Assembly: GCA_049643885.1 (NCBI GenBank)
Contig: JBARQV010000015.1
Span: 11,430 to 75,429 of the forward strand
Direction of reading: 5' to 3'
From: Candidatus Omnitrophota bacterium
GTDB taxonomy: Bacteria; Omnitrophota; Gorgyraeia; Tantalellales; Tantalellaceae
Length of the DNA: 64,000 bases
Part shown: positions 1 through 64,000 of the stretch, piece by piece
Numbering within the stretch: the first letter of the stretch is position 1
Layout: every line of letters starts with the position of its first letter
Notes under the pieces: model-generated
Told to the model about the DNA's origin: nothing
Database searches by the model: none
The model's input: the letters and a program-made list of their open reading frames with translations, nothing else
Translations under genes and position numbers: made by a program

Positions 1-1
1 C

Positions 2-229
2 CATACTACGCTTGAGGCGAAAAAGTGGTTCTTAACAGGCCGCAAAATGAGCCTTTTTCATGCCGTCTGGCGCGCGCTTGACAGGTGTTTTTACCGCAGA
101 CTTTTGAGAAAAAAAGCATACAAGGACGGCGTGTACGGTATCGTCGTCGCCGTGTTCAGCGGATTATATCAGCTTGTAAGCTATGCAAAATATCAAGAGA
201 TGCTAACGAAGGAAAAAAGAGGGAGCTAA
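2..229 (+). CDS. C-terminal fragment of a family-2 glycosyltransferase (5' end outside window)
   Basis: Frame 2 is open from the window edge to the stop at 229. The C-terminus ...TTLEAKKWF...WRALDRCFYRRLL is paralogous to the C-terminus of the next GT2 (YTTLEAQELF...WRGLIFSILYAWV). Confidence 0.6.
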   Translation, partial: HTTLEAKKWFLTGRKMSLFHAVWRALDRCFYRRLLRKKAYKDGVYGIVVAVFSGLYQLVSYAKYQEMLTKEKRGS

Positions 230-230
230 A

Positions 231-1007
231 ATGGCAAGACAGAAATTTTCAGCGGTTGTTCTTACAAAAAACGTTGAAGATCAAGTGCGCGGAGTTCTTG
301 AATCCGTAAAATGGGCGGATGAAATCGTTATTGTTGACGGATTTAGCACCGATAAAACAGTGGATATTTGTAAGGAATATGGGGCTAAGATTGTACAGCA
401 TAAGTTTGGAGGAGACTTCGGTGAAGAAAGAAATATCGGCATAGATAATGCTTCCGGAGACTGGATATTACAGCTTGATGGTGACGATGTTGTAACGGAA
501 GGCTTTAAAGATAAGCTCATGAAGATCCTCGAAGGTGAAAATCAATACGTTGCTTATAAATTTCGACGTAAGAATTTCTTTATGGGGCATTTCATGAAGT
601 ACGGCGGCTGGTATCACTACTCGCTTCATCTTTTCAAAAAAGGATTTGCCAGATATAAGGGCAGAGTTCACCACGATCTAATTGTTGACGGTGAAATAGG
701 TGTTTTGGAAGCAGATGTAGAACATCACCCATTTCAAAATTTTTCACAGTTTATTGCAAGGCAAAATAGGTATACAACACTTGAAGCACAAGAGCTCTTT
801 GATTTACACGGAAAAATGCCGGACAAAAAGGTTAAATACAATATTAAGATAAAACCCGTTAAACTCTTCTGGAAGTTCTATGTAAAAAAACAGGGTTTCA
901 TGGAGGGCTGGAGAGGCCTTATTTTCTCTATTCTTTACGCGTGGGTCCATTTCGTTAAATGGGCAAAATACTGGGAGATCCAGAGGGATAATGGCATACG
1001 GGTGTGA
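231..1007 (+). CDS. Family-2 glycosyltransferase (WaaE/LPS-core type GT-A fold)
   Basis: N-terminal SAVVLTKN...DEIVIVDGFSTD and QLDGDD motif (DxD) in a 258-aa protein. Tandem paralog of the upstream fragment. Confidence 0.85.
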   Translation: MARQKFSAVVLTKNVEDQVRGVLESVKWADEIVIVDGFSTDKTVDICKEYGAKIVQHKFGGDFGEERNIGIDNASGDWILQLDGDDVVTEGFKDKLMKILEGENQYVAYKFRRKNFFMGHFMKYGGWYHYSLHLFKKGFARYKGRVHHDLIVDGEIGVLEADVEHHPFQNFSQFIARQNRYTTLEAQELFDLHGKMPDKKVKYNIKIKPVKLFWKFYVKKQGFMEGWRGLIFSILYAWVHFVKWAKYWEIQRDNGIRV

Positions 1008-2094
1008 CATAATACTCTTGAGCTATGAAAGCCCGGGTCTTTTGGAGAAGTGTGTCCGGAGCGTCTTGGACCATACCCGGGTCAGATCCCGGCTTATTAT
1101 CGTGGATAATGCCAGCCGCGACCCGGAGGTGGCGCGTTATATTGGCGGCATCAGCGGGAATGAGACCGTGGCGGTGGAAAAGATATTCAGCGAGGAAAAC
1201 GAGGGTTTCGCCGGCGGCATGAACCTGGGCCTGCGGTTATCCGGCGCGCCGTTCGCGTGTCTTTTGAATAATGACTGCGTGGTGACAGAGGGATGGCTTG
1301 AAGAAATGATCGCCGTGGCCCGGAGCCGTGATGATATAGGCCTTGTGAATCCCCAGAGCAACACCTTCGGCTCTAAGTCGCCGGGCGAAAAGGGAAAATA
1401 CTCGGAACTTGGGCATGCCATAGGTTTCGCGTGTCTAGTCAAGAAAGAAGTAATAGACCGTATCGGTTATCTGGATGAAGCCTACCAGGGGGTGTGTTAC
1501 GAGGATACCGATTTTTCTATCCGGGCGCAGAAGGCGGGATACATATCTGTTGTAGCCGAAGGGGCCTATGTTTTTCATCTTGAACAGGCTTCAAGAAGAA
1601 ATCTTAAAGAGAAAGAAGAGATATACCGCAGGAACAGGGAGATCTTTGAGAAGAGGTGGGGAAAACTCCTCAGGGTGCTCCACTTGAATTCACGGTATTC
1701 CGATAAGGAAGACATATTTTATGATTACGAAATACTGAAAGGGATAGCCAGGGAAAGGGCGATAGTCGACATGTGGATAGGCGCGGGCGGAAGGTTTTCG
1801 CCGGATGAGATCTATCAAAGGACGGTTAAACATGTCGATATCGGGGTCCACACTATCCCGGGCAGTTTTGTCAAGATCTCGATGCTGTTGAAGGTCCTGA
1901 CAAAGAAAAAGAAATACGACGCGGCTATAGTGGATAGCAGGGATGTCGCTTCTCTTTTGAGGTTCCTGCAGCCCGTGCACAAGACTGAAGTCTTGTTCCG
2001 GGAGGGCCGGACGAGGGTCGTATCCGGCAACGGACGGGCCTTTGATATGGAAAAACCCGGGGAAATTTCGGAATATCTGAGAAAGAGGATGTAA
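991..2094 (+). CDS. Family-2 glycosyltransferase with a ~150-aa C-terminal domain of unknown function
   Basis: DIILLSYESP...LIIVDNASRD and NNDCVV motifs in the N-terminal half. The C-terminal half has no recognisable motif. It overlaps the upstream gene by 17 nt. Confidence 0.8.
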   Translation: MAYGCDIILLSYESPGLLEKCVRSVLDHTRVRSRLIIVDNASRDPEVARYIGGISGNETVAVEKIFSEENEGFAGGMNLGLRLSGAPFACLLNNDCVVTEGWLEEMIAVARSRDDIGLVNPQSNTFGSKSPGEKGKYSELGHAIGFACLVKKEVIDRIGYLDEAYQGVCYEDTDFSIRAQKAGYISVVAEGAYVFHLEQASRRNLKEKEEIYRRNREIFEKRWGKLLRVLHLNSRYSDKEDIFYDYEILKGIARERAIVDMWIGAGGRFSPDEIYQRTVKHVDIGVHTIPGSFVKISMLLKVLTKKKKYDAAIVDSRDVASLLRFLQPVHKTEVLFREGRTRVVSGNGRAFDMEKPGEISEYLRKRM

Positions 2095-2146
2095 CCCCAC
2101 ACTTCCGTGCGGGGGAATGGATACTACAGGCGGAAGCCCGTAGAGG
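2095..2146 (+). repeat. Double-hairpin intergenic repeat, copy 1 (CCCCACACTTCCGTGcGGGG-N-CTACAGGCGGAAGCCcGTAGAGG)
   Basis: Starts immediately after the stop of the upstream GT2. Slightly degenerate: one A.C mismatch in each stem. The terminal TAGAGG lies 5 nt before the ATG at 2152. Confidence 0.85.
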
Positions 2147-2151
2147 TAGTT

Positions 2152-2562
2152 ATGCGTAAGCAAAAAATCCTAAAACTTGTTTTTGTGGTATGGATCGCGC
2201 TTTGGGTGTTGTTCCTTGTCCGGGAAGACAAGGACGGACAGTACGGCGCGCTAAAATATCTCTATACACATAGCGGGGAGGACCGGACCCGTTTTATCAT
2301 CGGCGAGCCTCTTTACGGGTTCTTGCTTTATTGCAGGGAAAACATCCCGATGGGATCAAGCTACCAGCTGCTGGGTTTCAAGAAGTTTTCCATAGATGAA
2401 GTAAGGGCCAGGTATTTTCTGTGGCCGCTGGTAAGTGTTCCCGAAGATCCGGATTTCAAGGTCGTTTACGGCAAGGGAGTATCTTCAGCCCTGGGGTATA
2501 AGGAATACGGCCGGTACGGTGAAGCGGGCTGTTTATTGATAAGGAAGGACCTCGTGAAATGA
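2152..2562 (+). CDS. Hypothetical protein with a single N-terminal TM anchor
   Basis: ATG at 2152 follows the repeat's AGAGG (MRKQKILKLVFVVWIALWVLFLV...). The ORF track's GTG start at 2107 would lie inside the repeat hairpin. Confidence 0.6.
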   Translation: MRKQKILKLVFVVWIALWVLFLVREDKDGQYGALKYLYTHSGEDRTRFIIGEPLYGFLLYCRENIPMGSSYQLLGFKKFSIDEVRARYFLWPLVSVPEDPDFKVVYGKGVSSALGYKEYGRYGEAGCLLIRKDLVK

Positions 2563-3953
2563 GTTTCGCTCTTTCTCTTTTATCGATCGAGATAGTCGGC
2601 ATGTTCTTCATATTCCTGGCGGTCAGGCCTAGCCGGCAGGAATATTCCTGCCTTGAATTTGTCTGCCTGTCATTCCTTGTGGGGATGGCTTTTACGTCAT
2701 ATCAACTATTCCTGTATTATGTCCTCGGGATAGATTTCAACCTGCTGAACATCCTCATCGTTCCGGGAATACTGCTCCTTATTATTTTTTCCCGCTATGC
2801 TTCGAAACCGGAAAGGCTAAAGGAGTTTCTCCCCGCGGTCGGTTACCGTTTGAAATGGGATCTTACTAAACGGTTCCTGGCGGCCGGCATCCTGGTGCAG
2901 ATCTTGTGGGTGCTCTTCCTGGTGATACCCACGCCGGTGTATTCCCATGACGCGGTAGCCAACTACGCGCTCAAGGCCAAGATCTTTTATTTCCTCGGCG
3001 GCGTGCCGGAAGGTTTTTTCAACTGGAGCGAATCCACGGTAGCGCACCCCGATTATCCGCTTCTCTTGCCTTTTCTGATGACATGGATATACGCCTTCAC
3101 GGGTTTCAACGACCTGGTGGTGAACTTGGTCATGCCGGTCATCTATCTTAGCTTCCTGGGGCTGTTTTATTCCCAGGCAAAAAAGATCTTTTCCGGGGCT
3201 TACGCGCTGCTTCTGACGTTTTTTATCGCTACCGTGCCGCAGGTCGCCGATTACGCTACGGTTATCCACGCGGACCTGATTTTGACGGCGGTGGTCACAG
3301 GGGCCTTTTTGTATTTTTTCCTCTATATCCGGAATATGAGCAAAGTGGACCTAGTGCTGTCGTCTATTTTGATCGGCTCTTCATTATGGGTCAAGAACGA
3401 GGCGATCGTTTTCGCCGGAGCCTTACTGGCGGTATTCGCTGCCTTTGTGCTTAGATCCGGCCCGGCCGATAAAAGACGCTTGATTTCGGGTCTGTTTCTG
3501 TTTATCATTATCGCGGCCGTTATTTCAGCTCCCTGGCTCGCGACTAAAGCGTTAAATCACGCGGCGAACAGTGATATTGATATTTCCAGGATGACACCGG
3601 ACCGGTTATTGCAAAATGTTAAAGATATTCCGGTCCTGCTTAATCTTTTCCAGCAGGAAGTATTCGGTCCGAAGAAATGGAATATTCTCTGGATGATCCT
3701 TCTGGCTGCCGTTATCTGGAAAAGGAAAGACGTCTGGCGGGGCGAAAATTTTTACACGACACTTTTCATCATCCTTGCGGCCTCGGGCTATTTTGCCGGA
3801 TACATGGCAACTACGGGAAATAACCTGTATTTCTATGTCAATACTACGATCTCCAGGTTCATGCTGCATTTTTCGGGTTTGGCGCTTTTTCTCACTGCCA
3901 GCCTGATCTACGGCGATGTCAGAGAGGTACCAAGCTTTAAAGAAGGGAGCTGA
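2559..3953 (+). CDS. Polytopic integral membrane protein, possibly a GT-C type glycosyltransferase or polymerase of the glycan cluster
   Basis: 464 aa with at least 11 hydrophobic segments. ATGA overlap with the upstream gene. Function inferred from context only. Confidence 0.5.
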   Translation: MSFALSLLSIEIVGMFFIFLAVRPSRQEYSCLEFVCLSFLVGMAFTSYQLFLYYVLGIDFNLLNILIVPGILLLIIFSRYASKPERLKEFLPAVGYRLKWDLTKRFLAAGILVQILWVLFLVIPTPVYSHDAVANYALKAKIFYFLGGVPEGFFNWSESTVAHPDYPLLLPFLMTWIYAFTGFNDLVVNLVMPVIYLSFLGLFYSQAKKIFSGAYALLLTFFIATVPQVADYATVIHADLILTAVVTGAFLYFFLYIRNMSKVDLVLSSILIGSSLWVKNEAIVFAGALLAVFAAFVLRSGPADKRRLISGLFLFIIIAAVISAPWLATKALNHAANSDIDISRMTPDRLLQNVKDIPVLLNLFQQEVFGPKKWNILWMILLAAVIWKRKDVWRGENFYTTLFIILAASGYFAGYMATTGNNLYFYVNTTISRFMLHFSGLALFLTASLIYGDVREVPSFKEGS

Positions 3954-4517
3954 ATGAGCGAAGAATACGTCTTTATCGACAGGGACGGTGTCATAAACAA
4001 GGACCCGGGAGGCTGGACCGAATACGGTTACGTGACCAGGTGGGAAGACTTTCATTTCCTGCCGGGCACTCTTGAAGCCCTTAAGGCGCTTAAGGGCGCC
4101 GGGTACAAGGCCGTGATAATCTCCAATCAGCAAGGGGTGGGAAAAGGTTATTTTACGGAAGCGGCCCTGAAGGATATCACCGGTAAAATGGTAAGTACAA
4201 TAAAGGGATCAGGGGGAGAGGTAGCCGGTGTTTTTTATTGCATCCATGCCAAAGAAGAAGATTGTGATTGCAGGAAACCCAAGGCCGGCCTGTTTCTTAA
4301 AGCCAAGGAAGAGCTTGGCATAGAAAGTTTCGAGAGTAATTTTTATATGGGGGATACGGAACGCGATATTCAGGCAGGCCGGGCAGCGGGACTCAAGACC
4401 ATCCTTGTCCTTTCGGGCAAGTCTTCCCGCCAGGATGCTGAAGGGTGGAGCCATAAGCCGGATCATATATGCGGCAGTATCGCTGAAGCGGTGAACATAG
4501 TGATAGGAGGAGAATGA
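3954..4517 (+). CDS. gmhB: D,D-heptose 1,7-bisphosphate phosphatase (HAD family)
   Basis: FIDRDGVIN motif I, ISNQQG, CDCRKPK (zinc-loop type) and GDTERD motif IV. Confidence 0.85.
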   Translation: MSEEYVFIDRDGVINKDPGGWTEYGYVTRWEDFHFLPGTLEALKALKGAGYKAVIISNQQGVGKGYFTEAALKDITGKMVSTIKGSGGEVAGVFYCIHAKEEDCDCRKPKAGLFLKAKEELGIESFESNFYMGDTERDIQAGRAAGLKTILVLSGKSSRQDAEGWSHKPDHICGSIAEAVNIVIGGE

Positions 4518-5644
4518 AAAAAGTCATTATAATATATTCCACGGCCGGTATGGGCCACAAAAAAGCGGCCTTGGCACTTTTGAAGACTTTCCGTGAAAAG
4601 GGGGAAGGTCTTATCGAGGTCAAGGCGATCGACCTCTTGGAATACTCGACCAGGTTTTACAAGTTTTTGTATATTACGTTCTATATTTTCGTTGTGCAGC
4701 GGGCTAAATGGTTCTGGAGTATGATGTATTATACTTCTAACCATCCAGCTATCGATATCCTTGTCCGGAAGATCCGGGAATGGCTGGATTCGAAAAGCCT
4801 GAAGATGCTGAGAGAGATGCTGGCAGAAGAAGCGCCGGACGCGATAGTCGCCACGCATTTTTTGCTGCCGGGCATAGCGAGCGCCCTTAAAGGGACGAAG
4901 GGTTTTAAGTCCATGATGTACGTCGTGGTGACCGATTACGGACCGCACAGTTACTGGCTTTCCGATCATATCGACGGTTATTTCGTGGGCGCGGAATACA
5001 CTTTACAGGAGATGGTCAAAAGGGGAGTGCCGGCCGGAAAGATCGTTGTCACCGGTATCCCTACCCAGGAAGAATTCAGCAGTGCCTTCAATACTGACGA
5101 AATGCGCGGAAAATATGACCTGGACAGGGAAAAGAAGACTGTATTTCTTTTGAGCGGGGGATTCGGTGTCGGTCCCATGGAAGGGATATTGCGTTCCCTG
5201 AATTCATGCCGCGCGGATATACAGGTGATCACGGTCTGCGGGCATAACAAGGACGCGTACCGGAAGATAGAGGCATTGAGGTCTGAGCTTAACTACCGGG
5301 TGATACTCTTCGGGTATACGGAAAAAATAGCAGAGCTTATGTCCGTGTCGGACCTTATGGTGACAAAAGCCGGGGGGATAAGCGTGACGGAAGCCATGAA
5401 CATGCGTCTGCCTATGGTCCTTTTCGCTTCAATACCCGGGCAGGAAACGTGGAATGAGATACTCCTGACCAGGAACGGTGCTGCTGAAAAGGCGAGGAGA
5501 GTCGAAGACATACCGGTCATGGCAGACAGGATCCTTTTATCCGGAGAAGTCCTGAACAGCATAAAATCCGGTATCGACAAGATCCGCCGGCCGGATGCCG
5601 CGGAAAAAGTCACTGATATCGTCATGGATAGAATAAGGGAGTAA
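4514..5644 (+). CDS. GT28-family diacylglycerol glycosyltransferase (MGDG synthase / UgtP-like)
   Basis: N-terminal IIYSTAGMGHKKAA and G-loop SGGFGVG, in the MGDG_synth plus glycosyltransferase-28 C-terminal architecture. ATGA overlap with gmhB. Confidence 0.75.
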   Translation: MKKVIIIYSTAGMGHKKAALALLKTFREKGEGLIEVKAIDLLEYSTRFYKFLYITFYIFVVQRAKWFWSMMYYTSNHPAIDILVRKIREWLDSKSLKMLREMLAEEAPDAIVATHFLLPGIASALKGTKGFKSMMYVVVTDYGPHSYWLSDHIDGYFVGAEYTLQEMVKRGVPAGKIVVTGIPTQEEFSSAFNTDEMRGKYDLDREKKTVFLLSGGFGVGPMEGILRSLNSCRADIQVITVCGHNKDAYRKIEALRSELNYRVILFGYTEKIAELMSVSDLMVTKAGGISVTEAMNMRLPMVLFASIPGQETWNEILLTRNGAAEKARRVEDIPVMADRILLSGEVLNSIKSGIDKIRRPDAAEKVTDIVMDRIRE

Positions 5645-5648
5645 AAAA

Positions 5649-6320
5649 ATGGATGACCTTTACGAAGGTATTAAGAACATTATTGAGTCCGAAAGACTGG
5701 CCGGAGTGGAAGAGATATGTCTTTCCGGGTCCGCAAAAAAACAGGAGACCTTTGAGGGGCTTAAAAAGGCGGTTCTCGAATGTCATCGCTGTCCGCTGGC
5801 TCATACCCGGACTAATGTGGTTTTCGGTGAAGGAAACCCCAGGGCCAAACTTATGTTCATAGGAGAGGCTCCGGGTGGCGATGAAGATAAACAGGGCAGG
5901 CCTTTTGTCGGACGGGCCGGGCAATTGTTGACAAAGATAATTGAATCCATAGGGCTTAAAAGAGAAGATGTATATATAGCGAATATTCTCAAGTGCCGTC
6001 CTCCCGGGAACAGAAATCCTCTACCGAGCGAGATCGCCACGTGTGTTACGTATCTTGAGAAACAGATCGAATTCATAAAACCCGGGATAATATGCGCGCT
6101 CGGTAAGTTCGCCGCCCAGACCCTTTTGAATACCGAGACCCCTATCAGCAGATTGCGCGGGAAGTTCCACGAGTACCGGGGCATCAAACTGATGCCTACT
6201 TATCATCCCGCGTATCTGTTGCGGAATCCCGGGGGCAAGAGAGAAGTATGGGAGGACATGAAAAAGGTGGCTAAAGAGTTAGGTCTTGAAATGCCTCCAA
6301 AAAGAGGGGTAAAGGGGTAA
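5649..6320 (+). CDS. Uracil-DNA glycosylase, family 4
   Basis: GEAPGGDEDKQGRPFVGRAGQLL and ANILKCRPPGNRNP motifs; C-x2-C near the N-terminus. Confidence 0.9.
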   Translation: MDDLYEGIKNIIESERLAGVEEICLSGSAKKQETFEGLKKAVLECHRCPLAHTRTNVVFGEGNPRAKLMFIGEAPGGDEDKQGRPFVGRAGQLLTKIIESIGLKREDVYIANILKCRPPGNRNPLPSEIATCVTYLEKQIEFIKPGIICALGKFAAQTLLNTETPISRLRGKFHEYRGIKLMPTYHPAYLLRNPGGKREVWEDMKKVAKELGLEMPPKRGVKG

Positions 6321-6325
6321 GGGGC

Positions 6326-6646
6326 ATGGATAAAAGAGAATTCATCCGCGAATTCATCACGTCCGATATCAAGTTGTATGATACGGAAGGGGATTTCATT
6401 TGCAAGGTAAATACTTATGATATTTCCGCGGGCGGCGTGCTGCTGGTTTCCAGCGGCCTTGAGTTCGAAAAGTTCGATACGGGTGACGAAGTGAATTTCA
6501 TCCTGACGATCCCGACCGGGGAAGTATCGGGTACGGCGGAAGTAATATGGGTGGACGAAGAAGAGTACAGGATGGGGCTGAAGTTCAAGAAGATACTCAA
6601 GGGCGCGTCCAACCTCATGGCGTTCATCGCCAACGGATTCTTTTAG
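6326..6646 (+). CDS. Standalone PilZ-domain (c-di-GMP binding) protein
   Basis: REFIR (RxxxR) and DISAGG (DxSxxG) motifs in a 106-aa protein. Confidence 0.75.
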   Translation: MDKREFIREFITSDIKLYDTEGDFICKVNTYDISAGGVLLVSSGLEFEKFDTGDEVNFILTIPTGEVSGTAEVIWVDEEEYRMGLKFKKILKGASNLMAFIANGFF

Positions 6647-6694
6647 TGTATAACATGTATAATTGGAATGTTTTGTGCGGGACTGTGAATTTGT

Positions 6695-6840
6695 ATTGCC
6701 TGTCTGTTCCGTACAGGGCTTTAAATTTCCGAGCGGGCACGGTTCGCCCGTGGCTAACTTCCGGCGAGAGCGAGGAAATTTTAGAGTCCGATTTACTCGC
6801 CGGGAAAATCGGACGTCCCTGGTAGGAACGGACAGGCAAT
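6695..6840. repeat. ~145-bp structured element closed by a 22-bp imperfect inverted repeat (ATTGCCTGTCtGTTCCgTACAGG ... CCTGGTAgGAACgGACAGGCAAT), with internal hairpins
   Basis: The terminal inverted repeat and the internal stems (CGGGCACGGTTCGCCCG; CCGATTT...AAATCGG) were read directly from the sequence. It sits between the PilZ gene and priA. Confidence 0.6.
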
Positions 6841-6867
6841 AAAAAAGCGACCAACGACAGACGAATC

Positions 6868-8868
6868 ATGACTAAAGAGTATCAATACGTTGAAGTAATA
6901 ACGAGCTTGCCGATCGACCGCACCTTCCAGTACCGGGTAACGGGCAGGGAAAGCCATCCGCCCGCTATCGGTAAAAGGGTGTATATACCGTTCCGCAGCA
7001 AAAAACGCATCGGGTATATTGTGAAGATCGAGGCCGATCCCGTGGTCAAGGACCCCAAACCCCTTATAGACATCATCGATGACGAGCCGATCTTCTCGGA
7101 GGAGATGATGGATCTGGCCAGGTGGCTCAAGGACAGGTATTTTTGTTCATGGGGTGAGGCGCTTGAAGCCATGATACCCGGGGTATTGAAACACGGTCAG
7201 GTCTCCTCCGTTTCCAGGGTCCAGGAGAAGCGGAAGAAGGTCGAAAGGGTGAACCCCCACACGCCTAATGCCGAACAGAAAAAGGTCCTGGACGACATCA
7301 ACAAATGCCTTGATGCGGGAAAACACGAGGTTTTTCTTCTTCATGGCATCACCGGAAGCGGTAAGACCGAGATATACCTCCAGGCCATGGAAAGTGTCAT
7401 AGCCAAGGGCAGATCCGGGATCATGCTTGTCCCGGAGATATCTCTCACCCCGCAGACGGTGGAAAGGTTCCAGTCGAGGTTCGGCAGTAAAGTCGCTGTT
7501 TTTCATTCCAGGATGCTGCAGAGCGCCAAGTTCAAGGAATGGAAAAGGATCAAGGAAGGCAAGGCCAGGGTCGTGGTAGGTCCCCGGTCTGCCGTCTTCA
7601 GCCCTTTCAAAGACCCGGGCATATTTATCGTCGACGAAGAACACGAACCAAGTTATAAGCAGGATGATGTTCCAAGATACCATGCCAGGGACTTTGCCAT
7701 AGAGAGGGCGCGGAGGGCTTCTGTCCCTGTAATACTCGGCAGTGCCACGCCTTCTTTGGAGTCGTACCATAAGGCAATGACAGGTGAATACCGTTTGGTA
7801 GAACTTACCCAGAGGATCAAGGAAAAAGAACTGCCCAAGGTCAAGCTGGTAGACATGAGGATGGAGTTCGGTACCAGGTCAGGGAGACAGGTGATCTCTC
7901 GTGTGATGGAGGACGTGCTTCGCAAGGACCTTGCTAAAAAACAGCAGGTCCTGGTATTCCTTAACAGGAGGGGGTTTTCCACGTTTGTCAGTTGCCGAAA
8001 GTGCGGATACGTAATAAAATGCGATAAATGTGACTCGCCTCTGGTGTTCCACAAGGAGAAGGACGCGCTCATATGCCATTACTGTAACCGGAGGATACCG
8101 CCGGCGAAGATCTGTCCCGCCTGCAACGGCGATTACTTGATGTATAAAGGGACCGGGACACAGAGGGTGGAGTCGGAGATCAGGAAGATATTCCCCGATG
8201 TCCGGATCGCCCGGATGGATTCTGATACCATGGGCAAAAGAGGTTCGCACGAAAGGGTCCTGGGCCAGTTCAAGGAACATCAGATAGATGTCATCGTCGG
8301 GACGCAGATGATCGCCAAGGGATTGGATTTCCCCAGGGTCACGCTGGTCGGGGTGATATCCGCCGACGCGAACCTGAACCTTCCGGATTTCAGGTCCGGA
8401 GAAAGGACGTTCAACCTTATTACCCAGGTCGCCGGGAGGGCCGGGCGCGGGGATCTTGGCGGTGAAGTGATCGTCCAGACTTTTACCCCGGAGCATTATG
8501 CCGTCAGTTTCGCCGCAAAGCATGATTATCACGGTTTTTATGACCGTGAGATAATATCCAGGAGGGAGCTCCTTTTTCCGCCTTTCATGCACCTGGTAAA
8601 GTTGACTTTAAGGGGCAGAAAAGAAGAGAACGTGGTCAAAAGCGCCGAGAAGCTGGCTGAACGCCTCAGGAAGAAGATCCCCGGTATAGACATCCTCGGT
8701 CCGGCACCGTCGCCGATGTTGAAACTCAGAGGATACTACAGGTGGAACGTAATAGTAAAGACAAGGGACAGGGACGGGGTGATAAAAAAGTTTCGTGAAG
8801 TGTTAAAGGGTTTCCGCAAAGGGACAGGTGTTTTCCTCGCGGTGGACGTGGATCCTATTACGATGTAG
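6868..8868 (+). CDS. priA: Primosomal protein N' (replication restart helicase)
   Basis: Walker A GITGSGKTE, DEEHE box, Cys4 zinc finger CRKCGYVIKCDKCDSPLVFH...CHYCN. Confidence 0.95.
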   Translation: MTKEYQYVEVITSLPIDRTFQYRVTGRESHPPAIGKRVYIPFRSKKRIGYIVKIEADPVVKDPKPLIDIIDDEPIFSEEMMDLARWLKDRYFCSWGEALEAMIPGVLKHGQVSSVSRVQEKRKKVERVNPHTPNAEQKKVLDDINKCLDAGKHEVFLLHGITGSGKTEIYLQAMESVIAKGRSGIMLVPEISLTPQTVERFQSRFGSKVAVFHSRMLQSAKFKEWKRIKEGKARVVVGPRSAVFSPFKDPGIFIVDEEHEPSYKQDDVPRYHARDFAIERARRASVPVILGSATPSLESYHKAMTGEYRLVELTQRIKEKELPKVKLVDMRMEFGTRSGRQVISRVMEDVLRKDLAKKQQVLVFLNRRGFSTFVSCRKCGYVIKCDKCDSPLVFHKEKDALICHYCNRRIPPAKICPACNGDYLMYKGTGTQRVESEIRKIFPDVRIARMDSDTMGKRGSHERVLGQFKEHQIDVIVGTQMIAKGLDFPRVTLVGVISADANLNLPDFRSGERTFNLITQVAGRAGRGDLGGEVIVQTFTPEHYAVSFAAKHDYHGFYDREIISRRELLFPPFMHLVKLTLRGRKEENVVKSAEKLAERLRKKIPGIDILGPAPSPMLKLRGYYRWNVIVKTRDRDGVIKKFREVLKGFRKGTGVFLAVDVDPITM

Positions 8869-8917
8869 TTGTCGGTCGTCGGTAGTCGGTGGTAAATTTA
8901 CGATATACGACCGACAA
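8869..8917. terminator. 10-bp stem hairpin (TTGTCGGTCG ... CGACCGACAA) after priA; its 3' arm is part of the recurring ACGACCGACAACCGAC motif
   Basis: The complementarity was read directly. No U-tract follows, so it may be a terminator, an attenuator or a processing site. Confidence 0.4.
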
Positions 8918-8941
8918 CCGACGAAATACGAGAGGTGCGAT

Positions 8942-9874
8942 ATGAAACTTATGTTTTTCGGGACGGGGGAGTTCGGCATACCGACTTTGGAAAAACTCCT
9001 GGAAAGCGACCATAAGGTCATCGCTGTAGTTACGCAGCCTGACAGGCAAAAAGGCCGGGGATGGAAGGTCCAGCCTGCTCCGGTAAAGGCTTTTTTAAAA
9101 GAGAAAGGTGTTAGAGTAGAACTTTTTCAGCCGGGGAAAGTGTCGGATATGGCGCTGGGCAATAAGCTCAGGAGCAAGAGAGCGGACGTGTTCGTGGTCG
9201 TTGATTACGGAATGTTTTTAAGCCAGCCTCTTTTGAACGCACCGAACAAATTTTGCATAAACCTGCATCCTTCACTTTTGCCTAAATACAGGGGAGCGGC
9301 TCCGGTAAACTGGGCGATATTGAACGGTGAGAAGGAAACAGGCAATACCGTGATAAGACTTTCGGGGCGCATGGACGCGGGGAGCATTATTTTGCAGGAA
9401 AGGATTTATATAGGCGATGGCGAGAATGCCATTGAATTGGCCGACAGGCTTTCAAAGAGCGGCGCGGACCTGGTGCTCAAGGCGTTGGAGCTTATAGAGG
9501 AGAATATAGTGGAATTCAAGGAACAGGAAGAAAGTGAGGCTTCCTTCGCCCCGGGGCTGGAGAAGGAGCAGGGCAGGATAAATTGGAAAGAGTCCGCGTT
9601 CGAGATCGGAAGAAAGATCAGGGCTCTTCAGCCTTGGCCCGGCACGTTCACTCATTTTGGGGGAAAGATCCTGAAGGTGATCAAGGCGCAGGTGGTCATG
9701 AATATCGAAGACAATAAGACGCCGGGTAGTATTTGCGATGAAAGTAAGTTCATCGTTGCTACCGGGAAAGGCGCCCTGCAGATGGAAGAGGTCCAGATAG
9801 AAGGCAAGAAAGCGATGTCCAGGGATGAATTCCTCAGGGGACACCGGCTTGAAAAAGGCACGGTTCTGGAGTAG
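8942..9874 (+). CDS. fmt: Methionyl-tRNA formyltransferase
   Basis: MKLMFFGTGEFGIPTLEKL...VVTQPDRQKGRG; HPSLLPKYRG. The ORF track start at 8828 is an upstream in-frame extension through the hairpin. Confidence 0.9.
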   Translation: MKLMFFGTGEFGIPTLEKLLESDHKVIAVVTQPDRQKGRGWKVQPAPVKAFLKEKGVRVELFQPGKVSDMALGNKLRSKRADVFVVVDYGMFLSQPLLNAPNKFCINLHPSLLPKYRGAAPVNWAILNGEKETGNTVIRLSGRMDAGSIILQERIYIGDGENAIELADRLSKSGADLVLKALELIEENIVEFKEQEESEASFAPGLEKEQGRINWKESAFEIGRKIRALQPWPGTFTHFGGKILKVIKAQVVMNIEDNKTPGSICDESKFIVATGKGALQMEEVQIEGKKAMSRDEFLRGHRLEKGTVLE

Positions 9875-9878
9875 GAAG

Positions 9879-10994
9879 ATGAAGATAGGGATCGATGTAA
9901 GATCTACCTTGAAGCGGAAGAGAAGAACGGGCATAGGTTACTACACCCTGAACCTGGTCAAACACCTGGCCGCCGCGGACCCTGAAAACCAGTATTTTCT
10001 TTACAGCTACATAAAGCCGTTTGATTTTAAAAGGCGCCTGCCTGAGCTCCCCGGGCCTAACTTCCGCCACAGGCTTGACAGGTTGAGTTTCCGGCCCGAG
10101 ATCAAGATGAAAGACATGGACGTATTCCATTCTTCCAGTTATGATGTCCCGCCTCTTGAGTCCGCGAAACTGGTGACCACGATCCACGATATTATACCGC
10201 TTATGTTTTCTGAAGGGTTCCCTGAAGAGTATCTAAAAAAACTTGAAAACGACATAAAAAAAGTGCTTAAAGAAAGCGACCTCGTGGTAGTGGATTCCAT
10301 TAATACAAAGAAGGACCTGCAGGAAAAGTTTTCCCCTGTTCCCACCAAAGTAAAGGTGATCTATCCCGGAAGGGATGAGTCTTTTTCGCCTATGGACGAT
10401 AAAGAAAAAGCCTTTTTTCGTCTCCGGAAAAAATACGGCATAGAGAGAGAATTCATACTTTATGTCGGCACGATCGAGAAACGGAAGAACGTTGCCGGCC
10501 TGGCCGGCGCCTTCCTGGAGTTGAAGAAGGAAAAGAACCTGCCGCATTTATTGGTGATAGTGGGAATGAAGGGGTGGGAGAGCGAGAAGGTATTTGAAAT
10601 GGTAGAGAAGTCCGGCTTGGAGAAGGATGTCAGGTTCACCAGCTATATCGATCGGAAGGACATGAATCTTTTTTACAACGCCGCGGAGGTATTTGTGTAT
10701 CCTTCTCTTTACGAAGGTTTCGGCCTGCCCGTCCTGGAGGCGTTCAGCTGCGGGACTCCCACCGTTACTTCTTTTACCACGAGCTGCGGCGAGATCGCCG
10801 GGGATGCCGCGCTGACCGTCGATCCCAGGGACTCCGCCGGCATGAAAAAGGCCATATACCGCCTTCTGACCGATAAGACCCTCCGGGAAGAGTTGAGGGC
10901 CAGAGCTCTTAGCCGGGCACGTCTATTTTCGTGGGATAAGGCAGCGGAAGAGTTCAGCGGCATATTCCGTGAACTGGGTTCAGGAAAGAAGTAA
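9879..10994 (+). CDS. GT4-family (GT-B) glycosyltransferase
   Basis: EGFGLPVLEAFSCGTPTV motif. The ATG at 9879 is preceded by GGAGTAGGAAG. Confidence 0.85.
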   Translation: MKIGIDVRSTLKRKRRTGIGYYTLNLVKHLAAADPENQYFLYSYIKPFDFKRRLPELPGPNFRHRLDRLSFRPEIKMKDMDVFHSSSYDVPPLESAKLVTTIHDIIPLMFSEGFPEEYLKKLENDIKKVLKESDLVVVDSINTKKDLQEKFSPVPTKVKVIYPGRDESFSPMDDKEKAFFRLRKKYGIEREFILYVGTIEKRKNVAGLAGAFLELKKEKNLPHLLVIVGMKGWESEKVFEMVEKSGLEKDVRFTSYIDRKDMNLFYNAAEVFVYPSLYEGFGLPVLEAFSCGTPTVTSFTTSCGEIAGDAALTVDPRDSAGMKKAIYRLLTDKTLREELRARALSRARLFSWDKAAEEFSGIFRELGSGKK

Positions 10995-11002
10995 AAAAAA
11001 TA

Positions 11003-11031
11003 TTGAAGGAAAAGGCATATAAGTATATAAT
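11003..11031 (+). promoter_or_regulatory. Sigma-70 type promoter TTGAAG-N17-TATAAT for the gap-pgk-tpiA-secG operon
   Basis: Hexamers and 17-nt spacing were read directly. It lies about 125 nt upstream of gap. Confidence 0.55.
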
Positions 11032-11105
11032 ACAAAATCTTGTAGTATAGTAGACCCCGCGATTCACTTCGTTCGCGCGGGGTTAAATTCGCACTAATCA
11101 CTTAG

Positions 11106-12173
<1,068 letters not shown>

Positions 12174-12186
12174 TCGGAGGTAAGAT

Positions 12187-13365
12187 ATGAAGAAGGCTGT
12201 GACAGATGTCGACGTGAACGGCAAACGTGTCTTGATGCGCGCCGATTTTAACGTCCCTCTTGACGAGAACCGCAGGATCACTGATGACAGCAGGATAGTC
12301 GCGGCGCTGCCCACGATAAAGTACGTCCTTGATAACGGCGGCAAGCTTGTCCTCATGAGCCATCTGGGCCGTCCAAAAGGAGAGGTCAAGATGGAACTTT
12401 CCCTCGCGCCGGTGGCGGAGAGGCTTTCCGAACTTTTGAAGAAAGACGTAAAAAAGATGGATGACTGCGTGGGAGAGGATGTTGAAGAGGCAGTGAACAA
12501 GATGGAGAAAGGGGATGTCATCCTTCTTGAGAATCTCCGGTTCCATAAGGAAGAGACAAAGAACGACCCTGAATTCGCCAAACAGCTTGCTTCACTCGGC
12601 GAGATATTCGTGAATGACGCGTTCGGCACTTGTCACCGCGCCCATGCCTCAACGGTAGGGGTCACCCAGTATCTTCCCAGCGTGGCCGGTTTTCTTGTGC
12701 AGAAAGAGATCGAATATTTCGAAAAAGTCACGAAGAATCCGGAAAAACCGTTCTGTCTTATGCTGGGCGGGGCCAAAGTAGCCGACAAGATCCCGGTTAT
12801 CGAGAACATGATGGATAAGATAGATTTTCTCTTGATAGGCGGGGCCATGGCCTATACTTTCCTTAAATCCAGGTTTAAGGGGATAGGTGCTTCCCGGCTT
12901 GAGGAAGAGATGCTCGGGACAGTGGAGAAGATCTTTGAGATGGCCAGCGCTAATAAGGTAGGTATCTTTCTCCCCAAGGATCACGTGATCGCCCGTGAGA
13001 TAAAGGCCAATGCAAGGAAAAAGGTAGTAAAGGATAATATCCCTGACGGCTGGATCGGACTGGACATCGGCCCGTTGACGGTGAAAAATTATGAATCAGT
13101 CCTCAAAGATTCAAAAACGATCGTCTGGAACGGACCGGTAGGCCTGTTCGAGATGAAACCGTTCGCCACCGGAACACGTGAACTGGCCAAATTCCTTTCC
13201 CGGCTTGACGCGACCACCGTCATCGGCGGCGGGGATACGGTAGCGGCGGTAAACCAGTTAAAACTGGGCGAAAAGATGTCTCATATTTCAACAGGCGGCG
13301 GCGCGTCGCTGGAATACCTCGAAGGCAAGGAGCTTCCCGGGATCGCGGCCCTGGCAGACAAATAG
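12187..13365 (+). CDS. pgk: Phosphoglycerate kinase
   Basis: RADFNVPLD near the N-terminus; C-terminal GGGDT...STGGGASLE. Confidence 0.95.
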   Translation: MKKAVTDVDVNGKRVLMRADFNVPLDENRRITDDSRIVAALPTIKYVLDNGGKLVLMSHLGRPKGEVKMELSLAPVAERLSELLKKDVKKMDDCVGEDVEEAVNKMEKGDVILLENLRFHKEETKNDPEFAKQLASLGEIFVNDAFGTCHRAHASTVGVTQYLPSVAGFLVQKEIEYFEKVTKNPEKPFCLMLGGAKVADKIPVIENMMDKIDFLLIGGAMAYTFLKSRFKGIGASRLEEEMLGTVEKIFEMASANKVGIFLPKDHVIAREIKANARKKVVKDNIPDGWIGLDIGPLTVKNYESVLKDSKTIVWNGPVGLFEMKPFATGTRELAKFLSRLDATTVIGGGDTVAAVNQLKLGEKMSHISTGGGASLEYLEGKELPGIAALADK

Positions 13366-13374
13366 AGGAGGATC

Positions 13375-14157
13375 ATGCGTAAACCGGTAATTGCCGGTAA
13401 CTGGAAAATGAACAAGGACGTCAACGAGGCTATTGTCCTGGTGAACGATATCAAACGCGAAGTGTTCAGCGTAGAGAACGTCGATATTGTTGTCTGCCCG
13501 CCTTTTAGTGACTTGGGCGACGTGGGAGAGATGCTGGTAGAGAGCAACATAGTCCTGGGGGCACAGAATTGTTACTGGCAAAAAGAAGGCGCTTTTACCG
13601 GGGAAGTCTCGGTGGGCATGCTGAAAAGCGTAGGGTGCAGGTATGTCATAATCGGGCATTCCGAACGCCGGCAGTATTTCGGGGAAACGGACCAGACGGT
13701 AAATAAAAGGTTAAAAGCGGCGATAGAAGGGGGGCTCGCTCCGATCATGTGCGTCGGTGAGACCCTTGCAGAGAGGGAAGCAGGCAAGACCCTGGATGTC
13801 GTGAGGACCCAGGTGACCGAAGGACTGAGGGATTTTGACGAAGAGTTCCTGTATCTCTTGGTAATAGCTTACGAACCGGTCTGGGCGATAGGCACGGGGA
13901 AGACGGCTACGCCGGACCAGGCCCAGGAGGTCCACGCTTTTATAAGAGGGATCTTAAAGGAACTTTTTTCTGATTCTTTCGCCGAAAGCAGGTGCATACT
14001 TTACGGCGGCAGCATAAAGCCCGATAATATCGAGGATGTAATGCGTGAAGAGGATGTCGACGGCGGGCTGGTAGGCGGTGCGAGTTTGAAAGCGGAAAAC
14101 TTTTCGGATATTGTCAATAAGACATCCAAACTATATGCGGAAATAAAAAAAGGATAG
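13375..14157 (+). CDS. tpiA: Triosephosphate isomerase
   Basis: AGNWKMN, IIGHSERR, AYEPVWAIGTG, GGS. Confidence 0.95.
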   Translation: MRKPVIAGNWKMNKDVNEAIVLVNDIKREVFSVENVDIVVCPPFSDLGDVGEMLVESNIVLGAQNCYWQKEGAFTGEVSVGMLKSVGCRYVIIGHSERRQYFGETDQTVNKRLKAAIEGGLAPIMCVGETLAEREAGKTLDVVRTQVTEGLRDFDEEFLYLLVIAYEPVWAIGTGKTATPDQAQEVHAFIRGILKELFSDSFAESRCILYGGSIKPDNIEDVMREEDVDGGLVGGASLKAENFSDIVNKTSKLYAEIKKG

Positions 14158-14159
14158 AT

Positions 14160-14510
14160 ATGTTTATATTGATGTTGATCGTCCATATAATGGCTTGTTT
14201 TGTGTTGGTCGCTGTAATATTGCTTCAGGCCGGCAGGGGAGGCGGTTTAAGCGAAGCGTTAGGCGGCGAGGCTGCCCAGTCGCTTTTAGGCACGCAGGCC
14301 CCGACGCTGTTGAAGAAGGCCACCACGATAAGCGCGATAGTCTTCTTAATAACTTCGCTCTTATTGGGCATGATGACAGCCAGAAAAGGTAAATCTCTTT
14401 TTCAGCAGCAGTTCCCTATGGCGCCGATGGCGCCTCAGCAGGGGGCAGTTCCGGCCGCCCAGCCCGTGGCACAGCCTGAACAAGGACAGCCGGCTGAAGA
14501 GACTCAGTAG
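14160..14510 (+). CDS. secG: Preprotein translocase subunit SecG
   Basis: VLVAVILLQAGRGGGLSEALGG motif with two TM segments. The usual position after tpiA. Confidence 0.85.
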   Translation: MFILMLIVHIMACFVLVAVILLQAGRGGGLSEALGGEAAQSLLGTQAPTLLKKATTISAIVFLITSLLLGMMTARKGKSLFQQQFPMAPMAPQQGAVPAAQPVAQPEQGQPAEETQ

Positions 14511-14514
14511 GTCT

Positions 14515-16155
14515 GTGTTGGATCCGGAAAAAAGAAAAATCGCATTTAAAAGATCACTGTTTATCCCGAAAGCAGTGGTCTTTTTTTTGTTCCTTTTTCT
14601 GACTGTTACGCCGGATCCGGCCCAGGAAGTCTGGACGAGCCGGGACGCGTACGTAAGCGCCGGGATAGGTGATGCCCGGATACTTGTGCCTTTTCTCGCC
14701 GATGATGTATCTTCAGGCTCGGTATGCGGACTTATCTTTAACGGCCTGACCAAGGTCGATAAGGACCTGAAAGTGGTGGGGGACCTTGCCGAAAGTTGGG
14801 ACGTCTTGGATGGAGGCCTTACCATAACCTTTCATTTGAGAAAAGGCGTCAAGTGGCACGATGGCGCGCCTTTTACCGCCGAAGATGTCCGTTTTACCTA
14901 TGAGACCATACTTGATCCCGGGACGGGGTGCCCGTATATTTCGAGTTATTCAAGCATTAAAACAATAACGGTTATCGATCCCTACACTATCCGTTTTGAT
15001 TATAACCGGCCTTATGCACCTGCCATCCTTAAGTTTGGAATGGGTATTGTCCCTAAACATCTATTTGAGAAGGCCGGGGATGTCAGGAAGTCGGCTTATG
15101 CCATAGCCCCGGTCGGCACCGGTCCTTACAGGTTTACCAGGTGGGAGAGAGGCCGGTACATTATCCTGGAAGAAAACCCCGAATATTTTGAACACCGCCC
15201 GGGGATCAAGCACTACATCTACAGGCTTATTCCCGACCAGGCGGTCCAGTTCCTTGAACTGGTTTCGGGAGGCGTCGATTCCATGTCCCTGAACCCATAC
15301 CAGTACCGCTATCGCAGTGAAACGTCTGAATTCAGGGAAAGGATACGCAAGTACCATTATCTTGCCCATTCCTATACCTATATAGGATATAACCTGAAGG
15401 ATCCCTTTTTTGCCGACAAAAAGGTCCGGCAAGCTTTGAGCTACGCTATAAACAAGAAGGAAATAATAAACGCGGTTCTTCTTGGGCTTGGGGAATCCTG
15501 TACAGGGCCTTTCTTGAAAGGGTCGCTTTACTATGATGATTCCGTCCCGGGGTATGCCTATGACCCGGATAAGGCCGCGCGGCTCCTGCGTGAAGCGGGA
15601 TGGGAGGACACGGACGGAGACGGGATACTTGAAAAAGAGGGACAAGAATTCAAAGTCACCTTGGTGACAAATCAGGGGAATCAGGTCAGGGAGGACATAG
15701 CTACAGTGGTCCAGGATCAATGGGCAAAGCTGGGCATCAAGGTCGAGATCAATGTGATCGCCTGGGCGGCGTTTTTGGACCAGTTCGTGAACAAAAAGAA
15801 GTTTCAGGCTATGATACTGGGGTGGACCATCCCCCTGGACCCCGATCCTTACTCGGTCTGGCATTCAGATTCCATGCGGCCCGGCGGGCTGAATTTCATT
15901 TCTTATTCCAATCCGAAAGTAGATGAGCTGATAGTGCTCGGCCGGGAAGAATTCGCCCCGGCGGTCAGGCGAGAGATCTATCACGAGATCCACAGGGTCA
16001 TATCGGAAGATGCGCCGTACACTTTTTTATTTTTTCCTTATGCCACGCCGGCGATCGATAAACGCTTCAAAGGGATAATACCCGCACCGGCCGGCATAGG
16101 GTATAATTTTATCGACTGGTACGTGCCGGAGGACGAGGTAAAGTATAAATTTTAG
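14515..16155 (+). CDS. oppA: ABC transporter substrate-binding protein, family 5 (oligopeptide/dipeptide)
   Basis: 546 aa with an N-terminal hydrophobic signal. SBP_bac_5 architecture, followed by permeases and ATPases. Confidence 0.85.
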   Translation: MLDPEKRKIAFKRSLFIPKAVVFFLFLFLTVTPDPAQEVWTSRDAYVSAGIGDARILVPFLADDVSSGSVCGLIFNGLTKVDKDLKVVGDLAESWDVLDGGLTITFHLRKGVKWHDGAPFTAEDVRFTYETILDPGTGCPYISSYSSIKTITVIDPYTIRFDYNRPYAPAILKFGMGIVPKHLFEKAGDVRKSAYAIAPVGTGPYRFTRWERGRYIILEENPEYFEHRPGIKHYIYRLIPDQAVQFLELVSGGVDSMSLNPYQYRYRSETSEFRERIRKYHYLAHSYTYIGYNLKDPFFADKKVRQALSYAINKKEIINAVLLGLGESCTGPFLKGSLYYDDSVPGYAYDPDKAARLLREAGWEDTDGDGILEKEGQEFKVTLVTNQGNQVREDIATVVQDQWAKLGIKVEINVIAWAAFLDQFVNKKKFQAMILGWTIPLDPDPYSVWHSDSMRPGGLNFISYSNPKVDELIVLGREEFAPAVRREIYHEIHRVISEDAPYTFLFFPYATPAIDKRFKGIIPAPAGIGYNFIDWYVPEDEVKYKF

Positions 16156-16162
16156 GATTGCC

Positions 16163-17140
16163 ATGAGACGCTACATACTTAAACGACTACTACTCATCAT
16201 CCCGATGCTGTTCGGGATATCCATCCTGCTTTTTGTCGTCATGCATCTTGCTCCGGGAGACCCCGCAAGCCTGAGGTACGGTCTTAATCCGGAAGTATCG
16301 GAAAGCGCCAGGGAGAATTTCAGCCGGTTGTACAACCTGGACAAACCGGTCCTGGTCCAGTATCTCCTGTGGCTGAAAAGATTGGTGTCGCTTGATTTCG
16401 GCAAATCTTTTATCGACGACCAACCGGTCATAATGAAAATAGCTTCCCGGCTTCCCGCGACGCTACTCCTGCAGATAGTCTCTCTTATCGTGATCTTTTG
16501 CCTTGCCCTTCCCATAGGGATAATAAGCGCGGTGAAACGGAACTCTGTTTTTGACAGGGTCATGACGGTAGTCGTCTTTATCGGTTATGCCATGCCGACT
16601 TTCTGGCTGGCCCTTTTGCTGATATTTTTCTTCGGGTTCAAGCTGCAGTGGTTTCCCGTCTCCGGGATGTCTCCCTGGTATACCCAGTATCTCGATGTGT
16701 TCGGCAAGATCAGGGACCTTGCCTGGCATATGGTTTTGCCGGTGGTGACTACGGCTTTCGGGGGACTGGCGGCTTTGTCCAGGTATTCAAGATCAAGCAT
16801 GATAGAGGTCATGCAGGAAAATTATATCCTCACGGCCAGGGCCAAGGGCCTAACGGAAAGAAGGATAATCATGGTCCATGCTCTCAGGAACGCGCTGTTG
16901 CCGATCGTGACCATAATGGGCCTTACTCTTCCCGGGCTGATATCAGGCAGTTTTATTTTCGAGACGATATTTGCCTGGCCGGGCATGGGCCGGCTGGGGT
17001 ATGAGGCGATCATGAATTATGATTATCCGGTGGTGATGGGGGTAGGGTTTATCGCGACTTTCCTCACGCTCTTGGGGATATTCCTGTCGGACATGACGTA
17101 CGCGATCGTCGATCCGAGGATCAGGTACGAAGGTAGATGA
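16163..17140 (+). CDS. oppB: Peptide ABC transporter permease
   Basis: BPD_transp_1 EAA-like region ...LTARAKGLTERRIIMVHALRNA. Confidence 0.9.
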   Translation: MRRYILKRLLLIIPMLFGISILLFVVMHLAPGDPASLRYGLNPEVSESARENFSRLYNLDKPVLVQYLLWLKRLVSLDFGKSFIDDQPVIMKIASRLPATLLLQIVSLIVIFCLALPIGIISAVKRNSVFDRVMTVVVFIGYAMPTFWLALLLIFFFGFKLQWFPVSGMSPWYTQYLDVFGKIRDLAWHMVLPVVTTAFGGLAALSRYSRSSMIEVMQENYILTARAKGLTERRIIMVHALRNALLPIVTIMGLTLPGLISGSFIFETIFAWPGMGRLGYEAIMNYDYPVVMGVGFIATFLTLLGIFLSDMTYAIVDPRIRYEGR

Positions 17141-17153
17141 TGGAGTTGGTAAT

Positions 17154-17351
17154 GTTTGAGCTGTCACATAAACCAGATGTTTTGGATATTTTTCGCCGGG
17201 ACGTTAATTTTCCCCACCGAGGAAAATTAACTCGAAATTTTTATTCGCTCTCCCTCAGGCCCTTTGGGTCTTCGGGAACCGTGGCCGCTCACAAAAATTA
17301 CGCCCTGCTCAAAACATCCAAAACATCTTGCTCCCGGAAAACAGCTCAAAC
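17154..17351. repeat. ~198-bp inverted-repeat element inserted between oppB and oppC (GTTTGAGCTGT...CAGATGTTTTGGAT // ATCCAAAACATCT...ACAGCTCAAAC)
   Basis: Terminal inverted repeats were read directly. There is an internal hairpin GACGTTAATTTTCC...GGAAAATTAAC. oppB and oppC are otherwise adjacent genes in such operons. Confidence 0.6.
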
Positions 17352-17366
17352 ATTACAAGGCACATT

Positions 17367-18182
17367 ATGAACAAGCGACTCTTATTCGGGGTAATGATAG
17401 TAGTGGTGATGGCGCTGGTCGCGGGCCTCGCGCCTTTTATCGCTACCCATGACCCCCTGGAGATGGACCTTTCGCCGGAAGCGAGGCTCCATGCCCCTTC
17501 CGTCGGGCATCTTTTCGGGACAGACAGCCTGGGCCGCGACGTGTTCAGCCGGATGGTCTACGGGACGCGTATATCTTTAAGCGTCGGGTTCATCGCCGTT
17601 TTCATATCCCTGGTCATAGGCATTTTTCTTGGGGGATTGAGCGGTTATTACGGGAAATGGGTAGATACCGTTATCATGCGGCTTGTCGAGATCATGTATT
17701 GTTTCCCAACGTTTTTTCTGATAATGATGGTCATCACTTTCCTGGGGCCGAGTGTCATCAACGTGATGGTCGTTATCGGGATAACCAGCTGGGCGGGTCT
17801 GTGCAGACTTGTCCGCGCGGAATTTTTGACGCTCAGGGAAAGGGATTTCGTGCATTCGGCAAGGGTCCAGGGTGTTTCGGATATGCGTATCATATTCAGG
17901 CATATTCTTCCCAATGCCATGGCCCCGGTATACGTGAGCGCCACTCTTAGTGTAGGCGCGGCGATACTGGTCGAGAGCGCGCTGTCTTTTCTGGGTCTGG
18001 GTGTGCAGATACCCACTCCGAGTTGGGGGAATATCCTTGCCAACGGGAAAAATTATATAGATTACGCCTGGTGGCTTACTCTTTTCCCCGGCCTGGCGAT
18101 ACTTGTGACCGTTCTGAGCTTTAATTTGATAGGCGAAAGCATGAGAGAAAGGCTGGACCCAAGGCTCAGGGAGAGGAAATAA
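17367..18182 (+). CDS. oppC: Peptide ABC transporter permease
   Basis: N-terminal TM and a BPD_transp_1 domain. The ATG at 17367 is preferred over the track's upstream start. Confidence 0.9.
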   Translation: MNKRLLFGVMIVVVMALVAGLAPFIATHDPLEMDLSPEARLHAPSVGHLFGTDSLGRDVFSRMVYGTRISLSVGFIAVFISLVIGIFLGGLSGYYGKWVDTVIMRLVEIMYCFPTFFLIMMVITFLGPSVINVMVVIGITSWAGLCRLVRAEFLTLRERDFVHSARVQGVSDMRIIFRHILPNAMAPVYVSATLSVGAAILVESALSFLGLGVQIPTPSWGNILANGKNYIDYAWWLTLFPGLAILVTVLSFNLIGESMRERLDPRLRERK

Positions 18183-18183
18183 C

Positions 18184-18232
18184 CCCACACTTCCGTGTGG
18201 GGAATTGATACTACAGGCGGTAGCCTGTAGAG
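18184..18232 (+). repeat. Double-hairpin intergenic repeat, copy 2
   Basis: CCCCACACTTCCGTGTGGGGAATTGATACTACAGGCGGTAGCCTGTAGAGG. Its 3' AGAGG is 6 nt upstream of the oppD ATG. Confidence 0.9.
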
Positions 18233-18238
18233 GAGAAA

Positions 18239-19039
18239 ATGGATAACTTACTTGAGGTAAAGAATCTGACAATAAGTTTCGGCGGCAAAAAGGCCGTCGA
18301 CAACGTCAGTTTTTCTCTTCACCCCGGCCAGATAATGGCTCTTGTGGGTGAATCGGGAAGCGGGAAGACCATAACCGCCCTTGCGTTACTGGGGCTCCTT
18401 CCCGGGGCTGCGGTCCGGGAAAAGGGAGATGTGATCTTCAGGGGCAAGAACATATTTGACGTCGGCGCGGATAAGATGCGGCAGATAAGAGGGAAAGATA
18501 TCGCCATGGTATTCCAGGAACCCTTTACTTCTCTCAATCCCGTTATCAGGACGGGTGAGCAGATATCTGAGACGATACTCGCTCATCGCGGCAGTCTTGC
18601 AAAGACAGTGAGCATAGAAGAAAAGATGCGTGAACTTCTTTCGACGGTAAAACTTTCACCTGACGTGGTTTCGCTTTATCCTCACGAACTTTCCGGGGGG
18701 ATGAGGCAGAGGGTGATGCTGGCCATGGCCTTGAGCTGCGACCCGGAAGTCCTCATACTCGACGAACCCACGACGGCGCTGGACGTTTCCATACAAAAAC
18801 ATATTCTTGATCTCATCAAGACCATACAGCGTGAAAGAGGACTTACCATACTTTTCATAACCCATGATTTTTCAGTAGTCAATATGATAGCAGACAGGGT
18901 GTGCGTTATGAACCGGGGAAAAGTAATGGAATACGGGGAAAAGGACGAGGTTTTACACGATCCCAAGGACGGGTATACCCGTCATCTTATCGATTGTATA
19001 CCAAGATCAGGGGATAAACGGGAAAGGTTGCCTGCGTGA
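18239..19039 (+). CDS. oppD: Peptide ABC transporter ATP-binding protein
   Basis: Walker A GESGSGKT, signature LSGGMRQR, Walker B ILDEPTTALD. Confidence 0.9.
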   Translation: MDNLLEVKNLTISFGGKKAVDNVSFSLHPGQIMALVGESGSGKTITALALLGLLPGAAVREKGDVIFRGKNIFDVGADKMRQIRGKDIAMVFQEPFTSLNPVIRTGEQISETILAHRGSLAKTVSIEEKMRELLSTVKLSPDVVSLYPHELSGGMRQRVMLAMALSCDPEVLILDEPTTALDVSIQKHILDLIKTIQRERGLTILFITHDFSVVNMIADRVCVMNRGKVMEYGEKDEVLHDPKDGYTRHLIDCIPRSGDKRERLPA

Positions 19040-19040
19040 T

Positions 19041-19775
19041 ATGGGGACCGTGATCGAAGTCAGCGATATAAAGAAATATTTCAGGAAGAGAGCGCTTTTC
19101 CGGACAGGTTCCGGACCGGTCAAAGCCGTAGACAGTGTCAGTTTCAGCGTGCCGGCAGGGAAGACGTTCGGCCTGGTCGGCGAGTCCGGGTGCGGGAAGA
19201 CGACCATAGCAAAATTGTTAGTCGGGATATTTAAACCGGATTCCGGCCGGATAGAGATCAAAGGCGACAGGGATATCGTTTTCCAGGATCCTTTTAGCTC
19301 ACTGAACCCGCGCATGACCGTAAGAGAAATAGTGGGGGAATCCCTGGAGGTAAGAGGTATCGGAAAAAAAGAGATATACCACAGGGTGCACGAGACCCTT
19401 GAAATGGTCAGGCTCAGGGTGTCCGAATCCATGGACAAATACCCTCACCAGTTCTCGGGCGGCGAACGCCAGAGGATAGCCATAGCCAGGGCCATAGTGC
19501 GCCGGCCCGGGGTCCTGGTCCTAGACGAACCCGTTTCCAGCCTGGACGTGTCTATCCAGGCAAGTATACTGAACCTTCTGAAAGATCTGCAAGAAGAGCT
19601 CGCTCTTACCTATGTGTTCATCTCTCATGATCTCAGGGTCGTCGAATTTATGGCCGATATAGTGGGCGTAATGAGGGAAGGCAGGCTTGTCGAGGTCGCC
19701 GATCGCGAGGCCATTTACATATCTCCCCAGAACGATTATACCAAGCTTCTTCTCGAATCCATCCCTAAATTCTAA
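19041..19775 (+). CDS. oppF: Peptide ABC transporter ATP-binding protein
   Basis: GESGCGKTT, FSGGERQR, LVLDEPVSSLD. Confidence 0.9.
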   Translation: MGTVIEVSDIKKYFRKRALFRTGSGPVKAVDSVSFSVPAGKTFGLVGESGCGKTTIAKLLVGIFKPDSGRIEIKGDRDIVFQDPFSSLNPRMTVREIVGESLEVRGIGKKEIYHRVHETLEMVRLRVSESMDKYPHQFSGGERQRIAIARAIVRRPGVLVLDEPVSSLDVSIQASILNLLKDLQEELALTYVFISHDLRVVEFMADIVGVMREGRLVEVADREAIYISPQNDYTKLLLESIPKF

Positions 19776-19844
19776 AAGATCGGCGATGTATGGCTTGTTT
19801 CTGCCGGGAACATCCGATCCCCTCGTTATTTGCGACTCAGCATT

Positions 19845-20197
19845 GCGAAAACAATAAAATCCTTCCCAACCTAAAATTTGGAAATGGGTCCCTTTGATCT
19901 TATTGTTTTTGCAATGCCGATTCCGCAGAATAACTAGGCGTTGTATGCAATGCAACGCCTAGTCAGGAAAGGGTAAATATCTATGATGGCGAATGCATGC
20001 CTGACGGACCATTACAAAAATTCAGCTTTTCCGGATATTTTAAGCTGAGGTTATCATGGCTATATACAATGCGTAGGCATGGCAACTGTCCGAGCCCCGA
20101 GCATTCCTGTAGCGAGGGGCGAGTTTTGCCATGTCAGCTTGAAATGCCCGGAAAAGCGTTAAGAATTTTTGTCGGGACGGAAGGCATGCATTCGCCG
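19845..20197 (+). repeat. Composite structured repeat, copy A: short palindromic arm module (19845-19912) plus ~210-bp core (about 19990-20197) bounded by inverted termini GGCGAATGCATGCC / GGCATGCATTCGCC
   Basis: About 88% identity to copies B and C. The ORF track's 68-aa ORF inside it is not conserved in copy B. Confidence 0.85.
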
Positions 20198-20285
20198 TTA
20201 TAGACATTTAACATAAGCAACGGGAAAAATGATGTCGCCGATAGAACAGCTCAAACTTCCGCTGGTCTTTGCGGTTTAAAAGGCG

Positions 20286-20314
20286 TTGATTTTGAGGTGA
20301 AAATCTGTTAAAAT
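20286..20314 (+). promoter_or_regulatory. Promoter TTGATT-N17-TAAAAT upstream of leuC
   Basis: Read directly. It lies about 25 nt before the RBS AAGGAG. Confidence 0.5.
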
Positions 20315-20338
20315 CTCACTTTAACTTAAGGAGATTCA

Positions 20339-21619
20339 ATGGGATATACGATAACGGAAAAGATCCTGCTTTCGCACGCGATCGGGGTCAAAGGGATCGC
20401 CCCGGGCGATTTCATAAGAACCAGGGTCGACATGTGCCTTGGGAACGATATCACCAGCCCCATCGCTATAAAAGAATTTTGCGAGCTGGGGGTGGATAAG
20501 GTTTTTAACCAGAACAAGATAGCTCTGGTGCCGGACCATTTCGTACCCGCCAAGGACATGAAAAGCGCTAACCAGGCCGCGTCTCTCAAAAAATTCGCGC
20601 AAAAATACGGTATCACTAATTATTTCGAAGTCGGGCGAATGGGTATTGAACACGTCTTACTGCCTGAAAGAGGGCTTGTCCTTCCTGGCGCTCTCATCAT
20701 AGGGGCTGATTCCCATACTTGCACCCATGGTGCGCTTGGCGCTTTCGCCACGGGTGTGGGAAGCACGGACCTTGCCTACGCCATGGCATTTGGAGAATGC
20801 TGGTTCAGGGTCCCCGAGACGATAAAGATCGTCTTCACGGGAAAGCCCAGGAAATGGGTCGGCGGCAAGGACTTGATACTGCACGTAATATCCGATATCG
20901 GTGTCTCCGGCGCCCTTTACAAGACCCTGGAGTTTACGGGCGATACCATTTCTGAGCTTTCCATGGATGACCGGTTCTCTATCTGCAATATGGCAATTGA
21001 AGCCGGGGCGAAGAACGGAATAGTCGAACCGGACAAAACGACTGAAAGATACGTCAAGACGGCGGTAAGAAAATATAAGCCCCCGCGTAAATCGTTTAAA
21101 ATGATAAAAAGCGATAAAGATGCCGTGTATGCCGACGTCAGGGAATATAATGTTTCCAAACTTGAACCGGTAGTTGCCAAGCCCCATCTGCCGTCAAACG
21201 GTGTTCCGGTAAGTACACTGAAGGATGTCAAAGTAGATCAGGTATTCATCGGATCATGCACCAACGGGAGGATCTCGGACCTCAAAACCGCGGCGTCCAT
21301 TCTTAAGAACAGAAAGGTCCATCCCCAGACGCGTTTGATCGTGATACCGGCCACGCAAGCGATCTACATGGAAGCTGTGAGGGAAGGGTATGTAGATGTA
21401 TTTATCCGCGCCGGAGGGGTCTTCTGCACGCCGACCTGCGGGCCGTGTTTGGGTGGTCACATGGGGATCCTGTCCGAGGGAGAGGTCGCGGTAGCGACTA
21501 CGAACCGCAATTTTGTCGGACGGATGGGACATCCGAAAAGTTTTGTTTATCTGTCCAACCCGGCTATCGCGGCCGCGAGCGCGGTCAAGGGAAAGATAGC
21601 GCATCCGTCGGATCTGTGA
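20339..21619 (+). CDS. leuC: 3-isopropylmalate dehydratase large subunit (aconitase family)
   Basis: Aconitase-family Cys ligands (GSCTNGR, CGPCLG) in the archaeal-type short LeuC architecture. Confidence 0.85.
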   Translation: MGYTITEKILLSHAIGVKGIAPGDFIRTRVDMCLGNDITSPIAIKEFCELGVDKVFNQNKIALVPDHFVPAKDMKSANQAASLKKFAQKYGITNYFEVGRMGIEHVLLPERGLVLPGALIIGADSHTCTHGALGAFATGVGSTDLAYAMAFGECWFRVPETIKIVFTGKPRKWVGGKDLILHVISDIGVSGALYKTLEFTGDTISELSMDDRFSICNMAIEAGAKNGIVEPDKTTERYVKTAVRKYKPPRKSFKMIKSDKDAVYADVREYNVSKLEPVVAKPHLPSNGVPVSTLKDVKVDQVFIGSCTNGRISDLKTAASILKNRKVHPQTRLIVIPATQAIYMEAVREGYVDVFIRAGGVFCTPTCGPCLGGHMGILSEGEVAVATTNRNFVGRMGHPKSFVYLSNPAIAAASAVKGKIAHPSDL

Positions 21620-21669
21620 CCCCACACTTCCGTGTGGGGAATGATACTACAGGCGGAAGCCTGTAGAGG
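21620..21669 (+). repeat. Double-hairpin intergenic repeat, copy 3
   Basis: CCCCACACTTCCGTGTGGGGAATGATACTACAGGCGGAAGCCTGTAGAGG sits between leuC and leuD. A second AGAGG follows before the ATG. Confidence 0.9.
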
Positions 21670-21684
21670 AAAAAGAGGAAAAAC

Positions 21685-22281
21685 ATGAAACTCAAAGGCA
21701 AAATCCATAAGTTCGGTAATAACATAAACACTGATGAGATAATTCCCGCCCGTTATCTCAATACTTGTGATCCGGGTGAACTGGCGAAACACTGTATGGA
21801 AGACGCTGCCCCGCAATTCGCTAAAAACGTCCAGGAAGGGGATATAATCGTCGCGGGCGAAAATTTCGGATGCGGTTCCAGCCGGGAGCACGCACCGATC
21901 GCCATAAAAGCTTCCGGGGTTTCCTGTGTAGTGGCCAAAAGTTTCGCCAGGATATTTTACAGGAACGCCATTAATATCGGCCTTCCGATCTTCACGAGTC
22001 CGGAAGCCGTGAAGGACCTGAAAAACAACGACACGGCTGAAGTGGACGCCACCAAGGGGACTGTCACCAAATCCGGGAGAAAGAAAGCTTATGATGCGGA
22101 AGTGTTCCCTGAATTCATAAAAGAGATCATCAGGAGCGGAGGGTTGATGGCTTACGCGAAAAAGATGGGACCCGCGGAAGAGCCAAAACCCGTTAAAAGA
22201 AAGAAGAAAGCTGTGCAAAGAAAGAAGATCGTCAAAAGAAAGGCCAAAACTACCAAGAAGACAAAGAAGCACAAGAAATGA
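21685..22281 (+). CDS. leuD: 3-isopropylmalate dehydratase small subunit with a ~35-aa lysine-rich C-terminal tail
   Basis: LeuD core (GENFGCGSSREHAP) followed by the tail ...EEPKPVKRKKKAVQRKKIVKRKAKTTKKTKKHKK. Confidence 0.85.
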   Translation: MKLKGKIHKFGNNINTDEIIPARYLNTCDPGELAKHCMEDAAPQFAKNVQEGDIIVAGENFGCGSSREHAPIAIKASGVSCVVAKSFARIFYRNAINIGLPIFTSPEAVKDLKNNDTAEVDATKGTVTKSGRKKAYDAEVFPEFIKEIIRSGGLMAYAKKMGPAEEPKPVKRKKKAVQRKKIVKRKAKTTKKTKKHKK

Positions 22282-22283
22282 CA

Positions 22284-22369
22284 AATATGTCATCCCGGAC
22301 GGCCGAAAGGCCGATCCGAGATCAAATAATAATTTTTATGTGATCCCCGCTTTCGCGGGGATGACATAC
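22284..22369 (+). repeat. TIR element family 2, copy 1 (AATATGTCATCCCGG ... CCCCGCTTTCGCGGGGATGACATAC)
   Basis: Perfect outer inverted repeat ATGTCATCCC/GGGATGACAT with an inner hairpin. It lies between leuD and leuB. Confidence 0.8.
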
Positions 22370-22390
22370 TATTAAGTAATAGGAGGATAA

Positions 22391-23443
22391 ATGTACAAGA
22401 TAGCGGTTTTGCCGGGGGACGGTACAGGACCAGAGGTCATAAGGGAAGGGCTTAAGGTCTTGGACGCGGTCGCGGAAAAGACGGGTTTCAAATATGAAAA
22501 GATAATGTATGACCTGGGAGGCGAGCGCTACAAAAAAACGGGTGAAGTGCTCCCGGGCAGCGTCCTTGAGGAGATAAAGACGGCTGACGCTATCTATCTG
22601 GGAGCTATAGGCCATCCGGACGTGAAGCCCGGCATCCTGGAGAAGGGGCTTCTTTTGAGCTTAAGGTTCGCGCTTGACCAATATATAAATCTGCGCCCCA
22701 TTAAATTATATCCGGGCGTGGACTGTCCCCTGAAAGATAAGGGCCCTGAGGACATCGACTTTGTTGTCGTGCGCGAGAATACCGAAGGCCTTTACACGGG
22801 AACGGGCGGCCTGCTGAAAGAAGGCACTAAGGACGAGGTGGCCATACAGACTTCGGTGAATACTTATAAAGGCGTGGAAAGATGCCTCAGGTACGCGTTT
22901 GAATACGCTAAGAAACGCAACAAGGATAAACAGCTCACGCTTGTCGGCAAGACGAATGTCTTGACCTACGCGTTCGGTTTGTGGGAGAGGACTTTTGAAA
23001 AAATGTCTGAAGATTACCCGGACATCAAAACGGGCTACGCTCATGTCGATGCTACCTGCATGTGGATGGTGAAAAATCCGGAATGGTTTGACGTCATCGT
23101 GACGGATAACATGTTCGGTGACATCATCACAGATCTTGGCGCCATGATCCAGGGCGGTATGGGTATAGCCGCTGGCGGAAACATCAACCCGGAAGGCGTT
23201 TCCATGTTTGAACCGATCGGAGGCTCGGCGCCCAAGTATACGGGGAAGAACGTCATCAATCCGCTCGCCGCGATCTGTGCCGGTGGTATGATGCTGGAGG
23301 TGCTCGGCGAGCAGAAAGCCGCGGATCTCGTGGAGAAGGCGGTGATGTCGGTCACTGTCAAAAAGCTGAAGAGTCTTTCGGCCGGCAAGATGGGATATTC
23401 GACGCAGGAAGTCGGGGATCTCGTAGTGGAGGCGCTGGGATAG
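22391..23443 (+). CDS. leuB: 3-isopropylmalate dehydrogenase
   Basis: MYKIAVLPGDGTGPEV; NMFGDIITD; isocitrate/isopropylmalate dehydrogenase fold. Confidence 0.9.
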   Translation: MYKIAVLPGDGTGPEVIREGLKVLDAVAEKTGFKYEKIMYDLGGERYKKTGEVLPGSVLEEIKTADAIYLGAIGHPDVKPGILEKGLLLSLRFALDQYINLRPIKLYPGVDCPLKDKGPEDIDFVVVRENTEGLYTGTGGLLKEGTKDEVAIQTSVNTYKGVERCLRYAFEYAKKRNKDKQLTLVGKTNVLTYAFGLWERTFEKMSEDYPDIKTGYAHVDATCMWMVKNPEWFDVIVTDNMFGDIITDLGAMIQGGMGIAAGGNINPEGVSMFEPIGGSAPKYTGKNVINPLAAICAGGMMLEVLGEQKAADLVEKAVMSVTVKKLKSLSAGKMGYSTQEVGDLVVEALG

Positions 23444-23529
23444 AGCTTGCATCTTTTCGGGACAGGTTTCCTGTAGTAGTGTAAACTGTCGGCTGAAACC
23501 AGTCCCGCTATTTTTATAAAGGATAATAA

Positions 23530-24576
23530 ATGATGAAGAAGAAAGCGAAATATAATGTTGGGATAATGGGCGTGACCGGTGCAGTCGGCGGCCAGTTTCT
23601 CTCGATACTGGAACAAAGGGACTTTCCGGTGGATGAGCTCCGTCCTCTGGCCAGCGAAAGGTCAAAAGGCAAAAAGGTAGTATTCCGCGGGCAAGAGATC
23701 GATGTGCAAATACTCGGCGAAGATTCGTTCGGAGGCATCGACATCGTCCTAGCCTCAGCGGGCGCCTCGCGGAGCAAGGAGTTTTTACCCCACGCGGTCC
23801 GGGCCGGTGCTGTCTGCGTAGACAATTCCAGCGCGTTCAGGATGGATAAAGATGTTCCTTTGGTCGTTCCGGAGGTCAATCCCCATGCCATAAGAGCGCA
23901 TCAAGGCATCATCGCAAATCCCAACTGCTCCACCATCCAGATGGTCCTCCCGTTGTGCGCTATCCATAAAGCCGCGTCGATCGAACGAGTGGTAGTTACC
24001 ACTTTTCAGTCGGTTTCGGGCGCCGGGCAGAAAAACATCCTAGAACTCGAAAGCCAGGCAGTGCACCTGGGCAATAAAAAGTCCCATTACGGTATCGGGG
24101 AACATACCGTTCCCCGGGAGATGGTTAAAGAGTTTGCACATCAGATCGCGTACAATCTCATACCCCATATCGATGTCTTCCAGGACAACCTTTATACCAA
24201 GGAAGAGATGAAGATGGTGAACGAGATCCGCAAGATCATGGAGATTCCGGATCTTGCCGTTACTGCTACCTGTGTCCGTGTTCCCGTTTATTACGCTCAT
24301 TCCGAAAGCGTGAACGTGGAGACCGGCAAGAAGCTCGGTCCAGGACAGGCCAAAGATATCCTTGAAAAATTTCCCGGAATAAAGGTCGTTGACGACCCGG
24401 CAGGTTCAAAGTATCCCATGCCTATTTTCGTGGAAGGTAGGGATGAAGTCTTTGTCGGAAGGATCAGGGAAGATGAGTCCGTCGAAAACGGCCTCAACAT
24501 GTGGGTCGTCGCGGACAACCTCAGAAAAGGCGCCGCCCTCAACGCCATACAGATCGCCGAACACCTTATCAAGTAA
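23530..24576 (+). CDS. asd: Aspartate-semialdehyde dehydrogenase
   Basis: GVTGAVGG; NPNCSTIQMV active-site cysteine motif. Confidence 0.9.
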   Translation: MMKKKAKYNVGIMGVTGAVGGQFLSILEQRDFPVDELRPLASERSKGKKVVFRGQEIDVQILGEDSFGGIDIVLASAGASRSKEFLPHAVRAGAVCVDNSSAFRMDKDVPLVVPEVNPHAIRAHQGIIANPNCSTIQMVLPLCAIHKAASIERVVVTTFQSVSGAGQKNILELESQAVHLGNKKSHYGIGEHTVPREMVKEFAHQIAYNLIPHIDVFQDNLYTKEEMKMVNEIRKIMEIPDLAVTATCVRVPVYYAHSESVNVETGKKLGPGQAKDILEKFPGIKVVDDPAGSKYPMPIFVEGRDEVFVGRIREDESVENGLNMWVVADNLRKGAALNAIQIAEHLIK

Positions 24577-24664
24577 TATGTCATCCCGGACGAGCCCGCA
24601 GGGATCGAGCCGGGACCACATAATATTTTTATTTGATCCCGGCTTTTACCGGGATGACATACAT
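24576..24664 (+). repeat. TIR element family 2, copy 2
   Basis: AATATGTCATCCCGGACGAGCC...GATCCCGGCTTTTACCGGGATGACATAC. The inner stem sequence differs from copy 1 (GCCGGG vs GCGGGG) but pairing is kept. The element ends at the truA start codon. Confidence 0.8.
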
Positions 24665-25405
24665 ATGCGCAACATAAAGCTTACCATTTCTTACGACGGG
24701 ACCGATTTTAACGGTTGGCAGGTCCAGCCTAACGGCAGGACAGTCCAGGAAGAGGTAGAAAAAGCGATCGGCAAAGTTTTCGGCAAGCCTCACCGTTTAT
24801 ACGCGGCCAGCCGGACAGATGCCGGTGTCCATGCCGAAAGACAAGTCGCGAATTTCAAGACCGGTCTTTCTTCGACCATACCCACTGGCAAGATACCTGC
24901 CGCGTTGAACGCTTATCTTCCCGATGAGGTAGCCATAAAAAGTGCCGAGGAAGTCCCGCCGGGATTCCATTCCCGTTTTGACGCGAAAAGCAAGCATTAC
25001 AGGTATTACATTATCAACAGCAGGCAGCGCGACCCTTTCGGTGAAAAATACACCTGGCGGGTGCCGTATGAACTTGATGTCTCTTTGATGAAAAAAGAAG
25101 CGAAAGTGCTCGTAGGCAGGCATGATTTCAAGTCTTTCCAGGCTAAAGACAAAAGAGAAAGGCATTCCGTGCGCAGGATATTCTATATCAACGTGGCGAA
25201 AAAAAAGTCGTTCCTGACGATAGACATTGAAGCTGACGGTTTTCTTTTTAATATGGTCCGCAACATCATGGGTACCCTGGTGGATATCGGCAGGGGATAC
25301 CTTCCCGGGGGAAGCATGCGGAGCATACTCAAGAAAAAGGACCGGACCCAGGCCGGCCCCACCGCTCCCCCTAAAGGCCTTTTTCTTGTCGATGTAAAAT
25401 ATTGA
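24665..25405 (+). CDS. truA: tRNA pseudouridine(38-40) synthase
   Basis: MRNIKLTISYDGTDFNGWQVQ...RTDAGVHA (catalytic Asp). The track start at 24389 reads through the asd 3' end and the repeat. Confidence 0.9.
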   Translation: MRNIKLTISYDGTDFNGWQVQPNGRTVQEEVEKAIGKVFGKPHRLYAASRTDAGVHAERQVANFKTGLSSTIPTGKIPAALNAYLPDEVAIKSAEEVPPGFHSRFDAKSKHYRYYIINSRQRDPFGEKYTWRVPYELDVSLMKKEAKVLVGRHDFKSFQAKDKRERHSVRRIFYINVAKKKSFLTIDIEADGFLFNMVRNIMGTLVDIGRGYLPGGSMRSILKKKDRTQAGPTAPPKGLFLVDVKY

Positions 25406-25483
25406 TTTTTTTATTTTCCCCTCTTGACAAGTATACATACTTATAATAAACTTGTATCATACTTGTTAAACAGGAGCTTTTCA

Positions 25484-25654
25484 ATGAAGAGGAAGTACCG
25501 TTTCAGGTTTTTTGCCACAGTTTCGGACAGGGGCCAGATATTCATTCCCAAGGTCCTGCAAGAGTATTTTAGTATCCGCAGGCGGGACAAGGTGGAGTTT
25601 GAAATAACCGATGATGGGAAGGTCATTTTCAAGAAAAAGGAGGGAGAAGAATGA
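25484..25654 (+). CDS. 56-aa AbrB/MazE/SpoVT-fold (swapped-hairpin) protein, first of three coupled mini-genes
   Basis: TVSDRGQIFIPKVLQEYFSIRRRDKVEFEITDDGKVIFKK aligns with AbrB KVDELGRVVIPIELRRTLGIAEKDALEIYVDDEKIILKK. SD AGGAG is 7 nt upstream. Ends KKKEGEE*. Confidence 0.7.
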   Translation: MKRKYRFRFFATVSDRGQIFIPKVLQEYFSIRRRDKVEFEITDDGKVIFKKKEGEE

Positions 25655-25803
25655 GGCGAAAGAAAAAGAAGCACCTTCATAAGGTGTCGATCCCAGAAGC
25701 GTTAGAAAACAGGTTCGGGAGTTACAACCGAAAGAAAATCCAATTTCTTGTGACTTCGGACGGAGATATTCTCATGCGGAAGAAGAAGGAGGGGAGAAGA
25801 TGA
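25651..25803 (+). CDS. 50-aa paralog of the AbrB-fold mini-protein, second of three
   Basis: The ATGA overlaps the upstream stop. SD AAGGAGGG lies within the upstream coding sequence. KVSIPEALENRF...KKIQFLVTSDGDILMRKKKEGRR parallels ORF-a. Confidence 0.6.
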   Translation: MRRKKKKHLHKVSIPEALENRFGSYNRKKIQFLVTSDGDILMRKKKEGRR

Positions 25804-25970
25804 AAAAGGGACATGTACACAAAGTTACGATCAACGAAAAACGCCGCACGAACAAAAAGCGCAATGATCTTTTGAGGAAGGGCGTATCCACCGACAGCCT
25901 CCAGGCAACATTTAATAATTATTACCGGGGCCCGCTCAAAGCGCTGTACAAGAGGATCATGAAGGGGTAA
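25800..25970 (+). CDS. 56-aa basic mini-protein, third of three; shares the HxHKV(S/T)I N-terminus with the second
   Basis: ATGA overlap with the second mini-gene. SD AAGGAGGGG. MKKGHVHKVTINEKRRTNKK... has a divergent C-terminus. Confidence 0.5.
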   Translation: MKKGHVHKVTINEKRRTNKKRNDLLRKGVSTDSLQATFNNYYRGPLKALYKRIMKG

Positions 25971-25983
25971 ATAAGGATTATCC

Positions 25984-26012
25984 TTGACAAAAATCCCCAA
26001 ATATGTTAATTT
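25984..26012 (+). promoter_or_regulatory. Promoter TTGACA-N17-(TGt)TAATTT upstream of rplM
   Basis: Read directly. Extended -10 arrangement TGnTAATTT, as upstream of the Na/Pi transporter gene. Confidence 0.45.
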
Positions 26013-26065
26013 TACTCCTCTAAAAGTTAATGCTCTCGCTGTAAGTAGCGACATAGAGGAGAATT

Positions 26066-26497
26066 ATGAAAACAACCAGGTTGAAAAAGCATCAGGAAGC
26101 TACGCATGACTGGTACGTTGTCGACGTGATGGGCAAGGTTCTCGGCAGGGCAGCTACAGAGATAGCATCGTTACTGAAAGGGAAGAACAGGGTAGATTTT
26201 ACGCCTCATGTTGACAGCGGTTCGGGAGTAATAGTCCTGAACTGTGACAAGCTGAGGGTTACCGGAAAGAAGGGGCTCCAAAAAGTATATAAACGATATT
26301 CGGGTTATCCCAGCGGGCAGAAGGAAACCGCTCACAAGAAAATGATGGAGAAAGACCCCAAATACGTGATCAGGCATGCGGTAAAGGGGATGCTTCCAAA
26401 GAGCAAGCTTGGAGCAAGGATGCTCAAACGTTTAAAATTGTATACGGGCGACACCCATCCCCACGCCGCCCAGTTGCCGAAGGAAAAGAAAATATAA
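26066..26497 (+). CDS. rplM: 50S ribosomal protein L13
   Basis: WYVVDVMGKVLGRAATEIASLLKGK. Confidence 0.95.
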   Translation: MKTTRLKKHQEATHDWYVVDVMGKVLGRAATEIASLLKGKNRVDFTPHVDSGSGVIVLNCDKLRVTGKKGLQKVYKRYSGYPSGQKETAHKKMMEKDPKYVIRHAVKGMLPKSKLGARMLKRLKLYTGDTHPHAAQLPKEKKI

Positions 26498-26515
26498 GGA
26501 AGAGGTATCCGTAAG

Positions 26516-26917
26516 ATGGTGGAGACAAAGCAGGCATATTTCGCAGCTACCGGGAGAAGAAAGGAATCCGTTGCTAGGGTCAGGATCAAGCCCGGGGACG
26601 GTAAGGTAAGAGTCAACAAGAGACAAATCGAGGATTATTTCCCCAGGGAGTCGCACCGGATCACAATAATGCAGCCCCTGAAGACGGTCGGAATGGTGGG
26701 AAAATTCGATCTTTACGCGAATCTTACCGGAGGCGGGTTGAGCGGCCAGGCGGGGGCTTTCAGGCACGGTATCGCCAGGGCTCTTCTTGAATACGACGAA
26801 AATCTACGGAGCACCTTGAAAAAAGCGGGTTTTCTAACGCGTGATCCAAGAGCCAAAGAAAGGAAGAAATACGGACAAAAACGGGCCAGAAAGCATTTCC
26901 AATTCTCAAAACGTTAA
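26516..26917 (+). CDS. rpsI: 30S ribosomal protein S9
   Basis: [12 protein letters not shown]...[19 protein letters not shown]...[17 protein letters not shown]. Confidence 0.95.
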
Positions 26918-26949
26918 ACACGAAATTACATTTTTTAACTTTAGTAGAA

Positions 26950-26978
26950 GGTCGCTTAAAAAGCGGCCTTTTTTATTT
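26950..26978 (+). terminator. Rho-independent terminator after rpsI
   Basis: GGTCGC-TTAAAAA-GCGGCC followed by TTTTTTATTT. Confidence 0.7.
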
Positions 26979-27015
26979 GAGGAGCACGCGACGGGATTAC
27001 CTTGCATCTTCTAGT

Positions 27016-27492
27016 TGCAAAAACAGTAAAATCTTTCCCAACCAAATTTTTTAACGGCATTTTTCTAACTTTCAAAGGGCGTAAAAGAAACTCGCCCCCG
27101 CTGCTTTGCTTTGCGAATCCAAGCGACGGGGGTTCAAACAACTTTTACGCTTTTTTCCTTCAAAAGTTAGAAAAATGCCTAAAATTTGTAAATGGGGCCC
27201 TTTAATTTTATTGTTTTTGCGAATAGATGAGCAGTTTCTTAACTATGATTATTTTCAAACACATGGCAAATGTCACCGCCGGCGAATATATGCCTGACGG
27301 ACCATTTCAAAAATTTAGTTTTTCCGGGCATTTTAAGCTGAAGTTGTCGTGGCTACTAAACATGTGTAGGCATGGCAAATGTCCGAGCCCCGAGTATTTC
27401 TATTAACGAGGGGCGAGTTTTGCCATGTCAGTTTAAAATGTCCCGAAAAGCGTTAAGAATTTTTGTCGGGCCGGAAGGCATATATCCGCCGG
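27016..27492 (+). repeat. Composite structured repeat, copy B: ~205-bp near-palindromic arm module (27016-27220) plus ~210-bp core (27283-27492) with inverted termini CCGGCGAATATATGCC / GGCATATATCCGCCGG
   Basis: Aligned by eye to copies A and C. The reading frame that is open in copy A is closed here by TAA. Confidence 0.85.
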
Positions 27493-27543
27493 TCTACTGT
27501 CACGCGACTTATGTTCGCTTCGCTTCATAAGTTACGGTTTCAC

Positions 27544-27573
27544 TTGACAGGGTAGGGCTGTTTACTTTATACT
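27544..27573 (+). promoter_or_regulatory. Promoter TTGACA-N18-TATACT upstream of argC
   Basis: Read directly. About 50 nt upstream of the start codon. Confidence 0.5.
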
Positions 27574-27626
27574 CTGTTCTTATATTAATTTTGCCCGTAA
27601 AGTAATATATTAATACATAAGGAGAA

Positions 27627-28643
27627 ATGATGATAAAAGTCGGAGTAGTGGGAGCGACAGGGTATACCGGCGAAGAACTGGTAGACACTCTTTTAAGAAA
27701 TCCCGGTGTGGAGATCACTTCCTTGACGGCTCTTGTGGAGAAAGAGGCAGAGTTTTCCGAGCTGTATCCGAAGTTCGGAAAAAAGATCTCGATAGTCTGC
27801 AAAAATCTCGATATGGAAGAGGTTTCCGCGAAAAGTGACCTGGTTTTTCTGGCCCTTCCTCACACGGTTTCCATGAAATTCGCGCCGGAGTTCCTTAAAA
27901 AGGGGAAGAAGGTCATAGACTTGAGCGCTGATTATCGCCTGCCGTGCGATATTTATGAAAAATGGTACAAGGCGAAGCACGCGGATAAGGAAAACCTTTC
28001 GCAGGCTGTTTACGGTCTGCCGGAGATGAACCGTGAGAAGATCAAAAAAGCCGGACTGGTAGCGAATCCGGGCTGCTATCCGACGAGTGTTATTCTGGCC
28101 CTTTTGCCGATCATAAAGGCCGTCCGTGAATCCGGACAACCCATCGTGGTGGACTCAAAGAGCGGGGCGACCGGCGCCGGGAGAAAGGCATCCGTGTTTT
28201 TATCGTTCGGTGAGGTGGATGAGAATCTAAAGTGCTACAAGGCCAACGAGCACCAGCACATGCCGGAGATGGACCACGTGTTGAGTGAAGCCGCCGGAGG
28301 GGAAGTCCGGGTGAACTTTACACCGCATCTTCTGCCGGTGAGGAGGGGAATATTGTCGACGATCTATATCCCCGATAAGGGCCTCCCGTCCACGGGCGAG
28401 ATATTACGGATGTATAACGATTATTACAAAGACGAGCCATTTGTGCGTGTCCATGATTCCGGGTACATGCCCCAGCTCCTGGACGTGGCGGGGACTAATT
28501 TCTGCGATATCGGGATAAAGTCTGCCAGAGGGCTCTTGATCATAGTTTCCGTTATAGATAATCTCCTGAAAGGGGCAAGCGGGCAGGCCGTCCAGAACAT
28601 GAATATCATGCTGGGGGAGGAAGAAACAGCGGGTCTTTTATGA
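27627..28643 (+). CDS. argC: N-acetyl-gamma-glutamyl-phosphate reductase
   Basis: VGVVGATGYTGEEL; NPGCYPTS active-site cysteine. Confidence 0.9.
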   Translation: MMIKVGVVGATGYTGEELVDTLLRNPGVEITSLTALVEKEAEFSELYPKFGKKISIVCKNLDMEEVSAKSDLVFLALPHTVSMKFAPEFLKKGKKVIDLSADYRLPCDIYEKWYKAKHADKENLSQAVYGLPEMNREKIKKAGLVANPGCYPTSVILALLPIIKAVRESGQPIVVDSKSGATGAGRKASVFLSFGEVDENLKCYKANEHQHMPEMDHVLSEAAGGEVRVNFTPHLLPVRRGILSTIYIPDKGLPSTGEILRMYNDYYKDEPFVRVHDSGYMPQLLDVAGTNFCDIGIKSARGLLIIVSVIDNLLKGASGQAVQNMNIMLGEEETAGLL

Positions 28644-29830
28644 AGAAGCATATTTTACCCAAAGGATTTCTTGCGGGCGGGATCCACTGCGGATTAAAAA
28701 GGAAGCGGAAGGATCTTTCGCTTTTTTATTCGGGCAGCCCCTGCAAGGCTGCGGCGGTCTTTACCACGAATCTCGCCATGGCCGCGCCTGTCATCCTGGG
28801 GCGGGAGAAAATAGAAAAAGACAGCCACGCGCAGGCGGTGATAGTCAATAGCGGCAACGCTAATTGCATGACCGGTAAGCGCGGCATCGCGGACGCAAAA
28901 AAAATGGCCAAAGCTACGGCTCGCCAGTTGGATATCCCGGAAAACATGGTGCTGGTCTCGTCTACCGGGGGCATCGGGAAGTTTCTTTCCATGGGCCCGA
29001 TCCTCAAGGGATTACCACGCCTGGTTTCAGGGTTGTCCCAGGACGGTATCGCCGATGCGGCAGAAGGGATAATGACCACGGACCGGTTCCCGAAGATCGC
29101 GTCGCGGACTTTCAAGGTGAAAGGCAAAAAAGTGACTGTTACGGGAGTGGCCAAAGGAGCGGGGATGATCAACCCCAACATGGCCACGATGCTCTCTTAT
29201 GTATTGACCGATATCAACATAACTTCCGGCGCGCTTAATCTGGCGCTGCGGGAAAGTTGTGATGTATCTTTTAACGCGATCACCGTGGACGGGGAGATGA
29301 GTACCAATGATACTGTAATGCTTCTCGCGAACGGGGAAGCCGGGAACACGATAGTTACCGAGGCTGATGCCGCTTTCAAGCGTTTTCGGAAGAACCTGGA
29401 CATCGTTACGAAGGAACTCGCGGGCATGATCGTTCGGGACGGGGAAGGAGCCAGCAAGTTCATAGAGGTCCATGTCAAGGGGGCCAGGAGCAAGGCTGAC
29501 GCCAAAATAGCCGCCGGGTCTATAGCCAATTCGATACTGGTCAAATGCGCGGTCCAGGGAGGCGACCCCAACTGGGGACGAGTGGCTTCTTCGGTAGGCG
29601 CCAGCGGCGCGGTTTTTGACCCGGGCAAGCTGGAAATAATCCTGGACGGCGTGGCATTTTTTAAACGGGGCAGGAACGCCTCTCCGGGAAAACGGAAAAA
29701 AGCGGAAGTGTTCAAGAAAAAAGATGTTAAAATAGAGGTCAATCTGCATTCCGGCAGATCCGAGACGGTCATGTATACCTGTGATATATCGAAGAAGTAT
29801 ATAACCTTAAACTCGTATTATACGACTTAA
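28640..29830 (+). CDS. argJ: Bifunctional glutamate N-acetyltransferase / ornithine acetyltransferase
   Basis: Autocleavage site ATMLSYVLTD. ATGA overlap with argC. Confidence 0.9.
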   Translation: MKKHILPKGFLAGGIHCGLKRKRKDLSLFYSGSPCKAAAVFTTNLAMAAPVILGREKIEKDSHAQAVIVNSGNANCMTGKRGIADAKKMAKATARQLDIPENMVLVSSTGGIGKFLSMGPILKGLPRLVSGLSQDGIADAAEGIMTTDRFPKIASRTFKVKGKKVTVTGVAKGAGMINPNMATMLSYVLTDINITSGALNLALRESCDVSFNAITVDGEMSTNDTVMLLANGEAGNTIVTEADAAFKRFRKNLDIVTKELAGMIVRDGEGASKFIEVHVKGARSKADAKIAAGSIANSILVKCAVQGGDPNWGRVASSVGASGAVFDPGKLEIILDGVAFFKRGRNASPGKRKKAEVFKKKDVKIEVNLHSGRSETVMYTCDISKKYITLNSYYTT

Positions 29831-29865
29831 ATAAGGGATAAGCGTTAAGCGGTAAGGGGTAGGAG

Positions 29866-30723
29866 ATGGAAGAAGCGATAAAAAAGAGCCAGGTGCTGAT
29901 AGAGGCGCTGCCGTATATCAAGAAGTTTTTCAACAAGGTAGTGGTCATAAAGTACGGCGGAAATTCTCTCGAGAACAAGGATGTCCGTGAAATGGTGCTC
30001 CAGGATATCGTGTTCATGCGTTACGCGGGCATGAAACCTGTCCTGGTGCATGGCGGCGGGCCGCATATAACGGAGAAGCTGAAAGAAGCCGGCATCGAAC
30101 CTAAATTCATCGGGGGCTTGAGGGTCACGAGCAAGGAATCGATGGGGGTGATCGATTCGGTCCTCATGGAAGTGAATAAAGACCTGGTAGACGAGATCAA
30201 CGGTTTTGGAGGAGAAGCGTTCGGGCTCAGCGGGAAAGAGAACAACATGATCCAGGCTTTACCGGCCAAGGGGAAGGAAGATCTGGGATATGTAGGCAGC
30301 GTCAAGGCTATAAATACCACGATCCTGGAAAGGCTGATCAACACCAACATGATCCCGGTCGTGTGCCCGGTCGGTAAAGGCGGCGATAACGAGCTTTACA
30401 ACATAAACGCCGATGAAGCCGCCAGCAATATCGCAGTGGCGCTGAGTGCGGAAAAGTTCGTTATTTTAACGAACGTGCGCGGTGTAATGAAGGACAAGGA
30501 AGATCCTGGATCGTTGTTCCATTCTTTGACCTTTAAGGCCACGAACCATCTTATAGAAACCGGAGTGATAGACGGAGGCATGCTGCCCAAGACCATGGCG
30601 TGCTTGGGAGCTCTTGAAAGAGGAGTGCGCAAGGCCCACATAGTCGAGGCCGACCTCCCTCACGCGCTTCTTCTGGAGATTTTCACCGATAAAGGTATCG
30701 GGACAGAGATAATCAAAGAGTAA
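29866..30723 (+). CDS. argB: Acetylglutamate kinase
   Basis: VIKYGGNSL; VHGGGP. Confidence 0.9.
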   Translation: MEEAIKKSQVLIEALPYIKKFFNKVVVIKYGGNSLENKDVREMVLQDIVFMRYAGMKPVLVHGGGPHITEKLKEAGIEPKFIGGLRVTSKESMGVIDSVLMEVNKDLVDEINGFGGEAFGLSGKENNMIQALPAKGKEDLGYVGSVKAINTTILERLINTNMIPVVCPVGKGGDNELYNINADEAASNIAVALSAEKFVILTNVRGVMKDKEDPGSLFHSLTFKATNHLIETGVIDGGMLPKTMACLGALERGVRKAHIVEADLPHALLLEIFTDKGIGTEIIKE

Positions 30724-30730
30724 CGTAACA

Positions 30731-30782
30731 CCCCACACTTCCGTGTGGGGAATGATACTATACAGGCGGAAGCCTGTAGAGG
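30731..30782 (+). repeat. Double-hairpin intergenic repeat, copy 4
   Basis: CCCCACACTTCCGTGTGGGGAATGATACTATACAGGCGGAAGCCTGTAGAGG. The AGAGG is 6 nt upstream of the argD ATG. Confidence 0.9.
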
Positions 30783-30788
30783 TGACAT

Positions 30789-31970
30789 ATGAAACTAAAC
30801 GAGGTAAAAGAATTGTATGAAAAATATGTGATGCCGACGTATACCCGGCAGGAACTCTGCCTGGTCAAGGGTGACGGTATATGGGTGGAGGATACCGAAG
30901 GGAAAAAATATCTGGATTTTTTTCCAGGCTGGGCAGTAAGCGGCATCGGCCATTGTCATCCCAGGGTCGTAGACAAACTCCGGGAACAATTGGGCAGGAT
31001 ACTTCATGTCTCGAATAATTTTTATAACGATGTCCAGCCCGTCCTGGCCCAAAAGATCATCCAGCATTCTTTTCCGGGTAAGGTCTTTTTCGCCAACAGC
31101 GGCGCCGAGGCCAATGAAGGCGCGATAAAGCTCGCCCGCCGTTACGGCCGTCCGGGAAGATACGAGGTCATAACAATGGAAAAGTCTTTTCACGGCCGGA
31201 CACTGGCGACATTGACAGCGACCGGCCAGGATAAGATAAAAAAGGGTTTTGAGCCTCTTCCTGAAGGGTTCAAGCATGTCCCGTTCAATGACATAGACGC
31301 TTTTACCCGAGCGATCACCGAAAAGACCGCGGCGGTGATCATTGAACCTATCCAGGGAGAGGGCGGGATAAATGTCCCGGACACGGATTACATGCGCATG
31401 CTCGAGAAAGTATGCCGCGAGAAGGATATTCTCCTTATCGTGGACGAAGTCCAGACAGGCATGGGCCGAACGGGGGAAATGTTCGCGTATAAGCATTATG
31501 GGATCGAACCAGATGCCATGACGCTTGCCAAATCCCTTGGAGGAGGGCTTCCCATCGGGGCGCTGGTGGTCGGCGAAAAATGCGTCGAGGCTTTGCCGCC
31601 CGGGACCCACGCTTCGACTTTCGGAGGAAGTCCTATTGTCTGTTCCGCTGCGCTCGGTGTCTTTGAGGCGATAGAGGAGGATAAGCTCCTGGAAAACGCG
31701 TTATCGGTGGGTAAATATCTTTTGGGCCGCCTGGAGGAGATGAAAAAGAAAATGCCCGTCATCAAACTGATAAAAGGCAAGGGGCTGATGATAGGGGCAG
31801 AGCTGGACATGGAAGATGCTTCTGGGATAGCCGAGGGGTGTATGAAAGAAGGCCTTTTGATAAACTGTACCCAGAAAAACATTCTGCGGATAATGCCTCC
31901 TCTTACGGTCAAAAAAGAAGAGGTGGATCTGGCCATCAAGAAATTATCCAAGGTATTGGAGGAAGCATGA
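30789..31970 (+). CDS. argD: Acetylornithine aminotransferase (class III PLP)
   Basis: Class III aminotransferase motifs: LIVDEVQTGMGRTG and SLGGGLP (PLP lysine region). Confidence 0.85.
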   Translation: MKLNEVKELYEKYVMPTYTRQELCLVKGDGIWVEDTEGKKYLDFFPGWAVSGIGHCHPRVVDKLREQLGRILHVSNNFYNDVQPVLAQKIIQHSFPGKVFFANSGAEANEGAIKLARRYGRPGRYEVITMEKSFHGRTLATLTATGQDKIKKGFEPLPEGFKHVPFNDIDAFTRAITEKTAAVIIEPIQGEGGINVPDTDYMRMLEKVCREKDILLIVDEVQTGMGRTGEMFAYKHYGIEPDAMTLAKSLGGGLPIGALVVGEKCVEALPPGTHASTFGGSPIVCSAALGVFEAIEEDKLLENALSVGKYLLGRLEEMKKKMPVIKLIKGKGLMIGAELDMEDASGIAEGCMKEGLLINCTQKNILRIMPPLTVKKEEVDLAIKKLSKVLEEA

Positions 31971-32884
31971 AAAAGGACCTGATAAGCATAAACGATCTTA
32001 GTTCTGAAGAGATCTTCGATATTATAAAGCTGGCAGGCAAGCTGAAGAAAAAGCCATTGCTTTACAAACAGCTGTTCAGGAATAAGACTTTGGCCCTTTT
32101 GTTCCAGAAACCGTCGAACCGCACGAGGATATCATTCGAGGTGGCCATGGTCCACCTGGGCGGGCATGCTCTTTACCTTGCTCCGAATGAGATACAGATG
32201 GGTAAACGCGAGTCCGTGAAGGATGTAGGATGTGTTATTTCCCGTTACGTGGACGGGATAGTGGCCAGGGTGTTTTCTCACCAGGACGCGGAGGAGCTGG
32301 CTCACTATTCGGATGTCCCGGTCATAAACGGATTATCCGATCATGAGCATCCCTGCCAGGCCCTGAGCGATATTTTCACAGTCTCGGAAAACATGAAAAA
32401 CCTCAAGAAAACAATTGTTTCTTATGTGGGAGACGGGAACAATGTTTTGAATTCTTTGCTGATGACGTGCGCCAAGGCCGGGGTGAACATGAAAGTGGCA
32501 ACGCCGGCAGGTTACCGGCCGCCTGAGGATATATACGAAGAAGCGGTAATGACGGCCGCGAAAAACGGCGCGTTGATAAAGTTGTTTGATGATCCCCGCC
32601 AGGCGGTAGAGGGCAGCGATATCGTATACACCGATGTCTGGGTGAGCATGGGCCAGGAAGCAGAAAGGGAGAAGCGGCTCAAGGATTTCGCTTCATTCCA
32701 GGTGAATGAAGAACTGATGAAGGCGGCGAAAAAAGGCGCTCTTATCATGCATTGTCTCCCGGCTCACCGCGGGGAAGAGGTCACCGACGTCATCGACGGG
32801 AAGAATTCAATTATTTATGACCAGGCGGAGAATCGCATGCATGTTCAAAAAGCGATCCTGCTGAAATTGTTAGGCCGCAAGTAA
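31967..32884 (+). CDS. argF: Ornithine carbamoyltransferase
   Basis: SNRTRISFEVAM (STRTR motif); HCLP. The ATG at 31967 overlaps the argD stop; the track's upstream extension is rejected. Confidence 0.85.
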   Translation: MKKDLISINDLSSEEIFDIIKLAGKLKKKPLLYKQLFRNKTLALLFQKPSNRTRISFEVAMVHLGGHALYLAPNEIQMGKRESVKDVGCVISRYVDGIVARVFSHQDAEELAHYSDVPVINGLSDHEHPCQALSDIFTVSENMKNLKKTIVSYVGDGNNVLNSLLMTCAKAGVNMKVATPAGYRPPEDIYEEAVMTAAKNGALIKLFDDPRQAVEGSDIVYTDVWVSMGQEAEREKRLKDFASFQVNEELMKAAKKGALIMHCLPAHRGEEVTDVIDGKNSIIYDQAENRMHVQKAILLKLLGRK

Positions 32885-32895
32885 AGGAGCTGAAA

Positions 32896-34071
32896 ATGGC
32901 GAAAAAGAAAGTCGTACTTGCATATTCGGGAGGGCTGGACACCTCCGTGGCTTTAAAATGGCTTATGGATAAAGGATTCGACGTGGTATGTTTCATGGCC
33001 GATGTGGGCCAGGGCGCGGAGGTGGAAAGCGCTCACAAACGGGCCCTTAAAATAGGCGCGTCGAAATGTATCGTCAAAGACCTCCGGAAAGAGTTTGTGA
33101 CCGGTTACGCTTTCCGGGCTCTTAAGGCCGGAGCGCTTTATCAGGGAAAATATAACCTGGCCACGGCTTTATCGCGGCCTTTGATAGCGGCCGCCATGGC
33201 AAAAACGGCAAAAGATGAGAAGGCCGGGAATGTTGCTCACGGGTGTACCGGTAAGGGTAATGACCAGGTGCGTTTCGAGGTGACGTTCCACCTGAAAGCC
33301 CCGGGGCTGAAGATAATAGCGCCTGTCCGGGAATGGGAACTTACCACCCGCGAACAGGAAATAGATTACGCGAAGAAACACAAGCTGCCTATCGAACAGA
33401 CGAAGGAGAAAGTCTACAGCATTGACCGCAACCTGTGGGGAATAAGCGTGGAAGGCGGGAAGCTGGAAAACCCGTGGACCGAACCTCCGAAGGAAACCTA
33501 TATCACGGTGGCTCCTCCTGAGAAGGCCCCGGCAAAAGCAGAATATGTCGTCATCGGGTTCAAGAAAGGAGTGCCGGTCACTCTTAACGGCAAGAAATAT
33601 GATCCGATCAGCCTGGTGGAAAAGCTTAACCGTGCCGGGGGGAAACACGGCATCGGCAGGGTGGATATGATCGAGGACCGCCTGGTAGGCATAAAGTCAC
33701 GTGAAATATACGAAGCACCCGCTTCGACGATCCTTCACGCCGCGCATGTCGCGCTTGAAGAATTAGTGCTCGACAGGGAGACCCGGCGCTACAAAGCGGG
33801 TATTGCCGGCCTGTATTCAGAAATAGTTTACTACGGATTATGGTTCGCGCCTCTTAAAGATGCTATCGACGCTTTTGTCGATAAGACACAGGAGAGTGTT
33901 TCCGGCGAAGTCAAGATGAAACTCTGCAAAGGCGCGGCTACGGTAGCCGGAAGGAAAAGCCCCCACTCCCGTTACAAGCGAGAGCTTGCCACTTACGGGG
34001 AAGGGGATGTTTTTGACCAGTCTTTGGCCAAGGGGTTTATTGACCTCTGGGCGATGCCGTATAGGAAATAG
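32896..34071 (+). CDS. argG: Argininosuccinate synthase
   Basis: AYSGGLDTS PP-loop. Confidence 0.95.
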   Translation: MAKKKVVLAYSGGLDTSVALKWLMDKGFDVVCFMADVGQGAEVESAHKRALKIGASKCIVKDLRKEFVTGYAFRALKAGALYQGKYNLATALSRPLIAAAMAKTAKDEKAGNVAHGCTGKGNDQVRFEVTFHLKAPGLKIIAPVREWELTTREQEIDYAKKHKLPIEQTKEKVYSIDRNLWGISVEGGKLENPWTEPPKETYITVAPPEKAPAKAEYVVIGFKKGVPVTLNGKKYDPISLVEKLNRAGGKHGIGRVDMIEDRLVGIKSREIYEAPASTILHAAHVALEELVLDRETRRYKAGIAGLYSEIVYYGLWFAPLKDAIDAFVDKTQESVSGEVKMKLCKGAATVAGRKSPHSRYKRELATYGEGDVFDQSLAKGFIDLWAMPYRK

Positions 34072-34084
34072 TGGATCGTGGTTC

Positions 34085-34140
34085 GTCATTCGTGATTCGC
34101 TTCTACGATTCACGAAAACCGAACGACGAACGACGAAACA
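34085..34140. promoter_or_regulatory. Hairpin-rich spacer between argG and argH with a motif (CGAACGACGAACGACGAAAC) related to ACGACCGACAACCGACGAAA
   Basis: CGTGATTCG-cttcta-CGATTCACG hairpin, and the GTTCGTC/GACGAAC arms, were read directly. Confidence 0.35.
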
Positions 34141-34151
34141 AGGGAGCTGAC

Positions 34152-35525
34152 ATGAACAAGATGTGGGGCGGGAGATTCTCGAAGAAGATGGATCCGCGCG
34201 TGATGGATTTTACGTCCAGCCTGGGTGTCGACATCATCCTTGCCAAGTATGATTGCCTGAGCAGTAAGGTCCATGTGGAGATGCTTGCCAAGTGCGGATA
34301 TCTCACCAAGAAGGAAAAGGGCGAACTGGTCAAGACGCTTGATGAACTTTATAAAAAGATCGAAAAAGGCACCTGGGCGGTCGGTAACTATGAGGATATC
34401 CATTCGGCGATACAGGCCTATGTCGAGAAAAAAGCTCCGGGGGCGTCGAAAAAACTGCATACCGGCAGGTCCCGGAACGAACAGGTGGTCAACGATGTCC
34501 GGCTTTACTGCAAGGACAGCGTCCGGCGGATATCAAAACTTATTGACGACCTCCAGAAGGGACTCGTAGCACTTGCCGAACGGACTGTAGACATTATTGT
34601 TCCCGGTTATACACATCTCAACCGGGCACAGCCCGTGCTTTTCGCGCACCTGGTCATGGCGTATGTCGAGATGCTCCAGCGCGACAAAGAACGTATTGAA
34701 GACGCCGGACGGCGTTGCGACGTTTCGGTCATGGGTTCAGGGGCGCTGGCGGGGTCTTCTCTTGAGTTGGACAGGAAGTTCACCGCGGAAAAACTTTCTT
34801 TCAAGAATATTTCCGCGAACAGTATCGACGCGGTGAGCGACCGGGATTTCATTGTGGAGATCGTCTCTTCCCTGAGCCTTATCGCCGTGCATCTTTCGCG
34901 GATAAGCGAGGATTTCATTTTATACAGCACTTTGGAATTCGGTTTTCTGGAGATAGGGGAGGATTACTGTACCGGAAGTTCTTTTATGCCGCAGAAGAAA
35001 AACCCTGATGTTCTGGAGCTTTTCCGGGGTAAGGCCTCCCGGGTCATCGGCGCACTGAACTCGCTCTTGATACTTCTTAAAGGACTGCCCCATGCGTATA
35101 ACCGGGACCTCCAGGAGGATAAGGAGCCCTTGTTCGAGTCCGTTGAACTGGTCGCGGCAGAGCTCGAGATCATGGCCGGGCTGGTAAAGACCATAAAACT
35201 GGTCAAAGCCCGGGCGAAGGAGGCTCTGGAGGACGAGTTTATTTATGCTACCGATCTTGCGGAATACCTGGTCCGCAAGGGCGCGGCTTTTAAGGACGCG
35301 CATGATATCGTAGGCGAGATCGTCCGGTACTGCACCCAGAAGGGTGTGAACATATCGGACTTGTCGATATCGGAGCTGAGAAAGTTTTCGGAAAAGCTCG
35401 AGGAAGACGTGTGTGATTTTCTTAATCCGGAAACTTCGGTAAAGATGAAGAAGACGCCCGGCGGGACGAATCCGCGGTTTGTCAAAAGAGAGATAAACCG
35501 CTGGAAGAAAAAACTGAGGAGTTAG
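34152..35525 (+). CDS. argH: Argininosuccinate lyase
   Basis: MWGGRFS; GSSFMPQKKNPD fumarate-lyase signature. RBS AAGGGAG. Confidence 0.95.
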   Translation: MNKMWGGRFSKKMDPRVMDFTSSLGVDIILAKYDCLSSKVHVEMLAKCGYLTKKEKGELVKTLDELYKKIEKGTWAVGNYEDIHSAIQAYVEKKAPGASKKLHTGRSRNEQVVNDVRLYCKDSVRRISKLIDDLQKGLVALAERTVDIIVPGYTHLNRAQPVLFAHLVMAYVEMLQRDKERIEDAGRRCDVSVMGSGALAGSSLELDRKFTAEKLSFKNISANSIDAVSDRDFIVEIVSSLSLIAVHLSRISEDFILYSTLEFGFLEIGEDYCTGSSFMPQKKNPDVLELFRGKASRVIGALNSLLILLKGLPHAYNRDLQEDKEPLFESVELVAAELEIMAGLVKTIKLVKARAKEALEDEFIYATDLAEYLVRKGAAFKDAHDIVGEIVRYCTQKGVNISDLSISELRKFSEKLEEDVCDFLNPETSVKMKKTPGGTNPRFVKREINRWKKKLRS

Positions 35526-35526
35526 C

Positions 35527-36768
35527 ATGCACGAATTTGATTACAAGAACGGGATCCTGCACTGTGAAGAGATGTCTCTGACCGAGGTCGTGGAGAAATT
35601 TCCGACTCCATTTTTTCTTTACAGCCCCAAGACCCTGATCGATCATTTCCTGAAAATAAAGGAAGCTTTCAAGGATCTGGACCCCCTTGTGTGCTTTTCG
35701 ATGAAATCTAACTCCAACCTGAATATCTGCAAGCTCCTGGTCAACACGGGGGCCGGGCTGGATATCGTGTCGGGAGGCGAACTTTATAAGGCCCTCAAGG
35801 TAGGGTGTCCTCCGGAAAGAATAGTCTATGCCAGTGTCGGCAAGACCGAGGCCGAGATCGGCAAAGCCATCAAGGTGGGGATACTTTCATTTAATGTGGA
35901 ATCGGTCCCGGAACTGATAATGATCGATACCGTGGCCAAAAGGCTGAAGAAAAAGCCCGGGGTAGCTCTCCGTGTCAACCCGGACGTCAAACCCGATACG
36001 CATGATTACATAACTACCGGGACAAAGGAGAAGAAGTTCGGCATAGATTTTAAGGTGGCCGAGGATGTGTTCGATAACGCCAATAAATATTCTAACGTTT
36101 CTATAAAAGGTCTGCATATCCATATTGGATCGCAGATAACGGAGACGGGACCTTTTGTCGATGCCATAGAGAAGGTCCTCGATTTTCTGGACAAAAGCAA
36201 GATCGAGATAGAATGGCTGAACCTTGGAGGCGGATTCGGCATCGATTACGGGAAAGAGAAAGCCAGAACAGCACAGGAGCTTTCCGAAAAGATAGTCCCT
36301 CTTTTAAAAGACAGGTCCTTCAAGATCATCCTTGAGCCCGGACGTTTTATCGTGGGGAATGCCGGTATCCTGGTATGCAAGGTACTGTATATCAAGACCG
36401 GCGCCACCGGAAAGAAGTTCGCCGTTGTCAATGCGGGTATGAATGATTTCATCCGGCCTACTCTCTACGAGGCTTACCACGAGATCCTGCCGATCGTCCA
36501 GCAGGACGCGAAGACTTATAATTACGATGTGGTCGGGCCGATATGCGAGAGCGGCGATTATCTGGCCCTGGACAGGGACCTGCCCGAGCTTGTCGCCGGG
36601 AATTACATAGCGGTGATGGGGGCGGGCGCTTACGGCTATGTCATGGCTTCCAATTATAATTCCAGGCCAAGACCCGCGGAACTCATGGTCTTCGAGGGCG
36701 AGGTCAAGGTAGCCCGCCGCGCGGAGACACAGAAGGACCTGATAGGGGGCGAGAAGATAATTCTTTAA
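35527..36768 (+). CDS. lysA: Diaminopimelate decarboxylase
   Basis: Type III PLP fold: FSMKSN (lysine), GGGFGI, CESGD. Confidence 0.9.
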   Translation: MHEFDYKNGILHCEEMSLTEVVEKFPTPFFLYSPKTLIDHFLKIKEAFKDLDPLVCFSMKSNSNLNICKLLVNTGAGLDIVSGGELYKALKVGCPPERIVYASVGKTEAEIGKAIKVGILSFNVESVPELIMIDTVAKRLKKKPGVALRVNPDVKPDTHDYITTGTKEKKFGIDFKVAEDVFDNANKYSNVSIKGLHIHIGSQITETGPFVDAIEKVLDFLDKSKIEIEWLNLGGGFGIDYGKEKARTAQELSEKIVPLLKDRSFKIILEPGRFIVGNAGILVCKVLYIKTGATGKKFAVVNAGMNDFIRPTLYEAYHEILPIVQQDAKTYNYDVVGPICESGDYLALDRDLPELVAGNYIAVMGAGAYGYVMASNYNSRPRPAELMVFEGEVKVARRAETQKDLIGGEKIIL

Positions 36769-36785
36769 GAACAAGGATCAGCAAA

Positions 36786-37604
36786 ATGAACAGGAAATAC
36801 AATATAGCTTTTACAAAAGTCGTAGCCAGCGGCAATGATTTCGTGATCATCGATAACAGGAGCGGTGAACTGGACACCCACGATATCGATTATTCGTCCA
36901 TGGCCAGGGAATTATGCCCCAGGAGGTTTTCGGTGGGCGCTGACGGTCTCTTGGTCCTGGAGAACTCGGACAAGGCGGATTTCCGTATGCGCATAATCAA
37001 TCCGGACGGGTCGGAAGTGACCATGTGCGGCAACGGCGCGCGCTCGAGCGCTCTTTACGCCTCCGTCAACGGCTGCGGGGAAAATATGGTGATAGAAACA
37101 GGAGCCGGCCTGATCGATGCCGCGGTGAGCGGGGACAGCATCAGGCTGAAGATGAGCGACCCTACTGACATAAAGCTCGGGATCAGGCTTGGTATCGGCC
37201 CGACTATTATGGACGTCCATTATATCAATACAGGGGTGCCCCATGTGGTGCATCTTGTGGAGCATCTGGAAGAGTACCCGGTGAAAGAGATGGGGCAAAA
37301 GATACGCGAACATTCCTTGTTCGCCCCAGAAGGGACCAACGCTGATTTTGTCGGGGAGATCGCGGAAGGCCGGGCCCGTATCCGGACTTATGAGAGAGGT
37401 GTCGAGGACGAGACTCTGGCTTGCGGGACGGGAATTACCGCATCCGCTATCATTCTGGGCCTTTTAGGACAGGTCTCACCGCCGGTCAGGCTGCAGGCAA
37501 AAAGCGGAGAAATGCTGACTGTTCACTATAACATCTCAGGCAAGAAAGTATCGGATGTGTACCTTGAGGGTGGAGCAATCATAGTTTATGAAGGGAGAGT
37601 GTGA
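36786..37604 (+). CDS. dapF: Diaminopimelate epimerase
   Basis: ASGNDFVIIDN; two catalytic cysteine regions (MCGNGARS; ACGTG). Confidence 0.9.
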   Translation: MNRKYNIAFTKVVASGNDFVIIDNRSGELDTHDIDYSSMARELCPRRFSVGADGLLVLENSDKADFRMRIINPDGSEVTMCGNGARSSALYASVNGCGENMVIETGAGLIDAAVSGDSIRLKMSDPTDIKLGIRLGIGPTIMDVHYINTGVPHVVHLVEHLEEYPVKEMGQKIREHSLFAPEGTNADFVGEIAEGRARIRTYERGVEDETLACGTGITASAIILGLLGQVSPPVRLQAKSGEMLTVHYNISGKKVSDVYLEGGAIIVYEGRV

Positions 37605-38476
37605 TAATGTGGAAGGGGTCATATGTGGCTTTGGCAACGCCGTTTGAAAACGGCAAAGTCGATGAAAAAAAATATAGAAAACTCATCGAGTTTCATATTA
37701 ACAATGGCACGGATGGGCTTGTTCCATGCGGGTGTACAGGGGAAGCGGCTACCCTGACCACTACCGAACAAAAACATCTTATAAAAGTAGCGGTGGAAAC
37801 TTCGGACAAACGAGTCCCGGTAATCGCTGGCACGGGGTCTAACTGCACCCAGGAAGCGATAGAACTGACATCCTATGCCAGGAAAGCCGGGTGCGACGGG
37901 GCTTTGATAATAACCCCTTATTACAATAAACCGACGCCTGAGGGCCAGTACCGGCATTATGTGGAGATCGCGAAGGCCACGGATATCCCTATCATGCTCT
38001 ACAATGTACCTTCGCGTACGGGCATCTCGCTTCTTCCTGAGACTGTCGCCAGACTGTCAAAGATCGATAATATTGAAGCCATCAAAGAAGCTGCTGGCAG
38101 CGTGCAGCAGGTCATGGACATCAGGGCTCTTTGTGATATCGCCATAATGAGCGGTGACGACGCCATGACCCTGCCGTTCATGACGGTAGGAGCGACGGGA
38201 GTTGTGAGCGTCGTGGCAAATATTATACCGGGAAAAGTCCATGAACTGGTCCAGTTTTTTTTGGACGGCCATATCGACCGTAGCAGGGAGATACATTTCG
38301 AGATAATGGATCTTTGCAAAGCGATGTTTATCGAGACCAACCCCATACCGGTGAAGACCTCGATGGCCATGATGGACATGATCAATGAGGAGTGGCGCCT
38401 GCCGCTCTGCGAAATGAGCGACGCGGGCAGGACCAGGCTCGAGCAGGTACTGAGAAGGTATGGACTAGTTAAATAA
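37601..38476 (+). CDS. dapA: 4-hydroxy-tetrahydrodipicolinate synthase
   Basis: VPCGCTGEAATL; YNVPSRTG; the KEA Schiff-base lysine region. Confidence 0.9.
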   Translation: MIMWKGSYVALATPFENGKVDEKKYRKLIEFHINNGTDGLVPCGCTGEAATLTTTEQKHLIKVAVETSDKRVPVIAGTGSNCTQEAIELTSYARKAGCDGALIITPYYNKPTPEGQYRHYVEIAKATDIPIMLYNVPSRTGISLLPETVARLSKIDNIEAIKEAAGSVQQVMDIRALCDIAIMSGDDAMTLPFMTVGATGVVSVVANIIPGKVHELVQFFLDGHIDRSREIHFEIMDLCKAMFIETNPIPVKTSMAMMDMINEEWRLPLCEMSDAGRTRLEQVLRRYGLVK

Positions 38477-38508
38477 GTGATGATACTTAGACGCTTAATG
38501 GAGGCCTT

Positions 38509-39228
38509 ATGATCCGTATAGGGATAAGCGGTATCGCGGGCAAGATGGGGCAGCGCATCGCCGACCTCGCCATGAAGGAAGGGGATATTCGCATAGCCTG
38601 CGCTCTTGAGAAAGAAGGCAGTCCGATGATCGGGAATAGCGATTACGGCGTTGTCGTTACTTCCGAGGTTGAAAGCGCCTGCGATGATATTGATTGCCTG
38701 ATAGAGTTCACTTCACCCGAAGCGACTTTACGTCATGTCGATATCTGCGTTAAAAAAAAGATCCCCATGGTCATAGGCACGACGGGGCTGGGCCCCGAAG
38801 GCGAGAACAGGATCGCGGAAGCCGCAAAAAAAATACCTGTTGTTTTCTCACCGAACATGGCGATCGGGGTGAATCTTCTCTTTAACCTGGTAAAGGAAGC
38901 TGCGAGGGTCCTGGAAAAAGATTTTGAGATAAAGATCGACGAGACCCATCATGTCCATAAGAAGGACGCTCCAAGCGGCACGGCAAAAATGATAGCGAAG
39001 GTCATCAGGGAATCCTCCGGGGTCGATGCCCCTATTGAAGCTTTTCGGGAGGGCGAGGTCATCGGAAATCACGGTATCATTTTCGACGGGAAATATGAAA
39101 AACTTGAGATAAGGCATGACGCCAAATCGCGGGATGTTTTCGCGGCCGGAGCCATCGAAGCCGCCAAATTTGTCGCAGGAAAAGCTCCCGGGTTATATAG
39201 CATGGCCGATGTCCTGGGCCTAACATGA
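38509..39228 (+). CDS. dapB: 4-hydroxy-tetrahydrodipicolinate reductase
   Basis: IRIGISGIAGKMG; ETHHVHKKDAPSGTA. Confidence 0.9.
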   Translation: MIRIGISGIAGKMGQRIADLAMKEGDIRIACALEKEGSPMIGNSDYGVVVTSEVESACDDIDCLIEFTSPEATLRHVDICVKKKIPMVIGTTGLGPEGENRIAEAAKKIPVVFSPNMAIGVNLLFNLVKEAARVLEKDFEIKIDETHHVHKKDAPSGTAKMIAKVIRESSGVDAPIEAFREGEVIGNHGIIFDGKYEKLEIRHDAKSRDVFAAGAIEAAKFVAGKAPGLYSMADVLGLT

Positions 39229-39245
39229 TTATGGATCCGTGGGGG

Positions 39246-39344
39246 TGGGTGGCGCGACAGTGTCCGAGCACCGCACAAGCCAGCGGCGCGGAGGCGCGCA
39301 GGACACTGAGCGATAGGACCCGCACACTGGATTGTGGATAATGG
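39246..39344 (+). repeat. Repeat family D, copy 1 (GGTGGCGCGACAGTGTCCGAGC...CAGGACACTGAGCGATAGGACCCGCACACTGGATTGTGGATAATGG)
   Basis: Shares its 5' and 3' blocks with the copy upstream of panC. Internal CAGTGTCC/GGACACTG inverted repeat. Confidence 0.75.
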
Positions 39345-39363
39345 ATGTTGGAGGAGGAGATAC

Positions 39364-40533
39364 ATGCAAATAGATTTTGCGGAGCGTTTGAAAAAGTTAC
39401 CCCCATATCTTTTCGAGGAGATCGACAAAGCGAAACAGAAGGCCGTGGATGAGGGCCGTCCGGTTATAGACCTTGGTGTCGGTGACCCGGACAAGCCTAC
39501 TCCGGATTTCATAATAAAGAAGCTGCACAAGGCCAGCCTTGACCCTTCAACTCATAATTACGCCTTGAATAAAGGGCTGAGAAGCCTGCGTGAAGCTATG
39601 GCCTCTTGGTATAGATCACGTTTTGGTATAGATCTTGATCCGGATACGGAAGTCCTTCCTCTTCTGGGTTCGAAAGAGGGGATAGCGCATATACCTCTGG
39701 CTTTTATAAATCCGGACGACGAAGTGCTTATACCCGATCCGGGGTACCCTCCTTATAATTCAGGCTCGATCTTTGCGGGGGCGAAAGTCCACCGCATGCC
39801 CCTTCTGGCGGAGAACGCGTTTCTCCCGGACCTGGAAAGTATAGACGCGGGAACGGCCGGCAGGTGTAAACTCATGCATATAAATTATCCTAACAATCCT
39901 ACCGGAGCCGTATGCGACAAGGGTTTTTATGAAAAAGTCGCGGCGTTCGCCGAGAAGTATGGTATCATCGTGTGTTCGGACGCGGCTTATACCGAGATGA
40001 GCTATGATAATTATTCTCCTCCCAGCTTTCTTGAAGTGCCGGGCGCGAAGGAAGTAGGGATCGAATTTCATTCTCTTTCAAAGACTTTCAACATGACTGG
40101 ATGGAGAGTAGGCATGGCGGTAGGCAACGCGAAAGTCCTGGAGGGGCTTGCGAAAGTCAAATCTAACATAGATTCAGGGATATTTACCGCTATCCAGCTG
40201 GCTTCAATAGAAGCTTTAGATCACGCGAAGAAAGTGAAGAAAGAGTTGAACCAGATGTACAGGGACAGGCGCGACACGCTTGTCGACGGGCTGAATAAAG
40301 CCGGGTGGAAAGTACAGAAACCCCTGGCCACGTTTTATATATGGGCGCCTGTCTTCGGGGGGTACGATTCGACCGGTCTGGCCAAAGCCCTGATGGAAAA
40401 GGCGGACATCGTTGTTACTCCCGGGGTCGGTTTCGGCCAGCACGGGGAAGGTTATGTGCGGATGGCGATAACAAGAGACAAATCGAAGCTGGAAGAAGCT
40501 GTCCGGCGTATAAAGAAAGCGTTTTTCAGCTGA
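39364..40533 (+). CDS. dapL: Class-I PLP aminotransferase, probably LL-diaminopimelate aminotransferase
   Basis: RLKKLPPYLFEEID N-terminus. The PLP lysine region SLSKTFNMTGWRVG. Context: dapF, dapA and dapB are adjacent and there is no dapD/dapE. RBS GGAGGAGG. Confidence 0.6.
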   Translation: MQIDFAERLKKLPPYLFEEIDKAKQKAVDEGRPVIDLGVGDPDKPTPDFIIKKLHKASLDPSTHNYALNKGLRSLREAMASWYRSRFGIDLDPDTEVLPLLGSKEGIAHIPLAFINPDDEVLIPDPGYPPYNSGSIFAGAKVHRMPLLAENAFLPDLESIDAGTAGRCKLMHINYPNNPTGAVCDKGFYEKVAAFAEKYGIIVCSDAAYTEMSYDNYSPPSFLEVPGAKEVGIEFHSLSKTFNMTGWRVGMAVGNAKVLEGLAKVKSNIDSGIFTAIQLASIEALDHAKKVKKELNQMYRDRRDTLVDGLNKAGWKVQKPLATFYIWAPVFGGYDSTGLAKALMEKADIVVTPGVGFGQHGEGYVRMAITRDKSKLEEAVRRIKKAFFS

Positions 40534-40535
40534 AA

Positions 40536-41015
40536 ATGGCGATCATCTTTGCAGGTATAGGGTCGAATATCGGCGACAAAAAGGCTAACCTTGATGAAGC
40601 GATAAAACGGTTAGAGGAGGAAGAAGAGATAAGGATCACGGCAAAATCCTCCTTTTACGAGACCCGCCCTGTCGGCGGTCCGCGGCAGGAAGACTACTTG
40701 AACGGTGTGATAAAGATCGAAACCTCTCTTTCCCCTGAAAGCTGCCTCGTCGTGTTCAAGGCAATAGAAAAAGATATGGGCCGTGTCCCGGCCGGCCGCA
40801 GCCACCCGAGGGCAATAGACCTTGATATCTTGTTCTATGAAGACCTGGTAATGGAAACCGGTGAGCTTGCGATCCCCCACCCGCGGCTGCAGGAAAGATA
40901 TTTTGTTCTGCGTGGGCTTGCCGAGATAGCACCGGACGCTGTGCACCCGGTGTTGGGGAAGACGGTGAGGGAATTGTACGAGGGGATATTGGATAATGGA
41001 GTTAGTAGTTTGTAG
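40536..41015 (+). CDS. folK: 2-amino-4-hydroxy-6-hydroxymethyldihydropteridine pyrophosphokinase
   Basis: MAIIFAGIGSNIGD; YETRPVGGP; RAIDLDIL. 159 aa. The track's 40305 ORF is an upstream read-through in the same frame. Confidence 0.85.
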   Translation: MAIIFAGIGSNIGDKKANLDEAIKRLEEEEEIRITAKSSFYETRPVGGPRQEDYLNGVIKIETSLSPESCLVVFKAIEKDMGRVPAGRSHPRAIDLDILFYEDLVMETGELAIPHPRLQERYFVLRGLAEIAPDAVHPVLGKTVRELYEGILDNGVSSL

Positions 41016-41040
41016 TTAGATTCGTGGGGGGCAGGTGGTG

Positions 41041-41245
41041 CGACAGTGTCCGAATAGAGTTCAAAGCAGTTTGCGGTGTAAAAGCATAGTGCAGTATGTC
41101 CCCATACAGGGAGGATCCACACCGGGCGGAGGGGCCCTGGCAGGGAACATACTGCACTGTACAGCTTGCACCCGGGCACAGCACAAATGAAATGTGGATG
41201 CGCTCAGGATACTGAGCGACAGGATCCGCACACTGGATGTTGGAT
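41041..41245 (+). repeat. Repeat family D, copy 2, carrying a nested ~110-bp hairpin insertion (AGTGCAGTATGTCCCC...GGGAACATACTGCACT)
   Basis: The blocks GGTGGTGCGACAGTGTCCGA and CAGGATACTGAGCGACAGGATCCGCACACTGGATGTTGGATATG match copy 1. The 3' block overlaps the panC start. Confidence 0.75.
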
Positions 41246-42094
41246 ATGAGAGTGATAACGAAGATAGATGACATGAAGAGATACTCGCGGGAAGCGAGAA
41301 AAGAGGGCAAGTCGATAGGTCTTGTGCCTACCATGGGTTTCCTGCACGAAGGGCACATGAGCCTGGTAAGGGCGGCTGGTGAGGAGTGCGATGTAGTTGT
41401 GCTGAGCATTTTCGTCAACCCCGTCCAGTTCGGTCCTGACGAGGATTATAAAAAGTACCCCCGCGATATGGAAAGGGATAAAAAGATAGCCGAAGAGACA
41501 GGAGTGGATCGCATTTTCGCTCCGGGAGTTGATGAGATGTATCCGGACGGATACGCGACGTATGTCGAGCCTGAAGGTCACATGGCTTCTATCCTTTGCG
41601 GGAAGTCCCGCCCGGGGCATTTTAAGGGGGTGGATACCGTTGTGGCCAAGCTTTTCAATATCGTGTCACCGGGCAAAAGTTACTTTGGACAGAAAGACGC
41701 TCAACAGGCGGTGATCATCAGGCAGATGGTGAAGGACCTGAACATGAACACCGAAATACGGGTGATGCCGATAGTGCGGGAAGATGACGGCCTGGCTGCC
41801 AGTTCGCGTAATGCCTATCTTACCGGAGATGAAAGACGTCAGGCTCTCAGGTTGTATAATTCTCTAAAAAAAGCAGAGAAGCTGGTTGCTGAAGGTGAAC
41901 TTTTGGCAGGGAAGATCAAAAAAGAAATAGAAAAGGTCCTGGTAGAAGGGGAAGATATAAGGATCGATTATATCGAAGTCGTCGATGCGGAAACGTTAGA
42001 ACCGGTCGAGAATGTGAGAGATAACGCATTAGTGGCCGTGGCAGCTTTTGTCGGGAACACAAGGTTGATCGATAACACAGTGGTAAGGATATAA
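41237..42094 (+). CDS. panC: Pantoate--beta-alanine ligase
   Basis: [15 protein letters not shown] (HIGH motif); the start may instead be ATG 41246. Confidence 0.9.
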
Positions 42095-42096
42095 TT

Positions 42097-43044
42097 ATGA
42101 AACCTGTACAATTTGACGCGAAATATAAAGAACACCTGCAGCGAAAGATAGCGGATCTGAGAGAAGAAAAGGACGCGCTGATCGTGGCCCACAACTACCA
42201 GCGCGACGAGATCCAGGAGATAGCCGACATCACCGGCGATTCTTATGCCCTGGCTCGCGAGGTCACTAAATCCAGGCATAAAGTCGTTGTCTTTTGCGGG
42301 GTGAAATTCATGGCTGAAAGCGCTTCCATCCTCAACCCGGAAAAGACCATACTGCTCCCGGTCGAGGAAGCGGGATGCCCCCTGGCAGAGATGGCCACCG
42401 TGGAAAAGCTCCGGCAGAAAAAAGAAGAATATCCGGAAGCAGCAGTGGTGTGTTACGTGAACTCCACGGCAGCGGTCAAAGCGGAAAGCGATATATGCTG
42501 CACTTCTTCAAATGCCATCGAGATCGTGAGATCCCTCAAGGAAGACAAGATCATATTTGTCCCGGACAAGAACCTCGGCCGCTATGTCAGGGAACGCGTG
42601 CCGGAGAAGGAGATCATACCGTGGGAGGGATACTGCGTCGTGCACATGAGACTGACCAGGGAAGAGGTCCTGAAGACGAAAGAACTCCATCCCGAAGCCG
42701 AGTTCATAGCTCATCCGGAATGCCGGAAAGAGGTGCTGGAACTGGCGGATTACATAGGGAGCACCGCCGGCATGATAAAGTACGTCAGGGAATGCCCCAG
42801 GAGCGAATTCATCATAGGGACCGAGACGGGCATTATTTATAAATTGAAAAGAGATAACCCCGACAAGAAATTTTACATACCCACGGAACAATTCGTGTGC
42901 GCCAACATGAAGCTTACGACGCTGGGCTGGCTGGCGAGGTCCCTCGAACAGATGGTCTACAAAATAGAGGTCCCTGAAGAGATCGCCGCAAAGGCCCGCG
43001 GGACATTGGAACGGATGCTGGAAGTGATGGAGAGTAAAAAATGA
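42097..43044 (+). CDS. nadA: Quinolinate synthase A
   Basis: Three-fold repeat with Cys ligands; IVAHNYQ. Confidence 0.9.
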   Translation: MKPVQFDAKYKEHLQRKIADLREEKDALIVAHNYQRDEIQEIADITGDSYALAREVTKSRHKVVVFCGVKFMAESASILNPEKTILLPVEEAGCPLAEMATVEKLRQKKEEYPEAAVVCYVNSTAAVKAESDICCTSSNAIEIVRSLKEDKIIFVPDKNLGRYVRERVPEKEIIPWEGYCVVHMRLTREEVLKTKELHPEAEFIAHPECRKEVLELADYIGSTAGMIKYVRECPRSEFIIGTETGIIYKLKRDNPDKKFYIPTEQFVCANMKLTTLGWLARSLEQMVYKIEVPEEIAAKARGTLERMLEVMESKK

Positions 43045-43853
43045 AAAGGAAGACGATAGGGATCATAGGTTGCGGAGTAATAGGTTCGGCGCTTGCCGAG
43101 GACGCGGATAAAAACCTCAAGGACCACATAGAAAGGATCGTCCTTTTCGACGTGGATCCGCAGAAAAGCAGCACGCTTGTCCGGGGTCTTTCAGGCGCAG
43201 TAGTAGTCAGCGGCATCGACGAATTAGTGGCGGAGTCGGATCTTGTAATAGAAGCGGCCACACCCAAGGTTGTTGAGGAGATTCTCAAGGGTGCCATCTC
43301 CAGCAGCAAAGACGCGATGATAATGAGCGTGGGCGGGATCCTGGGCAATGAAGGACTTCTCTATGACGCCAGCGAGCGCGGGATCCGGATACTTGTTCCC
43401 TCAGGCGCGATAGCCGGGATAGACGCGGTGAACGCTGCCAAACAAGCAGGGATAGAGAGCGCGACGATCATTACCCGCAAACCTCCCGCGTCCATAAAAG
43501 GTGCACCTTATCTTTCGGAAAATAATATTGATGTTGATAACATAAAGGAAGAGACAGTCGTTTTCGAAGGTGACGCATTGGACGCGATAAAGGGTTTTCC
43601 CAAGAATATAAATGTTTCGGCTCTTCTTTCGATCGCCGGCATAGGCCCTGAAAAGACCAGGGTGAAGATAGTCATCTCTCCCGATTATACACGCAACACG
43701 CACGAAATAGAGATCAGGGGGAAGGCTGGGACCATCATGACCCGCACGGAGAATGTTCCATCGCCCGCCAATCCCAAAACCAGTTATCTCGCGGTACTTT
43801 CCGCCATAGCCTCGCTCAGAGGTTACTTCGATTCCGTACGCATCGGGACGTAG
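43041..43853 (+). CDS. nadX: L-aspartate dehydrogenase
   Basis: IGIIGCGVIGSALAE Rossmann motif. Thermotoga TM1643-type architecture. No nadB in the window. Confidence 0.8.
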   Translation: MKRKTIGIIGCGVIGSALAEDADKNLKDHIERIVLFDVDPQKSSTLVRGLSGAVVVSGIDELVAESDLVIEAATPKVVEEILKGAISSSKDAMIMSVGGILGNEGLLYDASERGIRILVPSGAIAGIDAVNAAKQAGIESATIITRKPPASIKGAPYLSENNIDVDNIKEETVVFEGDALDAIKGFPKNINVSALLSIAGIGPEKTRVKIVISPDYTRNTHEIEIRGKAGTIMTRTENVPSPANPKTSYLAVLSAIASLRGYFDSVRIGT

Positions 43854-43913
43854 TCATCAGAATTGCTTTCTGCAAAAACAACAAAATCCTTCTGTTTACC
43901 TTAAATGTCTTTC

Positions 43914-44349
43914 CGGCGAATATATGCCTTTCGTCCCGACAAAAATTCTTAACGCTTTTCGGAACATTTTAAACTGACATGGCAAAACTCGCCCCTCGTT
44001 ACAGGAATACTCGGGGCTCGGACAGTTGCCATGCCTACGCATGTTTAATAGCCATGACAACTTCAGCTTAAAATGCCCGGGAAAAGCTAAATTTTTGCAA
44101 TGGTCCGTCAGGCATATATTCACCGGCAGTGACATTTGCTATATCTACCAGCAAAAACAATAAAGTCAAAGGGACCCATTTCCAAATTTTAGGTATTTTT
44201 ATAACTTTCGAAGGGAAAAAGCGTAAAAGCCTGTTTGAGCCCCCGTCGCTTTGCGAAGCAAAACGACGGGGGCGAGTTCTTTTACGCCCTTTGAAAGTTA
44301 GAAAAATACCGTTAAAAAATTTGGTTGGGAAAGATTTTATTGTTTTTGC
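43914..44349 (-). repeat. Composite structured repeat, copy C (inverted orientation): core 43914-44126, near-perfect ~200-bp palindrome 44150-44349
   Basis: Reverse complement aligns with copies A and B. Central hairpin CCCCCGTCG-ctttgcgaagcaaaa-CGACGGGGG. Confidence 0.85.
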
Positions 44350-44400
44350 AGAGTTATTCATTCTGACACTGTATGCTTTCCGACATGTCCCTGATACCCC

Positions 44401-44429
44401 TTGACATAATACGTCCTTCATGCTAATTT
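44401..44429 (+). promoter_or_regulatory. Promoter TTGACA-N17-(TGc)TAATTT upstream of the Na/Pi cotransporter gene
   Basis: Preceded by GATACCCCTTGACAT, a motif shared with the promoter at 46502. Confidence 0.45.
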
Positions 44430-44480
44430 ATGCCTGACATTTCTTGTCGCAAAAATAAAAATTAATAAAATATAAATATC

Positions 44481-46169
44481 ATGCAGATCGCGTTAATGCT
44501 AATAGGTGGCGTAGGATTGTTTTTCTTCGGCATGCAGATCATGTCTGATGGGCTGAAGAATATTGCCGGCGACCGCCTTAAAAATATCCTTCGCGCGGTC
44601 ACAAAACTGCCTATTATCGGTATCCTTGCAGGAGCCGGGATCACGTGTCTTATCCAGTCTTCCAGCGCGACGACCGTCATGGTCGTCGGGTTCGTTAATG
44701 CCGGTCTCTTGGCCTTGAAACAGGCCATAAGCGTTGTAATGGGGGCGAATATCGGAACAACGTTTACCGCCTGGCTTGTTTCTTCCATGGCTGTTTTCAG
44801 GATCACCAATTATGCTCTTCCCGCCATAGGTATCGGTTTCGCCATTAAAACTTTCGGTAGGACAAAAAACGCAAAATACTGGGGCACAGCGCTCATGGGT
44901 TTTGGTCTTCTTTTTCTGGGGCTGGGATTCATGAAAGAAGCCTTTGATCCGCTGAAAGAAAGCCAGCAGGTCAAGGATATGTTCGCTGCCTTCAGCAGAA
45001 ATCCCATGCTTGGGGTGTTGGTGGGCATGCTTATTACCATGTTGATCCAGAGCTCCAGCGCCACTATAGCCATCGTCCAGGTCATGGCTTTTAACGGCAT
45101 TATAAGTTTTCCAGCCGCGATCCCGTTGATGCTAGGGGATGATATAGGGACGACCATTACCGCGCAGTTGGCAGCTGTGGGGACGACACTGCCGGCAAGG
45201 CGGGCGGCGATGTCACATACTTTGTTTAATGTCATAGGTGTATCCTATATGTTGGTATTTGTCTATAACGGGTGGTTTGTAAAAGCGATAGATTTTATTA
45301 TCCCCGGCGAGGTGACGCTTAAAAACGTCATGTTTCACATCGCCGTCGCTAACAGTGTTTTTAAGATTTTCAATGTTTGTCTTTTTCTCCCCTTTATCGG
45401 GGTCCTGGAAAAATTGAGCATCATGCTGGTCCCGAGAAGAAAAGGGGCTATCGAACTGGGTCCCCGGTATCTGGAAAAGCATCTTTTGAATACTCCGCCC
45501 ATCGCCCTGGGACAGGCGCGCAAAGAAATGGTCCGCATGCTCGGCTTGGCCAATAAATCAGTAGGGATCACCGTGAAGAGTTTTCTGGAAAACGATCTAA
45601 GTACGGTAAAACCCGTGCTTAAAATGGAGCAGGCGGTCGATAATCTGCAGTCGGAGATAACCCAGTATCTGATAGAACTTTCACAGAGAAATCTTACTCA
45701 GGAAGAATCCGAAGAACTTCCGGTGCTGATCCACAGCGTGAACGACATTGAAAGGATAGGCGACCATTCCGAAAATATCTTTGAGCTCAGCGAACGTAAA
45801 ATAGAGAGAAGGCTGACGCTTCCGGAGAATGCCATCAGAGAGCTGAATCTGATGTGGAATGAACTTAATAGCATGATGATCGAGACCGAAGAAGCCCTGA
45901 GTAAGAATGATACCCAGCGGGCCGAAAGCGTTATCATGAGGGAACAGAAAATAAACCATTTACAGATCGAGCTTAAGCGATCTCATGCGAATCGTTTAAA
46001 TAACAACGAGTGCGGACTCAAGGCCGGCATAATGTTCATGGATATGGTCGATAACATGGAGAAGATAGGGGATCATCTCACCAATATCGCTGAAGGCGTC
46101 ATTGGCGGCATGCGGTGGACCTACAAGGGTGAGCCCCGTGTACCCCTCGAGAACGCTCCAGCCACCTGA
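44481..46169 (+). CDS. Na+/phosphate cotransporter family protein with C-terminal PhoU-like repeats
   Basis: Duplicated QSSSAT(T/I) motifs of the Na_Pi_cotrans family; C-terminal helical PhoU-like region. Confidence 0.85.
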   Translation: MQIALMLIGGVGLFFFGMQIMSDGLKNIAGDRLKNILRAVTKLPIIGILAGAGITCLIQSSSATTVMVVGFVNAGLLALKQAISVVMGANIGTTFTAWLVSSMAVFRITNYALPAIGIGFAIKTFGRTKNAKYWGTALMGFGLLFLGLGFMKEAFDPLKESQQVKDMFAAFSRNPMLGVLVGMLITMLIQSSSATIAIVQVMAFNGIISFPAAIPLMLGDDIGTTITAQLAAVGTTLPARRAAMSHTLFNVIGVSYMLVFVYNGWFVKAIDFIIPGEVTLKNVMFHIAVANSVFKIFNVCLFLPFIGVLEKLSIMLVPRRKGAIELGPRYLEKHLLNTPPIALGQARKEMVRMLGLANKSVGITVKSFLENDLSTVKPVLKMEQAVDNLQSEITQYLIELSQRNLTQEESEELPVLIHSVNDIERIGDHSENIFELSERKIERRLTLPENAIRELNLMWNELNSMMIETEEALSKNDTQRAESVIMREQKINHLQIELKRSHANRLNNNECGLKAGIMFMDMVDNMEKIGDHLTNIAEGVIGGMRWTYKGEPRVPLENAPAT

Positions 46170-46290
46170 TCAACAGACTTCAGACAGTTTTTTATTGCCT
46201 GACCTGCTCCTACCAGGGACGTTCTATCCGGAACAATACAGACATTTTAAATGTTCATTAGATGCTTGATCTATCTGAATGTTGAAATGG

Positions 46291-46380
46291 CCCGGGGTGT
46301 ATTCCGTGCTCAGACAGTCCAAAAAAAGCGACCTAAAATCGCTTTTTTTTGGAAACTCGCACTGAACACACCCCCGGGCC
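46291..46380. terminator. Bidirectional A7-GCGA-loop-TCGC-T8 terminator nested inside a ~30-bp imperfect GC-rich hairpin
   Basis: GGCCCGGGGTGTATTCCGTGC...AAAAAAAGCGACCTAAAATCGCTTTTTTTT...GCACTGAACACACCCCCGGGCC. Confidence 0.6.
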
Positions 46381-46501
46381 TTTTCATGGCTTAATCAGGT
46401 CAAACATCTGGGTGAAGTAAGTTTGAATTTTTAACTTTATTTTTTTAATTTACAATGGACGACCGACAACCGACAAAATACGACATTCCCTTGATACCCC
46501 T

Positions 46502-46530
46502 TGACATTTTCAGTACCCTTTAGTATCATA
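46502..46530 (+). promoter_or_regulatory. Promoter TTGACA-N17-TATCAT upstream of the IMPDH-family gene
   Basis: Read directly. Preceded by the ACGACCGACAACCGACAAAATACGA motif at 46460-46484. Confidence 0.55.
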
Positions 46531-46578
46531 CCTTAAATATTTTAGATAGTTTAATTATATATACTTACGGAGGATATC

Positions 46579-47739
46579 ATGGGGATGTGGATGGGCATAG
46601 GACGCAAGGCGCGGAGAAGTTATGGATTTGACGAAGTCGCGCTCGTTCCCGGGACGCTTACGATCGATCCGGTTGGTGTCGATACTTCATGCGAGATAGG
46701 GGGGATAAAGTTCCAGGTGCCCATAATGGCCTCCTCCATGGACGGCGTTGTAGACGTGAATTTCTCCATCGCCATGGGCAAGCTTGGCGGCCTGGCCGTT
46801 CTTCACCTGGAAGGCGTTTCGACCCGTTATGAAGATCCAGCGGAAGCGATCGAGGAGATCGTGAACTGCGACCCAGAAAAATCTACTGAAGTCATCCAGG
46901 AAGTATATTCCAAACCCATCAAAAAAGACCTGATCGCCAAAAGGATCAGCGAGATCAAAGCCGCGAAAGTCCCGGCCGTGGTTAGCTGCAATCCCCAGGT
47001 AGCGGGTGAGTTCGGTCCCATTGCCAGGGACGCCGGGTGTGATATCTTCATCATCCAGTCCACGGTGATAAGTGTCGACCATGAATCCACAAAATATAAA
47101 CCCCTGGACCTGTATAAATTCTGTAAAGATATGAAAATACCCGTTCTTCTGGGGAACTGTGTCGGTTACAAGGCATGCCTGGAGCTTATGAAGACCGGTT
47201 GCCAGGGAATATTCGTGGGCATCGGTCCGGGCACGGCCTGCACATCACGCGGCGTATTGGGGATAGGTGTTCCGCAGATCACTGCTACCTGCGACTGTGC
47301 GGCCGCGAGAGATTTCTATTACAAGAAGACCGGAAGATACGTCCCGATCTTCACGGACGGCGGTATGGCCAACGGCGGCGATATCTGCAAGGCTTTCGCC
47401 GCGGGCGCCGATGCGGTGATGCTCGGCAATGCTTTTGCCAAGGCCAAGGAATCCCCAGGGAAAGGTTACCACTGGGGGATGGCGATGCCGCACCGTTATC
47501 TTCCTAGGGGGACGCGGATAAAAGTAGGTACGACCGGGACCCTGGAGGAGATCCTGTTCGGTCCGGCGCGGACCGACGACGGCACACAGAACCTGATGGG
47601 CGCCCTTTCTACAAGCATGGGTAATCTCGGAGCGCGTAATATCAAAGAGATGCAGCTCGTTGATATAATCATAGCCCCCTCTATCCAGACCGAGGGCAAG
47701 GTCTATCAGTCCGCCCAGCGTGTCGGTATGAGAAAATAA
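46579..47739 (+). CDS. IMP dehydrogenase/GMP reductase family protein lacking the CBS pair
   Basis: TIM-barrel with the catalytic loop GIGPGTACTSRGVLGIGVPQ. 386 aa. Confidence 0.65.
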   Translation: MGMWMGIGRKARRSYGFDEVALVPGTLTIDPVGVDTSCEIGGIKFQVPIMASSMDGVVDVNFSIAMGKLGGLAVLHLEGVSTRYEDPAEAIEEIVNCDPEKSTEVIQEVYSKPIKKDLIAKRISEIKAAKVPAVVSCNPQVAGEFGPIARDAGCDIFIIQSTVISVDHESTKYKPLDLYKFCKDMKIPVLLGNCVGYKACLELMKTGCQGIFVGIGPGTACTSRGVLGIGVPQITATCDCAAARDFYYKKTGRYVPIFTDGGMANGGDICKAFAAGADAVMLGNAFAKAKESPGKGYHWGMAMPHRYLPRGTRIKVGTTGTLEEILFGPARTDDGTQNLMGALSTSMGNLGARNIKEMQLVDIIIAPSIQTEGKVYQSAQRVGMRK

Positions 47740-47777
47740 AACACTGCTTTTTTACTTCTATTTCTGCCGCATTTACT

Positions 47778-50700
47778 ATGACTGAACCGCGATCTGGTTT
47801 TATACATTTGCACGTCCATACTCAGTACAGCCTCCTTGACGGAGCCTGCCGTCTGGATGAACTCCTAGGCAGGGTCCAGGAATACAATATGTCTGCCTGC
47901 GCGATAACCGACCACGGGAACATGTACGGGGCGGTAGAGTTTTACCAGAGGGCCGTAAAAAGGGGTATCAAGCCGATCATCGGCGCGGAGATCTATATCG
48001 CGCCCGAAAGCCGTTTTGATAAGACAAGCCACGGTATAAAAGGGGCATCATTCCACCTGGTCCTCCTGGCCAAGAACATGACCGGGTATAAGAACCTGAT
48101 GGAGATAGTCTCCTGCGGGTACCTGGAGGGTTTTTACTATAAACCCCGGGTAGATAAGGAAGTCCTGTCGCGCTGCAATAAGGGCCTTATATGTATGTCA
48201 GCCTGTCTCAAGGGCGAAATATCCCATTTTCTTCTGTCCGACCAGTGGGACCAGGCCAGGAAGGCAGCCACGGAATACGTGGATATATTCGGCAAGGAGA
48301 ATTTTTACCTTGAGCTGCAGGATAATAATATCGAGGAGCAGCGTGTCCTTAACCAGAGGATCGTCAAACTTGCCGGAGAGCTTGACCTGCAGCTGGTAGC
48401 GACAAACGACGTCCATTACCTGAACCGTGACGATGCCAGGGCCCACGAGGCGCTTCTCTGTATACAGACGCAGACCACTCTGGACGATCCCAACCGCATG
48501 AAGTTCCAATCGGATCAACTATATTTCAAATCTCCGGAAGAGATGAAAGAACTTTTCGCGGATCTTCCCGAGGCCATAGCCAATACGGTTAAAATAGCCG
48601 ACAGCTGCCAGCTTGAGCTGAACTTTAATGAGATGCACTTGCCGAAGTTCAAGACGCCCGATGGGGCGGACAACGAAGGGTTTTTCAAAAAGCTTGTCCA
48701 GGAAGGCATTGCAAAAAGGTACAAGGCCGTGACCGGAGAGATAAAAGAGCGCGTGAACCACGAGTATAAGATCATAAAGGACCTGGGGTATATCAGCTAC
48801 TTTTTGATAGTCTGGGATTTCATAAATTTCGCGAAAAACAAAGGTATCCCGGTCGGTCCGGGCAGAGGGTCGGCGGCCGGGAGCATTATCAGTTACGCCC
48901 TGGGCATAACCGATATAGACCCGCTGAAGTACAATCTTATCTTCGAAAGGTTTCTTAATCCGGAAAGGGTCACCATGCCGGATATTGATATAGATTTCTG
49001 TTTCGAGAGAAGGAACGAGGTCATCGATTATGTCATAGATAAGTATTCCAAGGAGAACGTAGCCCAGATCATCACTTTTGGGACGATGATGGCCAAAGGC
49101 GTATTGAGAGACGTGGGCCGGGTCATGAGTCTTCCTTACGCGGAGGTAGATAAGATCGCCAAGCTTGTCCCGAATGATATCGGCATAACCCTGGAACAGG
49201 CTTTGCAGATAGAACCGGATCTCAGGAACGCGTATAAGGAAGATCCTAAGATAAAGCTTCTCATAGATACTTCGCGGAGGCTCGAAGGCCTTACGCGCCA
49301 CGCATCGACACATGCCGCGGGAGTAGTGATATCGGATAAACCCCTCTTGAAACGGATACCGCTTTTCAAGACTGTTGACGACCAGATCACCACCGGATTC
49401 GAAATGAAATCTCTCGAGAAGCTGGGCATGCTGAAGATGGATTTCCTGGGGCTAAAGACCCTTACCGTCATCGATCAGACCATCCAAATAGTCAAACGCA
49501 CAAAGTCTCAGAATATCGTCATAGAAGATATTTCCCTGGGTGATAAAAAGACGTTTGATCTGCTGGACGGGGCGGAGACTGCGGGAGTATTCCAGCTGGA
49601 ATCCGGCGGGATGAGAGATCTGCTGCGCAAGATAAGACCCGAAAAACTTGAAGACCTTATCGCTATACTTGCCCTTTACCGGCCGGGTCCCATGGGAAGC
49701 GGGATGCTTGACGAATTCATCAAAAGGCAGCAGGGCGAGATCGAGGTGAAATATGACCACCCGGTTCTTGAGCCCATACTTAAAGAGACTTACGGGGTAA
49801 TCGTCTACCAGGAACAGGTGATGCAGATCGTCTCGGTCCTGGCCGGGTTTAGCATGTCCGAAGCCGATAATGTCCGTAAGGTCATGTCGAAAAAGAACCC
49901 CGAAGCCATGGCCAAGCTTAAGGCAAAGTTCCTGGGCGGGGCTGCGGGGAACAAGATCGATATGGCCACCGCCGAGAAGATATTTGACCTTATCGCTTAC
50001 TTTGCCGGTTACGGTTTCAATAAATCCCATAGCGCGGCTTACGCCATGATCAGTTACAGGACAGCCTACTTAAAGGCGAATTATCCGGTAGAATTCATGA
50101 CGGCGCTTCTTACCAGCGAAAAGAACAACACGGACAAGCTTTCGGATTATATCAGCGAATCGATAAGGATGGGGATAGAGATCCTTCCCCCGGATGTTAA
50201 CGAAAGTTTCAAGGATTTTACCGTAGTAGGGAACGACATCAGGTTCGGACTTTCGGCGGTCAAGAACGTCGGGGTGAACGCGGCAGACTTTATCATTTCG
50301 ACCAGGCAGGAAAGCGGCAAGTTCGAGTCACTGGTCGATTTTGCCGAAAAAGCCGATTCCCGCCTGGTGAACAGGAAAGTCGTGGAAAGCCTGGTAAAAT
50401 GCGGCGCCTTCGATTCCACGGGCATAAAAAGGTCGCAGGCGATGGCTATACTGGACAAGGTCCTGGAGCTGGCCAGTAAGACCCAGAAAGACCGGCGTAA
50501 CGGGCAGATGTCGTTTTTTGACGACATACACGAAGAAGAGAGTTTCAAGTTCAGTTTTCAGGAAGTGCCGGATATAGAAGAGTGGCCGGAACACGAGCTT
50601 CTGGCAAACGAGAAGGAAATGCTCGGGTTTTATATAACCAAGCATCCACTGGCGAGGTTCGAGAGGCTCTTGCACGCGTATTCGACATGCAGCGTTTCAA

Positions 50701-51230
50701 AACTCGCGAATCTTTCGGACGGCCAGGAGGTTTTGATCGGGGGTATCGTTAAAAAGGTAAGAACTACGGTGACCCGGAAGAAAGGCGAAAAGATGGCCAT
50801 CGTGACCCTGGAGGACCTTGATAATTTTGTAGGGGTGCTGGTGTTTCCATCGGCTTACCGCAAAGCTCCAGATCTGGTAAAAGAGGACAGCATGGTCTAT
50901 GTGCGCGGGCGTCTGAACCTGAGGGAAGAGGAGCCCAAAATAGTGGCCGAAGATATCATACCCCTTGAGAAGGTAAAGGAGATGTTCACAAAGTCGGTAC
51001 TGGTCAAGCTTTCCACAACGGGGCTCGAAGAAAAGACCATGGAAAGAATAAAGAAAGTGATGCAAAGGCACAAAGGAAAGATACCTGTTTTTGTTGACAT
51101 CGTTTCACCCGGGGGCAGAAGGATCAGGTTGTCCACGGACAAGGATCTGGGTGTCTACCCGAGTGACGAGCTTGTCGCAGAGGTGGAAGAGATCGTGGGC
51201 CCCGGGAATATCAAATTCGTGACCAAATAA
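47778..51230 (+). CDS. dnaE: DNA polymerase III alpha subunit
   Basis: PHP domain HLHVHTQYSLLDG; polymerase core GPGRGSAAGS; 1150 aa. Confidence 0.95.
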   Translation: MTEPRSGFIHLHVHTQYSLLDGACRLDELLGRVQEYNMSACAITDHGNMYGAVEFYQRAVKRGIKPIIGAEIYIAPESRFDKTSHGIKGASFHLVLLAKNMTGYKNLMEIVSCGYLEGFYYKPRVDKEVLSRCNKGLICMSACLKGEISHFLLSDQWDQARKAATEYVDIFGKENFYLELQDNNIEEQRVLNQRIVKLAGELDLQLVATNDVHYLNRDDARAHEALLCIQTQTTLDDPNRMKFQSDQLYFKSPEEMKELFADLPEAIANTVKIADSCQLELNFNEMHLPKFKTPDGADNEGFFKKLVQEGIAKRYKAVTGEIKERVNHEYKIIKDLGYISYFLIVWDFINFAKNKGIPVGPGRGSAAGSIISYALGITDIDPLKYNLIFERFLNPERVTMPDIDIDFCFERRNEVIDYVIDKYSKENVAQIITFGTMMAKGVLRDVGRVMSLPYAEVDKIAKLVPNDIGITLEQALQIEPDLRNAYKEDPKIKLLIDTSRRLEGLTRHASTHAAGVVISDKPLLKRIPLFKTVDDQITTGFEMKSLEKLGMLKMDFLGLKTLTVIDQTIQIVKRTKSQNIVIEDISLGDKKTFDLLDGAETAGVFQLESGGMRDLLRKIRPEKLEDLIAILALYRPGPMGSGMLDEFIKRQQGEIEVKYDHPVLEPILKETYGVIVYQEQVMQIVSVLAGFSMSEADNVRKVMSKKNPEAMAKLKAKFLGGAAGNKIDMATAEKIFDLIAYFAGYGFNKSHSAAYAMISYRTAYLKANYPVEFMTALLTSEKNNTDKLSDYISESIRMGIEILPPDVNESFKDFTVVGNDIRFGLSAVKNVGVNAADFIISTRQESGKFESLVDFAEKADSRLVNRKVVESLVKCGAFDSTGIKRSQAMAILDKVLELASKTQKDRRNGQMSFFDDIHEEESFKFSFQEVPDIEEWPEHELLANEKEMLGFYITKHPLARFERLLHAYSTCSVSKLANLSDGQEVLIGGIVKKVRTTVTRKKGEKMAIVTLEDLDNFVGVLVFPSAYRKAPDLVKEDSMVYVRGRLNLREEEPKIVAEDIIPLEKVKEMFTKSVLVKLSTTGLEEKTMERIKKVMQRHKGKIPVFVDIVSPGGRRIRLSTDKDLGVYPSDELVAEVEEIVGPGNIKFVTK

Positions 51231-51242
51231 CGGTAAACGGGG

Positions 51243-51271
51243 TTGACATAGTCCATAACCCGTGTTAACAT
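51243..51271 (+). promoter_or_regulatory. Promoter TTGACA-N17-TAACAT upstream of hup
   Basis: Read directly. Confidence 0.45.
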
Positions 51272-51317
51272 AACAACTTATCGATAAGAATAGCAAAAAA
51301 AAGAAAGGGGAGAATAT

Positions 51318-51599
51318 ATGACGAAGAAAGACATTATCATGAAGATCGCTGAAGACACGGGATTGAAGCAGATCGATGTCAAGGAGGTCGTGCAGAGGAC
51401 TTTTGATATCATCACTGACAGTTTGACCAAAGGGGAAACTGTCGAGCTTAGAAATTTCGGCATCCTTAAAGTAAAGACCCGCAAAGGCAGAATGGGCCGG
51501 AATCCAAGAACAGGCGACAATGTCTCCATACCCGATAAGAAGGTAGTATCTTTCAAGCCGGGGATGAAGATGAAACTCGACGTGGAAAGAAGCTCCTGA
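51318..51599 (+). CDS. hup: HU/IHF-family DNA-binding protein
   Basis: Histone-like DNA-binding family signature GFGxF-RxxRxGRNPxTGxxI, seen here as FGILKVKTRKGRMGRNPRTGDNVSIP. Confidence 0.9.
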   Translation: MTKKDIIMKIAEDTGLKQIDVKEVVQRTFDIITDSLTKGETVELRNFGILKVKTRKGRMGRNPRTGDNVSIPDKKVVSFKPGMKMKLDVERSS

Positions 51600-51648
51600 T
51601 CGCACAAACAAACACACGTATATTCACGTATCTATTAAAAGGAGGATC

Positions 51649-52902
51649 GTGGGTTTCACGCCTAAGTATAAAGCCCTGAGGGGGATGCCGGATATACTTC
51701 CGGAAGACGCTGCTATTATGCGTTGGGTGGAAGAAAGGGCCAGAGAGGCGTTTGACAGGTTCGGCTACCGGGAAATAAGGACGCCGCTCGTGGAACAAAC
51801 GGAAGTTTTTACCCGCAGTATAGGGGAGGATACAGACATCGTCGAAAAAGAGATGTACTCCTTTACCGACCGCGGTGGTAAAAACATTTCGCTCCGTCCG
51901 GAGGCCACTGCCTCCATAATCCGCGCTTATATCGAACATGGGATGCATGCCGAGAATGACGTCACAAAGCTTTATTACATTGGCCCCATGTTCAGGGGTG
52001 AACGTCCCCAGAAAGGCCGCCAGAGGCAGTTCTACCAGATAGGCGCGGAGATCATCGGCAGTTCCGACCCGTACGTTGATGCCGAACTTATTCTTAACCT
52101 TCAGGCCTTGCTCAAGAACATCGGGATAAACGGTTTTGAAATATTGCTCAATTCTCTGGGCTGTTCTTCGGACCGTGCCCCCTATAAAAGAGAGTTGACT
52201 AAATACCTGTCAGAAAAAAAAGGCAAGTTGTGTGATGATTGTGTCAGGCGGACCGGGACCAATGTCCTTCGCGTACTTGACTGTAAAAAGAAGGAATGCA
52301 GGAAGGTGATCGAAAAAGCACCCTCTGTTCTTGATCATCTCTGCGATAAATGCAGGGATGATTATGAAAAGGTTAGAGCCGTTCTTTCCGGGATGGATGT
52401 CGCCTTTACAGAGAAAAAAGATCTGGTCAGGGGCCTGGATTATTATACCAATACAGTTTTTGAAGTCGTTCATTCTGCACTCGGAGCCCAGGACGCTATA
52501 GCCGCCGGGGGCAGGTACGATGACCTGACCAGACAGATGGGCGGTCCGGTTGTGGGGGCAACGGGTTACGCTGTAGGCGTTGAAAGGCTGCTTTTGGCCG
52601 TCGACCGTGAAAAAATAGATCTTCTCCTGCCGGGGATACTGGTCATAGCGGTGGACGGGGATTCCAAGCCGGAGGCTTTTGCCCTGGCCGAGAAGTTCAG
52701 GTCCGCGGGGCCGGCGTGTGAAATGGATATTTCGGGGCGCTCTCTGAAGGCACAGCTTCGCAAGGCGAATAAAGACGGAAGGAAATTCGTGATAATGCTC
52801 GGCGAAGAAGAAAGAAAGAGCGGAAAGCTGCTCTTGAAGGATATGGAAACGGGCCAGCAGGAAACACTGACATTTGAAGAAGCATTGAAAAGAGTAAAAT
52901 AA
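51649..52902 (+). CDS. hisS: Histidyl-tRNA synthetase
   Basis: GTG start after GGAGGA. Class II motifs: MFRGERPQKGRQRQF; GGRYD. Confidence 0.9.
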   Translation: MGFTPKYKALRGMPDILPEDAAIMRWVEERAREAFDRFGYREIRTPLVEQTEVFTRSIGEDTDIVEKEMYSFTDRGGKNISLRPEATASIIRAYIEHGMHAENDVTKLYYIGPMFRGERPQKGRQRQFYQIGAEIIGSSDPYVDAELILNLQALLKNIGINGFEILLNSLGCSSDRAPYKRELTKYLSEKKGKLCDDCVRRTGTNVLRVLDCKKKECRKVIEKAPSVLDHLCDKCRDDYEKVRAVLSGMDVAFTEKKDLVRGLDYYTNTVFEVVHSALGAQDAIAAGGRYDDLTRQMGGPVVGATGYAVGVERLLLAVDREKIDLLLPGILVIAVDGDSKPEAFALAEKFRSAGPACEMDISGRSLKAQLRKANKDGRKFVIMLGEEERKSGKLLLKDMETGQQETLTFEEALKRVK

Positions 52903-52936
52903 CGAACGGCATTCTAAAGAACAGGAAATAGACAAC

Positions 52937-54700
52937 ATGATGAGGACGCATAACTGCGGGGAATTGGACGCGAAAGATCTGGGAAAAAAAGTGACCCTCT
53001 GCGGCTGGGTCGCCGCAAGAAGGGATCACGGAGAGATCATTTTCATGGACCTCAGGGATAAACACGGGGTGGCCCAGATAGTTTTCGACCCGGACAAGAA
53101 CAAGGAAGCTCATCAAAAGGCCCACCAGCTTAAAAATGAGTACTGCATAAAGATCACGGGTAAGGTCTCGCCCAGGCCCGAAGGCACCGTGAACCCTAAG
53201 CTTCCCACGGGTGAGATCGAAATAGAAATCGAAGATGCGGAAGTGCTTTCCGAGTCTCTCACGCCGCCGTTCGAGATCAAGGAAAACGTCAACATAAGCG
53301 AAGAGGTGCGTCTTAAATACCGCTACCTGGACCTGAGACGGGAATCCATGCAGAAAAAACTTACCCTTAAACACAAGGTCTATAAATTCGTCACTGATTT
53401 CCTGGATTCAGAAGGATTTATTTCGGTGGAGACGCCGTGCCTGACCAAGTCGACGCCTGAAGGGGCAAGGGATTATCTTGTACCGTGCAGGATCCAGAGA
53501 GGAAGCTTTTACGCGCTTCCCCAGTCGCCACAGATATTCAAACAGCTCTTGATGGTCGCCGGTGTGGAGAAATATTTCCAGCTTGCCCGGTGTTTCCGCG
53601 ATGAAGACCTGCGCGCCGACCGTCAGCCGGAGTTCACCCAGCTGGATATGGAGATGTCATTTGTCGAGCAGGACGATATTTTGGATGTCTGCGAAAGGAT
53701 GTTCAGGGGGCTTTTCAGGGCGATCATGGGTCTGGAATTGGAGATCCCCTTTAAAAGGGTGGATTACCTGGAAGCGATGAGCCGGTACGGTTCGGATAAG
53801 CCCGATACCCGTTTTGAAGTATTCCTTCATGATTTTACCGAGGACGTGAAGAGCAGTGATTTTAAGGTCTTCAAAGATGCGGCTCATTCCGGGGGCATAG
53901 TGACAGGGCTGGCCGCTCCCGGGTACGCGGGCATCAGCCGGAAGGAAATAGACGAGCTTACTGCTTTTGTCGGAGGATTCGGAGCGAAAGGCCTGGCCTA
54001 TTTCAAGGTCGAAGATGAAAGGATCACTTCTCCAATAGCTAAATTTTTCACCCCTGAATTATTGGAGCTTTTCAAGGAAAGGGCAGGAGCCGGCCCCGGG
54101 GACATGATATTCATGGTTGCTGATTCAGCGGATGTCGCCCGCGAATCGCTGGGTGCGCTCCGGCTCAGGATCGGGCGCGAAAAGAAACTGCCCGATCCCA
54201 AAAAGTATGAATTTCTCTGGATAGTGGACTTTCCTCTTTTCAAATTCAACAGGGATGAAGAAAAGTGGGTATCCGAGCATCATCCTTTTACCGGTTTTTG
54301 CGAAGAGGACATGAAATTCCTGGATACCGGTGAACTTGCAAAGGTCAGGTCCAAATCCTATGACCTCGTTCTTAACGGTAGCGAGATAGGTTCGGGAAGC
54401 ATCAGGATCCACCGCCGGGACGTTCAGCAGAAGATATTCAAAGCACTGGGGCTGAGCAAGGAGCAGTGCGAAAAGAGGTTCGGCTTTCTGCTTGATGCTT
54501 TTCGCTACGGCCCGCCGCCGCACGGGGGGATCGCCTTCGGCATGGACAGGCTAATCACCTTGTTTACCGGGGACTCGTCGATCCGCGAGGTCATACCTTT
54601 TCCCAAGACACAGAAAGGCGTGTCTCCTCTTTCGGGGGCGCCGACGACCGTTGATGAGGAACAATTAAAAGAACTGGGAATAAAATTGAGGAAGCAGTAA
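52937..54700 (+). CDS. aspS: Aspartyl-tRNA synthetase
   Basis: OB-fold N-terminus, FRDEDLRADRQPEFTQLD motif 2, GLDRL motif 3. Bacterial insertion domain present. Confidence 0.95.
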   Translation: MMRTHNCGELDAKDLGKKVTLCGWVAARRDHGEIIFMDLRDKHGVAQIVFDPDKNKEAHQKAHQLKNEYCIKITGKVSPRPEGTVNPKLPTGEIEIEIEDAEVLSESLTPPFEIKENVNISEEVRLKYRYLDLRRESMQKKLTLKHKVYKFVTDFLDSEGFISVETPCLTKSTPEGARDYLVPCRIQRGSFYALPQSPQIFKQLLMVAGVEKYFQLARCFRDEDLRADRQPEFTQLDMEMSFVEQDDILDVCERMFRGLFRAIMGLELEIPFKRVDYLEAMSRYGSDKPDTRFEVFLHDFTEDVKSSDFKVFKDAAHSGGIVTGLAAPGYAGISRKEIDELTAFVGGFGAKGLAYFKVEDERITSPIAKFFTPELLELFKERAGAGPGDMIFMVADSADVARESLGALRLRIGREKKLPDPKKYEFLWIVDFPLFKFNRDEEKWVSEHHPFTGFCEEDMKFLDTGELAKVRSKSYDLVLNGSEIGSGSIRIHRRDVQQKIFKALGLSKEQCEKRFGFLLDAFRYGPPPHGGIAFGMDRLITLFTGDSSIREVIPFPKTQKGVSPLSGAPTTVDEEQLKELGIKLRKQ

Positions 54701-54721
54701 ATGATGAGCAAGGAGATTGTC

Positions 54722-55072
54722 ATGAAAAAACTTTTTATATTGATCGTCCTTACCGGTTTTATTTTGTCCGGATGCGGCACTACAAAATTCGGGATCGATA
54801 CGGTAAAAGTCTATAAGACCAAAATGGACCGTGTAGACCAGGCTGTTGTAGGCAACCGGGGGTATATTGTGGGAGAAAGCCCCGAGGGTCCTGTGCCGGA
54901 AAGGAAGCGTCAACGGACGATGATAGTTGTCGATTGGGACGTCCCGGATGATTTTATTATCGGGGAAATAGGAAGGGATCTGCCGGGTGAAGAAGAGACG
55001 ACTTCCCCTGAAAAGACTTCAGGCTGCGTGACAAGGGAAGAGGTCACAAAATCTGAAGAATGGATCAAGTGA
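54722..55072 (+). CDS. Hypothetical lipoprotein
   Basis: MKKLFILIVLTGFILSGCGT with lipobox LSGC. Confidence 0.6.
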   Translation: MKKLFILIVLTGFILSGCGTTKFGIDTVKVYKTKMDRVDQAVVGNRGYIVGESPEGPVPERKRQRTMIVVDWDVPDDFIIGEIGRDLPGEEETTSPEKTSGCVTREEVTKSEEWIK

Positions 55073-55073
55073 A

Positions 55074-56033
55074 ATGGCCGAAGTCATTATCAAAATAACG
55101 AACGACTCTGAAGCGCGCAGTCTATTTGGCAAGCATGATGAGAACCTGAAAAAGATCGAAAAAGGGTTCGGGGTCACAACGTCTTTTCGGGGAGGGGACC
55201 TGAAGCTTACCGGCGAAGATCCTTCTCTGGGTGATGCCGCGAAGATCATAAACGAATTTTTGACCGTGATAAGGGAAGGCGGGCACTTTTCCATTCGTGA
55301 TATCGATTACGCCATAAAAAACAAGAGGATCTCCGGGAAATTGCACGACATTTATCTGGACCGCATAGAAGTTTTTTCAAAACGAGCTTATATCACTCCG
55401 AAGAGTGAGGGGCAGAAACAGTATATCGATGCCATCCGCAGGTTCGATATAGTCTTCGGGATCGGTCCTGCCGGGACAGGCAAGACTTACCTGGCCATGG
55501 CCATGGCTATCAACGCGCTCAAAAAGAACTTAGTCTCAAGGATAATACTGACCCGTCCAGCCGTTGAAGCGGGTGAAAGCCTTGGCTATCTTCCCGGGGA
55601 CATATATGAAAAGGTGAACCCGTATCTTCGGCCGCTGTATGACGCCCTCTATGATATGGTCGAGCCGCATATGGCCAAGGACTATCTTGACCGCGGTATC
55701 ATCGAGGTCGCGCCGCTCGCGTTCATGAGGGGAAGGACCCTTAATGATTCGTTCATCATCCTTGACGAAGCCCAGAATTCCACGCCTGAACAGATGAAAA
55801 TGTTCCTTACCCGGCTCGGATTTGATTCCAAAACAGTCATTACCGGAGACATAACCCAGAGCGATCTGCCCAGGGGCAAAGAGTCGGGCCTTGTCCATGT
55901 AAAGTCGCTGCTGGAAAACATAGACGGCATAGAATTCGTGATCATGAAGGGTGAAGATGTGGTCAGGCACGAACTCGTTCAAAGGATCATCGAGATATAT
56001 AGGCAGCACGCGGAGAAAGAAAGCAAGGAGTAG
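55074..56033 (+). CDS. phoH: PhoH-like ATPase
   Basis: Walker A GPAGTGKTY. PhoH family, in the phoH / HD-membrane / ybeY gene order. Confidence 0.9.
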   Translation: MAEVIIKITNDSEARSLFGKHDENLKKIEKGFGVTTSFRGGDLKLTGEDPSLGDAAKIINEFLTVIREGGHFSIRDIDYAIKNKRISGKLHDIYLDRIEVFSKRAYITPKSEGQKQYIDAIRRFDIVFGIGPAGTGKTYLAMAMAINALKKNLVSRIILTRPAVEAGESLGYLPGDIYEKVNPYLRPLYDALYDMVEPHMAKDYLDRGIIEVAPLAFMRGRTLNDSFIILDEAQNSTPEQMKMFLTRLGFDSKTVITGDITQSDLPRGKESGLVHVKSLLENIDGIEFVIMKGEDVVRHELVQRIIEIYRQHAEKESKE

Positions 56034-56039
56034 TTTAAA

Positions 56040-58376
56040 ATGAAGGGAAGACCTATATTCGACGAGAATAACAAGAAAAAACTGGAGATGCAGAAAACTT
56101 CCCAGAAGGCCGGTCAGGCCCCGGCGCAACCGGCGCCTCCTCCGGGCAGGCGGGTCATGGATGTCTTGATCGGCGGGAAGGCGCTTTCGGTGCTCTTGCT
56201 TATAGTGTTTCTGGCCGCGGTCCTGGCCAGCGTGTTTATCAGTCCTCAACCGTATCGAAGAGAAGTGCGCGCGGGGGACATCTCTCTCCAGGATATGTAC
56301 TCTCCTTATGATTTTACATATTTCTGGGGGATAAACGAGAGCGAAACGGAAAAGGCCAGGAAAGCCGCTGCTATGGCCGTTCCTTATCTGGTTCGCAGGG
56401 ACGCGGCCCGAGAGAGGGATGCCCAGGCGCGTCTTGAGGGCTTTTTTAATGTCATGGAAGAGGAAAAAGCGCGGGAGATCCCTATAGAAGAAAAAGTAAA
56501 AAGTCTTAAAGAGAAGACGGTTTCCGGCGCCGATGAAAAGAATTTCCAGACTTTGATCGAATACGCGGACAGCCGGGAATTGAAGGAAAAGTCCGTGGAT
56601 ATACTGAAAAATGTCTTTAAAATAGGGTATATTAACGAGCAGAACAGGGATCTTTTTAAAAAAGAAAACGTCACCAGTGTCGTTGTCCTGAAAGAAGATA
56701 ACGGGACTGAAATAGTGCGGTCCACCGAAGGATTTTTAGATAAGGAAGGGGTCATTAAAGTCATAGGGGATTACGCTTCTAAAAATTTTTCGGACAAAAA
56801 AGTCAGGCAAGCGACCCAAGAACTTATCGGAGTGTATGCCGAACCTTCACTGAAGCTGGACGAAAAAGTCAGTTTTTCAAGAAGGGAGGCCGCGCGGAAA
56901 AAAGTCCAGCCGGTATATAGCGAATGGTCGGTAAAAAAGAACGAACTTATCGTTAATAAGGGCGAAAGGGTCAACGCGCGCCACACCGCACAGTTAGCCG
57001 AGATAAGGAGCACCTTGTCCGAGGGCAAGACCATGGTCTTTTTCACGGGAGTCCTTCTTCTTTTCCTCCTGCTTAGTATGATCGCGTACGTTTACATGAA
57101 ATTCACGGGCGGGATCAACTTCCTGCAGAGGCCGAAGGAACTTTCAATTATACTCCTGAACATGTTTTTCATCATCGTTGTCGCGGATTTCATCATCCGC
57201 GGCCCTTTACCGAGTTATTTCATACCGCTGGCCAGTATCGGCATGGCGATCAAGCTTCTTATCGGTTTCAACCCGGCTTTTTTGACGGTGGTCCTCATGA
57301 GCATTTTGATGTCCCTGCTCGCCGGGAGCAAGATAGAAGTAGCTCTGGTCCTTTTTGCCGGGAGCGTGGCCGGGATATACGCGGTCAGGGGTGCCCGGCG
57401 CCGCGCGACCATTTTATGGGGAGGACTGGTAGTAGGCCTAGCGAAATTTGTCGCGGTCGTATGTGTCGGAATGATCAACGGTATAGACGCGAACATCTAT
57501 CTGAGGGACGGGCTATGGGGCATATTCAGCGGTGTTATTTCCGGAGTAATAGTCCTGGGCCTTTTGCCTCTTTTTGAGCATTTTTTCAAAGTTCCGACCA
57601 ATATCAGCCTTCTGGAGCTCTCGGACCTTAATCACCCGCTTTTGAAACAACTGGCCATAGAAGCACCGGGGACTTATCATCACAGCATACTTGTGGGTAA
57701 CCTGGCCGAAGCGGCCTGTGACAACATCGGTGCCAACAGCCTGCTGGCCAGGGTCGGGGCATATTATCACGATATCGGTAAAATACCCAAAGCTTCATAT
57801 TACAGTGAGAACGAGATGGGGGCGGGATCCAAGCACGAGAAGCTCACCCCGTCCATGAGCGCGCTAATTATCAGCAAACACGTGAAAGAGGGTCTTGAGA
57901 TGGCGAAAAAACACAAGCTGAACAGCGCGATACTTGAATTCATCGGCCAGCATCATGGAGACAGCCTGATATCTTACTTCTATCAAAAGGCATTGGAAAA
58001 AGCGGAAGACGGGGTCGTGCTGCATGAGGAAAATTTCCGCTATCCCGGTCCCAAACCCCAGACCAAGGAAACTGCTATCGTCCTTCTTGCTGACGCGGTC
58101 GAGGCGGCCTCGAGGACCCTGGACGAACCGACCCCGGCCAGTATAAGAAATCTTGTAAAAAAGATAATCAACAACAAGTTTATCGACAGCCAGCTGGATG
58201 AATGCGACCTGACTCTTAAGCATATCCACATGATCGCTGAAAGTTTTGCCTGGGTGTTAATGGGTGTTTTTCATACCAGGTTAGATTATCCGGAGGATGC
58301 GGAAGAGAAGAAAGAGAAAGCGTCAAATGCCGACAAGAATAAACTGCGAAAATCGAAACAGCAAAAGAAGGATTGA
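56040..58376 (+). CDS. 7TM-receptor HD-hydrolase membrane protein (YqfF/PgpH-like)
   Basis: Extracellular N-terminal domain, multiple TM segments, then the HD motif HHSILVGNLAEAA...YYHDIGK. Confidence 0.85.
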   Translation: MKGRPIFDENNKKKLEMQKTSQKAGQAPAQPAPPPGRRVMDVLIGGKALSVLLLIVFLAAVLASVFISPQPYRREVRAGDISLQDMYSPYDFTYFWGINESETEKARKAAAMAVPYLVRRDAARERDAQARLEGFFNVMEEEKAREIPIEEKVKSLKEKTVSGADEKNFQTLIEYADSRELKEKSVDILKNVFKIGYINEQNRDLFKKENVTSVVVLKEDNGTEIVRSTEGFLDKEGVIKVIGDYASKNFSDKKVRQATQELIGVYAEPSLKLDEKVSFSRREAARKKVQPVYSEWSVKKNELIVNKGERVNARHTAQLAEIRSTLSEGKTMVFFTGVLLLFLLLSMIAYVYMKFTGGINFLQRPKELSIILLNMFFIIVVADFIIRGPLPSYFIPLASIGMAIKLLIGFNPAFLTVVLMSILMSLLAGSKIEVALVLFAGSVAGIYAVRGARRRATILWGGLVVGLAKFVAVVCVGMINGIDANIYLRDGLWGIFSGVISGVIVLGLLPLFEHFFKVPTNISLLELSDLNHPLLKQLAIEAPGTYHHSILVGNLAEAACDNIGANSLLARVGAYYHDIGKIPKASYYSENEMGAGSKHEKLTPSMSALIISKHVKEGLEMAKKHKLNSAILEFIGQHHGDSLISYFYQKALEKAEDGVVLHEENFRYPGPKPQTKETAIVLLADAVEAASRTLDEPTPASIRNLVKKIINNKFIDSQLDECDLTLKHIHMIAESFAWVLMGVFHTRLDYPEDAEEKKEKASNADKNKLRKSKQQKKD

Positions 58377-58749
58377 CCTGGCAAGGATAGAAAAGGCAGC
58401 CCGGAAGGTCTTAGGTCTTTTAAAAAAAAGCAATATTGAGCTTAACATAATCTTTTTCAGCAACCAAAAGATAAGAGCTCTTAACCGCAAGTTCATGGGG
58501 ATCGACAGATCTACGGACGTCATCTCATTTGACGGAGCCGGTTCATTTTTAGGCGATGTAGCCATATCTTCGGACATGTCTTTTAAAAATGCGAAAATAT
58601 ACGGGGCGACATTCATGGAAGAAACCGTGCTTTATGTCATCCACGGTATTCTCCATCTCGTTGGGTATGACGACCGCACTGTAAATGCGCGTACGGCTAT
58701 GAAGGAAAAAGAAAATGGACTCTTCCAAAAAATCAAAGAAACCTTTTAG
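58327..58749 (+). CDS. ybeY: Endoribonuclease YbeY
   Basis: HGILHLVGYDD metal-binding motif. The start is uncertain because the 5' end overlaps the upstream gene by about 50 nt. Confidence 0.8.
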   Translation: MPTRINCENRNSKRRIDLARIEKAARKVLGLLKKSNIELNIIFFSNQKIRALNRKFMGIDRSTDVISFDGAGSFLGDVAISSDMSFKNAKIYGATFMEETVLYVIHGILHLVGYDDRTVNARTAMKEKENGLFQKIKETF

Positions 58750-59443
58750 CATCGGTTTTTTTAGGAGCATAAATATTGCGCTCGAGGGCATCGTGCATAC
58801 CCTCAGGCACGAGAGGAACATGCGGCTGCATTTTATCGTCGGGTTTCTGGTCCTTATAGGCGGCATTTACCTGGACCTGAGCAGCCTGGAGTTCATGTTT
58901 CTTTGTTTTGCAGTGACTTTTGTCCTTTTCGCGGAGATGATCAATACGGTCGTGGAATATTCTATAGATCTCATAAACGATGAATATCATCCGCTGGCTA
59001 AGGTGATCAAGGATATCGCCGCGGGCGCGGTCTTTGTAAGTGCGGTCAACGCCGCGATCATTGGTTATATTCTTTTTGTAAAACGCCTTCAGGTGACTAT
59101 CAGCAAGGAGTCCCTTTTAAGGATCAAGCAGTCTCCCTGGCATATAACCCTGATAGCGCTGATAGTGATAGCCGGCCTGGTAATATTTATAAAGGTGATA
59201 CGCCACGAGCGGCCCCTCTTGCGGGGAGGAATGCCAAGCGGCCATTCCGCGATAGCTTTTTCCGTCTGGGTCGCGGTATCGCTGGTCACGTTGAACGCCC
59301 TGGCCAGTGTGCTTACGCTATTTTTGGCGGTCTTTGTCGCCAGAAGCCGTATGACGAATAACATCCATACTTTTTGGGAGGTTTTTCTGGGGAGCGCGAT
59401 CGGAGCGCTGGTCACTCTGATCGTGTTCCAGGTGCTTTCTTAG
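58715..59443 (+). CDS. dgkA: Fusion of diacylglycerol/undecaprenol kinase (DgkA) with a PAP2-family phosphatase
   Basis: DgkA motif AEMINTVVEYSIDLI in the N-terminal half. PAP2 motifs KVIRHERP, PSGHS and SRMTNNIH in the C-terminal half. Confidence 0.75.
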   Translation: MDSSKKSKKPFSIGFFRSINIALEGIVHTLRHERNMRLHFIVGFLVLIGGIYLDLSSLEFMFLCFAVTFVLFAEMINTVVEYSIDLINDEYHPLAKVIKDIAAGAVFVSAVNAAIIGYILFVKRLQVTISKESLLRIKQSPWHITLIALIVIAGLVIFIKVIRHERPLLRGGMPSGHSAIAFSVWVAVSLVTLNALASVLTLFLAVFVARSRMTNNIHTFWEVFLGSAIGALVTLIVFQVLS

Positions 59444-59457
59444 AAGGAGCTAAAGAC

Positions 59458-60126
59458 ATGGGTTTTAAGAAGAGGATATTGAACGTTGTTTTAGTGAATT
59501 TTATAAACGGGATAGCTATACTTACACCGGTCGCGGTCACTGTGGCGATCATCAGGTTCTGTGTCATAAAATTGAACCAGATAGTCCTGAATCCGCTTCT
59601 GAGGCTGATTCACCCGGATATCACCGTTGAACAGAGGATGTTCCTGGCGCGGACCATTATCTTCCTTATGGTCATTCTTATCATCGCCTTGATCGGGTGG
59701 GCCGCGAAGATATTGGTCATCAACCGTTTTTTCTCCATGGGAGAACAGGCCCTGATCAAGAAGGTCCCCATAGTGGGCAGGATCTACAACGCGGTCAAAC
59801 AGATCTCTTCGGCTTTTTTGGGCCATGGAAAGACGATTTTCAAACAGGTGGTCCTGGTCGAATACCCGAGAAAAGGGATATATTCTCTGGGTTTTACGAC
59901 AGGTGTTTCCAAGGGGGAGATAAAGGACGCCATGAGGCGGAACTGTATCAACGTTTTTTTGCCCACGACACCGAACCCGACAAGCGGTTTTTTTCTCGTC
60001 ATACCAAAGGAAGAGATCAAGTTCATGAAAATGAGCGTGGAGGAGGGGATGAAACTCGTTGTTTCGGGCGGATCGGTAACGCCCCCGCACCTGGACAAAA
60101 ATCCGGACGAGGATGTAACGGAGTGA
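59458..60126 (+). CDS. DUF502-family membrane protein
   Basis: Two N-terminal TM helices followed by the conserved PxVGxIY region (KKVPIVGRIYNAVKQI). RBS AAGGAG. Confidence 0.7.
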   Translation: MGFKKRILNVVLVNFINGIAILTPVAVTVAIIRFCVIKLNQIVLNPLLRLIHPDITVEQRMFLARTIIFLMVILIIALIGWAAKILVINRFFSMGEQALIKKVPIVGRIYNAVKQISSAFLGHGKTIFKQVVLVEYPRKGIYSLGFTTGVSKGEIKDAMRRNCINVFLPTTPNPTSGFFLVIPKEEIKFMKMSVEEGMKLVVSGGSVTPPHLDKNPDEDVTE

Positions 60127-60127
60127 A

Positions 60128-60895
60128 ATGGCAGCGGCTCAAAATGCAGAAGGCATTATTCTGCGAAAATTCTTTTTACGCGAAACAAGTTATATCCTTG
60201 TTGTTTTTACCAGGGAATACGGTAAAATAAGGGGGGTTCTCAAGGGGGTCAGGTCTCCTTACCCGCAATTTGCCGGTAATTACGAGATATTCACGAAATG
60301 CCAGCTGCTCTTTTACAAAAAAAAGAAAAGCTCTCTGGACCTTATTACCCGCTGTGAAGCTCTTGATTTCTTCCTCCCGGTGAGAAAAGAAATTGAGAGG
60401 TTGACATATGCTAATTATTTTATAGAATTAGTAGACGTAGTTACCAGTGATTATGACGCGAATGAAGAACTTTACAAGTCACTGGTGGAAAGCCTCCAGC
60501 TGTTAGCTACTAAAGCCAGCGCCAAACGTGTCTCGAGGATATTCGAGCTGAAATTGCTGAAAGCGATCGGGATGGCCCCCCACCTGGAGGAGTGTGTTGC
60601 TTGCGGCGCTCCGGAACCGGACGGTTTTTGCTTCAGTGTGAAGGACGGGGGAGTGAAATGCAGGCAATGCGCGGAGGACGATGCCGCAAGCTTGAAAATA
60701 TCTCTGGGTACCGTGAATTTCATGCGCAAGGTGCTGGCCAGTCCGATGACCAGAATATCCCATGTCAAGGTCAGCAGGGGGGTCGGGAAGCAGACCGAGA
60801 GAATACTCGGAAAGTTCCTGCAATACCATGTGGGCAGGCCGATAAAGTCGCTTGATTTTTTAGGGCAACTGGAGCGGGCCGGAATAGTAAATTAG
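60128..60895 (+). CDS. recO: DNA repair protein RecO
   Basis: OB-fold N-terminus; C4 zinc finger CVACG...CRQC. Confidence 0.85.
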   Translation: MAAAQNAEGIILRKFFLRETSYILVVFTREYGKIRGVLKGVRSPYPQFAGNYEIFTKCQLLFYKKKKSSLDLITRCEALDFFLPVRKEIERLTYANYFIELVDVVTSDYDANEELYKSLVESLQLLATKASAKRVSRIFELKLLKAIGMAPHLEECVACGAPEPDGFCFSVKDGGVKCRQCAEDDAASLKISLGTVNFMRKVLASPMTRISHVKVSRGVGKQTERILGKFLQYHVGRPIKSLDFLGQLERAGIVN

Positions 60896-60905
60896 GACAA
60901 GGAAG

Positions 60906-62231
60906 ATGTCAGAAGAAAAAATAAACAATGTGGAACTGAAAGATATAGCTAACCTCTGCAAGAGGCGGGGCTACATATTCCAGGACAGCGAGATCTACGG
61001 CGGCATAGGAAGCGTCTGGGACTACGGGCCTCTCGGGATCGAACTCAAGAAAAGCGTCAAAGACTTGTGGTGGAAAAGGATGGTCTACGAGAGAGACGAC
61101 GTTGAAGGGCTGGACGCGGCCATTATAATGAACCCTGAAACATGGAAGGCCTCAGGCCACGTGACATCTTTCGCGGACATGCTGGTCGACTGTAAGGAAT
61201 GCAAGAAGAGGTTCAGGGTAGATAAGCTTAAAGGGAAAAAGTGCCCTGAATGCGGCGGGAATATCACTGAACCCAAAAGTTTCAATCTCATGTTCAAGAC
61301 ACAAGTGGGTTCGGTAGAAGGCAACCAGCAGGATGTCTACCTCAGACCTGAAACGGCCCAGGGTATTTTCGTGAATTTCGAGAACATCCTTAATACCAGC
61401 CGTCGAAAGCTTCCTTTCGGGGTGGCGCAGATCGGGAAAGCTTTCAGGAACGAGATCACTACCGGGAACTTCACCTTCAGGAGCCGCGAGTTCGAGCAGA
61501 TGGAACTGGAATATTTCGTAAAACCCGGCGAGGACGAAAAGTGGTACGAGTATTGGCTCCAGGAGCGGCTTGACTGGTACATTTCACTCGGTATCAGAAA
61601 AGAGAACCTTAAACTGCGAGAACACGAGAAGGAAGAGCTAGCGCATTACGCCAAGAAATGCCACGATATCGAGTATCTGTTCCCCATGGGATGGTCCGAA
61701 CTTGAGGGCATAGCGAACAGGACCGATTTTGACCTTAAGCAGCATTCAGCGATAAGCGGGCATGACTTGACATATTTTGACGATGGGACAGGCGAGCGTT
61801 ATATGCCTTACGTTATTGAACCTTCCGGCGGTATAGACAGGACTGTCCTGGCCCTTCTTGTCGACGCGTACCGGTCCGAAGTGGTAAAGGAACGCAAGCG
61901 GGTATTTCTCTCGCTGGACAAGCGCCTGGCACCCATAAAGGTAGCCGTTCTGCCTCTTTTAAAGAACAGGCCGGAAATAGTGGAGATGGCGCACAAGGTA
62001 CGCGACGATATCAAGGGCAATTACCGGGTCGTATATGACGATACGGCGGCGATCGGGCGTTTGTACCGCAGGCAGGACGAGATCGGTACCCCGTTTTGTG
62101 TTACCGTGGATGTCGATTCCCTGACTGACGGAAAAATAACCCTCCGGTACAGGGATACTATGGAACAGGACCGCGTAGACGCGTCGAAACTTAAGGAGCT
62201 TTTGAAAAAGAAATTAGAAATTGGAAATTAG
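60906..62231 (+). CDS. glyQS: Glycyl-tRNA synthetase, alpha2 dimeric type
   Basis: Class II core; YGGIGSVWDYGPLG; FRNEITTGNFTFRSREFEQMELE. Confidence 0.9.
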   Translation: MSEEKINNVELKDIANLCKRRGYIFQDSEIYGGIGSVWDYGPLGIELKKSVKDLWWKRMVYERDDVEGLDAAIIMNPETWKASGHVTSFADMLVDCKECKKRFRVDKLKGKKCPECGGNITEPKSFNLMFKTQVGSVEGNQQDVYLRPETAQGIFVNFENILNTSRRKLPFGVAQIGKAFRNEITTGNFTFRSREFEQMELEYFVKPGEDEKWYEYWLQERLDWYISLGIRKENLKLREHEKEELAHYAKKCHDIEYLFPMGWSELEGIANRTDFDLKQHSAISGHDLTYFDDGTGERYMPYVIEPSGGIDRTVLALLVDAYRSEVVKERKRVFLSLDKRLAPIKVAVLPLLKNRPEIVEMAHKVRDDIKGNYRVVYDDTAAIGRLYRRQDEIGTPFCVTVDVDSLTDGKITLRYRDTMEQDRVDASKLKELLKKKLEIGN

Positions 62232-62295
62232 CGCATAGCACAAAACAACTAATTCCCAATTACTAATAGCTAAAGAAGAGAGGAGCAAAGAGGAA

Positions 62296-64000
62296 ATGGC
62301 AAAAAGAACTGCAAAGAAAAAGACATCAAAGACGAGATCAAAAAAGAACGTTTATTTCTTCGGCGGAGGAAAGGCCGATGGCAAGTCGGAGATGAAAAAT
62401 CTTCTGGGCGGCAAAGGCGCTAATCTCGCGGAAATGGCCGGACATCCCAGTTTAAGAATGCCCGTACCTCCGGGGTTCACTATAACGACCGACGTCTGCA
62501 CCTTTTATTACAAATATAAGGGCAAATATTCTCCCGGGCTCAAGGAAGAGGTGAGCGCCGCTTTGAGGAAGGTCGAAAAGCTTATGGGTAAAAAGTTCGG
62601 GGACCCGGCCGATCCTCTTTTGGTCTCCGTGAGATCGGGCGCGAGACAGTCCATGCCCGGGATGATGGAGACGGTTCTTAACGTCGGGCTTACAAGCAAG
62701 ACCTTAAGGGGTCTGATCAAGAGATCCGGCAGCGAACGCTTCGCGTATGACGCGTACCGGAGGCTCATAACGATGTATTCGGACGTTGTGATGGAAAAAG
62801 CCGCGGGAATCTATCCGGAAGAAGGAAAGGGGATAAGGGCCCAGTTGGAGAGGCTCTTGGCGGAAAAGAAAAAGAAAAAAGGTGTAAAGCTGGATACCGA
62901 ACTTGATGCCGAGGACCTCCAGGATCTGTGTGAAAAGTATAAGAAAAAGGTAAAACAGGTTCTCGGAAAATCTTTCCCGGACGACGCTATGGAGCAGCTC
63001 TGGGGCGGAATAGGTGCTGTCTTCAAGTCATGGAACGGCAAGAGAGCTATTTCATACAGGCGTATAGAGAACATCCCGGATGAATGGGGGACTGCAGTTA
63101 ACGTCCAGACAATGGTGTTCGGGAACATGGGCGAAAATTCAGCTACCGGCGTCGCTTTTACCCGTAACCCGGGCAACGGCGATAATAAATTTTACGGAGA
63201 GTATCTGATAAACGCCCAGGGTGAGGACGTCGTCGCCGGGATACGGACGCCTGCCCCGATAAACAAGAATTCCCAGAGTGAACACAATATCCACGAGGTG
63301 ATGCTGAAAGATTTCAAGCCCAAGATCTACAAACAGCTTGATTCCATCCAGAAAAGGCTCGAGAAGCATTATCATGATATGCAGGATATCGAGTTCACTA
63401 TCGAGGATGTGCGCCTGTTCATGCTGCAGACCCGGACGGGTAAGCGCAACGGCCCGGCCGCGGTGAAAATGGCCGTAGACATGGTCAGGGAAGGACTGAT
63501 CAGCAAAAAAGAGGCGGTGATGAGAGTAAAACCTTCACAGCTTGATGAGCTTCTACACCCGATCATCGATCCGGATGCCGAAAAGAAAAGCAAGGTCCTG
63601 GCGAAGGGCCTTCCAGCCGGCCCCGGCGGGGCAAGCGGAATGGTGGTTTTTGACTCGGATACTTCCGTTGAATGGGCAGAAAAAGGCAAAAAATCCATCC
63701 TGGTCCGGGAAGAGACCAATCCCGAAGACGTGGAAGGCATGAGAGCCGCGCAGGCCATACTTACCGCTCGCGGCGGTATGACTTCCCATGCCGCACTGGT
63801 CGCCCGCGGCTGGGGAAAGTGCTGTATTGTCGGGTGCGGAGACTTGGATATCAATTACAGTAAAAAGACCGCAAAAATTGGAGATACGACACTAAAACAG
63901 GGTGATTGGATCACCCTTAACGGAACGAAAGGTCTTGTGTATTCCGGTGTGCTCCCTACGATGGATGCGACCAAGGAAAACAAGGTCATGAACGAATTCC
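62296..64000 (+). CDS. ppdK: Pyruvate, phosphate dikinase (5' part; continues beyond the window)
   Basis: GGKGANLAEM, PPGFTIT and TSHAALVARGWGKCCIVG (the catalytic His region). It carries an 18-aa basic N-terminal leader MAKRTAKKKTSKTRSKKN. Confidence 0.9.
   Translation, partial: MAKRTAKKKTSKTRSKKNVYFFGGGKADGKSEMKNLLGGKGANLAEMAGHPSLRMPVPPGFTITTDVCTFYYKYKGKYSPGLKEEVSAALRKVEKLMGKKFGDPADPLLVSVRSGARQSMPGMMETVLNVGLTSKTLRGLIKRSGSERFAYDAYRRLITMYSDVVMEKAAGIYPEEGKGIRAQLERLLAEKKKKKGVKLDTELDAEDLQDLCEKYKKKVKQVLGKSFPDDAMEQLWGGIGAVFKSWNGKRAISYRRIENIPDEWGTAVNVQTMVFGNMGENSATGVAFTRNPGNGDNKFYGEYLINAQGEDVVAGIRTPAPINKNSQSEHNIHEVMLKDFKPKIYKQLDSIQKRLEKHYHDMQDIEFTIEDVRLFMLQTRTGKRNGPAAVKMAVDMVREGLISKKEAVMRVKPSQLDELLHPIIDPDAEKKSKVLAKGLPAGPGGASGMVVFDSDTSVEWAEKGKKSILVREETNPEDVEGMRAAQAILTARGGMTSHAALVARGWGKCCIVGCGDLDINYSKKTAKIGDTTLKQGDWITLNGTKGLVYSGVLPTMDATKENKVMNEF

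What the first reader, a model, noticed from the sequence alone, without database searches (positions are those of the whole stretch)
2095..30782. Double-hairpin intergenic repeat (4 copies) that provides the ribosome-binding site of the downstream gene
A ~50-nt element, CCCCACAC-TTCC-GTGTGGGG AATGATA CTACAGGC-GGAA-GCCTGTAG AGG, occurs at 2095-2146, 18184-18232, 21620-21669 and 30731-30782. All copies are on the + strand, each starts within 1-7 nt of the upstream stop codon and ends 5-15 nt before the next start codon. The pairs of genes it separates are functionally coupled operon neighbours: GT2 and a membrane protein, oppC and oppD, leuC and leuD, argB and argD. It folds into two 8-bp GC-rich stems with complementary tetraloops (UUCC and GGAA), which could form a kissing or pseudoknot interaction. 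In copies 2 and 4 the terminal AGAGG is the only purine-rich Shine-Dalgarno candidate at the correct spacing. Copy 3 has a second AGAGG between the repeat and the ATG. This looks like a REP-like element that acts as an operon-internal RNA module, possibly an mRNA stabiliser or processing site plus translational coupler. I do not recognise it as a described motif.
Basis: seen in the sequence. Interest (0 to 1): 0.78.

Follow-up and report, generated by a model that had tools for sequence, protein, structure and literature searches.

The report
Dispersed double-hairpin repeat carrying a ribosome-binding site
The four ~50-base double hairpins are real copies of a repeat resembling the repetitive extragenic palindromes (REPs) of other bacteria; it has inserted between neighbouring genes in an uncultured Omnitrophota bacterium, and its purine-rich end now serves as the ribosome-binding site for most of the downstream genes, but close relatives lack it, so it is an unusual variant of a known kind of selfish repeat rather than a new regulatory RNA.

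Summary
There are exactly four copies in 64 kb. All lie on the + strand, each filling the spacer between a stop codon and the next start codon.

The element is A-HP1(CCCCACAC-N4-GTGTGGGG)-AAT(G)...(G)GATA-HP2(GNRA loop)-AGG. The same module occurs in many MAGs labelled Omnitrophota or Planctomycetia, and in metagenomes. In those copies the HP2 stem covaries (22 stem variants, 98% paired). In 40 of 45 evaluable copies the module sits 6-37 nt upstream of a same-strand start codon.

It is not gene-specific: the downstream genes hit 59 Pfam families, none in more than two genes. It is not conserved at orthologous sites. Six syntenic relatives have 8-16 nt leuC-leuD spacers with their own Shine-Dalgarno (SD) sequence. 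Other relatives carry unrelated repeats at the same junctions.

HP2 is a diverged inverted copy of HP1. That explains the complementary loops without a kissing interaction.

Best reading: a REP/REPIN-like dispersed element whose AG(A)GG tail has been co-opted as the SD in copies 1, 2 and 4. No transposase partner was found, and no RNA-level function has been shown. Rfam and the literature searched hold nothing matching. I rate it a new variant of a known kind, of moderate interest.

The parts
2095..2114 (+). Copy 1, hairpin 1 (CCCCACAC-TTCC-GTGCGGGG). It abuts the TAA stop of the GT2 gene (991-2094). One A.C mismatch.
2124..2146 (+). Copy 1, hairpin 2 (CTACAGGC-GGAA-GCCCGTAG) plus the AGG tail. 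The ATG of the 136-aa ORF is at 2152. AGAGGT is the only SD-like sequence.
18183..18202 (+). Copy 2, hairpin 1. It abuts the TAA stop of the oppC-like permease gene (ends at 18182).
18211..18233 (+). Copy 2, hairpin 2 (loop GGTA) plus the AGG tail. The oppD-like ATG is at 18239. AGAGGAG is the only SD.
21620..21639 (+). Copy 3, hairpin 1. It abuts the TGA stop of leuC (ends at 21619).
21647..21669 (+). Copy 3, hairpin 2 plus the AGG tail. A native AAGAGGA SD follows at 21673-21679, and the leuD ATG is at 21685.
30731..30750 (+). Copy 4, hairpin 1. It lies 7 nt after the TAA stop of argB (ends at 30723).
30760..30782 (+). Copy 4, hairpin 2 (ATACAGGC-GGAA-GCCTGTAG) plus the AGG tail. The argD ATG is at 30789. 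AGAGGTGA is the only SD.

Best explanation
The four copies belong to a dispersed, non-coding double-hairpin repeat family of the REP/BIME/REPIN kind. The family is present in Candidatus Omnitrophota and in MAGs labelled Planctomycetia.

The unit is A-HP1-AAT(G)-variable spacer-(G)GATA-HP2-AG(G). HP2 descends from an inverted copy of an HP1-type hairpin and has since drifted by compensatory stem changes. That descent is why the two tetraloops are complementary.

Copies arise as discrete ~50-nt insertions into the short spacers between co-directional genes, typically right after the stop codon. An insertion there pushes any SD in the tail of the upstream gene about 50 nt away from the downstream start. 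Copies therefore persist almost only in the orientation that places the purine-rich AG(A)GG tail 5-15 nt before the ATG. That tail is then used as the SD.

Shown here:
- Family membership and discrete boundaries.
- Filled versus empty orthologous sites.
- Orientation and start-codon proximity.
- Covariation in the HP2 stem.
- The tail being the sole SD candidate in three copies.

Inferred:
- The spreading mechanism. By analogy this would be a Y1 (RAYT / IS200-like) transposase acting on single-stranded hairpins, but no such gene was found.
- That the orientation bias results from selection.
- That ribosomes actually use the tail.
For: 1. Discrete repeat. Conservation starts at A/CCCC and stops at AGG, and the flanks are unrelated. 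There are 4 copies in the window and none weaker.

2. Family. An HP1-anchored scan of one genome per species found 81 stretches, and a metagenome scan found more than 120. Together they yield 48 modules with the same architecture: A before HP1 in 44/48, AATG after HP1 in 29/48, GATA before HP2 in 40/48, and an AG tail in 32/48 (AGG in 23).

3. The HP2 stem shows compensatory changes at 6 of 8 pairs, with 97.9% of cells paired and 0/500 shuffles reaching the observed score.

4. HP2 consensus is specific to each genome. It is CTACAGGC in all 4 window copies (ATACAGGC in copy 4), mostly CTACACGC in MAG JBDRKO01, and CCACACGC in PFGP01.

5. Insertion polymorphism. At leuC-leuD the window reads TGA+[50 nt]+AAAAAGAGGAAAAACATG. 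Six syntenic relatives (LeuD 71-78% identical) have 8-16 nt spacers with their own SD and no element. One of them comes from the same sample. The outgroup L099 (56% identical) carries a variant element at the same junction, which implies independent insertion.

6. Other relatives hold unrelated repeats at the same junctions.

7. Generic context. The 38 downstream genes hit 59 Pfam families, none in more than 2 genes.

8. Orientation and position. 40/45 modules have a same-strand ORF start 6-37 nt downstream (median about 10), against 8/45 on the other strand.

9. The AG(G) tail follows HP2 even where HP1, not a start codon, comes next (L050, L066, L073). The tail is therefore part of the unit.

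10. There is a graded series from HP1-like HP2 stems (CCCCATAC, CCACACAC) to the window's CTACAGGC. The L084 type folds as one long REPIN-like hairpin (-36.7 kcal/mol). The window type does not (-29.7 for two hairpins against -15.8 extended).

11. The organism otherwise uses ordinary GGAGG/AGGAG SDs.
Against: - No RAYT or Y1 transposase was found in the window or in any Omnitrophota or Planctomycetia locus held. The only hit is in a Blastocatellia contig, 2.1 kb from an HP1-type array and not adjacent to it.
- No target-site duplication or conserved target motif was seen. Only a preceding A is conserved.
[quoted passage not shown] REPINs are randomly distributed in extragenic space (PMC3116915). 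This family is locked to start codons and to one orientation, which could instead reflect a selected function.
- HP1 was fixed by the search pattern, so its conservation and the family's true breadth were sampled in a biased way.
- Only 64 kb of the host genome was available.
- In the window, gene direction and probable replication direction (GC skew +0.12) are confounded.
Confidence: 0.6

Rival explanations
1. A selected operon-internal RNA module ('operon punctuation'). HP1 at the stop codon would act as a 3' stabiliser or ribosome-pausing hairpin for the upstream cistron. The conserved single-stranded AAUG...GGAUA linker would be an endonuclease site. HP2 would be a 5' protective hairpin that presents its SD tail to the ribosome. 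The module could have a REP origin and still have been domesticated.
For: - Strong co-orientation with genes and tight start-codon proximity, even where the upstream spacer is long or there is no upstream ORF.
- Conserved single-stranded AATG and GATA motifs, and a GNRA loop in HP2.
- The SD and AUG are left unpaired at the foot of HP2.
- REPs within 15 nt of stop codons are reported to affect translation in E. coli (PMC12306157, citing earlier work).
- REPs between unidirectional ORFs are thought to act as RNA (PMC3733652).
Against: - Dispensable. Close syntenic relatives have compact junctions without the module.
- The same junctions hold unrelated repeats in other lineages.
- No sense-strand excess of G.U over A.C in stems (7 against 4). 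Copy 1 actually folds better on the antisense strand (-32.1 against -26.0).
- The module is pseudo-symmetric, with one GNRA-type loop on each strand.
- No transcript data are available.
Confidence: 0.25
2. A site for a trans-acting protein, for example a CsrA-like regulator binding GGA in the HP2 loop and GGA in the SD, or a Cas6-like or other hairpin-specific nuclease acting on HP1.
For: - The HP2 loop is GGAA or GGGA in 32 of 48 modules and the tail contains GGA/AGG.
- The HP1 20-mer is identical in several unrelated repeat families across phyla. That would fit a conserved hairpin-binding partner.
Against: - About a third of HP2 loops lack GGA (GTAA, GTGA, GGTA, GGCA).
- No candidate protein was identified.
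- The heterogeneity of the downstream genes argues against a specific regulon.
Confidence: 0.07
3. A kissing-loop or pseudoknot riboregulator, in which the UUCC loop of HP1 pairs with the GGAA loop of HP2.
For: - The loops are complementary in the window.
- Loop position 3 of HP1 tracks position 2 of HP2 (C-G 25, A-U 8, other 2 of 35).
Against: - The other variable position does not covary. 6 of 7 sequences where loop 1 position 2 is not U break the pair, while HP2 stays GNRA.
- From established RNA structural knowledge, 4-nt loops, one of them a GNRA tetraloop, on hairpins 7-8 nt apart are sterically poor kissing partners.
- The tracking follows subfamily lines (TTCC/GGRA against TTAC/GTRA). 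It is expected if HP2 is an inverted copy of HP1.
- The spacer varies from 4 to 34 nt.
Confidence: 0.03
4. A gene-specific cis-regulator (riboswitch, attenuator, RNA thermometer) or an intrinsic terminator.
For: - The position in front of start codons.
- A weak resemblance to the ylbH leader (14.9 bits against a gathering score of 50).
Against: - No Rfam family matches.
- No T-run follows either hairpin on the sense strand.
- The SD is not sequestered.
- The downstream genes are functionally unrelated.
Confidence: 0.02

Closest known systems
REP / BIME elements and GTAG-tagged REP dimers (E. coli, Pseudomonas, Stenotrophomonas SMAG; PVC examples in Opitutus terrae and Rhodopirellula baltica; PMC3733652)
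   Same: - Short GC-rich stem-loops with 6-9 bp stems and 2-4 nt loops.
- High copy number and extragenic location.
- Mostly found between unidirectional ORFs.
- Consensus specific to each genome, with complementary stem variants.
- Frequent dimers of two units, and adjacency to stop codons.
- HP2 ends in GTAG or GTGG, the tag variants reported for the REP superfamily.
   Different: - The GTAG/GTGG here is base-paired inside the stem, not an unpaired tag. HP1 has no tag.
- The two units of the dimer have different flanks (A...AATG against GATA...AGG).
- The module is locked to one orientation and to the downstream start codon. [quoted passage not shown]
- It carries an SD-like tail.
- No RAYT has been linked to it.
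REPINs (REP doublets forming hairpins; PMC3116915)
   Same: - Two related hairpins in inverted relationship, separated by a short spacer.
- Some subfamilies (L084 type) fold into a single long hairpin.
- A 'clover' two-hairpin alternative fold.
- Within-genome homogeneity and presence/absence between relatives.
   Different: - In the window copies HP2 has diverged, so the long hairpin is strongly disfavoured (-15.8 against -29.7 kcal/mol).
- Distribution is not random in extragenic space.
- The partner transposase is unknown.
Co-transcribed MITE-like repeats that alter neighbouring gene expression (Neisseria Correia/NEMIS, enterobacterial ERIC, pneumococcal BOX/RUP). This comparison rests on my own knowledge and on PMC3184786 and PMC3049150, which appeared in search results but were not read.
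   Same: - Small non-autonomous repeats inserted in operon spacers.
- Transcribed with the flanking genes.
- Can donate expression signals.
   Different: - Those elements are 100-150+ nt with terminal inverted repeats and usually target-site duplications.
- They donate promoters or RNase sites rather than an SD.
- No terminal inverted repeat or target-site duplication was seen here.

Membership tests
REP (repetitive extragenic palindrome) | Short (20-40 nt) GC-rich imperfect palindrome, repeated and extragenic | tested here: met
   Two 20-nt hairpins per unit. There are 4 copies in 64 kb, all intergenic, and many copies in other MAGs.
REP (repetitive extragenic palindrome) | Unpaired terminal GTAG (or GTRG/CGTC) tag at one end (PMC3733652) | tested here: inconclusive
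   The HP2 3' arm ends in GTAG or GTGG in most of the 48 modules, but those bases pair with CTAC/CCAC in the stem. HP1 has no such tag.
REP (repetitive extragenic palindrome) | Association with a RAYT (Y1 / IS200-like transposase) flanked by the repeats | tested here: inconclusive
   tblastn with E. coli RayT and with an acidobacterial RAYT against 1.3 Mb of held loci plus the window gave no hit in Omnitrophota or Planctomycetia loci. One PF01797 gene is present in Blastocatellia locus L004, but it is not adjacent to the repeats. Whole genomes could not be searched.
REP (repetitive extragenic palindrome) | Close to the upstream ORF's 3' end but at varying distance from the downstream ORF (PMC3733652) | tested here: not met
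   40/45 modules lie 6-37 nt from a same-strand start, but only 30/45 lie within 40 nt of an upstream stop.
REPIN | Two REPs in inverted orientation that together form a long hairpin | tested here: inconclusive
   Met for the L084/L185-type subfamilies (-36.7 kcal/mol; -28.9 against -29.4). Not met for the window copies (-15.8 extended against -29.7 for two hairpins).
REPIN | Random distribution in extragenic space (PMC3116915) | tested here: not met
   Orientation and start-codon proximity are strongly non-random.
MITE | Terminal inverted repeats and a target-site duplication | tested here: not met
   The filled and empty leuC-leuD sites show a clean 50-nt insertion with no duplicated flank. 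The ends (CCCCAC... and ...GTAGAGG) are not inverted repeats of each other.
Any Rfam RNA family | Score at or above the family's gathering threshold | tested here: not met
   There were no matches in the window or in 15 related loci other than tRNAs. The best sub-threshold hit is the ylbH leader at 14.9 bits against a threshold of 50.
Intrinsic terminator | GC-rich hairpin followed by a T-run on the sense strand | tested here: not met
   No + strand terminator-like site was found at copies 2, 3 or 4, the copies inside the two regions scanned. For copy 1, direct reading of the sequence shows no T-run after either hairpin.
Riboswitch / gene-specific leader | Association with functionally related downstream genes | tested here: not met
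   59 Pfam families among 38 downstream genes, none in more than 2.

The most novel reading that the evidence does not exclude
A REP-derived cassette domesticated in Omnitrophota and Planctomycetota as a portable intercistronic unit. A stop-proximal hairpin would end or stabilise the upstream message. A conserved linker would be cleaved. A second hairpin would protect the new 5' end and present its own Shine-Dalgarno sequence. Gene pairs could then be uncoupled or re-tuned simply by gaining the ~50-nt module. The same 20-nt CCCCACAC-N4-GTGTGGGG hairpin is shared by unrelated repeat families in at least four phylum-level groups, which would then point to one widespread hairpin-recognising enzyme.
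Probability: 0.2. Interest if true: 0.7.

Novelty: new variant of a known kind. Interest (0 to 1): 0.45.

Why it matters
If the reading is right, this is a natural case of a small selfish repeat that survives inside operons because it brings its own ribosome-binding site. That gives a concrete example of how mobile hairpins can rewire translation initiation without disrupting operons. It also explains part of the intergenic sequence in Omnitrophota, a phylum known almost entirely from metagenomes.

The start-codon-locked, single-orientation distribution differs from textbook REP/REPIN behaviour and can be tested directly with reporters. The cross-phylum identity of the 20-nt hairpin gives a handle for finding the enzyme that recognises it.

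For annotation, the element marks true start codons and should not be mistaken for a regulatory RNA.

Tried and rejected
- Rfam at gathering and E-value thresholds on the window, on the element and on 15 related loci: nothing relevant.
- Kissing loops: rejected on the covariation pattern and on loop size.
- Terminator or attenuator: no T-run.
- Riboswitch or leader: the downstream genes are unrelated.
- RAYT search by tblastn with two queries against all held DNA: no hit in Omnitrophota or Planctomycetia loci. The one acidobacterial RAYT found is not flanked by the hairpins on the visible side.
- Sense-strand G.U excess as evidence for RNA-level selection: 7 G.U against 4 A.C, uninformative.
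- A small ORF starting at the AATG after HP1: the frame relative to HP2 changes with spacer length and the stops are inconsistent. I dropped it after reading the sequences.
- Stop codon as a strict insertion target: only A is conserved before HP1 (44/48). TAA occurs in 15/48 and is often not the real stop.
- CRISPR-like reading of the acidobacterial arrays: the 'spacers' are also repeated, so these are tandem repeats.
- Covariance-model search of 100 loci for modules with a variant HP1: none beyond the seeds.
- Literature search for the sequence itself and for Omnitrophota intergenic repeats: nothing.


Full report
**Observation**

The four copies exist as described.

| Copy | Coordinates | Stop-to-HP1 gap (nt) | AGG-tail-to-ATG gap (nt) | Departure from the consensus |
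|---|---|---|---|---|
| 1 | 2095-2146 | 0 | 5 | One T>C change in each stem, giving A.C mismatches |
| 3 | 21620-21669 | 0 | 15 | None |
| 4 | 30731-30782 | 7 | 6 | 2-nt longer spacer; A for C at the base of HP2 |

Each 20-nt hairpin occurs four times at up to 3 mismatches, only on the + strand, with 0.00 expected from shuffles. An alignment shows that conservation begins at A/CCCC and ends at AGG, and that the flanks are unrelated.

I built a covariance model from 35 family members and ran it unfiltered over both strands of the window. It returns exactly these four at 64-78 bits. The next unrelated hit scores 12 bits.

The flanking genes are GT2 and a small protein without a Pfam hit, an OppC-like permease and an ABC ATPase, LeuC and LeuD, and ArgB and ArgD. 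Each copy folds into the two predicted 8-bp hairpins, with z-scores of -2.1 to -4.3. AGAGG and AUG are unpaired in copies 1-3.

Essentially all long ORFs in the 64 kb are on the + strand, and GC skew is +0.12. Taken alone, 'all four on +' is therefore weak evidence.

**Where the window comes from**

LeuD of the window is found on a 164-kb metagenome scaffold. Its homologues are annotated Candidatus Omnitrophota.

**The family**

A scan of one genome per species for the HP1 20-mer gave 81 stretches.

In MAGs labelled Omnitrophota and Planctomycetia, and in many metagenome contigs, the same module recurs. It reads: A, HP1, AAT(G), a spacer of 4-34 nt, (G)GATA, a second 8-bp hairpin with a GNRA loop, then AG(G) and a start codon.

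Over 48 modules:

| Feature | Count |
|---|---|
| A precedes HP1 | 44/48 |
| AATG follows HP1 | 29/48 |
| GATA precedes HP2 | 40/48 |
| Tail is AGG | 23/48 |
| Tail begins with AG | 32/48 |
| Distinct HP2 stem variants | 22 |

On a 35-sequence alignment, the HP2 stem is paired in 97.9% of cells and shows compensatory changes at 6 of 8 pairs. No shuffle out of 500 reaches the observed covariation, and slid controls collapse to 30-57% paired.

HP1 cannot be judged this way, because it was fixed by the search pattern.

The hairpin covariation shows that self-complementarity is maintained. It does not say whether this acts in RNA or in single-stranded DNA. Sense-strand G.U pairs (7) do not clearly exceed A.C pairs (4). 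Copy 1 folds better on the antisense strand.

**Why the loops are complementary**

HP1 loops are TNNC and HP2 loops are GNRA. TTCC goes with GGAA or GGGA. TTAC goes with GTAA or GTGA.

Only one of the two variable loop positions tracks its partner (C-G 25, A-U 8, other 2). The other breaks in six of the seven sequences where it departs from U.

HP2 stems form a graded series from nearly HP1-like (CCCCATAC, CCACACAC; one change) to the window's CTACAGGC (four changes). Because the stem is a palindrome, an inverted copy of HP1 is the same stem with the complementary loop.

Energetics agree:

| Module type | Two hairpins (kcal/mol) | Single extended hairpin (kcal/mol) |
|---|---|---|
| L084 | not computed | -36.7 (this is the minimum-energy fold) |
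| L185 | -29.4 | -28.9 |
| Window copy 3 | -29.7 | -15.8 |

The loop complementarity is therefore best read as a relic of an inverted-doublet (REPIN-like) origin, not a kissing interaction. From general RNA structural knowledge, two tetraloops on hairpins 7-8 nt apart would accommodate such an interaction poorly.

**Position and orientation**

Of 45 modules not at a locus end, 40 have an ORF of at least 80 aa starting 6-37 nt downstream on the same strand (median about 10). Only 8 have one on the opposite strand. A same-strand stop lies within 40 nt upstream in 30.

The module stays close to the start even where the upstream spacer is long or there is no upstream ORF.

The AG(G) tail follows HP2 even when the next thing is another HP1 rather than a start codon (L050, L066, L073). 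The tail therefore belongs to the unit.

Where the tail is not AGG, a separate SD usually lies further downstream (L097, L190, L176).

The host uses ordinary GGAGG/AGGAG SDs elsewhere in the window. The element's AGAGG is the only candidate for copies 1, 2 and 4. Copy 3 retains a native AAGAGGA.

**Not a gene-specific regulator**

The 38 downstream genes hit 59 Pfam families, none in more than two genes. They include tRNA synthetases, ATP synthase subunits, ClpP, RuvC, FlgI and glycosyltransferases.

There is no Rfam match. There is no sense-strand terminator signature.

**An insertion, not a conserved site**

Syntenic regions from relatives preserve the order gap-pgk-tpi-secG-opp-leuCDB-asd-truA...rplM-rpsI-argCJBD.

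At leuC-leuD the window reads ...CTGTGA[50-nt element]AAAAAGAGGAAAAACATG. L205, L206, L207, L208, L209 and L210 read ...CTGTAA followed by 8-16 nt containing their own SD and then ATG. Their LeuD proteins are 71-78% identical to the window's. None of these loci contains the module anywhere. L208 comes from the same sample as the window's scaffold.

L205 also has 1-nt and 18-nt spacers at oppC-oppD and argB-argD.

L099 carries a variant module at leuC-leuD, but its LeuD is only 56-58% identical to all the others. Two independent insertions are more parsimonious than one ancient gain followed by many precise losses. L084 likewise carries a variant at oppC-oppD.

In L206 the same operon junctions hold an unrelated inverted-repeat element. 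In L204 they hold 7-mer tandem repeats and purine-rich repeats. These junctions are thus permissive spots, colonised by different repeats in different lineages.

Within a genome the HP2 consensus is homogeneous: CTACAGGC in the window, mostly CTACACGC in JBDRKO01, CCACACGC in PFGP01. That is what an amplifying repeat family would show.

**Mechanism**

Shown:
- A discrete, dispensable, multi-copy double hairpin.
- It is inserted next to stop codons and ends with an SD-like tail at correct spacing from the next start.

Inferred:
1. It spreads like REPs or REPINs, through a Y1 transposase acting on single-stranded hairpins. No such gene was found in the held Omnitrophota or Planctomycetia DNA. 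The only PF01797 gene, in Blastocatellia locus L004, lies 2.1 kb from an HP1-type array and is not visibly flanked by it.
2. The orientation and start-proximity bias arises because an insertion at a compact junction separates the start codon from its former SD. Only copies that bring the AGG tail to the right place would then survive.
3. Ribosomes use that tail.

The main rival is that the module has been domesticated. In that view it would act as a stabiliser for the upstream message, a processing site, and a 5' hairpin with SD for the downstream one. The unusually strict placement and the conserved single-stranded AATG and GATA motifs keep this reading alive. The presence/absence data show only that the module is not required.

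**Comparison with known systems**

The element shares the following with REP/BIME and GTAG-type REP dimers: size, GC-rich stems, tetraloops, extragenic location between unidirectional ORFs, genome-specific consensus with complementary variants, dimer organisation, and a GTAG/GTGG terminus on HP2. The GTGG variant is reported in the PVC bacterium Opitutus terrae (PMC3733652).

It shares the inverted-doublet origin with REPINs (PMC3116915).

It differs in these respects:
- The GTAG is paired inside the stem.
- The two units have different flanks.
- It is start-codon-anchored and orientation-locked. [quoted passage not shown]
- It carries an SD.
- It has no identified RAYT.

No paper in the library contains its sequence. 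The Omnitrophota genome papers searched do not mention intergenic repeats.

**Verdict**

- It is a new variant of a known kind.
- Interest is moderate (0.45). Two features deserve follow-up: the start-locked orientation, and the cross-phylum identity of the 20-nt hairpin.

Noticed in passing
window 19870-20202 and 27178-27496: A two-copy repeat of about 330 nt, with a core of about 230 nt at roughly 88% identity. It lies in the long spacers upstream of leuC (563 nt) and argC (709 nt). It has no Rfam match and no convincing ORF. Relatives have spacers of only 100-220 nt at these positions, so it may be another inserted element or a shared leader or promoter region.
   Followed up: partly
window 22332-22369 and 24625-24662: A second hairpin repeat family, ATTTTTATKTG-ATCCCSGC-TTTY-RCSGGGAT-GACATAC, in the leuD-leuB and asd-truA spacers. 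Both copies are on the + strand. The stem difference between the two copies is compensatory.
   Followed up: no
window 8895-8931, 34107-34143, 46447-46483: A third intergenic repeat (AATTTACGATATACGACCGACAACCGACGAAATACGA, 70-89% identity). All three copies sit in spacers just upstream of start codons. A further 27-nt repeat lies at 44381 and 46481.
   Followed up: no
window 39241-39340 and 41027-41246: Two blocks (27 nt and 51 nt, 86-89% identical) repeated upstream of the ORFs that start at 39364 and 41237. This may be a duplicated leader. Rfam reports nothing.
   Followed up: no
L206 7758-7905, 10523-10716, 11760-11866, 18740-18890: A syntenic Omnitrophota relative carries an unrelated repeat at four operon junctions, often in tandem. 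Its sequence is ACTGAGGTTCTGGGGACACGTCTGTGTAGACG...CAGACGTGTCCCCAGAATATAT, with inverted arms.
   Followed up: partly
L204 9905-10000, 17473-17539, 18395-18542: Another relative has a GGGTATC/GAGTATC 7-mer tandem array at leuC-leuD. It has purine-rich GGAGC-type repeats at argJ-argB and argB-argD.
   Followed up: no
L005, L008, L013, L040, L052, L057, L059, L078 and other rumen Bacteroidales loci: The identical 20-mer CCCCACACTTCCGTGTGGGG is embedded in a conserved non-coding element of about 250 nt (roughly -190 to +100 around the hairpin). A second hairpin, GCCTC-TTCG-GAGGC, follows it. Rfam does not match. It may be an undescribed ncRNA or MITE.
   Followed up: partly
L107 1614-1851; L053; L004 3129-3334; other Acidobacteriota loci: Tandem arrays with a period of 70-73 nt. 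The unit is GTAGRWWGGACTTGAACSAT plus an HP1-type hairpin (loop TGCC or TTCC) plus GATT/AATT. In L004 a PF01797 (Y1 / RAYT-like) gene lies 2.1 kb away.
   Followed up: partly
L083, L085, L094, L109, L149 and about 40 other metagenome loci: A clearly REPIN-like family. It consists of CCCCACAC-TRAA-GTGTGGGG-AAT, a spacer, and then ATT-CCCCAKAC-TTYA-GTMTGGGG. There is also a fully palindromic singleton family, AATT-CCCCACAC-TTAA-GTGTGGGG-AATT (L102, L108, L115, L189, L198, L199).
   Followed up: no
window 1-64000: All 57 called genes are on the + strand. GC skew is uniformly positive (+0.09 to +0.14) and AT skew is +0.09.
   Followed up: no
window 21685-22281: LeuD is 198 aa here and in a few relatives (196-210 aa), against about 162 aa in most Omnitrophota homologues (81% query coverage). 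This suggests a lineage-specific terminal extension.
   Followed up: no

Follow-up and report, generated by a model that had tools for sequence, protein, structure and literature searches.

Three copies of a folded, palindromic repeat lie between housekeeping genes in the 64,000-nucleotide stretch analysed here (the window), which comes from a Candidatus Omnitrophota MAG. Our preferred reading, held at about even confidence, is that they belong to a new family of transcribed, structured palindromic repeats resembling MITEs, ERIC and bcr1. The family is dispersed, non-coding and intergenic, and looks to be lineage-restricted. Each composite unit spans 350–480 bp and pairs a DNA palindrome, termed module 1, with a core of ~235 nt downstream of it. 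The units and their neighboring signals are as follows.

19844–19915, + strand: module 1 of copy A, outer arms only (GCGAAAACAATAAAATC ... GATCTTATTGTTTTTGC), a short hairpin without the inner palindrome
19933–19963, + strand: small hairpin CTAGGCGTTG...CAACGCCTAG within the module 1–core spacer of copy A
19975–20209, + strand: core of copy A, with rod P1, hairpin P2 (~20059–20078) and apical hairpin P3 (20077–20133)
20286–20314, + strand: leuC promoter TTGATT-17-TAAAAT, downstream of copy A
26946–26972, + strand: intrinsic terminator of the rplM–rpsI operon, upstream of copy B
27016–27220, + strand: full module 1 of copy B, outer arms plus an inner palindrome of ~140 nt
27268–27497, + strand: core of copy B, with P3 at 27370–27427; the outer right arm GACATTT is missing
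27544–27573, + strand: argC promoter TTGACA-18-TATACT, downstream of copy B
43872–43888, − strand: third module-1 arm of copy C, GATTTTGTTGTTTTTGC, 14 nt downstream of the core
43903–44137, − strand: core of copy C, with P3 at 43978–44034; in the opposite orientation to A and B, and antisense to the genes on both sides
44151–44350, − strand: full module 1 of copy C

The preliminary description had placed three copies at these positions, and all were found there, with inter-copy BLASTN E values of 1e-68 to 1e-151. Its estimate of ~88% core identity is fair against the values measured over 215 aligned columns (A–B, 85.1%; A–C, 87.4%; B–C, 93.5%). The core itself is real, but longer than the ~210 bp originally assigned to it, because the hairpin reaches the outer inverted repeat AAATRTC...GACATTT. 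The palindrome beside the core is also real, with a CCCCCGTCG/CGACGGGGG centre in copy C and only the outer arm pair in copy A. The third arm of copy C, which was missing from the earlier listing, is of a type that is the reverse complement of the left arm, and a similar arm follows the core of copy D, described below. The small hairpin of copy A is private to it, being absent from B and C. The three loci recur in independent assemblies (L031, L047, L048 and L042) and are therefore not an assembly artefact. The flanking genes were confirmed as those of an oppF-like ABC ATPase, ribosomal protein S9 and aspartate dehydrogenase.

A search of related assemblies yielded three further copies: A′ (the orthologue of A, in L035), D (in L033) and E (in L034). 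Together with A, B and C of the window, the total is six, distributed over five loci. Orthologous sites are filled in some genomes and empty in others. Relatives with 83–87% LeuC identity lack the core at the A locus, and L043 lacks it at the B locus too. Correspondingly, the oppF–leuC spacer is 563 bp here versus 72–282 bp in core-free relatives, and the rpsI–argC spacer is 710 bp versus 223 bp in L043. The contigs of sibling MAGs end inside the element, as they do with dispersed repeats. Since the L035 copy keeps a full module 1, A and A′ differ by a 136-nt internal indel, and their module 1–core spacers are only 68% identical. Their cores are 95.8% identical, versus 91–96% at third codon positions of the flanking genes, which shows no excess conservation of the core in this pair. 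The genome also holds other hairpin repeat families besides the core.

The ORFs embedded in these regions had been judged not to encode conserved proteins, and the searches bear this out. ORFs of 30–79 codons occur in several copies, and none is intact in every copy: the ORF of copy B stops early, and a 1-nt insertion in the apical loop disrupts its frames. When the ORF peptides of the core and module 1 were compared with 5.8 billion clusters, the sole matches were the translated copies D and C′; the same peptides, compared with 1.84 billion representatives, matched only D and spurious tandem-repeat proteins. Type I toxin mRNAs, such as hok/Sok and AapA/IsoA, are multi-copy, intergenic and ~200–400 nt long, with covarying pairing of their 5′ and 3′ ends. 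By this resemblance, and by the presence of ORFs in several copies, the element might be a small protein gene or a type I toxin–antitoxin locus, whose short peptide would be translated from a folded mRNA with paired ends. However, no conserved hydrophobic peptide is present, copy B has both a stop and a frameshift, and the homology consists of element translations only, so that this reading is effectively refuted and its probability is minute.

The core is more than a simple hairpin, and folds as a rod ending in a three-way junction. P1 is a long closing rod of ~60 bp with two tandem G·A/A·G sites, P2 is a short variable hairpin, and P3 is a near-invariant apical hairpin whose GCCCC/GGGGC stem is bracketed by two further tandem G·A/A·G sites. 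Two of these four 5′-GA/3′-AG sites show no variation across the six copies, and the other two almost none. The RNA MFE of the hairpin is −110.6 kcal/mol (z = −11.4 versus shuffles), far beyond chance. The selection on pairing proposed from three copies persists with the three added ones. Across 74 pairs, 98.3% of pair cells are standard, compared with 31–46% paired in slid-alignment controls; five pairs show compensatory change on both sides, and the observed covariation score was reached by none of 500 shuffles. Comparison of the clade (A, A′) with the clade (B, C, D, E) shows four double compensatory changes and five Watson–Crick/G·U switches, and no change that disrupts a pair. The mirrored two-base change reported for the termini was likewise recovered, as GAATGCATGCC/GGCATGCATTC in A versus GAATATATGCC/GGCATATAT(C/T)C in B and C, and corresponds to alignment columns 33/229 and 34/228.

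The proposal that these termini are a TIR pair recognised by a transposase is not supported. Both ends belong to the more variable portions of the core, and their changes compensate for each other. Variable columns make up 0.90 of the flanks, 0.52 of P2, 0.23 of the P1 pairs and only 0.10–0.12 of P3, so the interior of the core is more conserved than its ends, the reverse of a transposon defined by TIRs. In none of the copies was a target-site duplication found around the core or around the composite; the one candidate, CACGCGAC flanking copy B, does not abut the element and has an estimated chance expectation of ~2%. A classical MITE mobilised by a DDE transposase, with the core termini or the module-1 arms TGCAAAAAC...GTTTTTGCA as its TIRs and the fold as a by-product, is thus improbable. 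Its size, non-coding nature, inverted termini, intergenic location and empty sites do fit the description of a MITE (PMC3184786). The 480-bp composite of copy C is bounded by inverted module-1 arms with TG...CA ends, and the mismatch columns of module 1 are nearly symmetric (seven G·U, six A·C), as expected for the decay of duplex DNA. Yet such a MITE leaves the invariant tandem G·A sites and the strand asymmetry of the core unexplained. As had been stated for the window, no transposase is present in the ~80 kb of contig examined. In addition, neither a parent IS nor a transposase turned up in the contig, in phage and plasmid collections, or when 185,579 species genomes and JGI metagenomes were scanned for exact words; the phage and plasmid collections contain no match to the element itself either.

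The mismatches of the core are not symmetric. On the element strand its mismatch columns comprise 16 G·U and two A·C (binomial p = 0.0013), within a covariation set of six sequences from one narrow lineage, in which many G·U pairs reflect shared descent rather than separate events and the single copy in inverted chromosomal orientation adds only 1–2 private events. Module 1, which serves as an internal control, behaves unlike the core in this respect, its mismatches being strand-symmetric. Pairing amounts to 98.2% on the element strand and 91.2% on the complement, on which the tandem G·A sites would read as pyrimidine–pyrimidine mismatches. RNA MFE favours the element strand by 14–28 kcal/mol in all five full copies; for the core of copy A, the values are −119.5 kcal/mol for this strand and −102.9 kcal/mol for the complement. 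The G·U versus A·C asymmetry points to the folding of one single strand rather than to recognition of duplex ends. Selection therefore targets the fold of a single strand, the '+' strand of the element, and not ends bound by a transposase.

Such a strand could also be DNA. G·T is the least destabilising mismatch in single-stranded DNA, and DNA, too, accommodates tandem G·A pairs stably, so that a strand-specific fold tolerating both suits ssDNA hairpins too. The main rival is accordingly a non-autonomous ssDNA element, moved by an HUH/Y1-type enzyme (IS200/IS605, or RAYT/REPIN-like) or another ssDNA-acting enzyme encoded elsewhere, with the hairpin that one DNA strand forms, e.g., on the lagging-strand template, as its proposed recognition target. 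We consider this ssDNA element, together with this mode of recognition, unlikely, although several observations agree with it: the unconserved termini without target-site duplication, as in IS200/IS605 and REPIN systems, the filled and empty orthologous sites, and the other hairpin repeat families of the genome, which suggest an active hairpin-spreading process. Moreover, the folding strand of A and B is the positive-GC-skew strand, the sense orientation of the genes and the presumed lagging-strand template. Copy C, however, is oppositely oriented, and shares the replichore of A and B because the GC skew is constant across the window. No Y1/HUH gene was found in the ~80 kb of contig, the flanks show no conserved tetra- or pentanucleotide target, and a 235-nt rod that spans the whole element and includes a three-way junction does not resemble the short subterminal hairpins of IS200/IS605 or the 20–40-nt REPs. 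The strand gap of copy C is also far larger by RNA rules (~24 kcal/mol) than by DNA parameters (6.6 kcal/mol). The folded strand is hence most likely RNA rather than ssDNA.

The genomic context bears on how such an RNA would arise. The argC promoter is conserved in the relative L043, and the leuC promoter in element-free relatives. Neither a conserved sigma-70-like promoter upstream of the cores nor an intrinsic terminator after them was found. Copy B lies behind a strong terminator, and copies C and E are antisense to a gene able to read through into them; thus, co-transcription cannot account for every copy. The copies might instead be independent genes for trans-acting 'sibling' sRNAs of ~235 nt, with their own promoters, duplicated with neighboring sequence and non-mobile. 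The cores lie between a terminator and the promoter that follows it, with both orientations represented, which is a classic setting for sRNAs; a strand-specific fold and a conserved interior with invariant unpaired and G·A positions inside a covarying closing stem also agree with this reading. This is nevertheless rather doubtful, given that neither promoter nor terminator is conserved, that the sequence upstream of copy D is wholly different, and that the cores are tied to a palindromic DNA module, with empty sites in relatives and contig breaks within the element. Nor did Rfam give any match to the element, even at E = 10.

That negative result includes the covariance models of 6S, SRP and Y RNA, which resemble the element in that their 5′ and 3′ ends pair in a long closing helix, their interior contains non-canonical pairs and their apical domain is conserved. 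The element differs from them in being multi-copy, confined to a near-species-level lineage and missing in close relatives, and it lacks the bubble architecture of 6S RNA. Among mobile systems, REPIN/RAYT and the IS200/IS605-derived PATEs also combine strand-specific hairpin recognition with the absence of target-site duplications and no need for conserved duplex TIRs. The element, by contrast, forms a single long rod where those systems have two short subterminal hairpins, has no Y1/HUH gene in the sequence examined and no conserved flanking cleavage motif, and shows a strand asymmetry that fits RNA energetics better than DNA. Distinct palindromic modules in variable intergenic arrangements are found in the BIME/REP clusters of enterobacteria and the BOX elements of pneumococci. 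The modules of the element (outer arms, inner palindrome, core and third arm) are comparable, and here, too, entire modules can be lost, as A shows when set against its orthologue. However, they are much longer, no GTAG-type REP unit or RAYT gene occurs in the sequence examined, and the copy number is apparently low, with three copies in ~80 kb of this contig.

A close likeness is to bcr1 of the Bacillus cereus group and to ERIC (enterobacterial repetitive intergenic consensus) sequences, which are also dispersed, non-coding, imperfectly palindromic and intergenic, vary in presence or absence at orthologous sites in close relatives, and keep their long hairpins by compensation at the RNA level (PMC3184786). 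The element has no sequence or Rfam relationship to them, is longer (~235 nt versus 127–155), and has a three-way junction, four tandem G·A sites and a constant link to a second palindrome. It also lacks flanking direct repeats, which are of 5 bp in bcr1 and TA in the ERIC type, and its transcription is putative.

Collectively, the earlier view of a MITE-like element or a structured ncRNA family stands as regards repetition, pairing, non-coding nature and site polymorphism, and is not supported as regards its TIR alternative. We prefer to read the element as a transcribed structured repeat because a transcript is the simplest molecule that satisfies the single-strand fold. Transcribed palindromic repeats with RNA-level compensatory changes have a precedent in bcr1 and ERIC (PMC3184786). 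The element would be, or would once have been, mobile, with the core and its companion palindrome copied jointly as units of 350–480 bp into gene-free gaps between the end of a transcription unit and the next promoter. It is the fold of its '+' strand that is maintained, and not the sequence of its termini. The selected product would then be an RNA hairpin, plausibly serving either as an exceptionally stable duplex of the RNase III type or as an RNA bound by protein.

The window has a GC content of 50% with a positive GC skew throughout, and nearly all of its genes are housekeeping genes on the + strand; those read include the opp transporter, leu, asd, truA, rplM-rpsI, arg, dap, pan, nad, Na/Pi cotransporter, IMPDH, and dnaE genes. 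No tRNA genes were found in the window, which corresponds to a part of contig JBARSM010000022.1 (assembly GCA_049644745.1; 171,925 bp) beginning near contig position 7392. The preliminary description had reported three copies of a core element here, and all three are real. The core is present within the limits proposed for it, but it reaches further, to an outer inverted repeat AAATRTC...GACATTT. Each core is a hairpin element of ~235 bp and lies next to a DNA palindrome (module 1), giving a composite of 350–480 bp. Core identities among copies A, B, and C are 85–93.5%. These copies, those located in other assemblies, and the leuC gene are as follows.

19975–20209, + strand: core of copy A, in the oppF-leuC spacer, ending at the outer inverted repeat
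20339–21619: leuC, with a product of 426 aa identical to the LeuC annotated in a Candidatus Omnitrophota MAG
27268–27497, + strand: core of copy B, in the rpsI-argC spacer
43903–44137, − strand: core of copy C
6979–7221 of L033: copy D, downstream of tRNA-Ser, on an ENA scaffold of a metagenome in which the source organism is also present
Sibling MAG: copy C′, the locus of copy C cut by the contig end, found by the ORF-peptide search
L035, a close relative: copy A′, in the orthologous oppF-leuC spacer, found by a 22-mer scan of JGI metagenomes
L034, a related contig: copy E, truncated at the contig end, found by the same type of 22-mer scan of JGI metagenomes

Module 1 is a hairpin with outer arms GCAAAAACAATAAAATC... 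and ...GATTTTATTGTTTTTGC. In copies B and C these arms enclose a further palindrome of ~140 nt; in copy A, as had been noticed before, the module is reduced and the arms alone remain. The spacer between module 1 and the core (13–59 nt) is not conserved. The arms occur seven times in the window, exclusively beside cores, against a chance expectation of 0.43 matches, and a third arm lies 14 nt past the core of copy C. Since the alignment of copy B with copy C spans 479 nt at 84% identity, the composite is the unit of duplication. Copies A and A′ differ by a clean 136-nt indel corresponding to the inner palindrome of module 1, which is absent from A (at 19872–19873) and kept in L035 (minus strand, ~1215–1350). 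The equivalent segment of copy C has an ACC trinucleotide at each edge. Either deletion of the palindrome by microhomology or a nested insertion that duplicated 3 bp could account for this difference; the loss of whole modules is possible, as in A compared with A′.

In total, three copies were counted in the window and three more elsewhere (A′, D, and E), C′ being the same locus as C. D and C′ were found by translating the embedded ORFs and searching protein collections, where each gave one “protein” match that is itself a further copy. The earlier view that these ORFs are not conserved coding sequence holds: no ORF is intact in all copies, no homologues were found, and the peptides retrieved copies D and C′ alone in protein collections. 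An exhaustive phmmer search of 1.84 billion representatives returned, beyond D, just tandem-repeat proteins, whose scores are an artefact of summed weak repeats. The D scaffold (17.2 kb) has a GC content of 46%, compared with 49–50% for the window contig, and lacks a ~55-nt repeat family present in the window. It may derive from another organism in that sample, in which case the core would be common to separate genomes at 92% identity. Three related contigs, L034 (end 1290), L042 (end 3141), and L049 (end 2447), stop inside or just before the element, which is what a dispersed repeat predicts and suggests that those genomes hold more near-identical copies than the window does.

Filled and empty orthologous sites were confirmed. 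The cores are absent at oppF-leuC in three relatives (L043, L044, and L046) and at rpsI-argC in L043. The element is thus absent from relatives at 83–87% LeuC identity, and the oppF-leuC core is present in the closer relative L035. The oppF-leuC spacer measures 72 bp in L046, 187 bp in L044, and 282 bp in L043, and in the latter two it is taken up by a different palindrome family; the rpsI-argC spacer of L043 measures 223 bp. The relatives keep the rpsI terminator and, downstream of the respective sites, the leuC (TTGATT-17-TAAAAT) and argC (TTGACA-18-TATACT) promoters. These spacer comparisons and conserved flanking signals therefore show that the composites lie exactly in the interval from the end of one transcription unit to the next promoter. 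No remnant of the core or module 1 was detected in the empty-site relatives by nhmmer.

Beyond this lineage, a scan for exact 18-mers in 185,579 species genomes, a collection without the source genome, gave 30 matches, all single chance ones with no surrounding similarity. Four scans of viral contigs gave no core match, and the 13 matches of a module-1 arm 19-mer in such contigs are coding-sequence coincidences in four groups of phage contigs. BLASTN in distant mode found no match in plasmids and phages.

Alignment of the six copies, analyzed by RNAalifold and manual refinement, yielded three helices. P1 is a closing rod of ~55 pairs. It is followed by an 11-nt joining strand with alternative pairings, since there are two occurrences of CATGGC and one of GCCATG. 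P2, a short hairpin, has CUAY/GUAG as its closing pairs. P3, the apical hairpin, is formed by GCAUGGCAA/UUGCCAUG and then by CGAG-GCCCC-GAG ... CGAG-GGGGC-GAG. The minimum free energy of the core is −100 to −120 kcal/mol (z = −11.4), and 98.3% of the 422 pair cells hold standard pairs. A mirrored 2-nt change at the termini had been described earlier; in the six-copy alignment these two pairs are among five that changed on both sides. Covariation survives the added copies, the observed score being reached by 0 of 500 shuffles, and pairing falls to 31–46% in a partner-sliding control. Between the clade of A and A′ and that of B, C, D, and E, four double compensatory changes and five Watson–Crick/G·U switches were counted, with no disruptive change. 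Variable columns make up 0.90 of the flanks, 0.52 of P2, 0.23 of the P1 pairs, and 0.10–0.12 of P3, whether paired or not; the interior of the core is fixed and its ends are variable.

The most informative result is the asymmetry between strands. An A·C mismatch on the element strand corresponds to a G·U pair on the complement. Among paired columns, G·U occurs on the element strand in 16 (30 cells) and A·C in two (2 cells; binomial p = 0.0013), and the paired fraction is 98.2% for the element strand versus 91.2% for the complement. With RNA parameters, the element strand is more stable by 14–28 kcal/mol in every full copy, whereas with DNA parameters the strand difference for copy C is 6.6 kcal/mol. 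In addition, four internal 2 × 2 loops are tandem 5′-GA/3′-AG sites, two of them invariant in all six copies, which read as pyrimidine–pyrimidine mismatches on the complement. Module 1, a few bases off the core, has seven G·U versus six A·C columns; its decay resembles that of duplex DNA, which makes it an internal control (Fisher p = 0.043). A mutational strand bias could in principle generate a G·U excess, but this is unlikely: module 1 is symmetric, and copy C, inverted on the same replichore, has six G·U and no A·C, which argues against a replication-linked bias, although only one or two of its G·U pairs are private to this copy. Collectively, selection acts on the fold of one single strand.

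Folding of one strand fits a transcript or a single-stranded DNA intermediate, and it does not fit a transposase that binds duplex terminal inverted repeats. Indeed, the earlier proposal that the termini could be transposase-recognized repeats is not supported, since they are inverted repeats yet vary and covary between copies. Of the two remaining possibilities, RNA is favoured from the sequence: the folded strand would be a transcript, because the asymmetry is far larger under RNA energetics, because structured RNAs typically combine a conserved interior with a closing stem that covaries, and because transcribed palindromic repeats with compensatory changes, namely bcr1 and ERIC, have already been described (PMC3184786). 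In the present family, compensatory changes are seen together with G·U asymmetry. Other observations speak against RNA. The copies have neither a promoter nor a terminator in common, and no sigma-70-like site is shared; TTCAAA-15-TAAAAT in module 1 was rejected as a promoter, its spacer being too short and the site being deleted in A. Copy B lies behind a strong terminator, and copies C and E are antisense to the gene able to read into them. The A and A′ cores are 95.8% identical, with no excess over neighbouring third codon positions (91–96%). Because of these points, a mobile element that moves as a single-stranded DNA hairpin is a serious rival to the transcript.

Criteria for miniature inverted-repeat transposable elements (MITEs) were taken from Delihas 2011 (PMC3184786) and include a size under ~400 bp and multiple copies without a transposase gene. 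The family shares with MITEs its size, multi-copy occurrence without a conserved ORF, filled and empty orthologous sites, and a long stable stem-loop at the RNA level. Two defining features, target-site duplications and conserved terminal inverted repeats, are missing. No abutting direct repeat was found at core or composite in the flanks of six copies and the empty sites of L043, L044, and L046. The repeat CACGCGAC around composite B is not abutting, and ATCGGCGA/TCGCCGAT around composite A is an inverted rather than a direct pair; both are likely due to chance. The reported lack of a transposase extends to the ~80 kb of contig read, and no parent insertion sequence was found there or in any collection scan.

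Known families were also considered. Rfam 15 gave no match for the whole window at gathering thresholds and generic miRNA-hairpin models alone at E up to 10; its covariance models do not support 6S, SRP, or Y RNA, ribozymes, or OMEGA/HEARO RNAs. By eye, a hammerhead-like CUGANGA fails at position 9, and on inspection a K-turn would require the 3-nt bulge on the opposite side of the G·A pairs. A CS-6 motif (TAGCGA) like that of ssoA occurs in the apical loop of copy A alone and is unconserved. A type I toxin–antitoxin locus was rejected, as there is no conserved short hydrophobic toxin ORF. Integron attC sites are recognized by R″/R′ core sites, cassette context, and an IntI integrase; here, inspection of the termini revealed no RYYYAAC/GTTRRRY core sites, the neighbours are housekeeping operons, and there is no integrase. 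REP/REPIN elements with RAYT are 20–40-nt GC-rich hairpins with a conserved 5′ GTAG, often in inverted doublets, and flank a RAYT gene, unlike this single 235-nt rod; five of the six copies do have GTAG 5′ of P3, at best a coincidence for a 4-mer, and no Y1 transposase domain was found among the contig genes read. No literature on repeats or ncRNAs in Omnitrophota was found. The family belongs to a known kind, the bacterial intergenic palindromic repeats, and to none of the described families.

Other hairpin repeats occupy the same region. One of ~55 nt occurs at 2094–2147, 18181–18234, 21617–21670, and 30730–30783, all on the + strand, exactly in intercistronic gaps of + strand operons such as leuC/leuD and argB/argD. 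It consists of two tetraloop-type hairpins, CCCCACA-CUUCCG-UGUGGGG and CUACAGGC-GGAA-GCCUGUAG, and then AGAGG. Relatives lack this family, their leuC-leuD gap measuring just 10–14 nt. The leuC-leuD copy is followed by a duplication, GAGGAAAAA GAGGAAAAA, which may represent either a duplicated target or a ribosome-binding site carried by the element. Another family has ~85-nt units at 22286–22369 and 24577–24662, with arms also near 51238 and 58633, termini TATGTCATCCCGG...CCGGGATGACATA, and inner hairpins with GNRA or UUUC loops. It is common to more distant relatives (L043, 6957–7150; L044, 9561–9660) and there fills the oppF-leuC spacer that holds copy A here. In this lineage, intergenic gaps seem to act as hot spots for hairpin repeats of several unrelated kinds.

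Two small-ORF loci were also observed. Between truA and rplM (~25484–25970; 15146–15632 of contig L031) lie three consecutive ORFs of 56, 50, and 56 aa, the first with a weak match to the PrlF antitoxin; the cluster is kept in relatives with two or three ORFs. Just past the window end (contig ~73.8 kb; L036 15506–15778), a 90-aa ORF with a GIY-YIG nuclease domain lies in the 1-kb gap that separates a sigma-70 gene from thyX; the NCBI record calls this ORF, and the ENA assembly covering the region does not. A mobile nuclease is one possibility, and no core or module-1 sequence lies near it.

Collectively, these are real, non-coding, lineage-restricted repeats, and the evidence for a strand-specific fold is good within a small data set of six copies from one lineage. 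A tentative reading, which we consider possible rather than probable, is that the core represents an undescribed class of structured ncRNA from Omnitrophota. Such an RNA, of ~235 nt, would combine an RNase III-grade closing rod and a three-way junction with an apical hairpin that is invariant, sits between tandem sheared G·A pairs, and looks like a platform for protein binding; its genes would be spread in a mobile unit, possibly via an RNA or single-strand intermediate and hence without target-site duplication. On present evidence no general principle is changed. Hairpin repeats do affect MAG assembly, as contigs break there, as well as operon annotation. To our knowledge, Omnitrophota have no cultured model and almost no described non-coding elements. 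If true, the strand-specific fold would provide a clean case in which evolutionary signal separates neighbouring palindromes, one showing duplex-like decay and the other kept as a folded single strand, and it would add a structured-RNA or hairpin-repeat family from this phylum. At least three unrelated families of hairpin repeats fill intergenic gaps in this lineage, which hints at a hairpin-spreading mechanism.

Follow-up and report, generated by a model that had tools for sequence, protein, structure and literature searches.

Two hairpin dimers in the leuCDB-asd-truA operon of an Omnitrophota bacterium, probable members of the CGTC/TGTC-tagged REP class

The leuCDB-asd-truA operon of a Candidatus Omnitrophota bacterium is interrupted by two similar structured sequences of ~87 bp, one between leuD and leuB and the other between asd and truA. 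What kind of element are they, and how did they come to lie between the genes of an operon? As a whole, the evidence is probably best explained if each is a non-coding, non-autonomous head-to-head dimer of inverted REP hairpins of the CGTC/TGTC class, that of the Neisseria NTS or 'Ssn-related motif' (SRM). The elements are an already described, widespread bacterial repeat; the example in Omnitrophota is new, not the kind of element.

Both elements lie where the sequence-only reading had placed them (Table 1). The first follows the leuD stop codon (TGA, 22279-22281) and precedes the leuB SD (AGGAGG, 22381-22386) and ATG (22391). The second separates the asd stop codon (TAA, 24574-24576) from the truA ATG; its TGTC tag begins 2 nt past the stop and the complement of the opposite tag ends 5 nt before the ATG. 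The two are 80% identical over an aligned stretch that includes some flank, and have the termini AATATGTCATCCCGGACG (5′ end) and GGGATGACATAC (3′ end) in common. The terminal stem, earlier given as 10 perfect base pairs, had been described conservatively: it is perfect over 11 bp in element 1 (TATGTCATCCC/GGGATGACATA; extended palindrome TATGTCAT...ATGACATA) and over 13 bp in element 2 (TATGTCATCCCGG/CCGGGATGACATA). The internal AT-rich block reported for both copies is found at the centre of each as ATAAT(A)ATTTTTAT. An inner hairpin had been said to change in sequence and not in pairing, and the 3′ inner hairpin does so: on the + strand it reads ATCCCCGC-TTTC-GCGGGGAT in copy 1 and ATCCCGGC-TTTT-ACCGGGAT in copy 2; G and C have changed places and the pairing is intact.

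Within the window (the whole 64-kb stretch of DNA analysed) the 12-mer ATGTCATCCCGG is confined, at 0 mismatches, to the two elements, and these two dimers are the only copies visible for the source genome. Look-alikes at 16199 and 30954 were rejected as extra copies, being inside coding sequence. Folded as + strand RNA, the elements reach -43.1 (element 1) and -45.7 kcal/mol (element 2) where shuffled versions reach about -20 (z -6.8 and -8.5; 0/200 shuffles equal); for both, the outcome is much the same on the - strand and with DNA parameters. An Rfam scan at the gathering threshold and at E<=1 returned no relevant match, a tRNA/tmRNA scan returned none, and a terminator and promoter scan made no + strand call at either element.

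Table 1. Coordinates of the two elements, their parts and the downstream gene (positions in the window)
Feature	Position	Strand	Remarks
Element 1, head-to-head (tags outward) REP hairpin dimer, leuD|leuB	22286-22368 (sequence-only reading, 22284-22369)	.	insertion relative to L118/L119/L120
Element 1, left REP unit	22288-22325	+	fits SRM core if long loop allowed; DNA fold z -3.7
Left unit 1, tag TGTC	22288-22291
Left unit 1, arm ATCCCGGA	22292-22299
Left unit 1, loop	22300-22314
Left unit 1, arm TCCGAGAT	22315-22322		followed by tail CAA
Element 1, AT-rich spacer ATAATAATTTTTAT	22326-22339	.	ends complementary to outer TATGT flanks
Element 1, right REP unit, TGTC/ATCCCCGC/GAAA/GCGGGGAT/CAC	22340-22366	- (motif sense)	DNA fold z -7.7
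Element 2, head-to-head REP dimer occupying the asd|truA junction	24577-24661 (sequence-only reading, 24576-24664)	.	empty sites in L118-L120, filled in L121
Element 2, left REP unit	24579-24619	+	DNA fold z -5.0
Left unit 2, tag TGTC	24579-24582
Left unit 2, arm ATCCCGG	24583-24589
Left unit 2, loop	24590-24609
Left unit 2, arm CCGGGAC	24610-24616		followed by tail CAC
Element 2, AT-rich spacer ATAATATTTTTAT	24620-24632	.
Element 2, right REP unit, TGTC/ATCCCGGT/AAAA/GCCGGGAT/CAA	24633-24659	- (motif sense)	DNA fold z -5.3
truA (246 aa)	24665-25405	+	terminal stem has its 3′ arm at start positions -13..-4

All four units share the plan TGTC + ATCCCSNN + loop + NNSGGGAY + C, and as single-stranded DNA they fold with z values from -3.7 to -7.7. 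The right units have 8-bp stems, although in element 2 the top pair is T.G on the - strand and C.A on the mRNA strand. The left units form seven of eight pairs, with one C.A mismatch in the stem of element 1, and their loops are themselves structured: the 15-nt loop of element 1 contains the inner hairpin GGCC-GAAA-GGCC, and the 20-nt loop of element 2 also holds an inner hairpin.

At least 111 genome stretches, drawn from many phyla, contain the outer termini, against a chance expectation of ~4 by our own arithmetic; the search did not demand the inner arms. In this collection 162 of 192 halves have inner arms with at least seven of eight pairs, compared with 23 of 192 after shuffling, and compensatory changes occur at all three variable stem pairs (covariation score 0.285 versus 0.082; 0/500 shuffles). 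The G/C swap seen between the two window copies is the main covarying stem position of the family (GC 60, CG 25, UA 4; n=97), which bears out the view that structure is better conserved than sequence. The sequence-only reading had staked itself on the elements being neither confined to two sites nor unstable in their fold, and it withstands both: the family is widespread, and both copies are far more stable than shuffled sequence. The tail is CCA in 44 of 80 family units. Copies lie within 50 nt of an ORF 3′ end in 54% of cases (20% for random positions), spacers are wholly different between phyla, and units occur in either orientation. In other Omnitrophota, units of the window type are found in clusters and in varied intergenic settings; the element pattern is absent from viral contigs.

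Are the two copies ancestral parts of the operon or later arrivals? In related Omnitrophota, at 73-74% TruA identity, the gene order is the same and the junctions are compact. From the asd stop to the truA ATG there are 5-13 nt in three element-free relatives (L118-L120) and 4 nt in a fourth (from its gene table), and leuD and leuB in syntenic relatives overlap by 4 nt at one extreme (L120) and lie 31 nt apart at the other. A closer relative (L121, 84% TruA identity) has an element at the same truA site. The same order with compact junctions in relatives shows that both copies are insertions. No target-site duplication of 3-9 bp was found in 95 copies, and a 2-bp duplication excess among them stems from the termini, which extend as a palindrome. 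Each dimer entered its intercistronic junction of this conserved operon whole and left no target duplication.

The absence of a conventional SD before truA had been put down to the element. There is indeed no AGGAGG-like SD upstream of truA, unlike leuB, but this is not the element's effect: none precedes truA in the three element-free relatives (L118-L120) either. Since truA lacks an SD and lies 4-13 nt from the asd stop in element-free relatives, its translation is ancestrally coupled to that of asd, and the missing SD predates the insertion.

The class assignment can be checked feature by feature. CGTC-tagged REPs, whose 'HH dimers' were described by Di Nocera et al. (2013, PMC3733652), have tag variants TGTC and CCTC, a stem of 8-9 bp with A-T and T-A as first pairs, a loop of 4-5 nt and the tail consensus CCA; in CGTC-1 the tag is often TGTC, the stem has 8 bp starting AT, loop and tail have 4 and 3 nt, and dimers mostly carry their tags outside (PMC3733652). 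In the window the tag is TGTC in 4/4 units, the stems have the expected length and first pairs, and both dimers have their tags outside. The 3-nt tails (CAA, CAC, CAC, CAA) retain the first C and depart from CCA, and the spacers are shorter than usual (13-14 vs. 20-100 bp). CGTC-tagged REPs are numerous in the genomes that have them; the 64 kb of the window contain two dimers. The loops of the right units are of the expected 4 nt (GAAA, AAAA), whereas those of the left units, at 15 and 20 nt with an additional inner hairpin, are unlike CGTC-REPs.

The NTS/SRM is the target of small GIY-YIG ssDNA nucleases, which bind and cut it in single-stranded form only (Chenal et al., 2025, PMC11893778). 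The Neisseria NTS reads CGTCATTCCCGCGMAVGCGGGAATCYRG (PMC11893778), and the window unit departs from it chiefly in a compensatory change, a T:A pair replaced by C:G. The hairpins are nearly alike (CGTCATTCCCGCG-MAV-GCGGGAATC against TGTCATCCCCGCG-AAA-GCGGGGATC). The bases most important for cutting and binding by SsnA are GTC 5′ of the palindrome and C 3′ of it (PMC11893778), and both are directly adjacent to it in 4/4 window units. The literal SRM search string, HGTCWYN(0-2)YYVSBRHN(0-5)WNVSBRGN(0-2)RNCYNB (Chenal et al., 2025, PMC11893778), matches none of the four units, the first tail base being A and not Y; the left units also exceed its loop limit (15 and 20 nt vs. 0-5). Without its last three positions the string matches the two right units (5 matches in the window, shuffle mean 0.75), and with a longer loop this relaxed form matches all four (9 matches, shuffle mean 2.6).

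A link to the nuclease itself comes from other genomes. Omnitrophota GIY-YIG genes (L122-L125) have TGTC units on both sides with the tags outward, and GIY-YIG genes at L105 and L132-L136 are likewise flanked. At L122 the unit at 735-761, which abuts the Omnitrophota GIY-YIG gene, is the right unit of element 1 in tag, stem and loop, the tail excepted. This is also the architecture of ssnA, a single-domain GIY-YIG gene product of ~94 aa whose gene has the motif on both sides (PMC11893778), and in P0131, a GIY-YIG protein of the sampled clusters, the Y/Y/E residues are spaced as in SsnA. By size, residue spacing and REP-flanked architecture, the GIY-YIG query family probably corresponds to cd10448/Ssn. 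The phmmer query was a consensus, validated by 7984 PF01541 hits. No GIY-YIG gene was found among the ORFs of the window by two hand-written regular expressions and then phmmer, and the nuclease gene of the source genome was not among the five sampled clusters (P0131, P0156, P0334, P0256, P0172), all from other assemblies. NCBIfam has no model for the L105 protein; the PDB yielded distant UPF0213 structures only, none of them named Ssn.

By analogy with N. meningitidis (PMC11893778), the units would matter as single-stranded DNA. Unwinding of a strand, be it for replication, repair or the uptake of DNA, may let each unit fold as a hairpin; an Ssn-type nuclease with its gene elsewhere in the genome would bind the hairpin and nick the strand at a distance of a few nucleotides on the 5′ side of the tag. 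A head-to-head dimer would offer one recognisable unit on each strand, at the strand's own 5′ end. SsnA binds ssDNA and not RNA and leaves the reverse strand of its own motif uncut (PMC11893778), so that SsnA alone would be unable to cut a head-to-head dimer out of a single strand. Our guess is that the repeats spread as dimers. A wider scenario, which we put forward tentatively and consider rather less than even in probability, is that the dimer is a mobile unit copied through an ssDNA intermediate by or with an Ssn-type GIY-YIG nuclease, as a GIY-YIG counterpart of RAYT/REPIN, spread between phyla on integrative elements and surviving in coupled junctions as its fold re-joins stop and start codons.

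Could the two copies instead be cis-acting RNA structures selected for expression, as a stabiliser of the mRNA upstream of them and a ribosome-opened asd-truA coupling switch? Both are intra-operonic, lie on the sense strand and start 2-6 nt past a stop codon, their RNA folds are highly stable, and the relative with 84% TruA identity has an element at the same junction. In a model of the free RNA, positions -13..-4 of truA are paired (P~1), and masking the asd stop region raises the mean probability of being unpaired over -13..+3 from 0.28 to 0.55, as if the sequestered start region were partly freed when the asd stop is occupied. On the other hand, the relatives do without the element, units occur in clusters and varied intergenic settings in other Omnitrophota and in either orientation across phyla, Rfam holds no matching family, and the SsnA substrate is ssDNA. 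In addition, the imperfect stems are C.A on the mRNA strand and T.G on the non-transcribed strand, the opposite of what selection on RNA predicts (n=2 cases). Selected RNA structure is an unlikely explanation.

If the copies are REP dimers, the element is probably a passenger on the mRNA, where its fold would be compact and three-way. At asd|truA such a fold would return the truA start to the neighbourhood of the asd stop, and would be opened by a ribosome arriving there, which would explain why an insertion is tolerated in a coupled junction.

The remaining explanations invoke other mobile elements or transcription signals. REPINs, known from Pseudomonas and E. coli and moved by the IS200/IS605-like Y1 transposase RAYT, have a like design of two inverted REPs and a spacer foldable into one long hairpin (PMC3337134), but here the tag is TGTC and not GTAG/GTGG, the unit-flanked gene found here is a GIY-YIG nuclease, and no RAYT is flanked by CGTC units according to Di Nocera et al. 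(PMC3733652); such an origin is very improbable. MITEs, deletion derivatives of IS moved by a DDE transposase that recognises terminal inverted repeats, would account for ~87-bp intergenic sequences with terminal inverted repeats of 11-13 bp and empty sites in relatives. The family found by the sequence-only reading is a real repeat family and not chance; its terminal inverted repeats, however, are not of the transposase type but belong to two inverted REP hairpins as their outer arms, and the 95 copies lack the 3-9 bp duplication. The conserved module is a single hairpin unit rather than the ends of a longer element, spacers are wholly different between phyla, GIY-YIG genes are flanked by single units, and no recurrent transposase lies beside the copies, the ORFs of the fetched loci having been queried with GIY-YIG only. 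The MITE explanation is largely refuted and has little left to commend it. Intrinsic terminators or attenuators inside the operon can be given almost no credence: four mutually complementary 12-nt segments do allow alternative pairings (1:2/3:4 or 1:4/2:3), but no T-run follows either element, the + strand terminator scan is empty there, there is no leader peptide and the family occurs in all orientations.

Read as REP dimers, the two copies extend the range of the CGTC/Ssn repeat system to Omnitrophota. This is a phylum of small, probably host-dependent bacteria. To our knowledge, no transposase is known for these repeats, and clean filled and empty sites, where a dimer has gone in whole and left the target unduplicated, bear on how they multiply. 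The truA junction is a concrete case of a ~87-nt structured insertion within a translationally coupled junction, and could be used to probe whether the repeats are tolerated or exploited by re-joining stop and start codons. For annotation, the elements account for contig breaks at such sites, where spurious short ORFs may also be called.

Like the CGTC-REP HH dimers, the window elements have a spacer with complementary ends and lie between genes of the same direction, near the 3′ end of the upstream one; unlike them, they come from a phylum outside the five given in 2013 (PMC3733652). Neisseria dRS3/NIME and Rickettsia RPE-4/RPE-6 belong to the same CGTC families (PMC3733652), with a core of the ATTCCC-N8-GGGAAT type. 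Neisseria units are mostly in clustered mosaics and many Rickettsia units are intragenic, whereas those of the Omnitrophota window form isolated intercistronic dimers. Chenal et al. (2025, PMC11893778) do not discuss dimers as discrete inserted units, and the role in transformation that is part of the Neisseria comparison (PMC11893778) has no known counterpart in Omnitrophota. The likeness to REPIN-RAYT systems (Bertels and Rainey, 2011) lies in two inverted REPs and a spacer forming a hairpin-forming insertion unit of ~90 nt; the difference lies in the tag and the enzyme, GTAG with a Y1 transposase in those systems and TGTC with a small GIY-YIG nuclease in the family described here.

Each of the two elements is a head-to-head dimer of REP hairpins with TGTC tags and belongs to the CGTC/Ssn-related class. 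Both lie where the sequence-only reading had placed them, within the operon leuC-leuD-leuB-asd-truA, in a window whose sequence recurs in several other assemblies. Common to the two are AATATGTCATCCCGGACG at the left, GGGATGACATAC at the right and a centre rich in AT; they are 80% identical over the aligned stretch, and each has a mismatch-free terminal stem, of 11 bp in copy 1 and 13 bp in copy 2. Within each, a segment of ~12 nt occurs four times in alternating orientation, forward first, which makes two inverted hairpins with a 13-14-nt AT-rich spacer between them (Table). Because the tags face outward in both elements, what had been described as a terminal inverted repeat is formed by the outer arms of two hairpins that resemble REPs. 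The predicted stability of the fold was also borne out: the + strands reach -43.1 (copy 1) and -45.7 kcal/mol (copy 2) as RNA, and dinucleotide shuffles come to about -20 (z -6.8 and -8.5); z-scores are similar for the - strands and with DNA parameters. Two overall folds are open to the element in these models, a pair of hairpins or a single long three-way structure. At the left end of copy 1, TGTCAT is complementary to an ATGACA overlapping the leuD stop, and the two form an alternative small hairpin in a longer RNA fold; this complementarity is probably due to chance. The exact 12-mer ATGTCATCCCGG occurs within the 64-kb window only in these two elements, and two weak look-alikes elsewhere in the window were ruled out as extra copies, being inside coding sequence.

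Coordinates and composition of the features (units written 5' to 3' on the tag-bearing strand as tag/arm/loop/arm/tail)
Feature	Stretch	Position	Composition or remark
Copy 1, leuD-leuB junction	window	22284-22369	
Copy 1, left unit	window, + strand		TGTC/ATCCCGGA/15-nt loop/TCCGAGAT/CAA
Copy 1, right unit	window, - strand		TGTC/ATCCCCGC/GAAA/GCGGGGAT/CAC
Copy 2, asd-truA junction	window	24576-24664	
Copy 2, left unit	window, + strand		TGTC/ATCCCGG/20-nt loop/CCGGGAC/CAC
Copy 2, right unit	window, - strand		TGTC/ATCCCGGT/AAAA/GCCGGGAT/CAA
ATGACA/TGTCAT	window	22277-22293	
LeuD C-terminal lysine-rich tail	window	22150-22281	KKMGPAEEPKPVKRKKKAVQRKKIVKRKAKTTKKTKKHKK
54-nt repeat	window	2094-2147, 18181-18234, 21617-21670, 30730-30783	distinct from TGTC elements
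Longer repeat, ~370-480 bp	window	19844-20210, 27016-27496, 43869-44352	nested inverted repeats
Element at contig start	L121, closer relative	1-44	
Rhodoblastus copy	L104, alphaproteobacterium	1612-1707	compared with window 22287-22323, copy 1 left unit
Dimer-flanked GIY-YIG gene	L105, alphaproteobacterium	238-460	in-frame TAG
Unit-GIY-YIG-unit cassette	L132	1435-1818	
Hairpin-flanked GIY-YIG gene beside large serine recombinase	L122; L125; L137	1-3734; 1-6291; 1-5327	

Three element-free Omnitrophota relatives (L118-L120, TruA identity 73-74%) share this gene order and have compact junctions. From asd stop to truA ATG they have 5, 9 and 13 nt, against 88 nt in the window; from leuD to leuB, a 4-nt overlap (TAATG, L120) or gaps of 29 and 31 nt, against 109 nt. 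A fourth relative, available as a gene table only, has gaps of 4 and 13 nt, respectively. Judged from these junctions, both elements are insertions. In a closer relative (L121, 84% TruA identity) this truA junction is occupied by an element too, and the contig begins inside it, where the assembly broke at the repeat. The truA-junction element was thus inserted after the split from the 73-74% group and before the window and 84% lineages separated. The right unit of L121 has an 18-nt structured loop vs. 4 nt in copy 2; at an orthologous site, then, loops are altered through insertion or replacement. LeuD tails similar to the lysine-rich one in the window occur in L118-L120, which makes this a lineage feature.

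Copy 2 had been said to leave truA without a conventional Shine-Dalgarno (SD) sequence. The absence holds, but no SD was found before truA in L118-L120 either; it is therefore ancestral and the element is not its cause. Translation of truA is evidently coupled to asd, and what copy 2 changes at truA is the spacing. A single 13-bp helix of the modeled RNA would have the asd stop (2 nt ahead of one tag) at one end and the truA ATG (5 nt past the second tag) at the opposite end, and positions -13 to -4 of truA are predicted to be paired in free RNA with a probability near 1. Masking the footprint of a terminating ribosome raises the mean accessibility of -13 to +3 from 0.28 to 0.55, a model value that is no evidence of function. 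That the elements serve an RNA-level purpose is unlikely: the two imperfect stems show C.A mismatches in the mRNA and T.G pairs in the opposite strand, and the same units stand in varied contexts in other Omnitrophota.

Two further repeats occur in the window. The 54-nt repeat forms the hairpins CCCCACAC-TTCC-GTGTGGGG and CTACAGGC-GGAA-GCCTGTAG, the second with a GTAG motif, ends in AGGA, and may be a REP family of the GTAG type within this genome. One copy fills the leuC-leuD junction, which measures 65 nt in the window, 13-26 nt in L118, L120 and a gene-table-only JGI contig, and 43 nt in L119. The longer repeat has three copies, one of them inverted, and these sit in enlarged spaces between genes (before leuC, after rpsI).

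Across genomes (one per species), the pattern ATGTCATCCCSG-N45-75-GGGATGACAT, which requires only the outer arms, occurs in at least 111 genome stretches, with ~4 expected by chance on our own arithmetic; the suspected repeat family does extend beyond the two sites. Among the matches listed, the majority are Alphaproteobacteria, and further ones come from Gamma- and Betaproteobacteria, Bacteroidota, Omnitrophota, candidate-phyla-radiation lineages, Fibrobacter and others. The inner arms are present though outside the search pattern (at least 7 of 8 pairs in 162/192 halves vs. 23/192 shuffled, among the matches listed). In an alignment of 97 distinct units, whose fitting to the hairpin favours pairing, all three variable positions show compensatory changes (e.g., GC 60, CG 25, UA 4) that can nonetheless be read directly from the raw sequences. 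Covariation scores 0.285 vs. 0.082 in shuffles (0/500), and the signal collapses on sliding the partners. The G/C swap from which conserved pairing had been proposed is the main covarying position of the family. Spacers differ wholly between phyla, being GC-rich in Alphaproteobacteria and AT-rich in Omnitrophota; the hairpin unit is the conserved module. Of the copies, 54% fall within 50 nt of an ORF 3' end, an enrichment over the 20% of random positions. No target-site duplication was found at the flanks of 95 family copies, Rfam, tRNA and (on the + strand) terminator scans gave no match at either element of the window, and readings as MITEs, RAYT-REPINs or terminators are rejected or unlikely. 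The Rhodoblastus copy differs from the copy 1 left unit at 3 of 37 positions, with only 12 nt fixed by the search. Such near-identity suggests inter-phylum transfer or else very tight limits on which sequences are allowed.

In L105, dimers stand on both sides of a GIY-YIG gene (Pfam PF01541, E 5e-14); its in-frame TAG precedes the conserved C-terminal NPxWxDL part, possibly marking a pseudogene or sequencing error. A consensus query led to a very large family of ~95-aa GIY-YIG proteins, several named Omnitrophota. On the contigs of two of these, P0131 and P0156 (L122-L125), TGTC units with outward tags bracket the GIY-YIG gene, and one such unit, TGTCATCCCCGCGAAAGCGGGGATCCA, equals a copy 1 unit except for the tail. 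The complete cassette of L132 is inserted between ATP synthase genes, inside their operon, in the manner of a small mobile cassette. Within the 64-kb window no GIY-YIG gene was found. In L122, L125 and L137, of which two hold genes that NCBI names Omnitrophota, the hairpin-flanked gene has a large serine recombinase beside it, and in L125 and L137 a primase-polymerase and an HTH_17 protein as well; in each case a MiaB-like radical SAM gene adjoins. This arrangement looks like an integrative element, which could carry nuclease and repeats between genomes.

The Neisseria nuclease SsnA is a 94-aa single-domain GIY-YIG protein that binds and cuts its hairpin motif, NTS, as single-stranded DNA only (PMC11893778). 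Cutting depends most on the GTC 5' of the palindrome and binding on the C 3' of it, and the ssnA gene typically has the motif on its flanks (PMC11893778). The spacing of Y7/Y18/E65 in P0131 equals that of catalytic Y6/Y17/E64 in SsnA. Most likely, the elements act at the level of single-stranded DNA, as substrates of an Ssn-type nuclease, and effects on mRNA would be passive or mildly adaptive. Chenal et al. (2025, PMC11893778) generalise NTS (CGTCATTCCCGCGMAVGCGGGAATCYRG), which includes the dRS3 repeat, to an "Ssn-related motif" (SRM). Di Nocera et al. (2013, PMC3733652) had earlier classed the same hairpins as "CGTC-tagged REPs," at that time lacking a known dedicated transposase. Their tag is often TGTC, with a stem of 8-9 bp beginning with AT, a loop of 4-5 nt and a 3-nt tail (consensus CCA), and they form mainly "HH dimers," tags outside, near the 3' end of the upstream ORF (PMC3733652). 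New here are the record of this class in an Omnitrophota genome and its capture as clean insertions. No window unit matches the literal SRM string, the failure being confined to the first tail base and, in the left units, loop length. Unit by unit, the elements agree with the description of Di Nocera et al. in tag, stem and dimer arrangement, with loops of 4 nt in the right units and of 15 and 20 nt in the left ones, and the window unit TGTCATCCCCGCGAAAGCGGGGATC is in essence one compensatory pair away from NTS.
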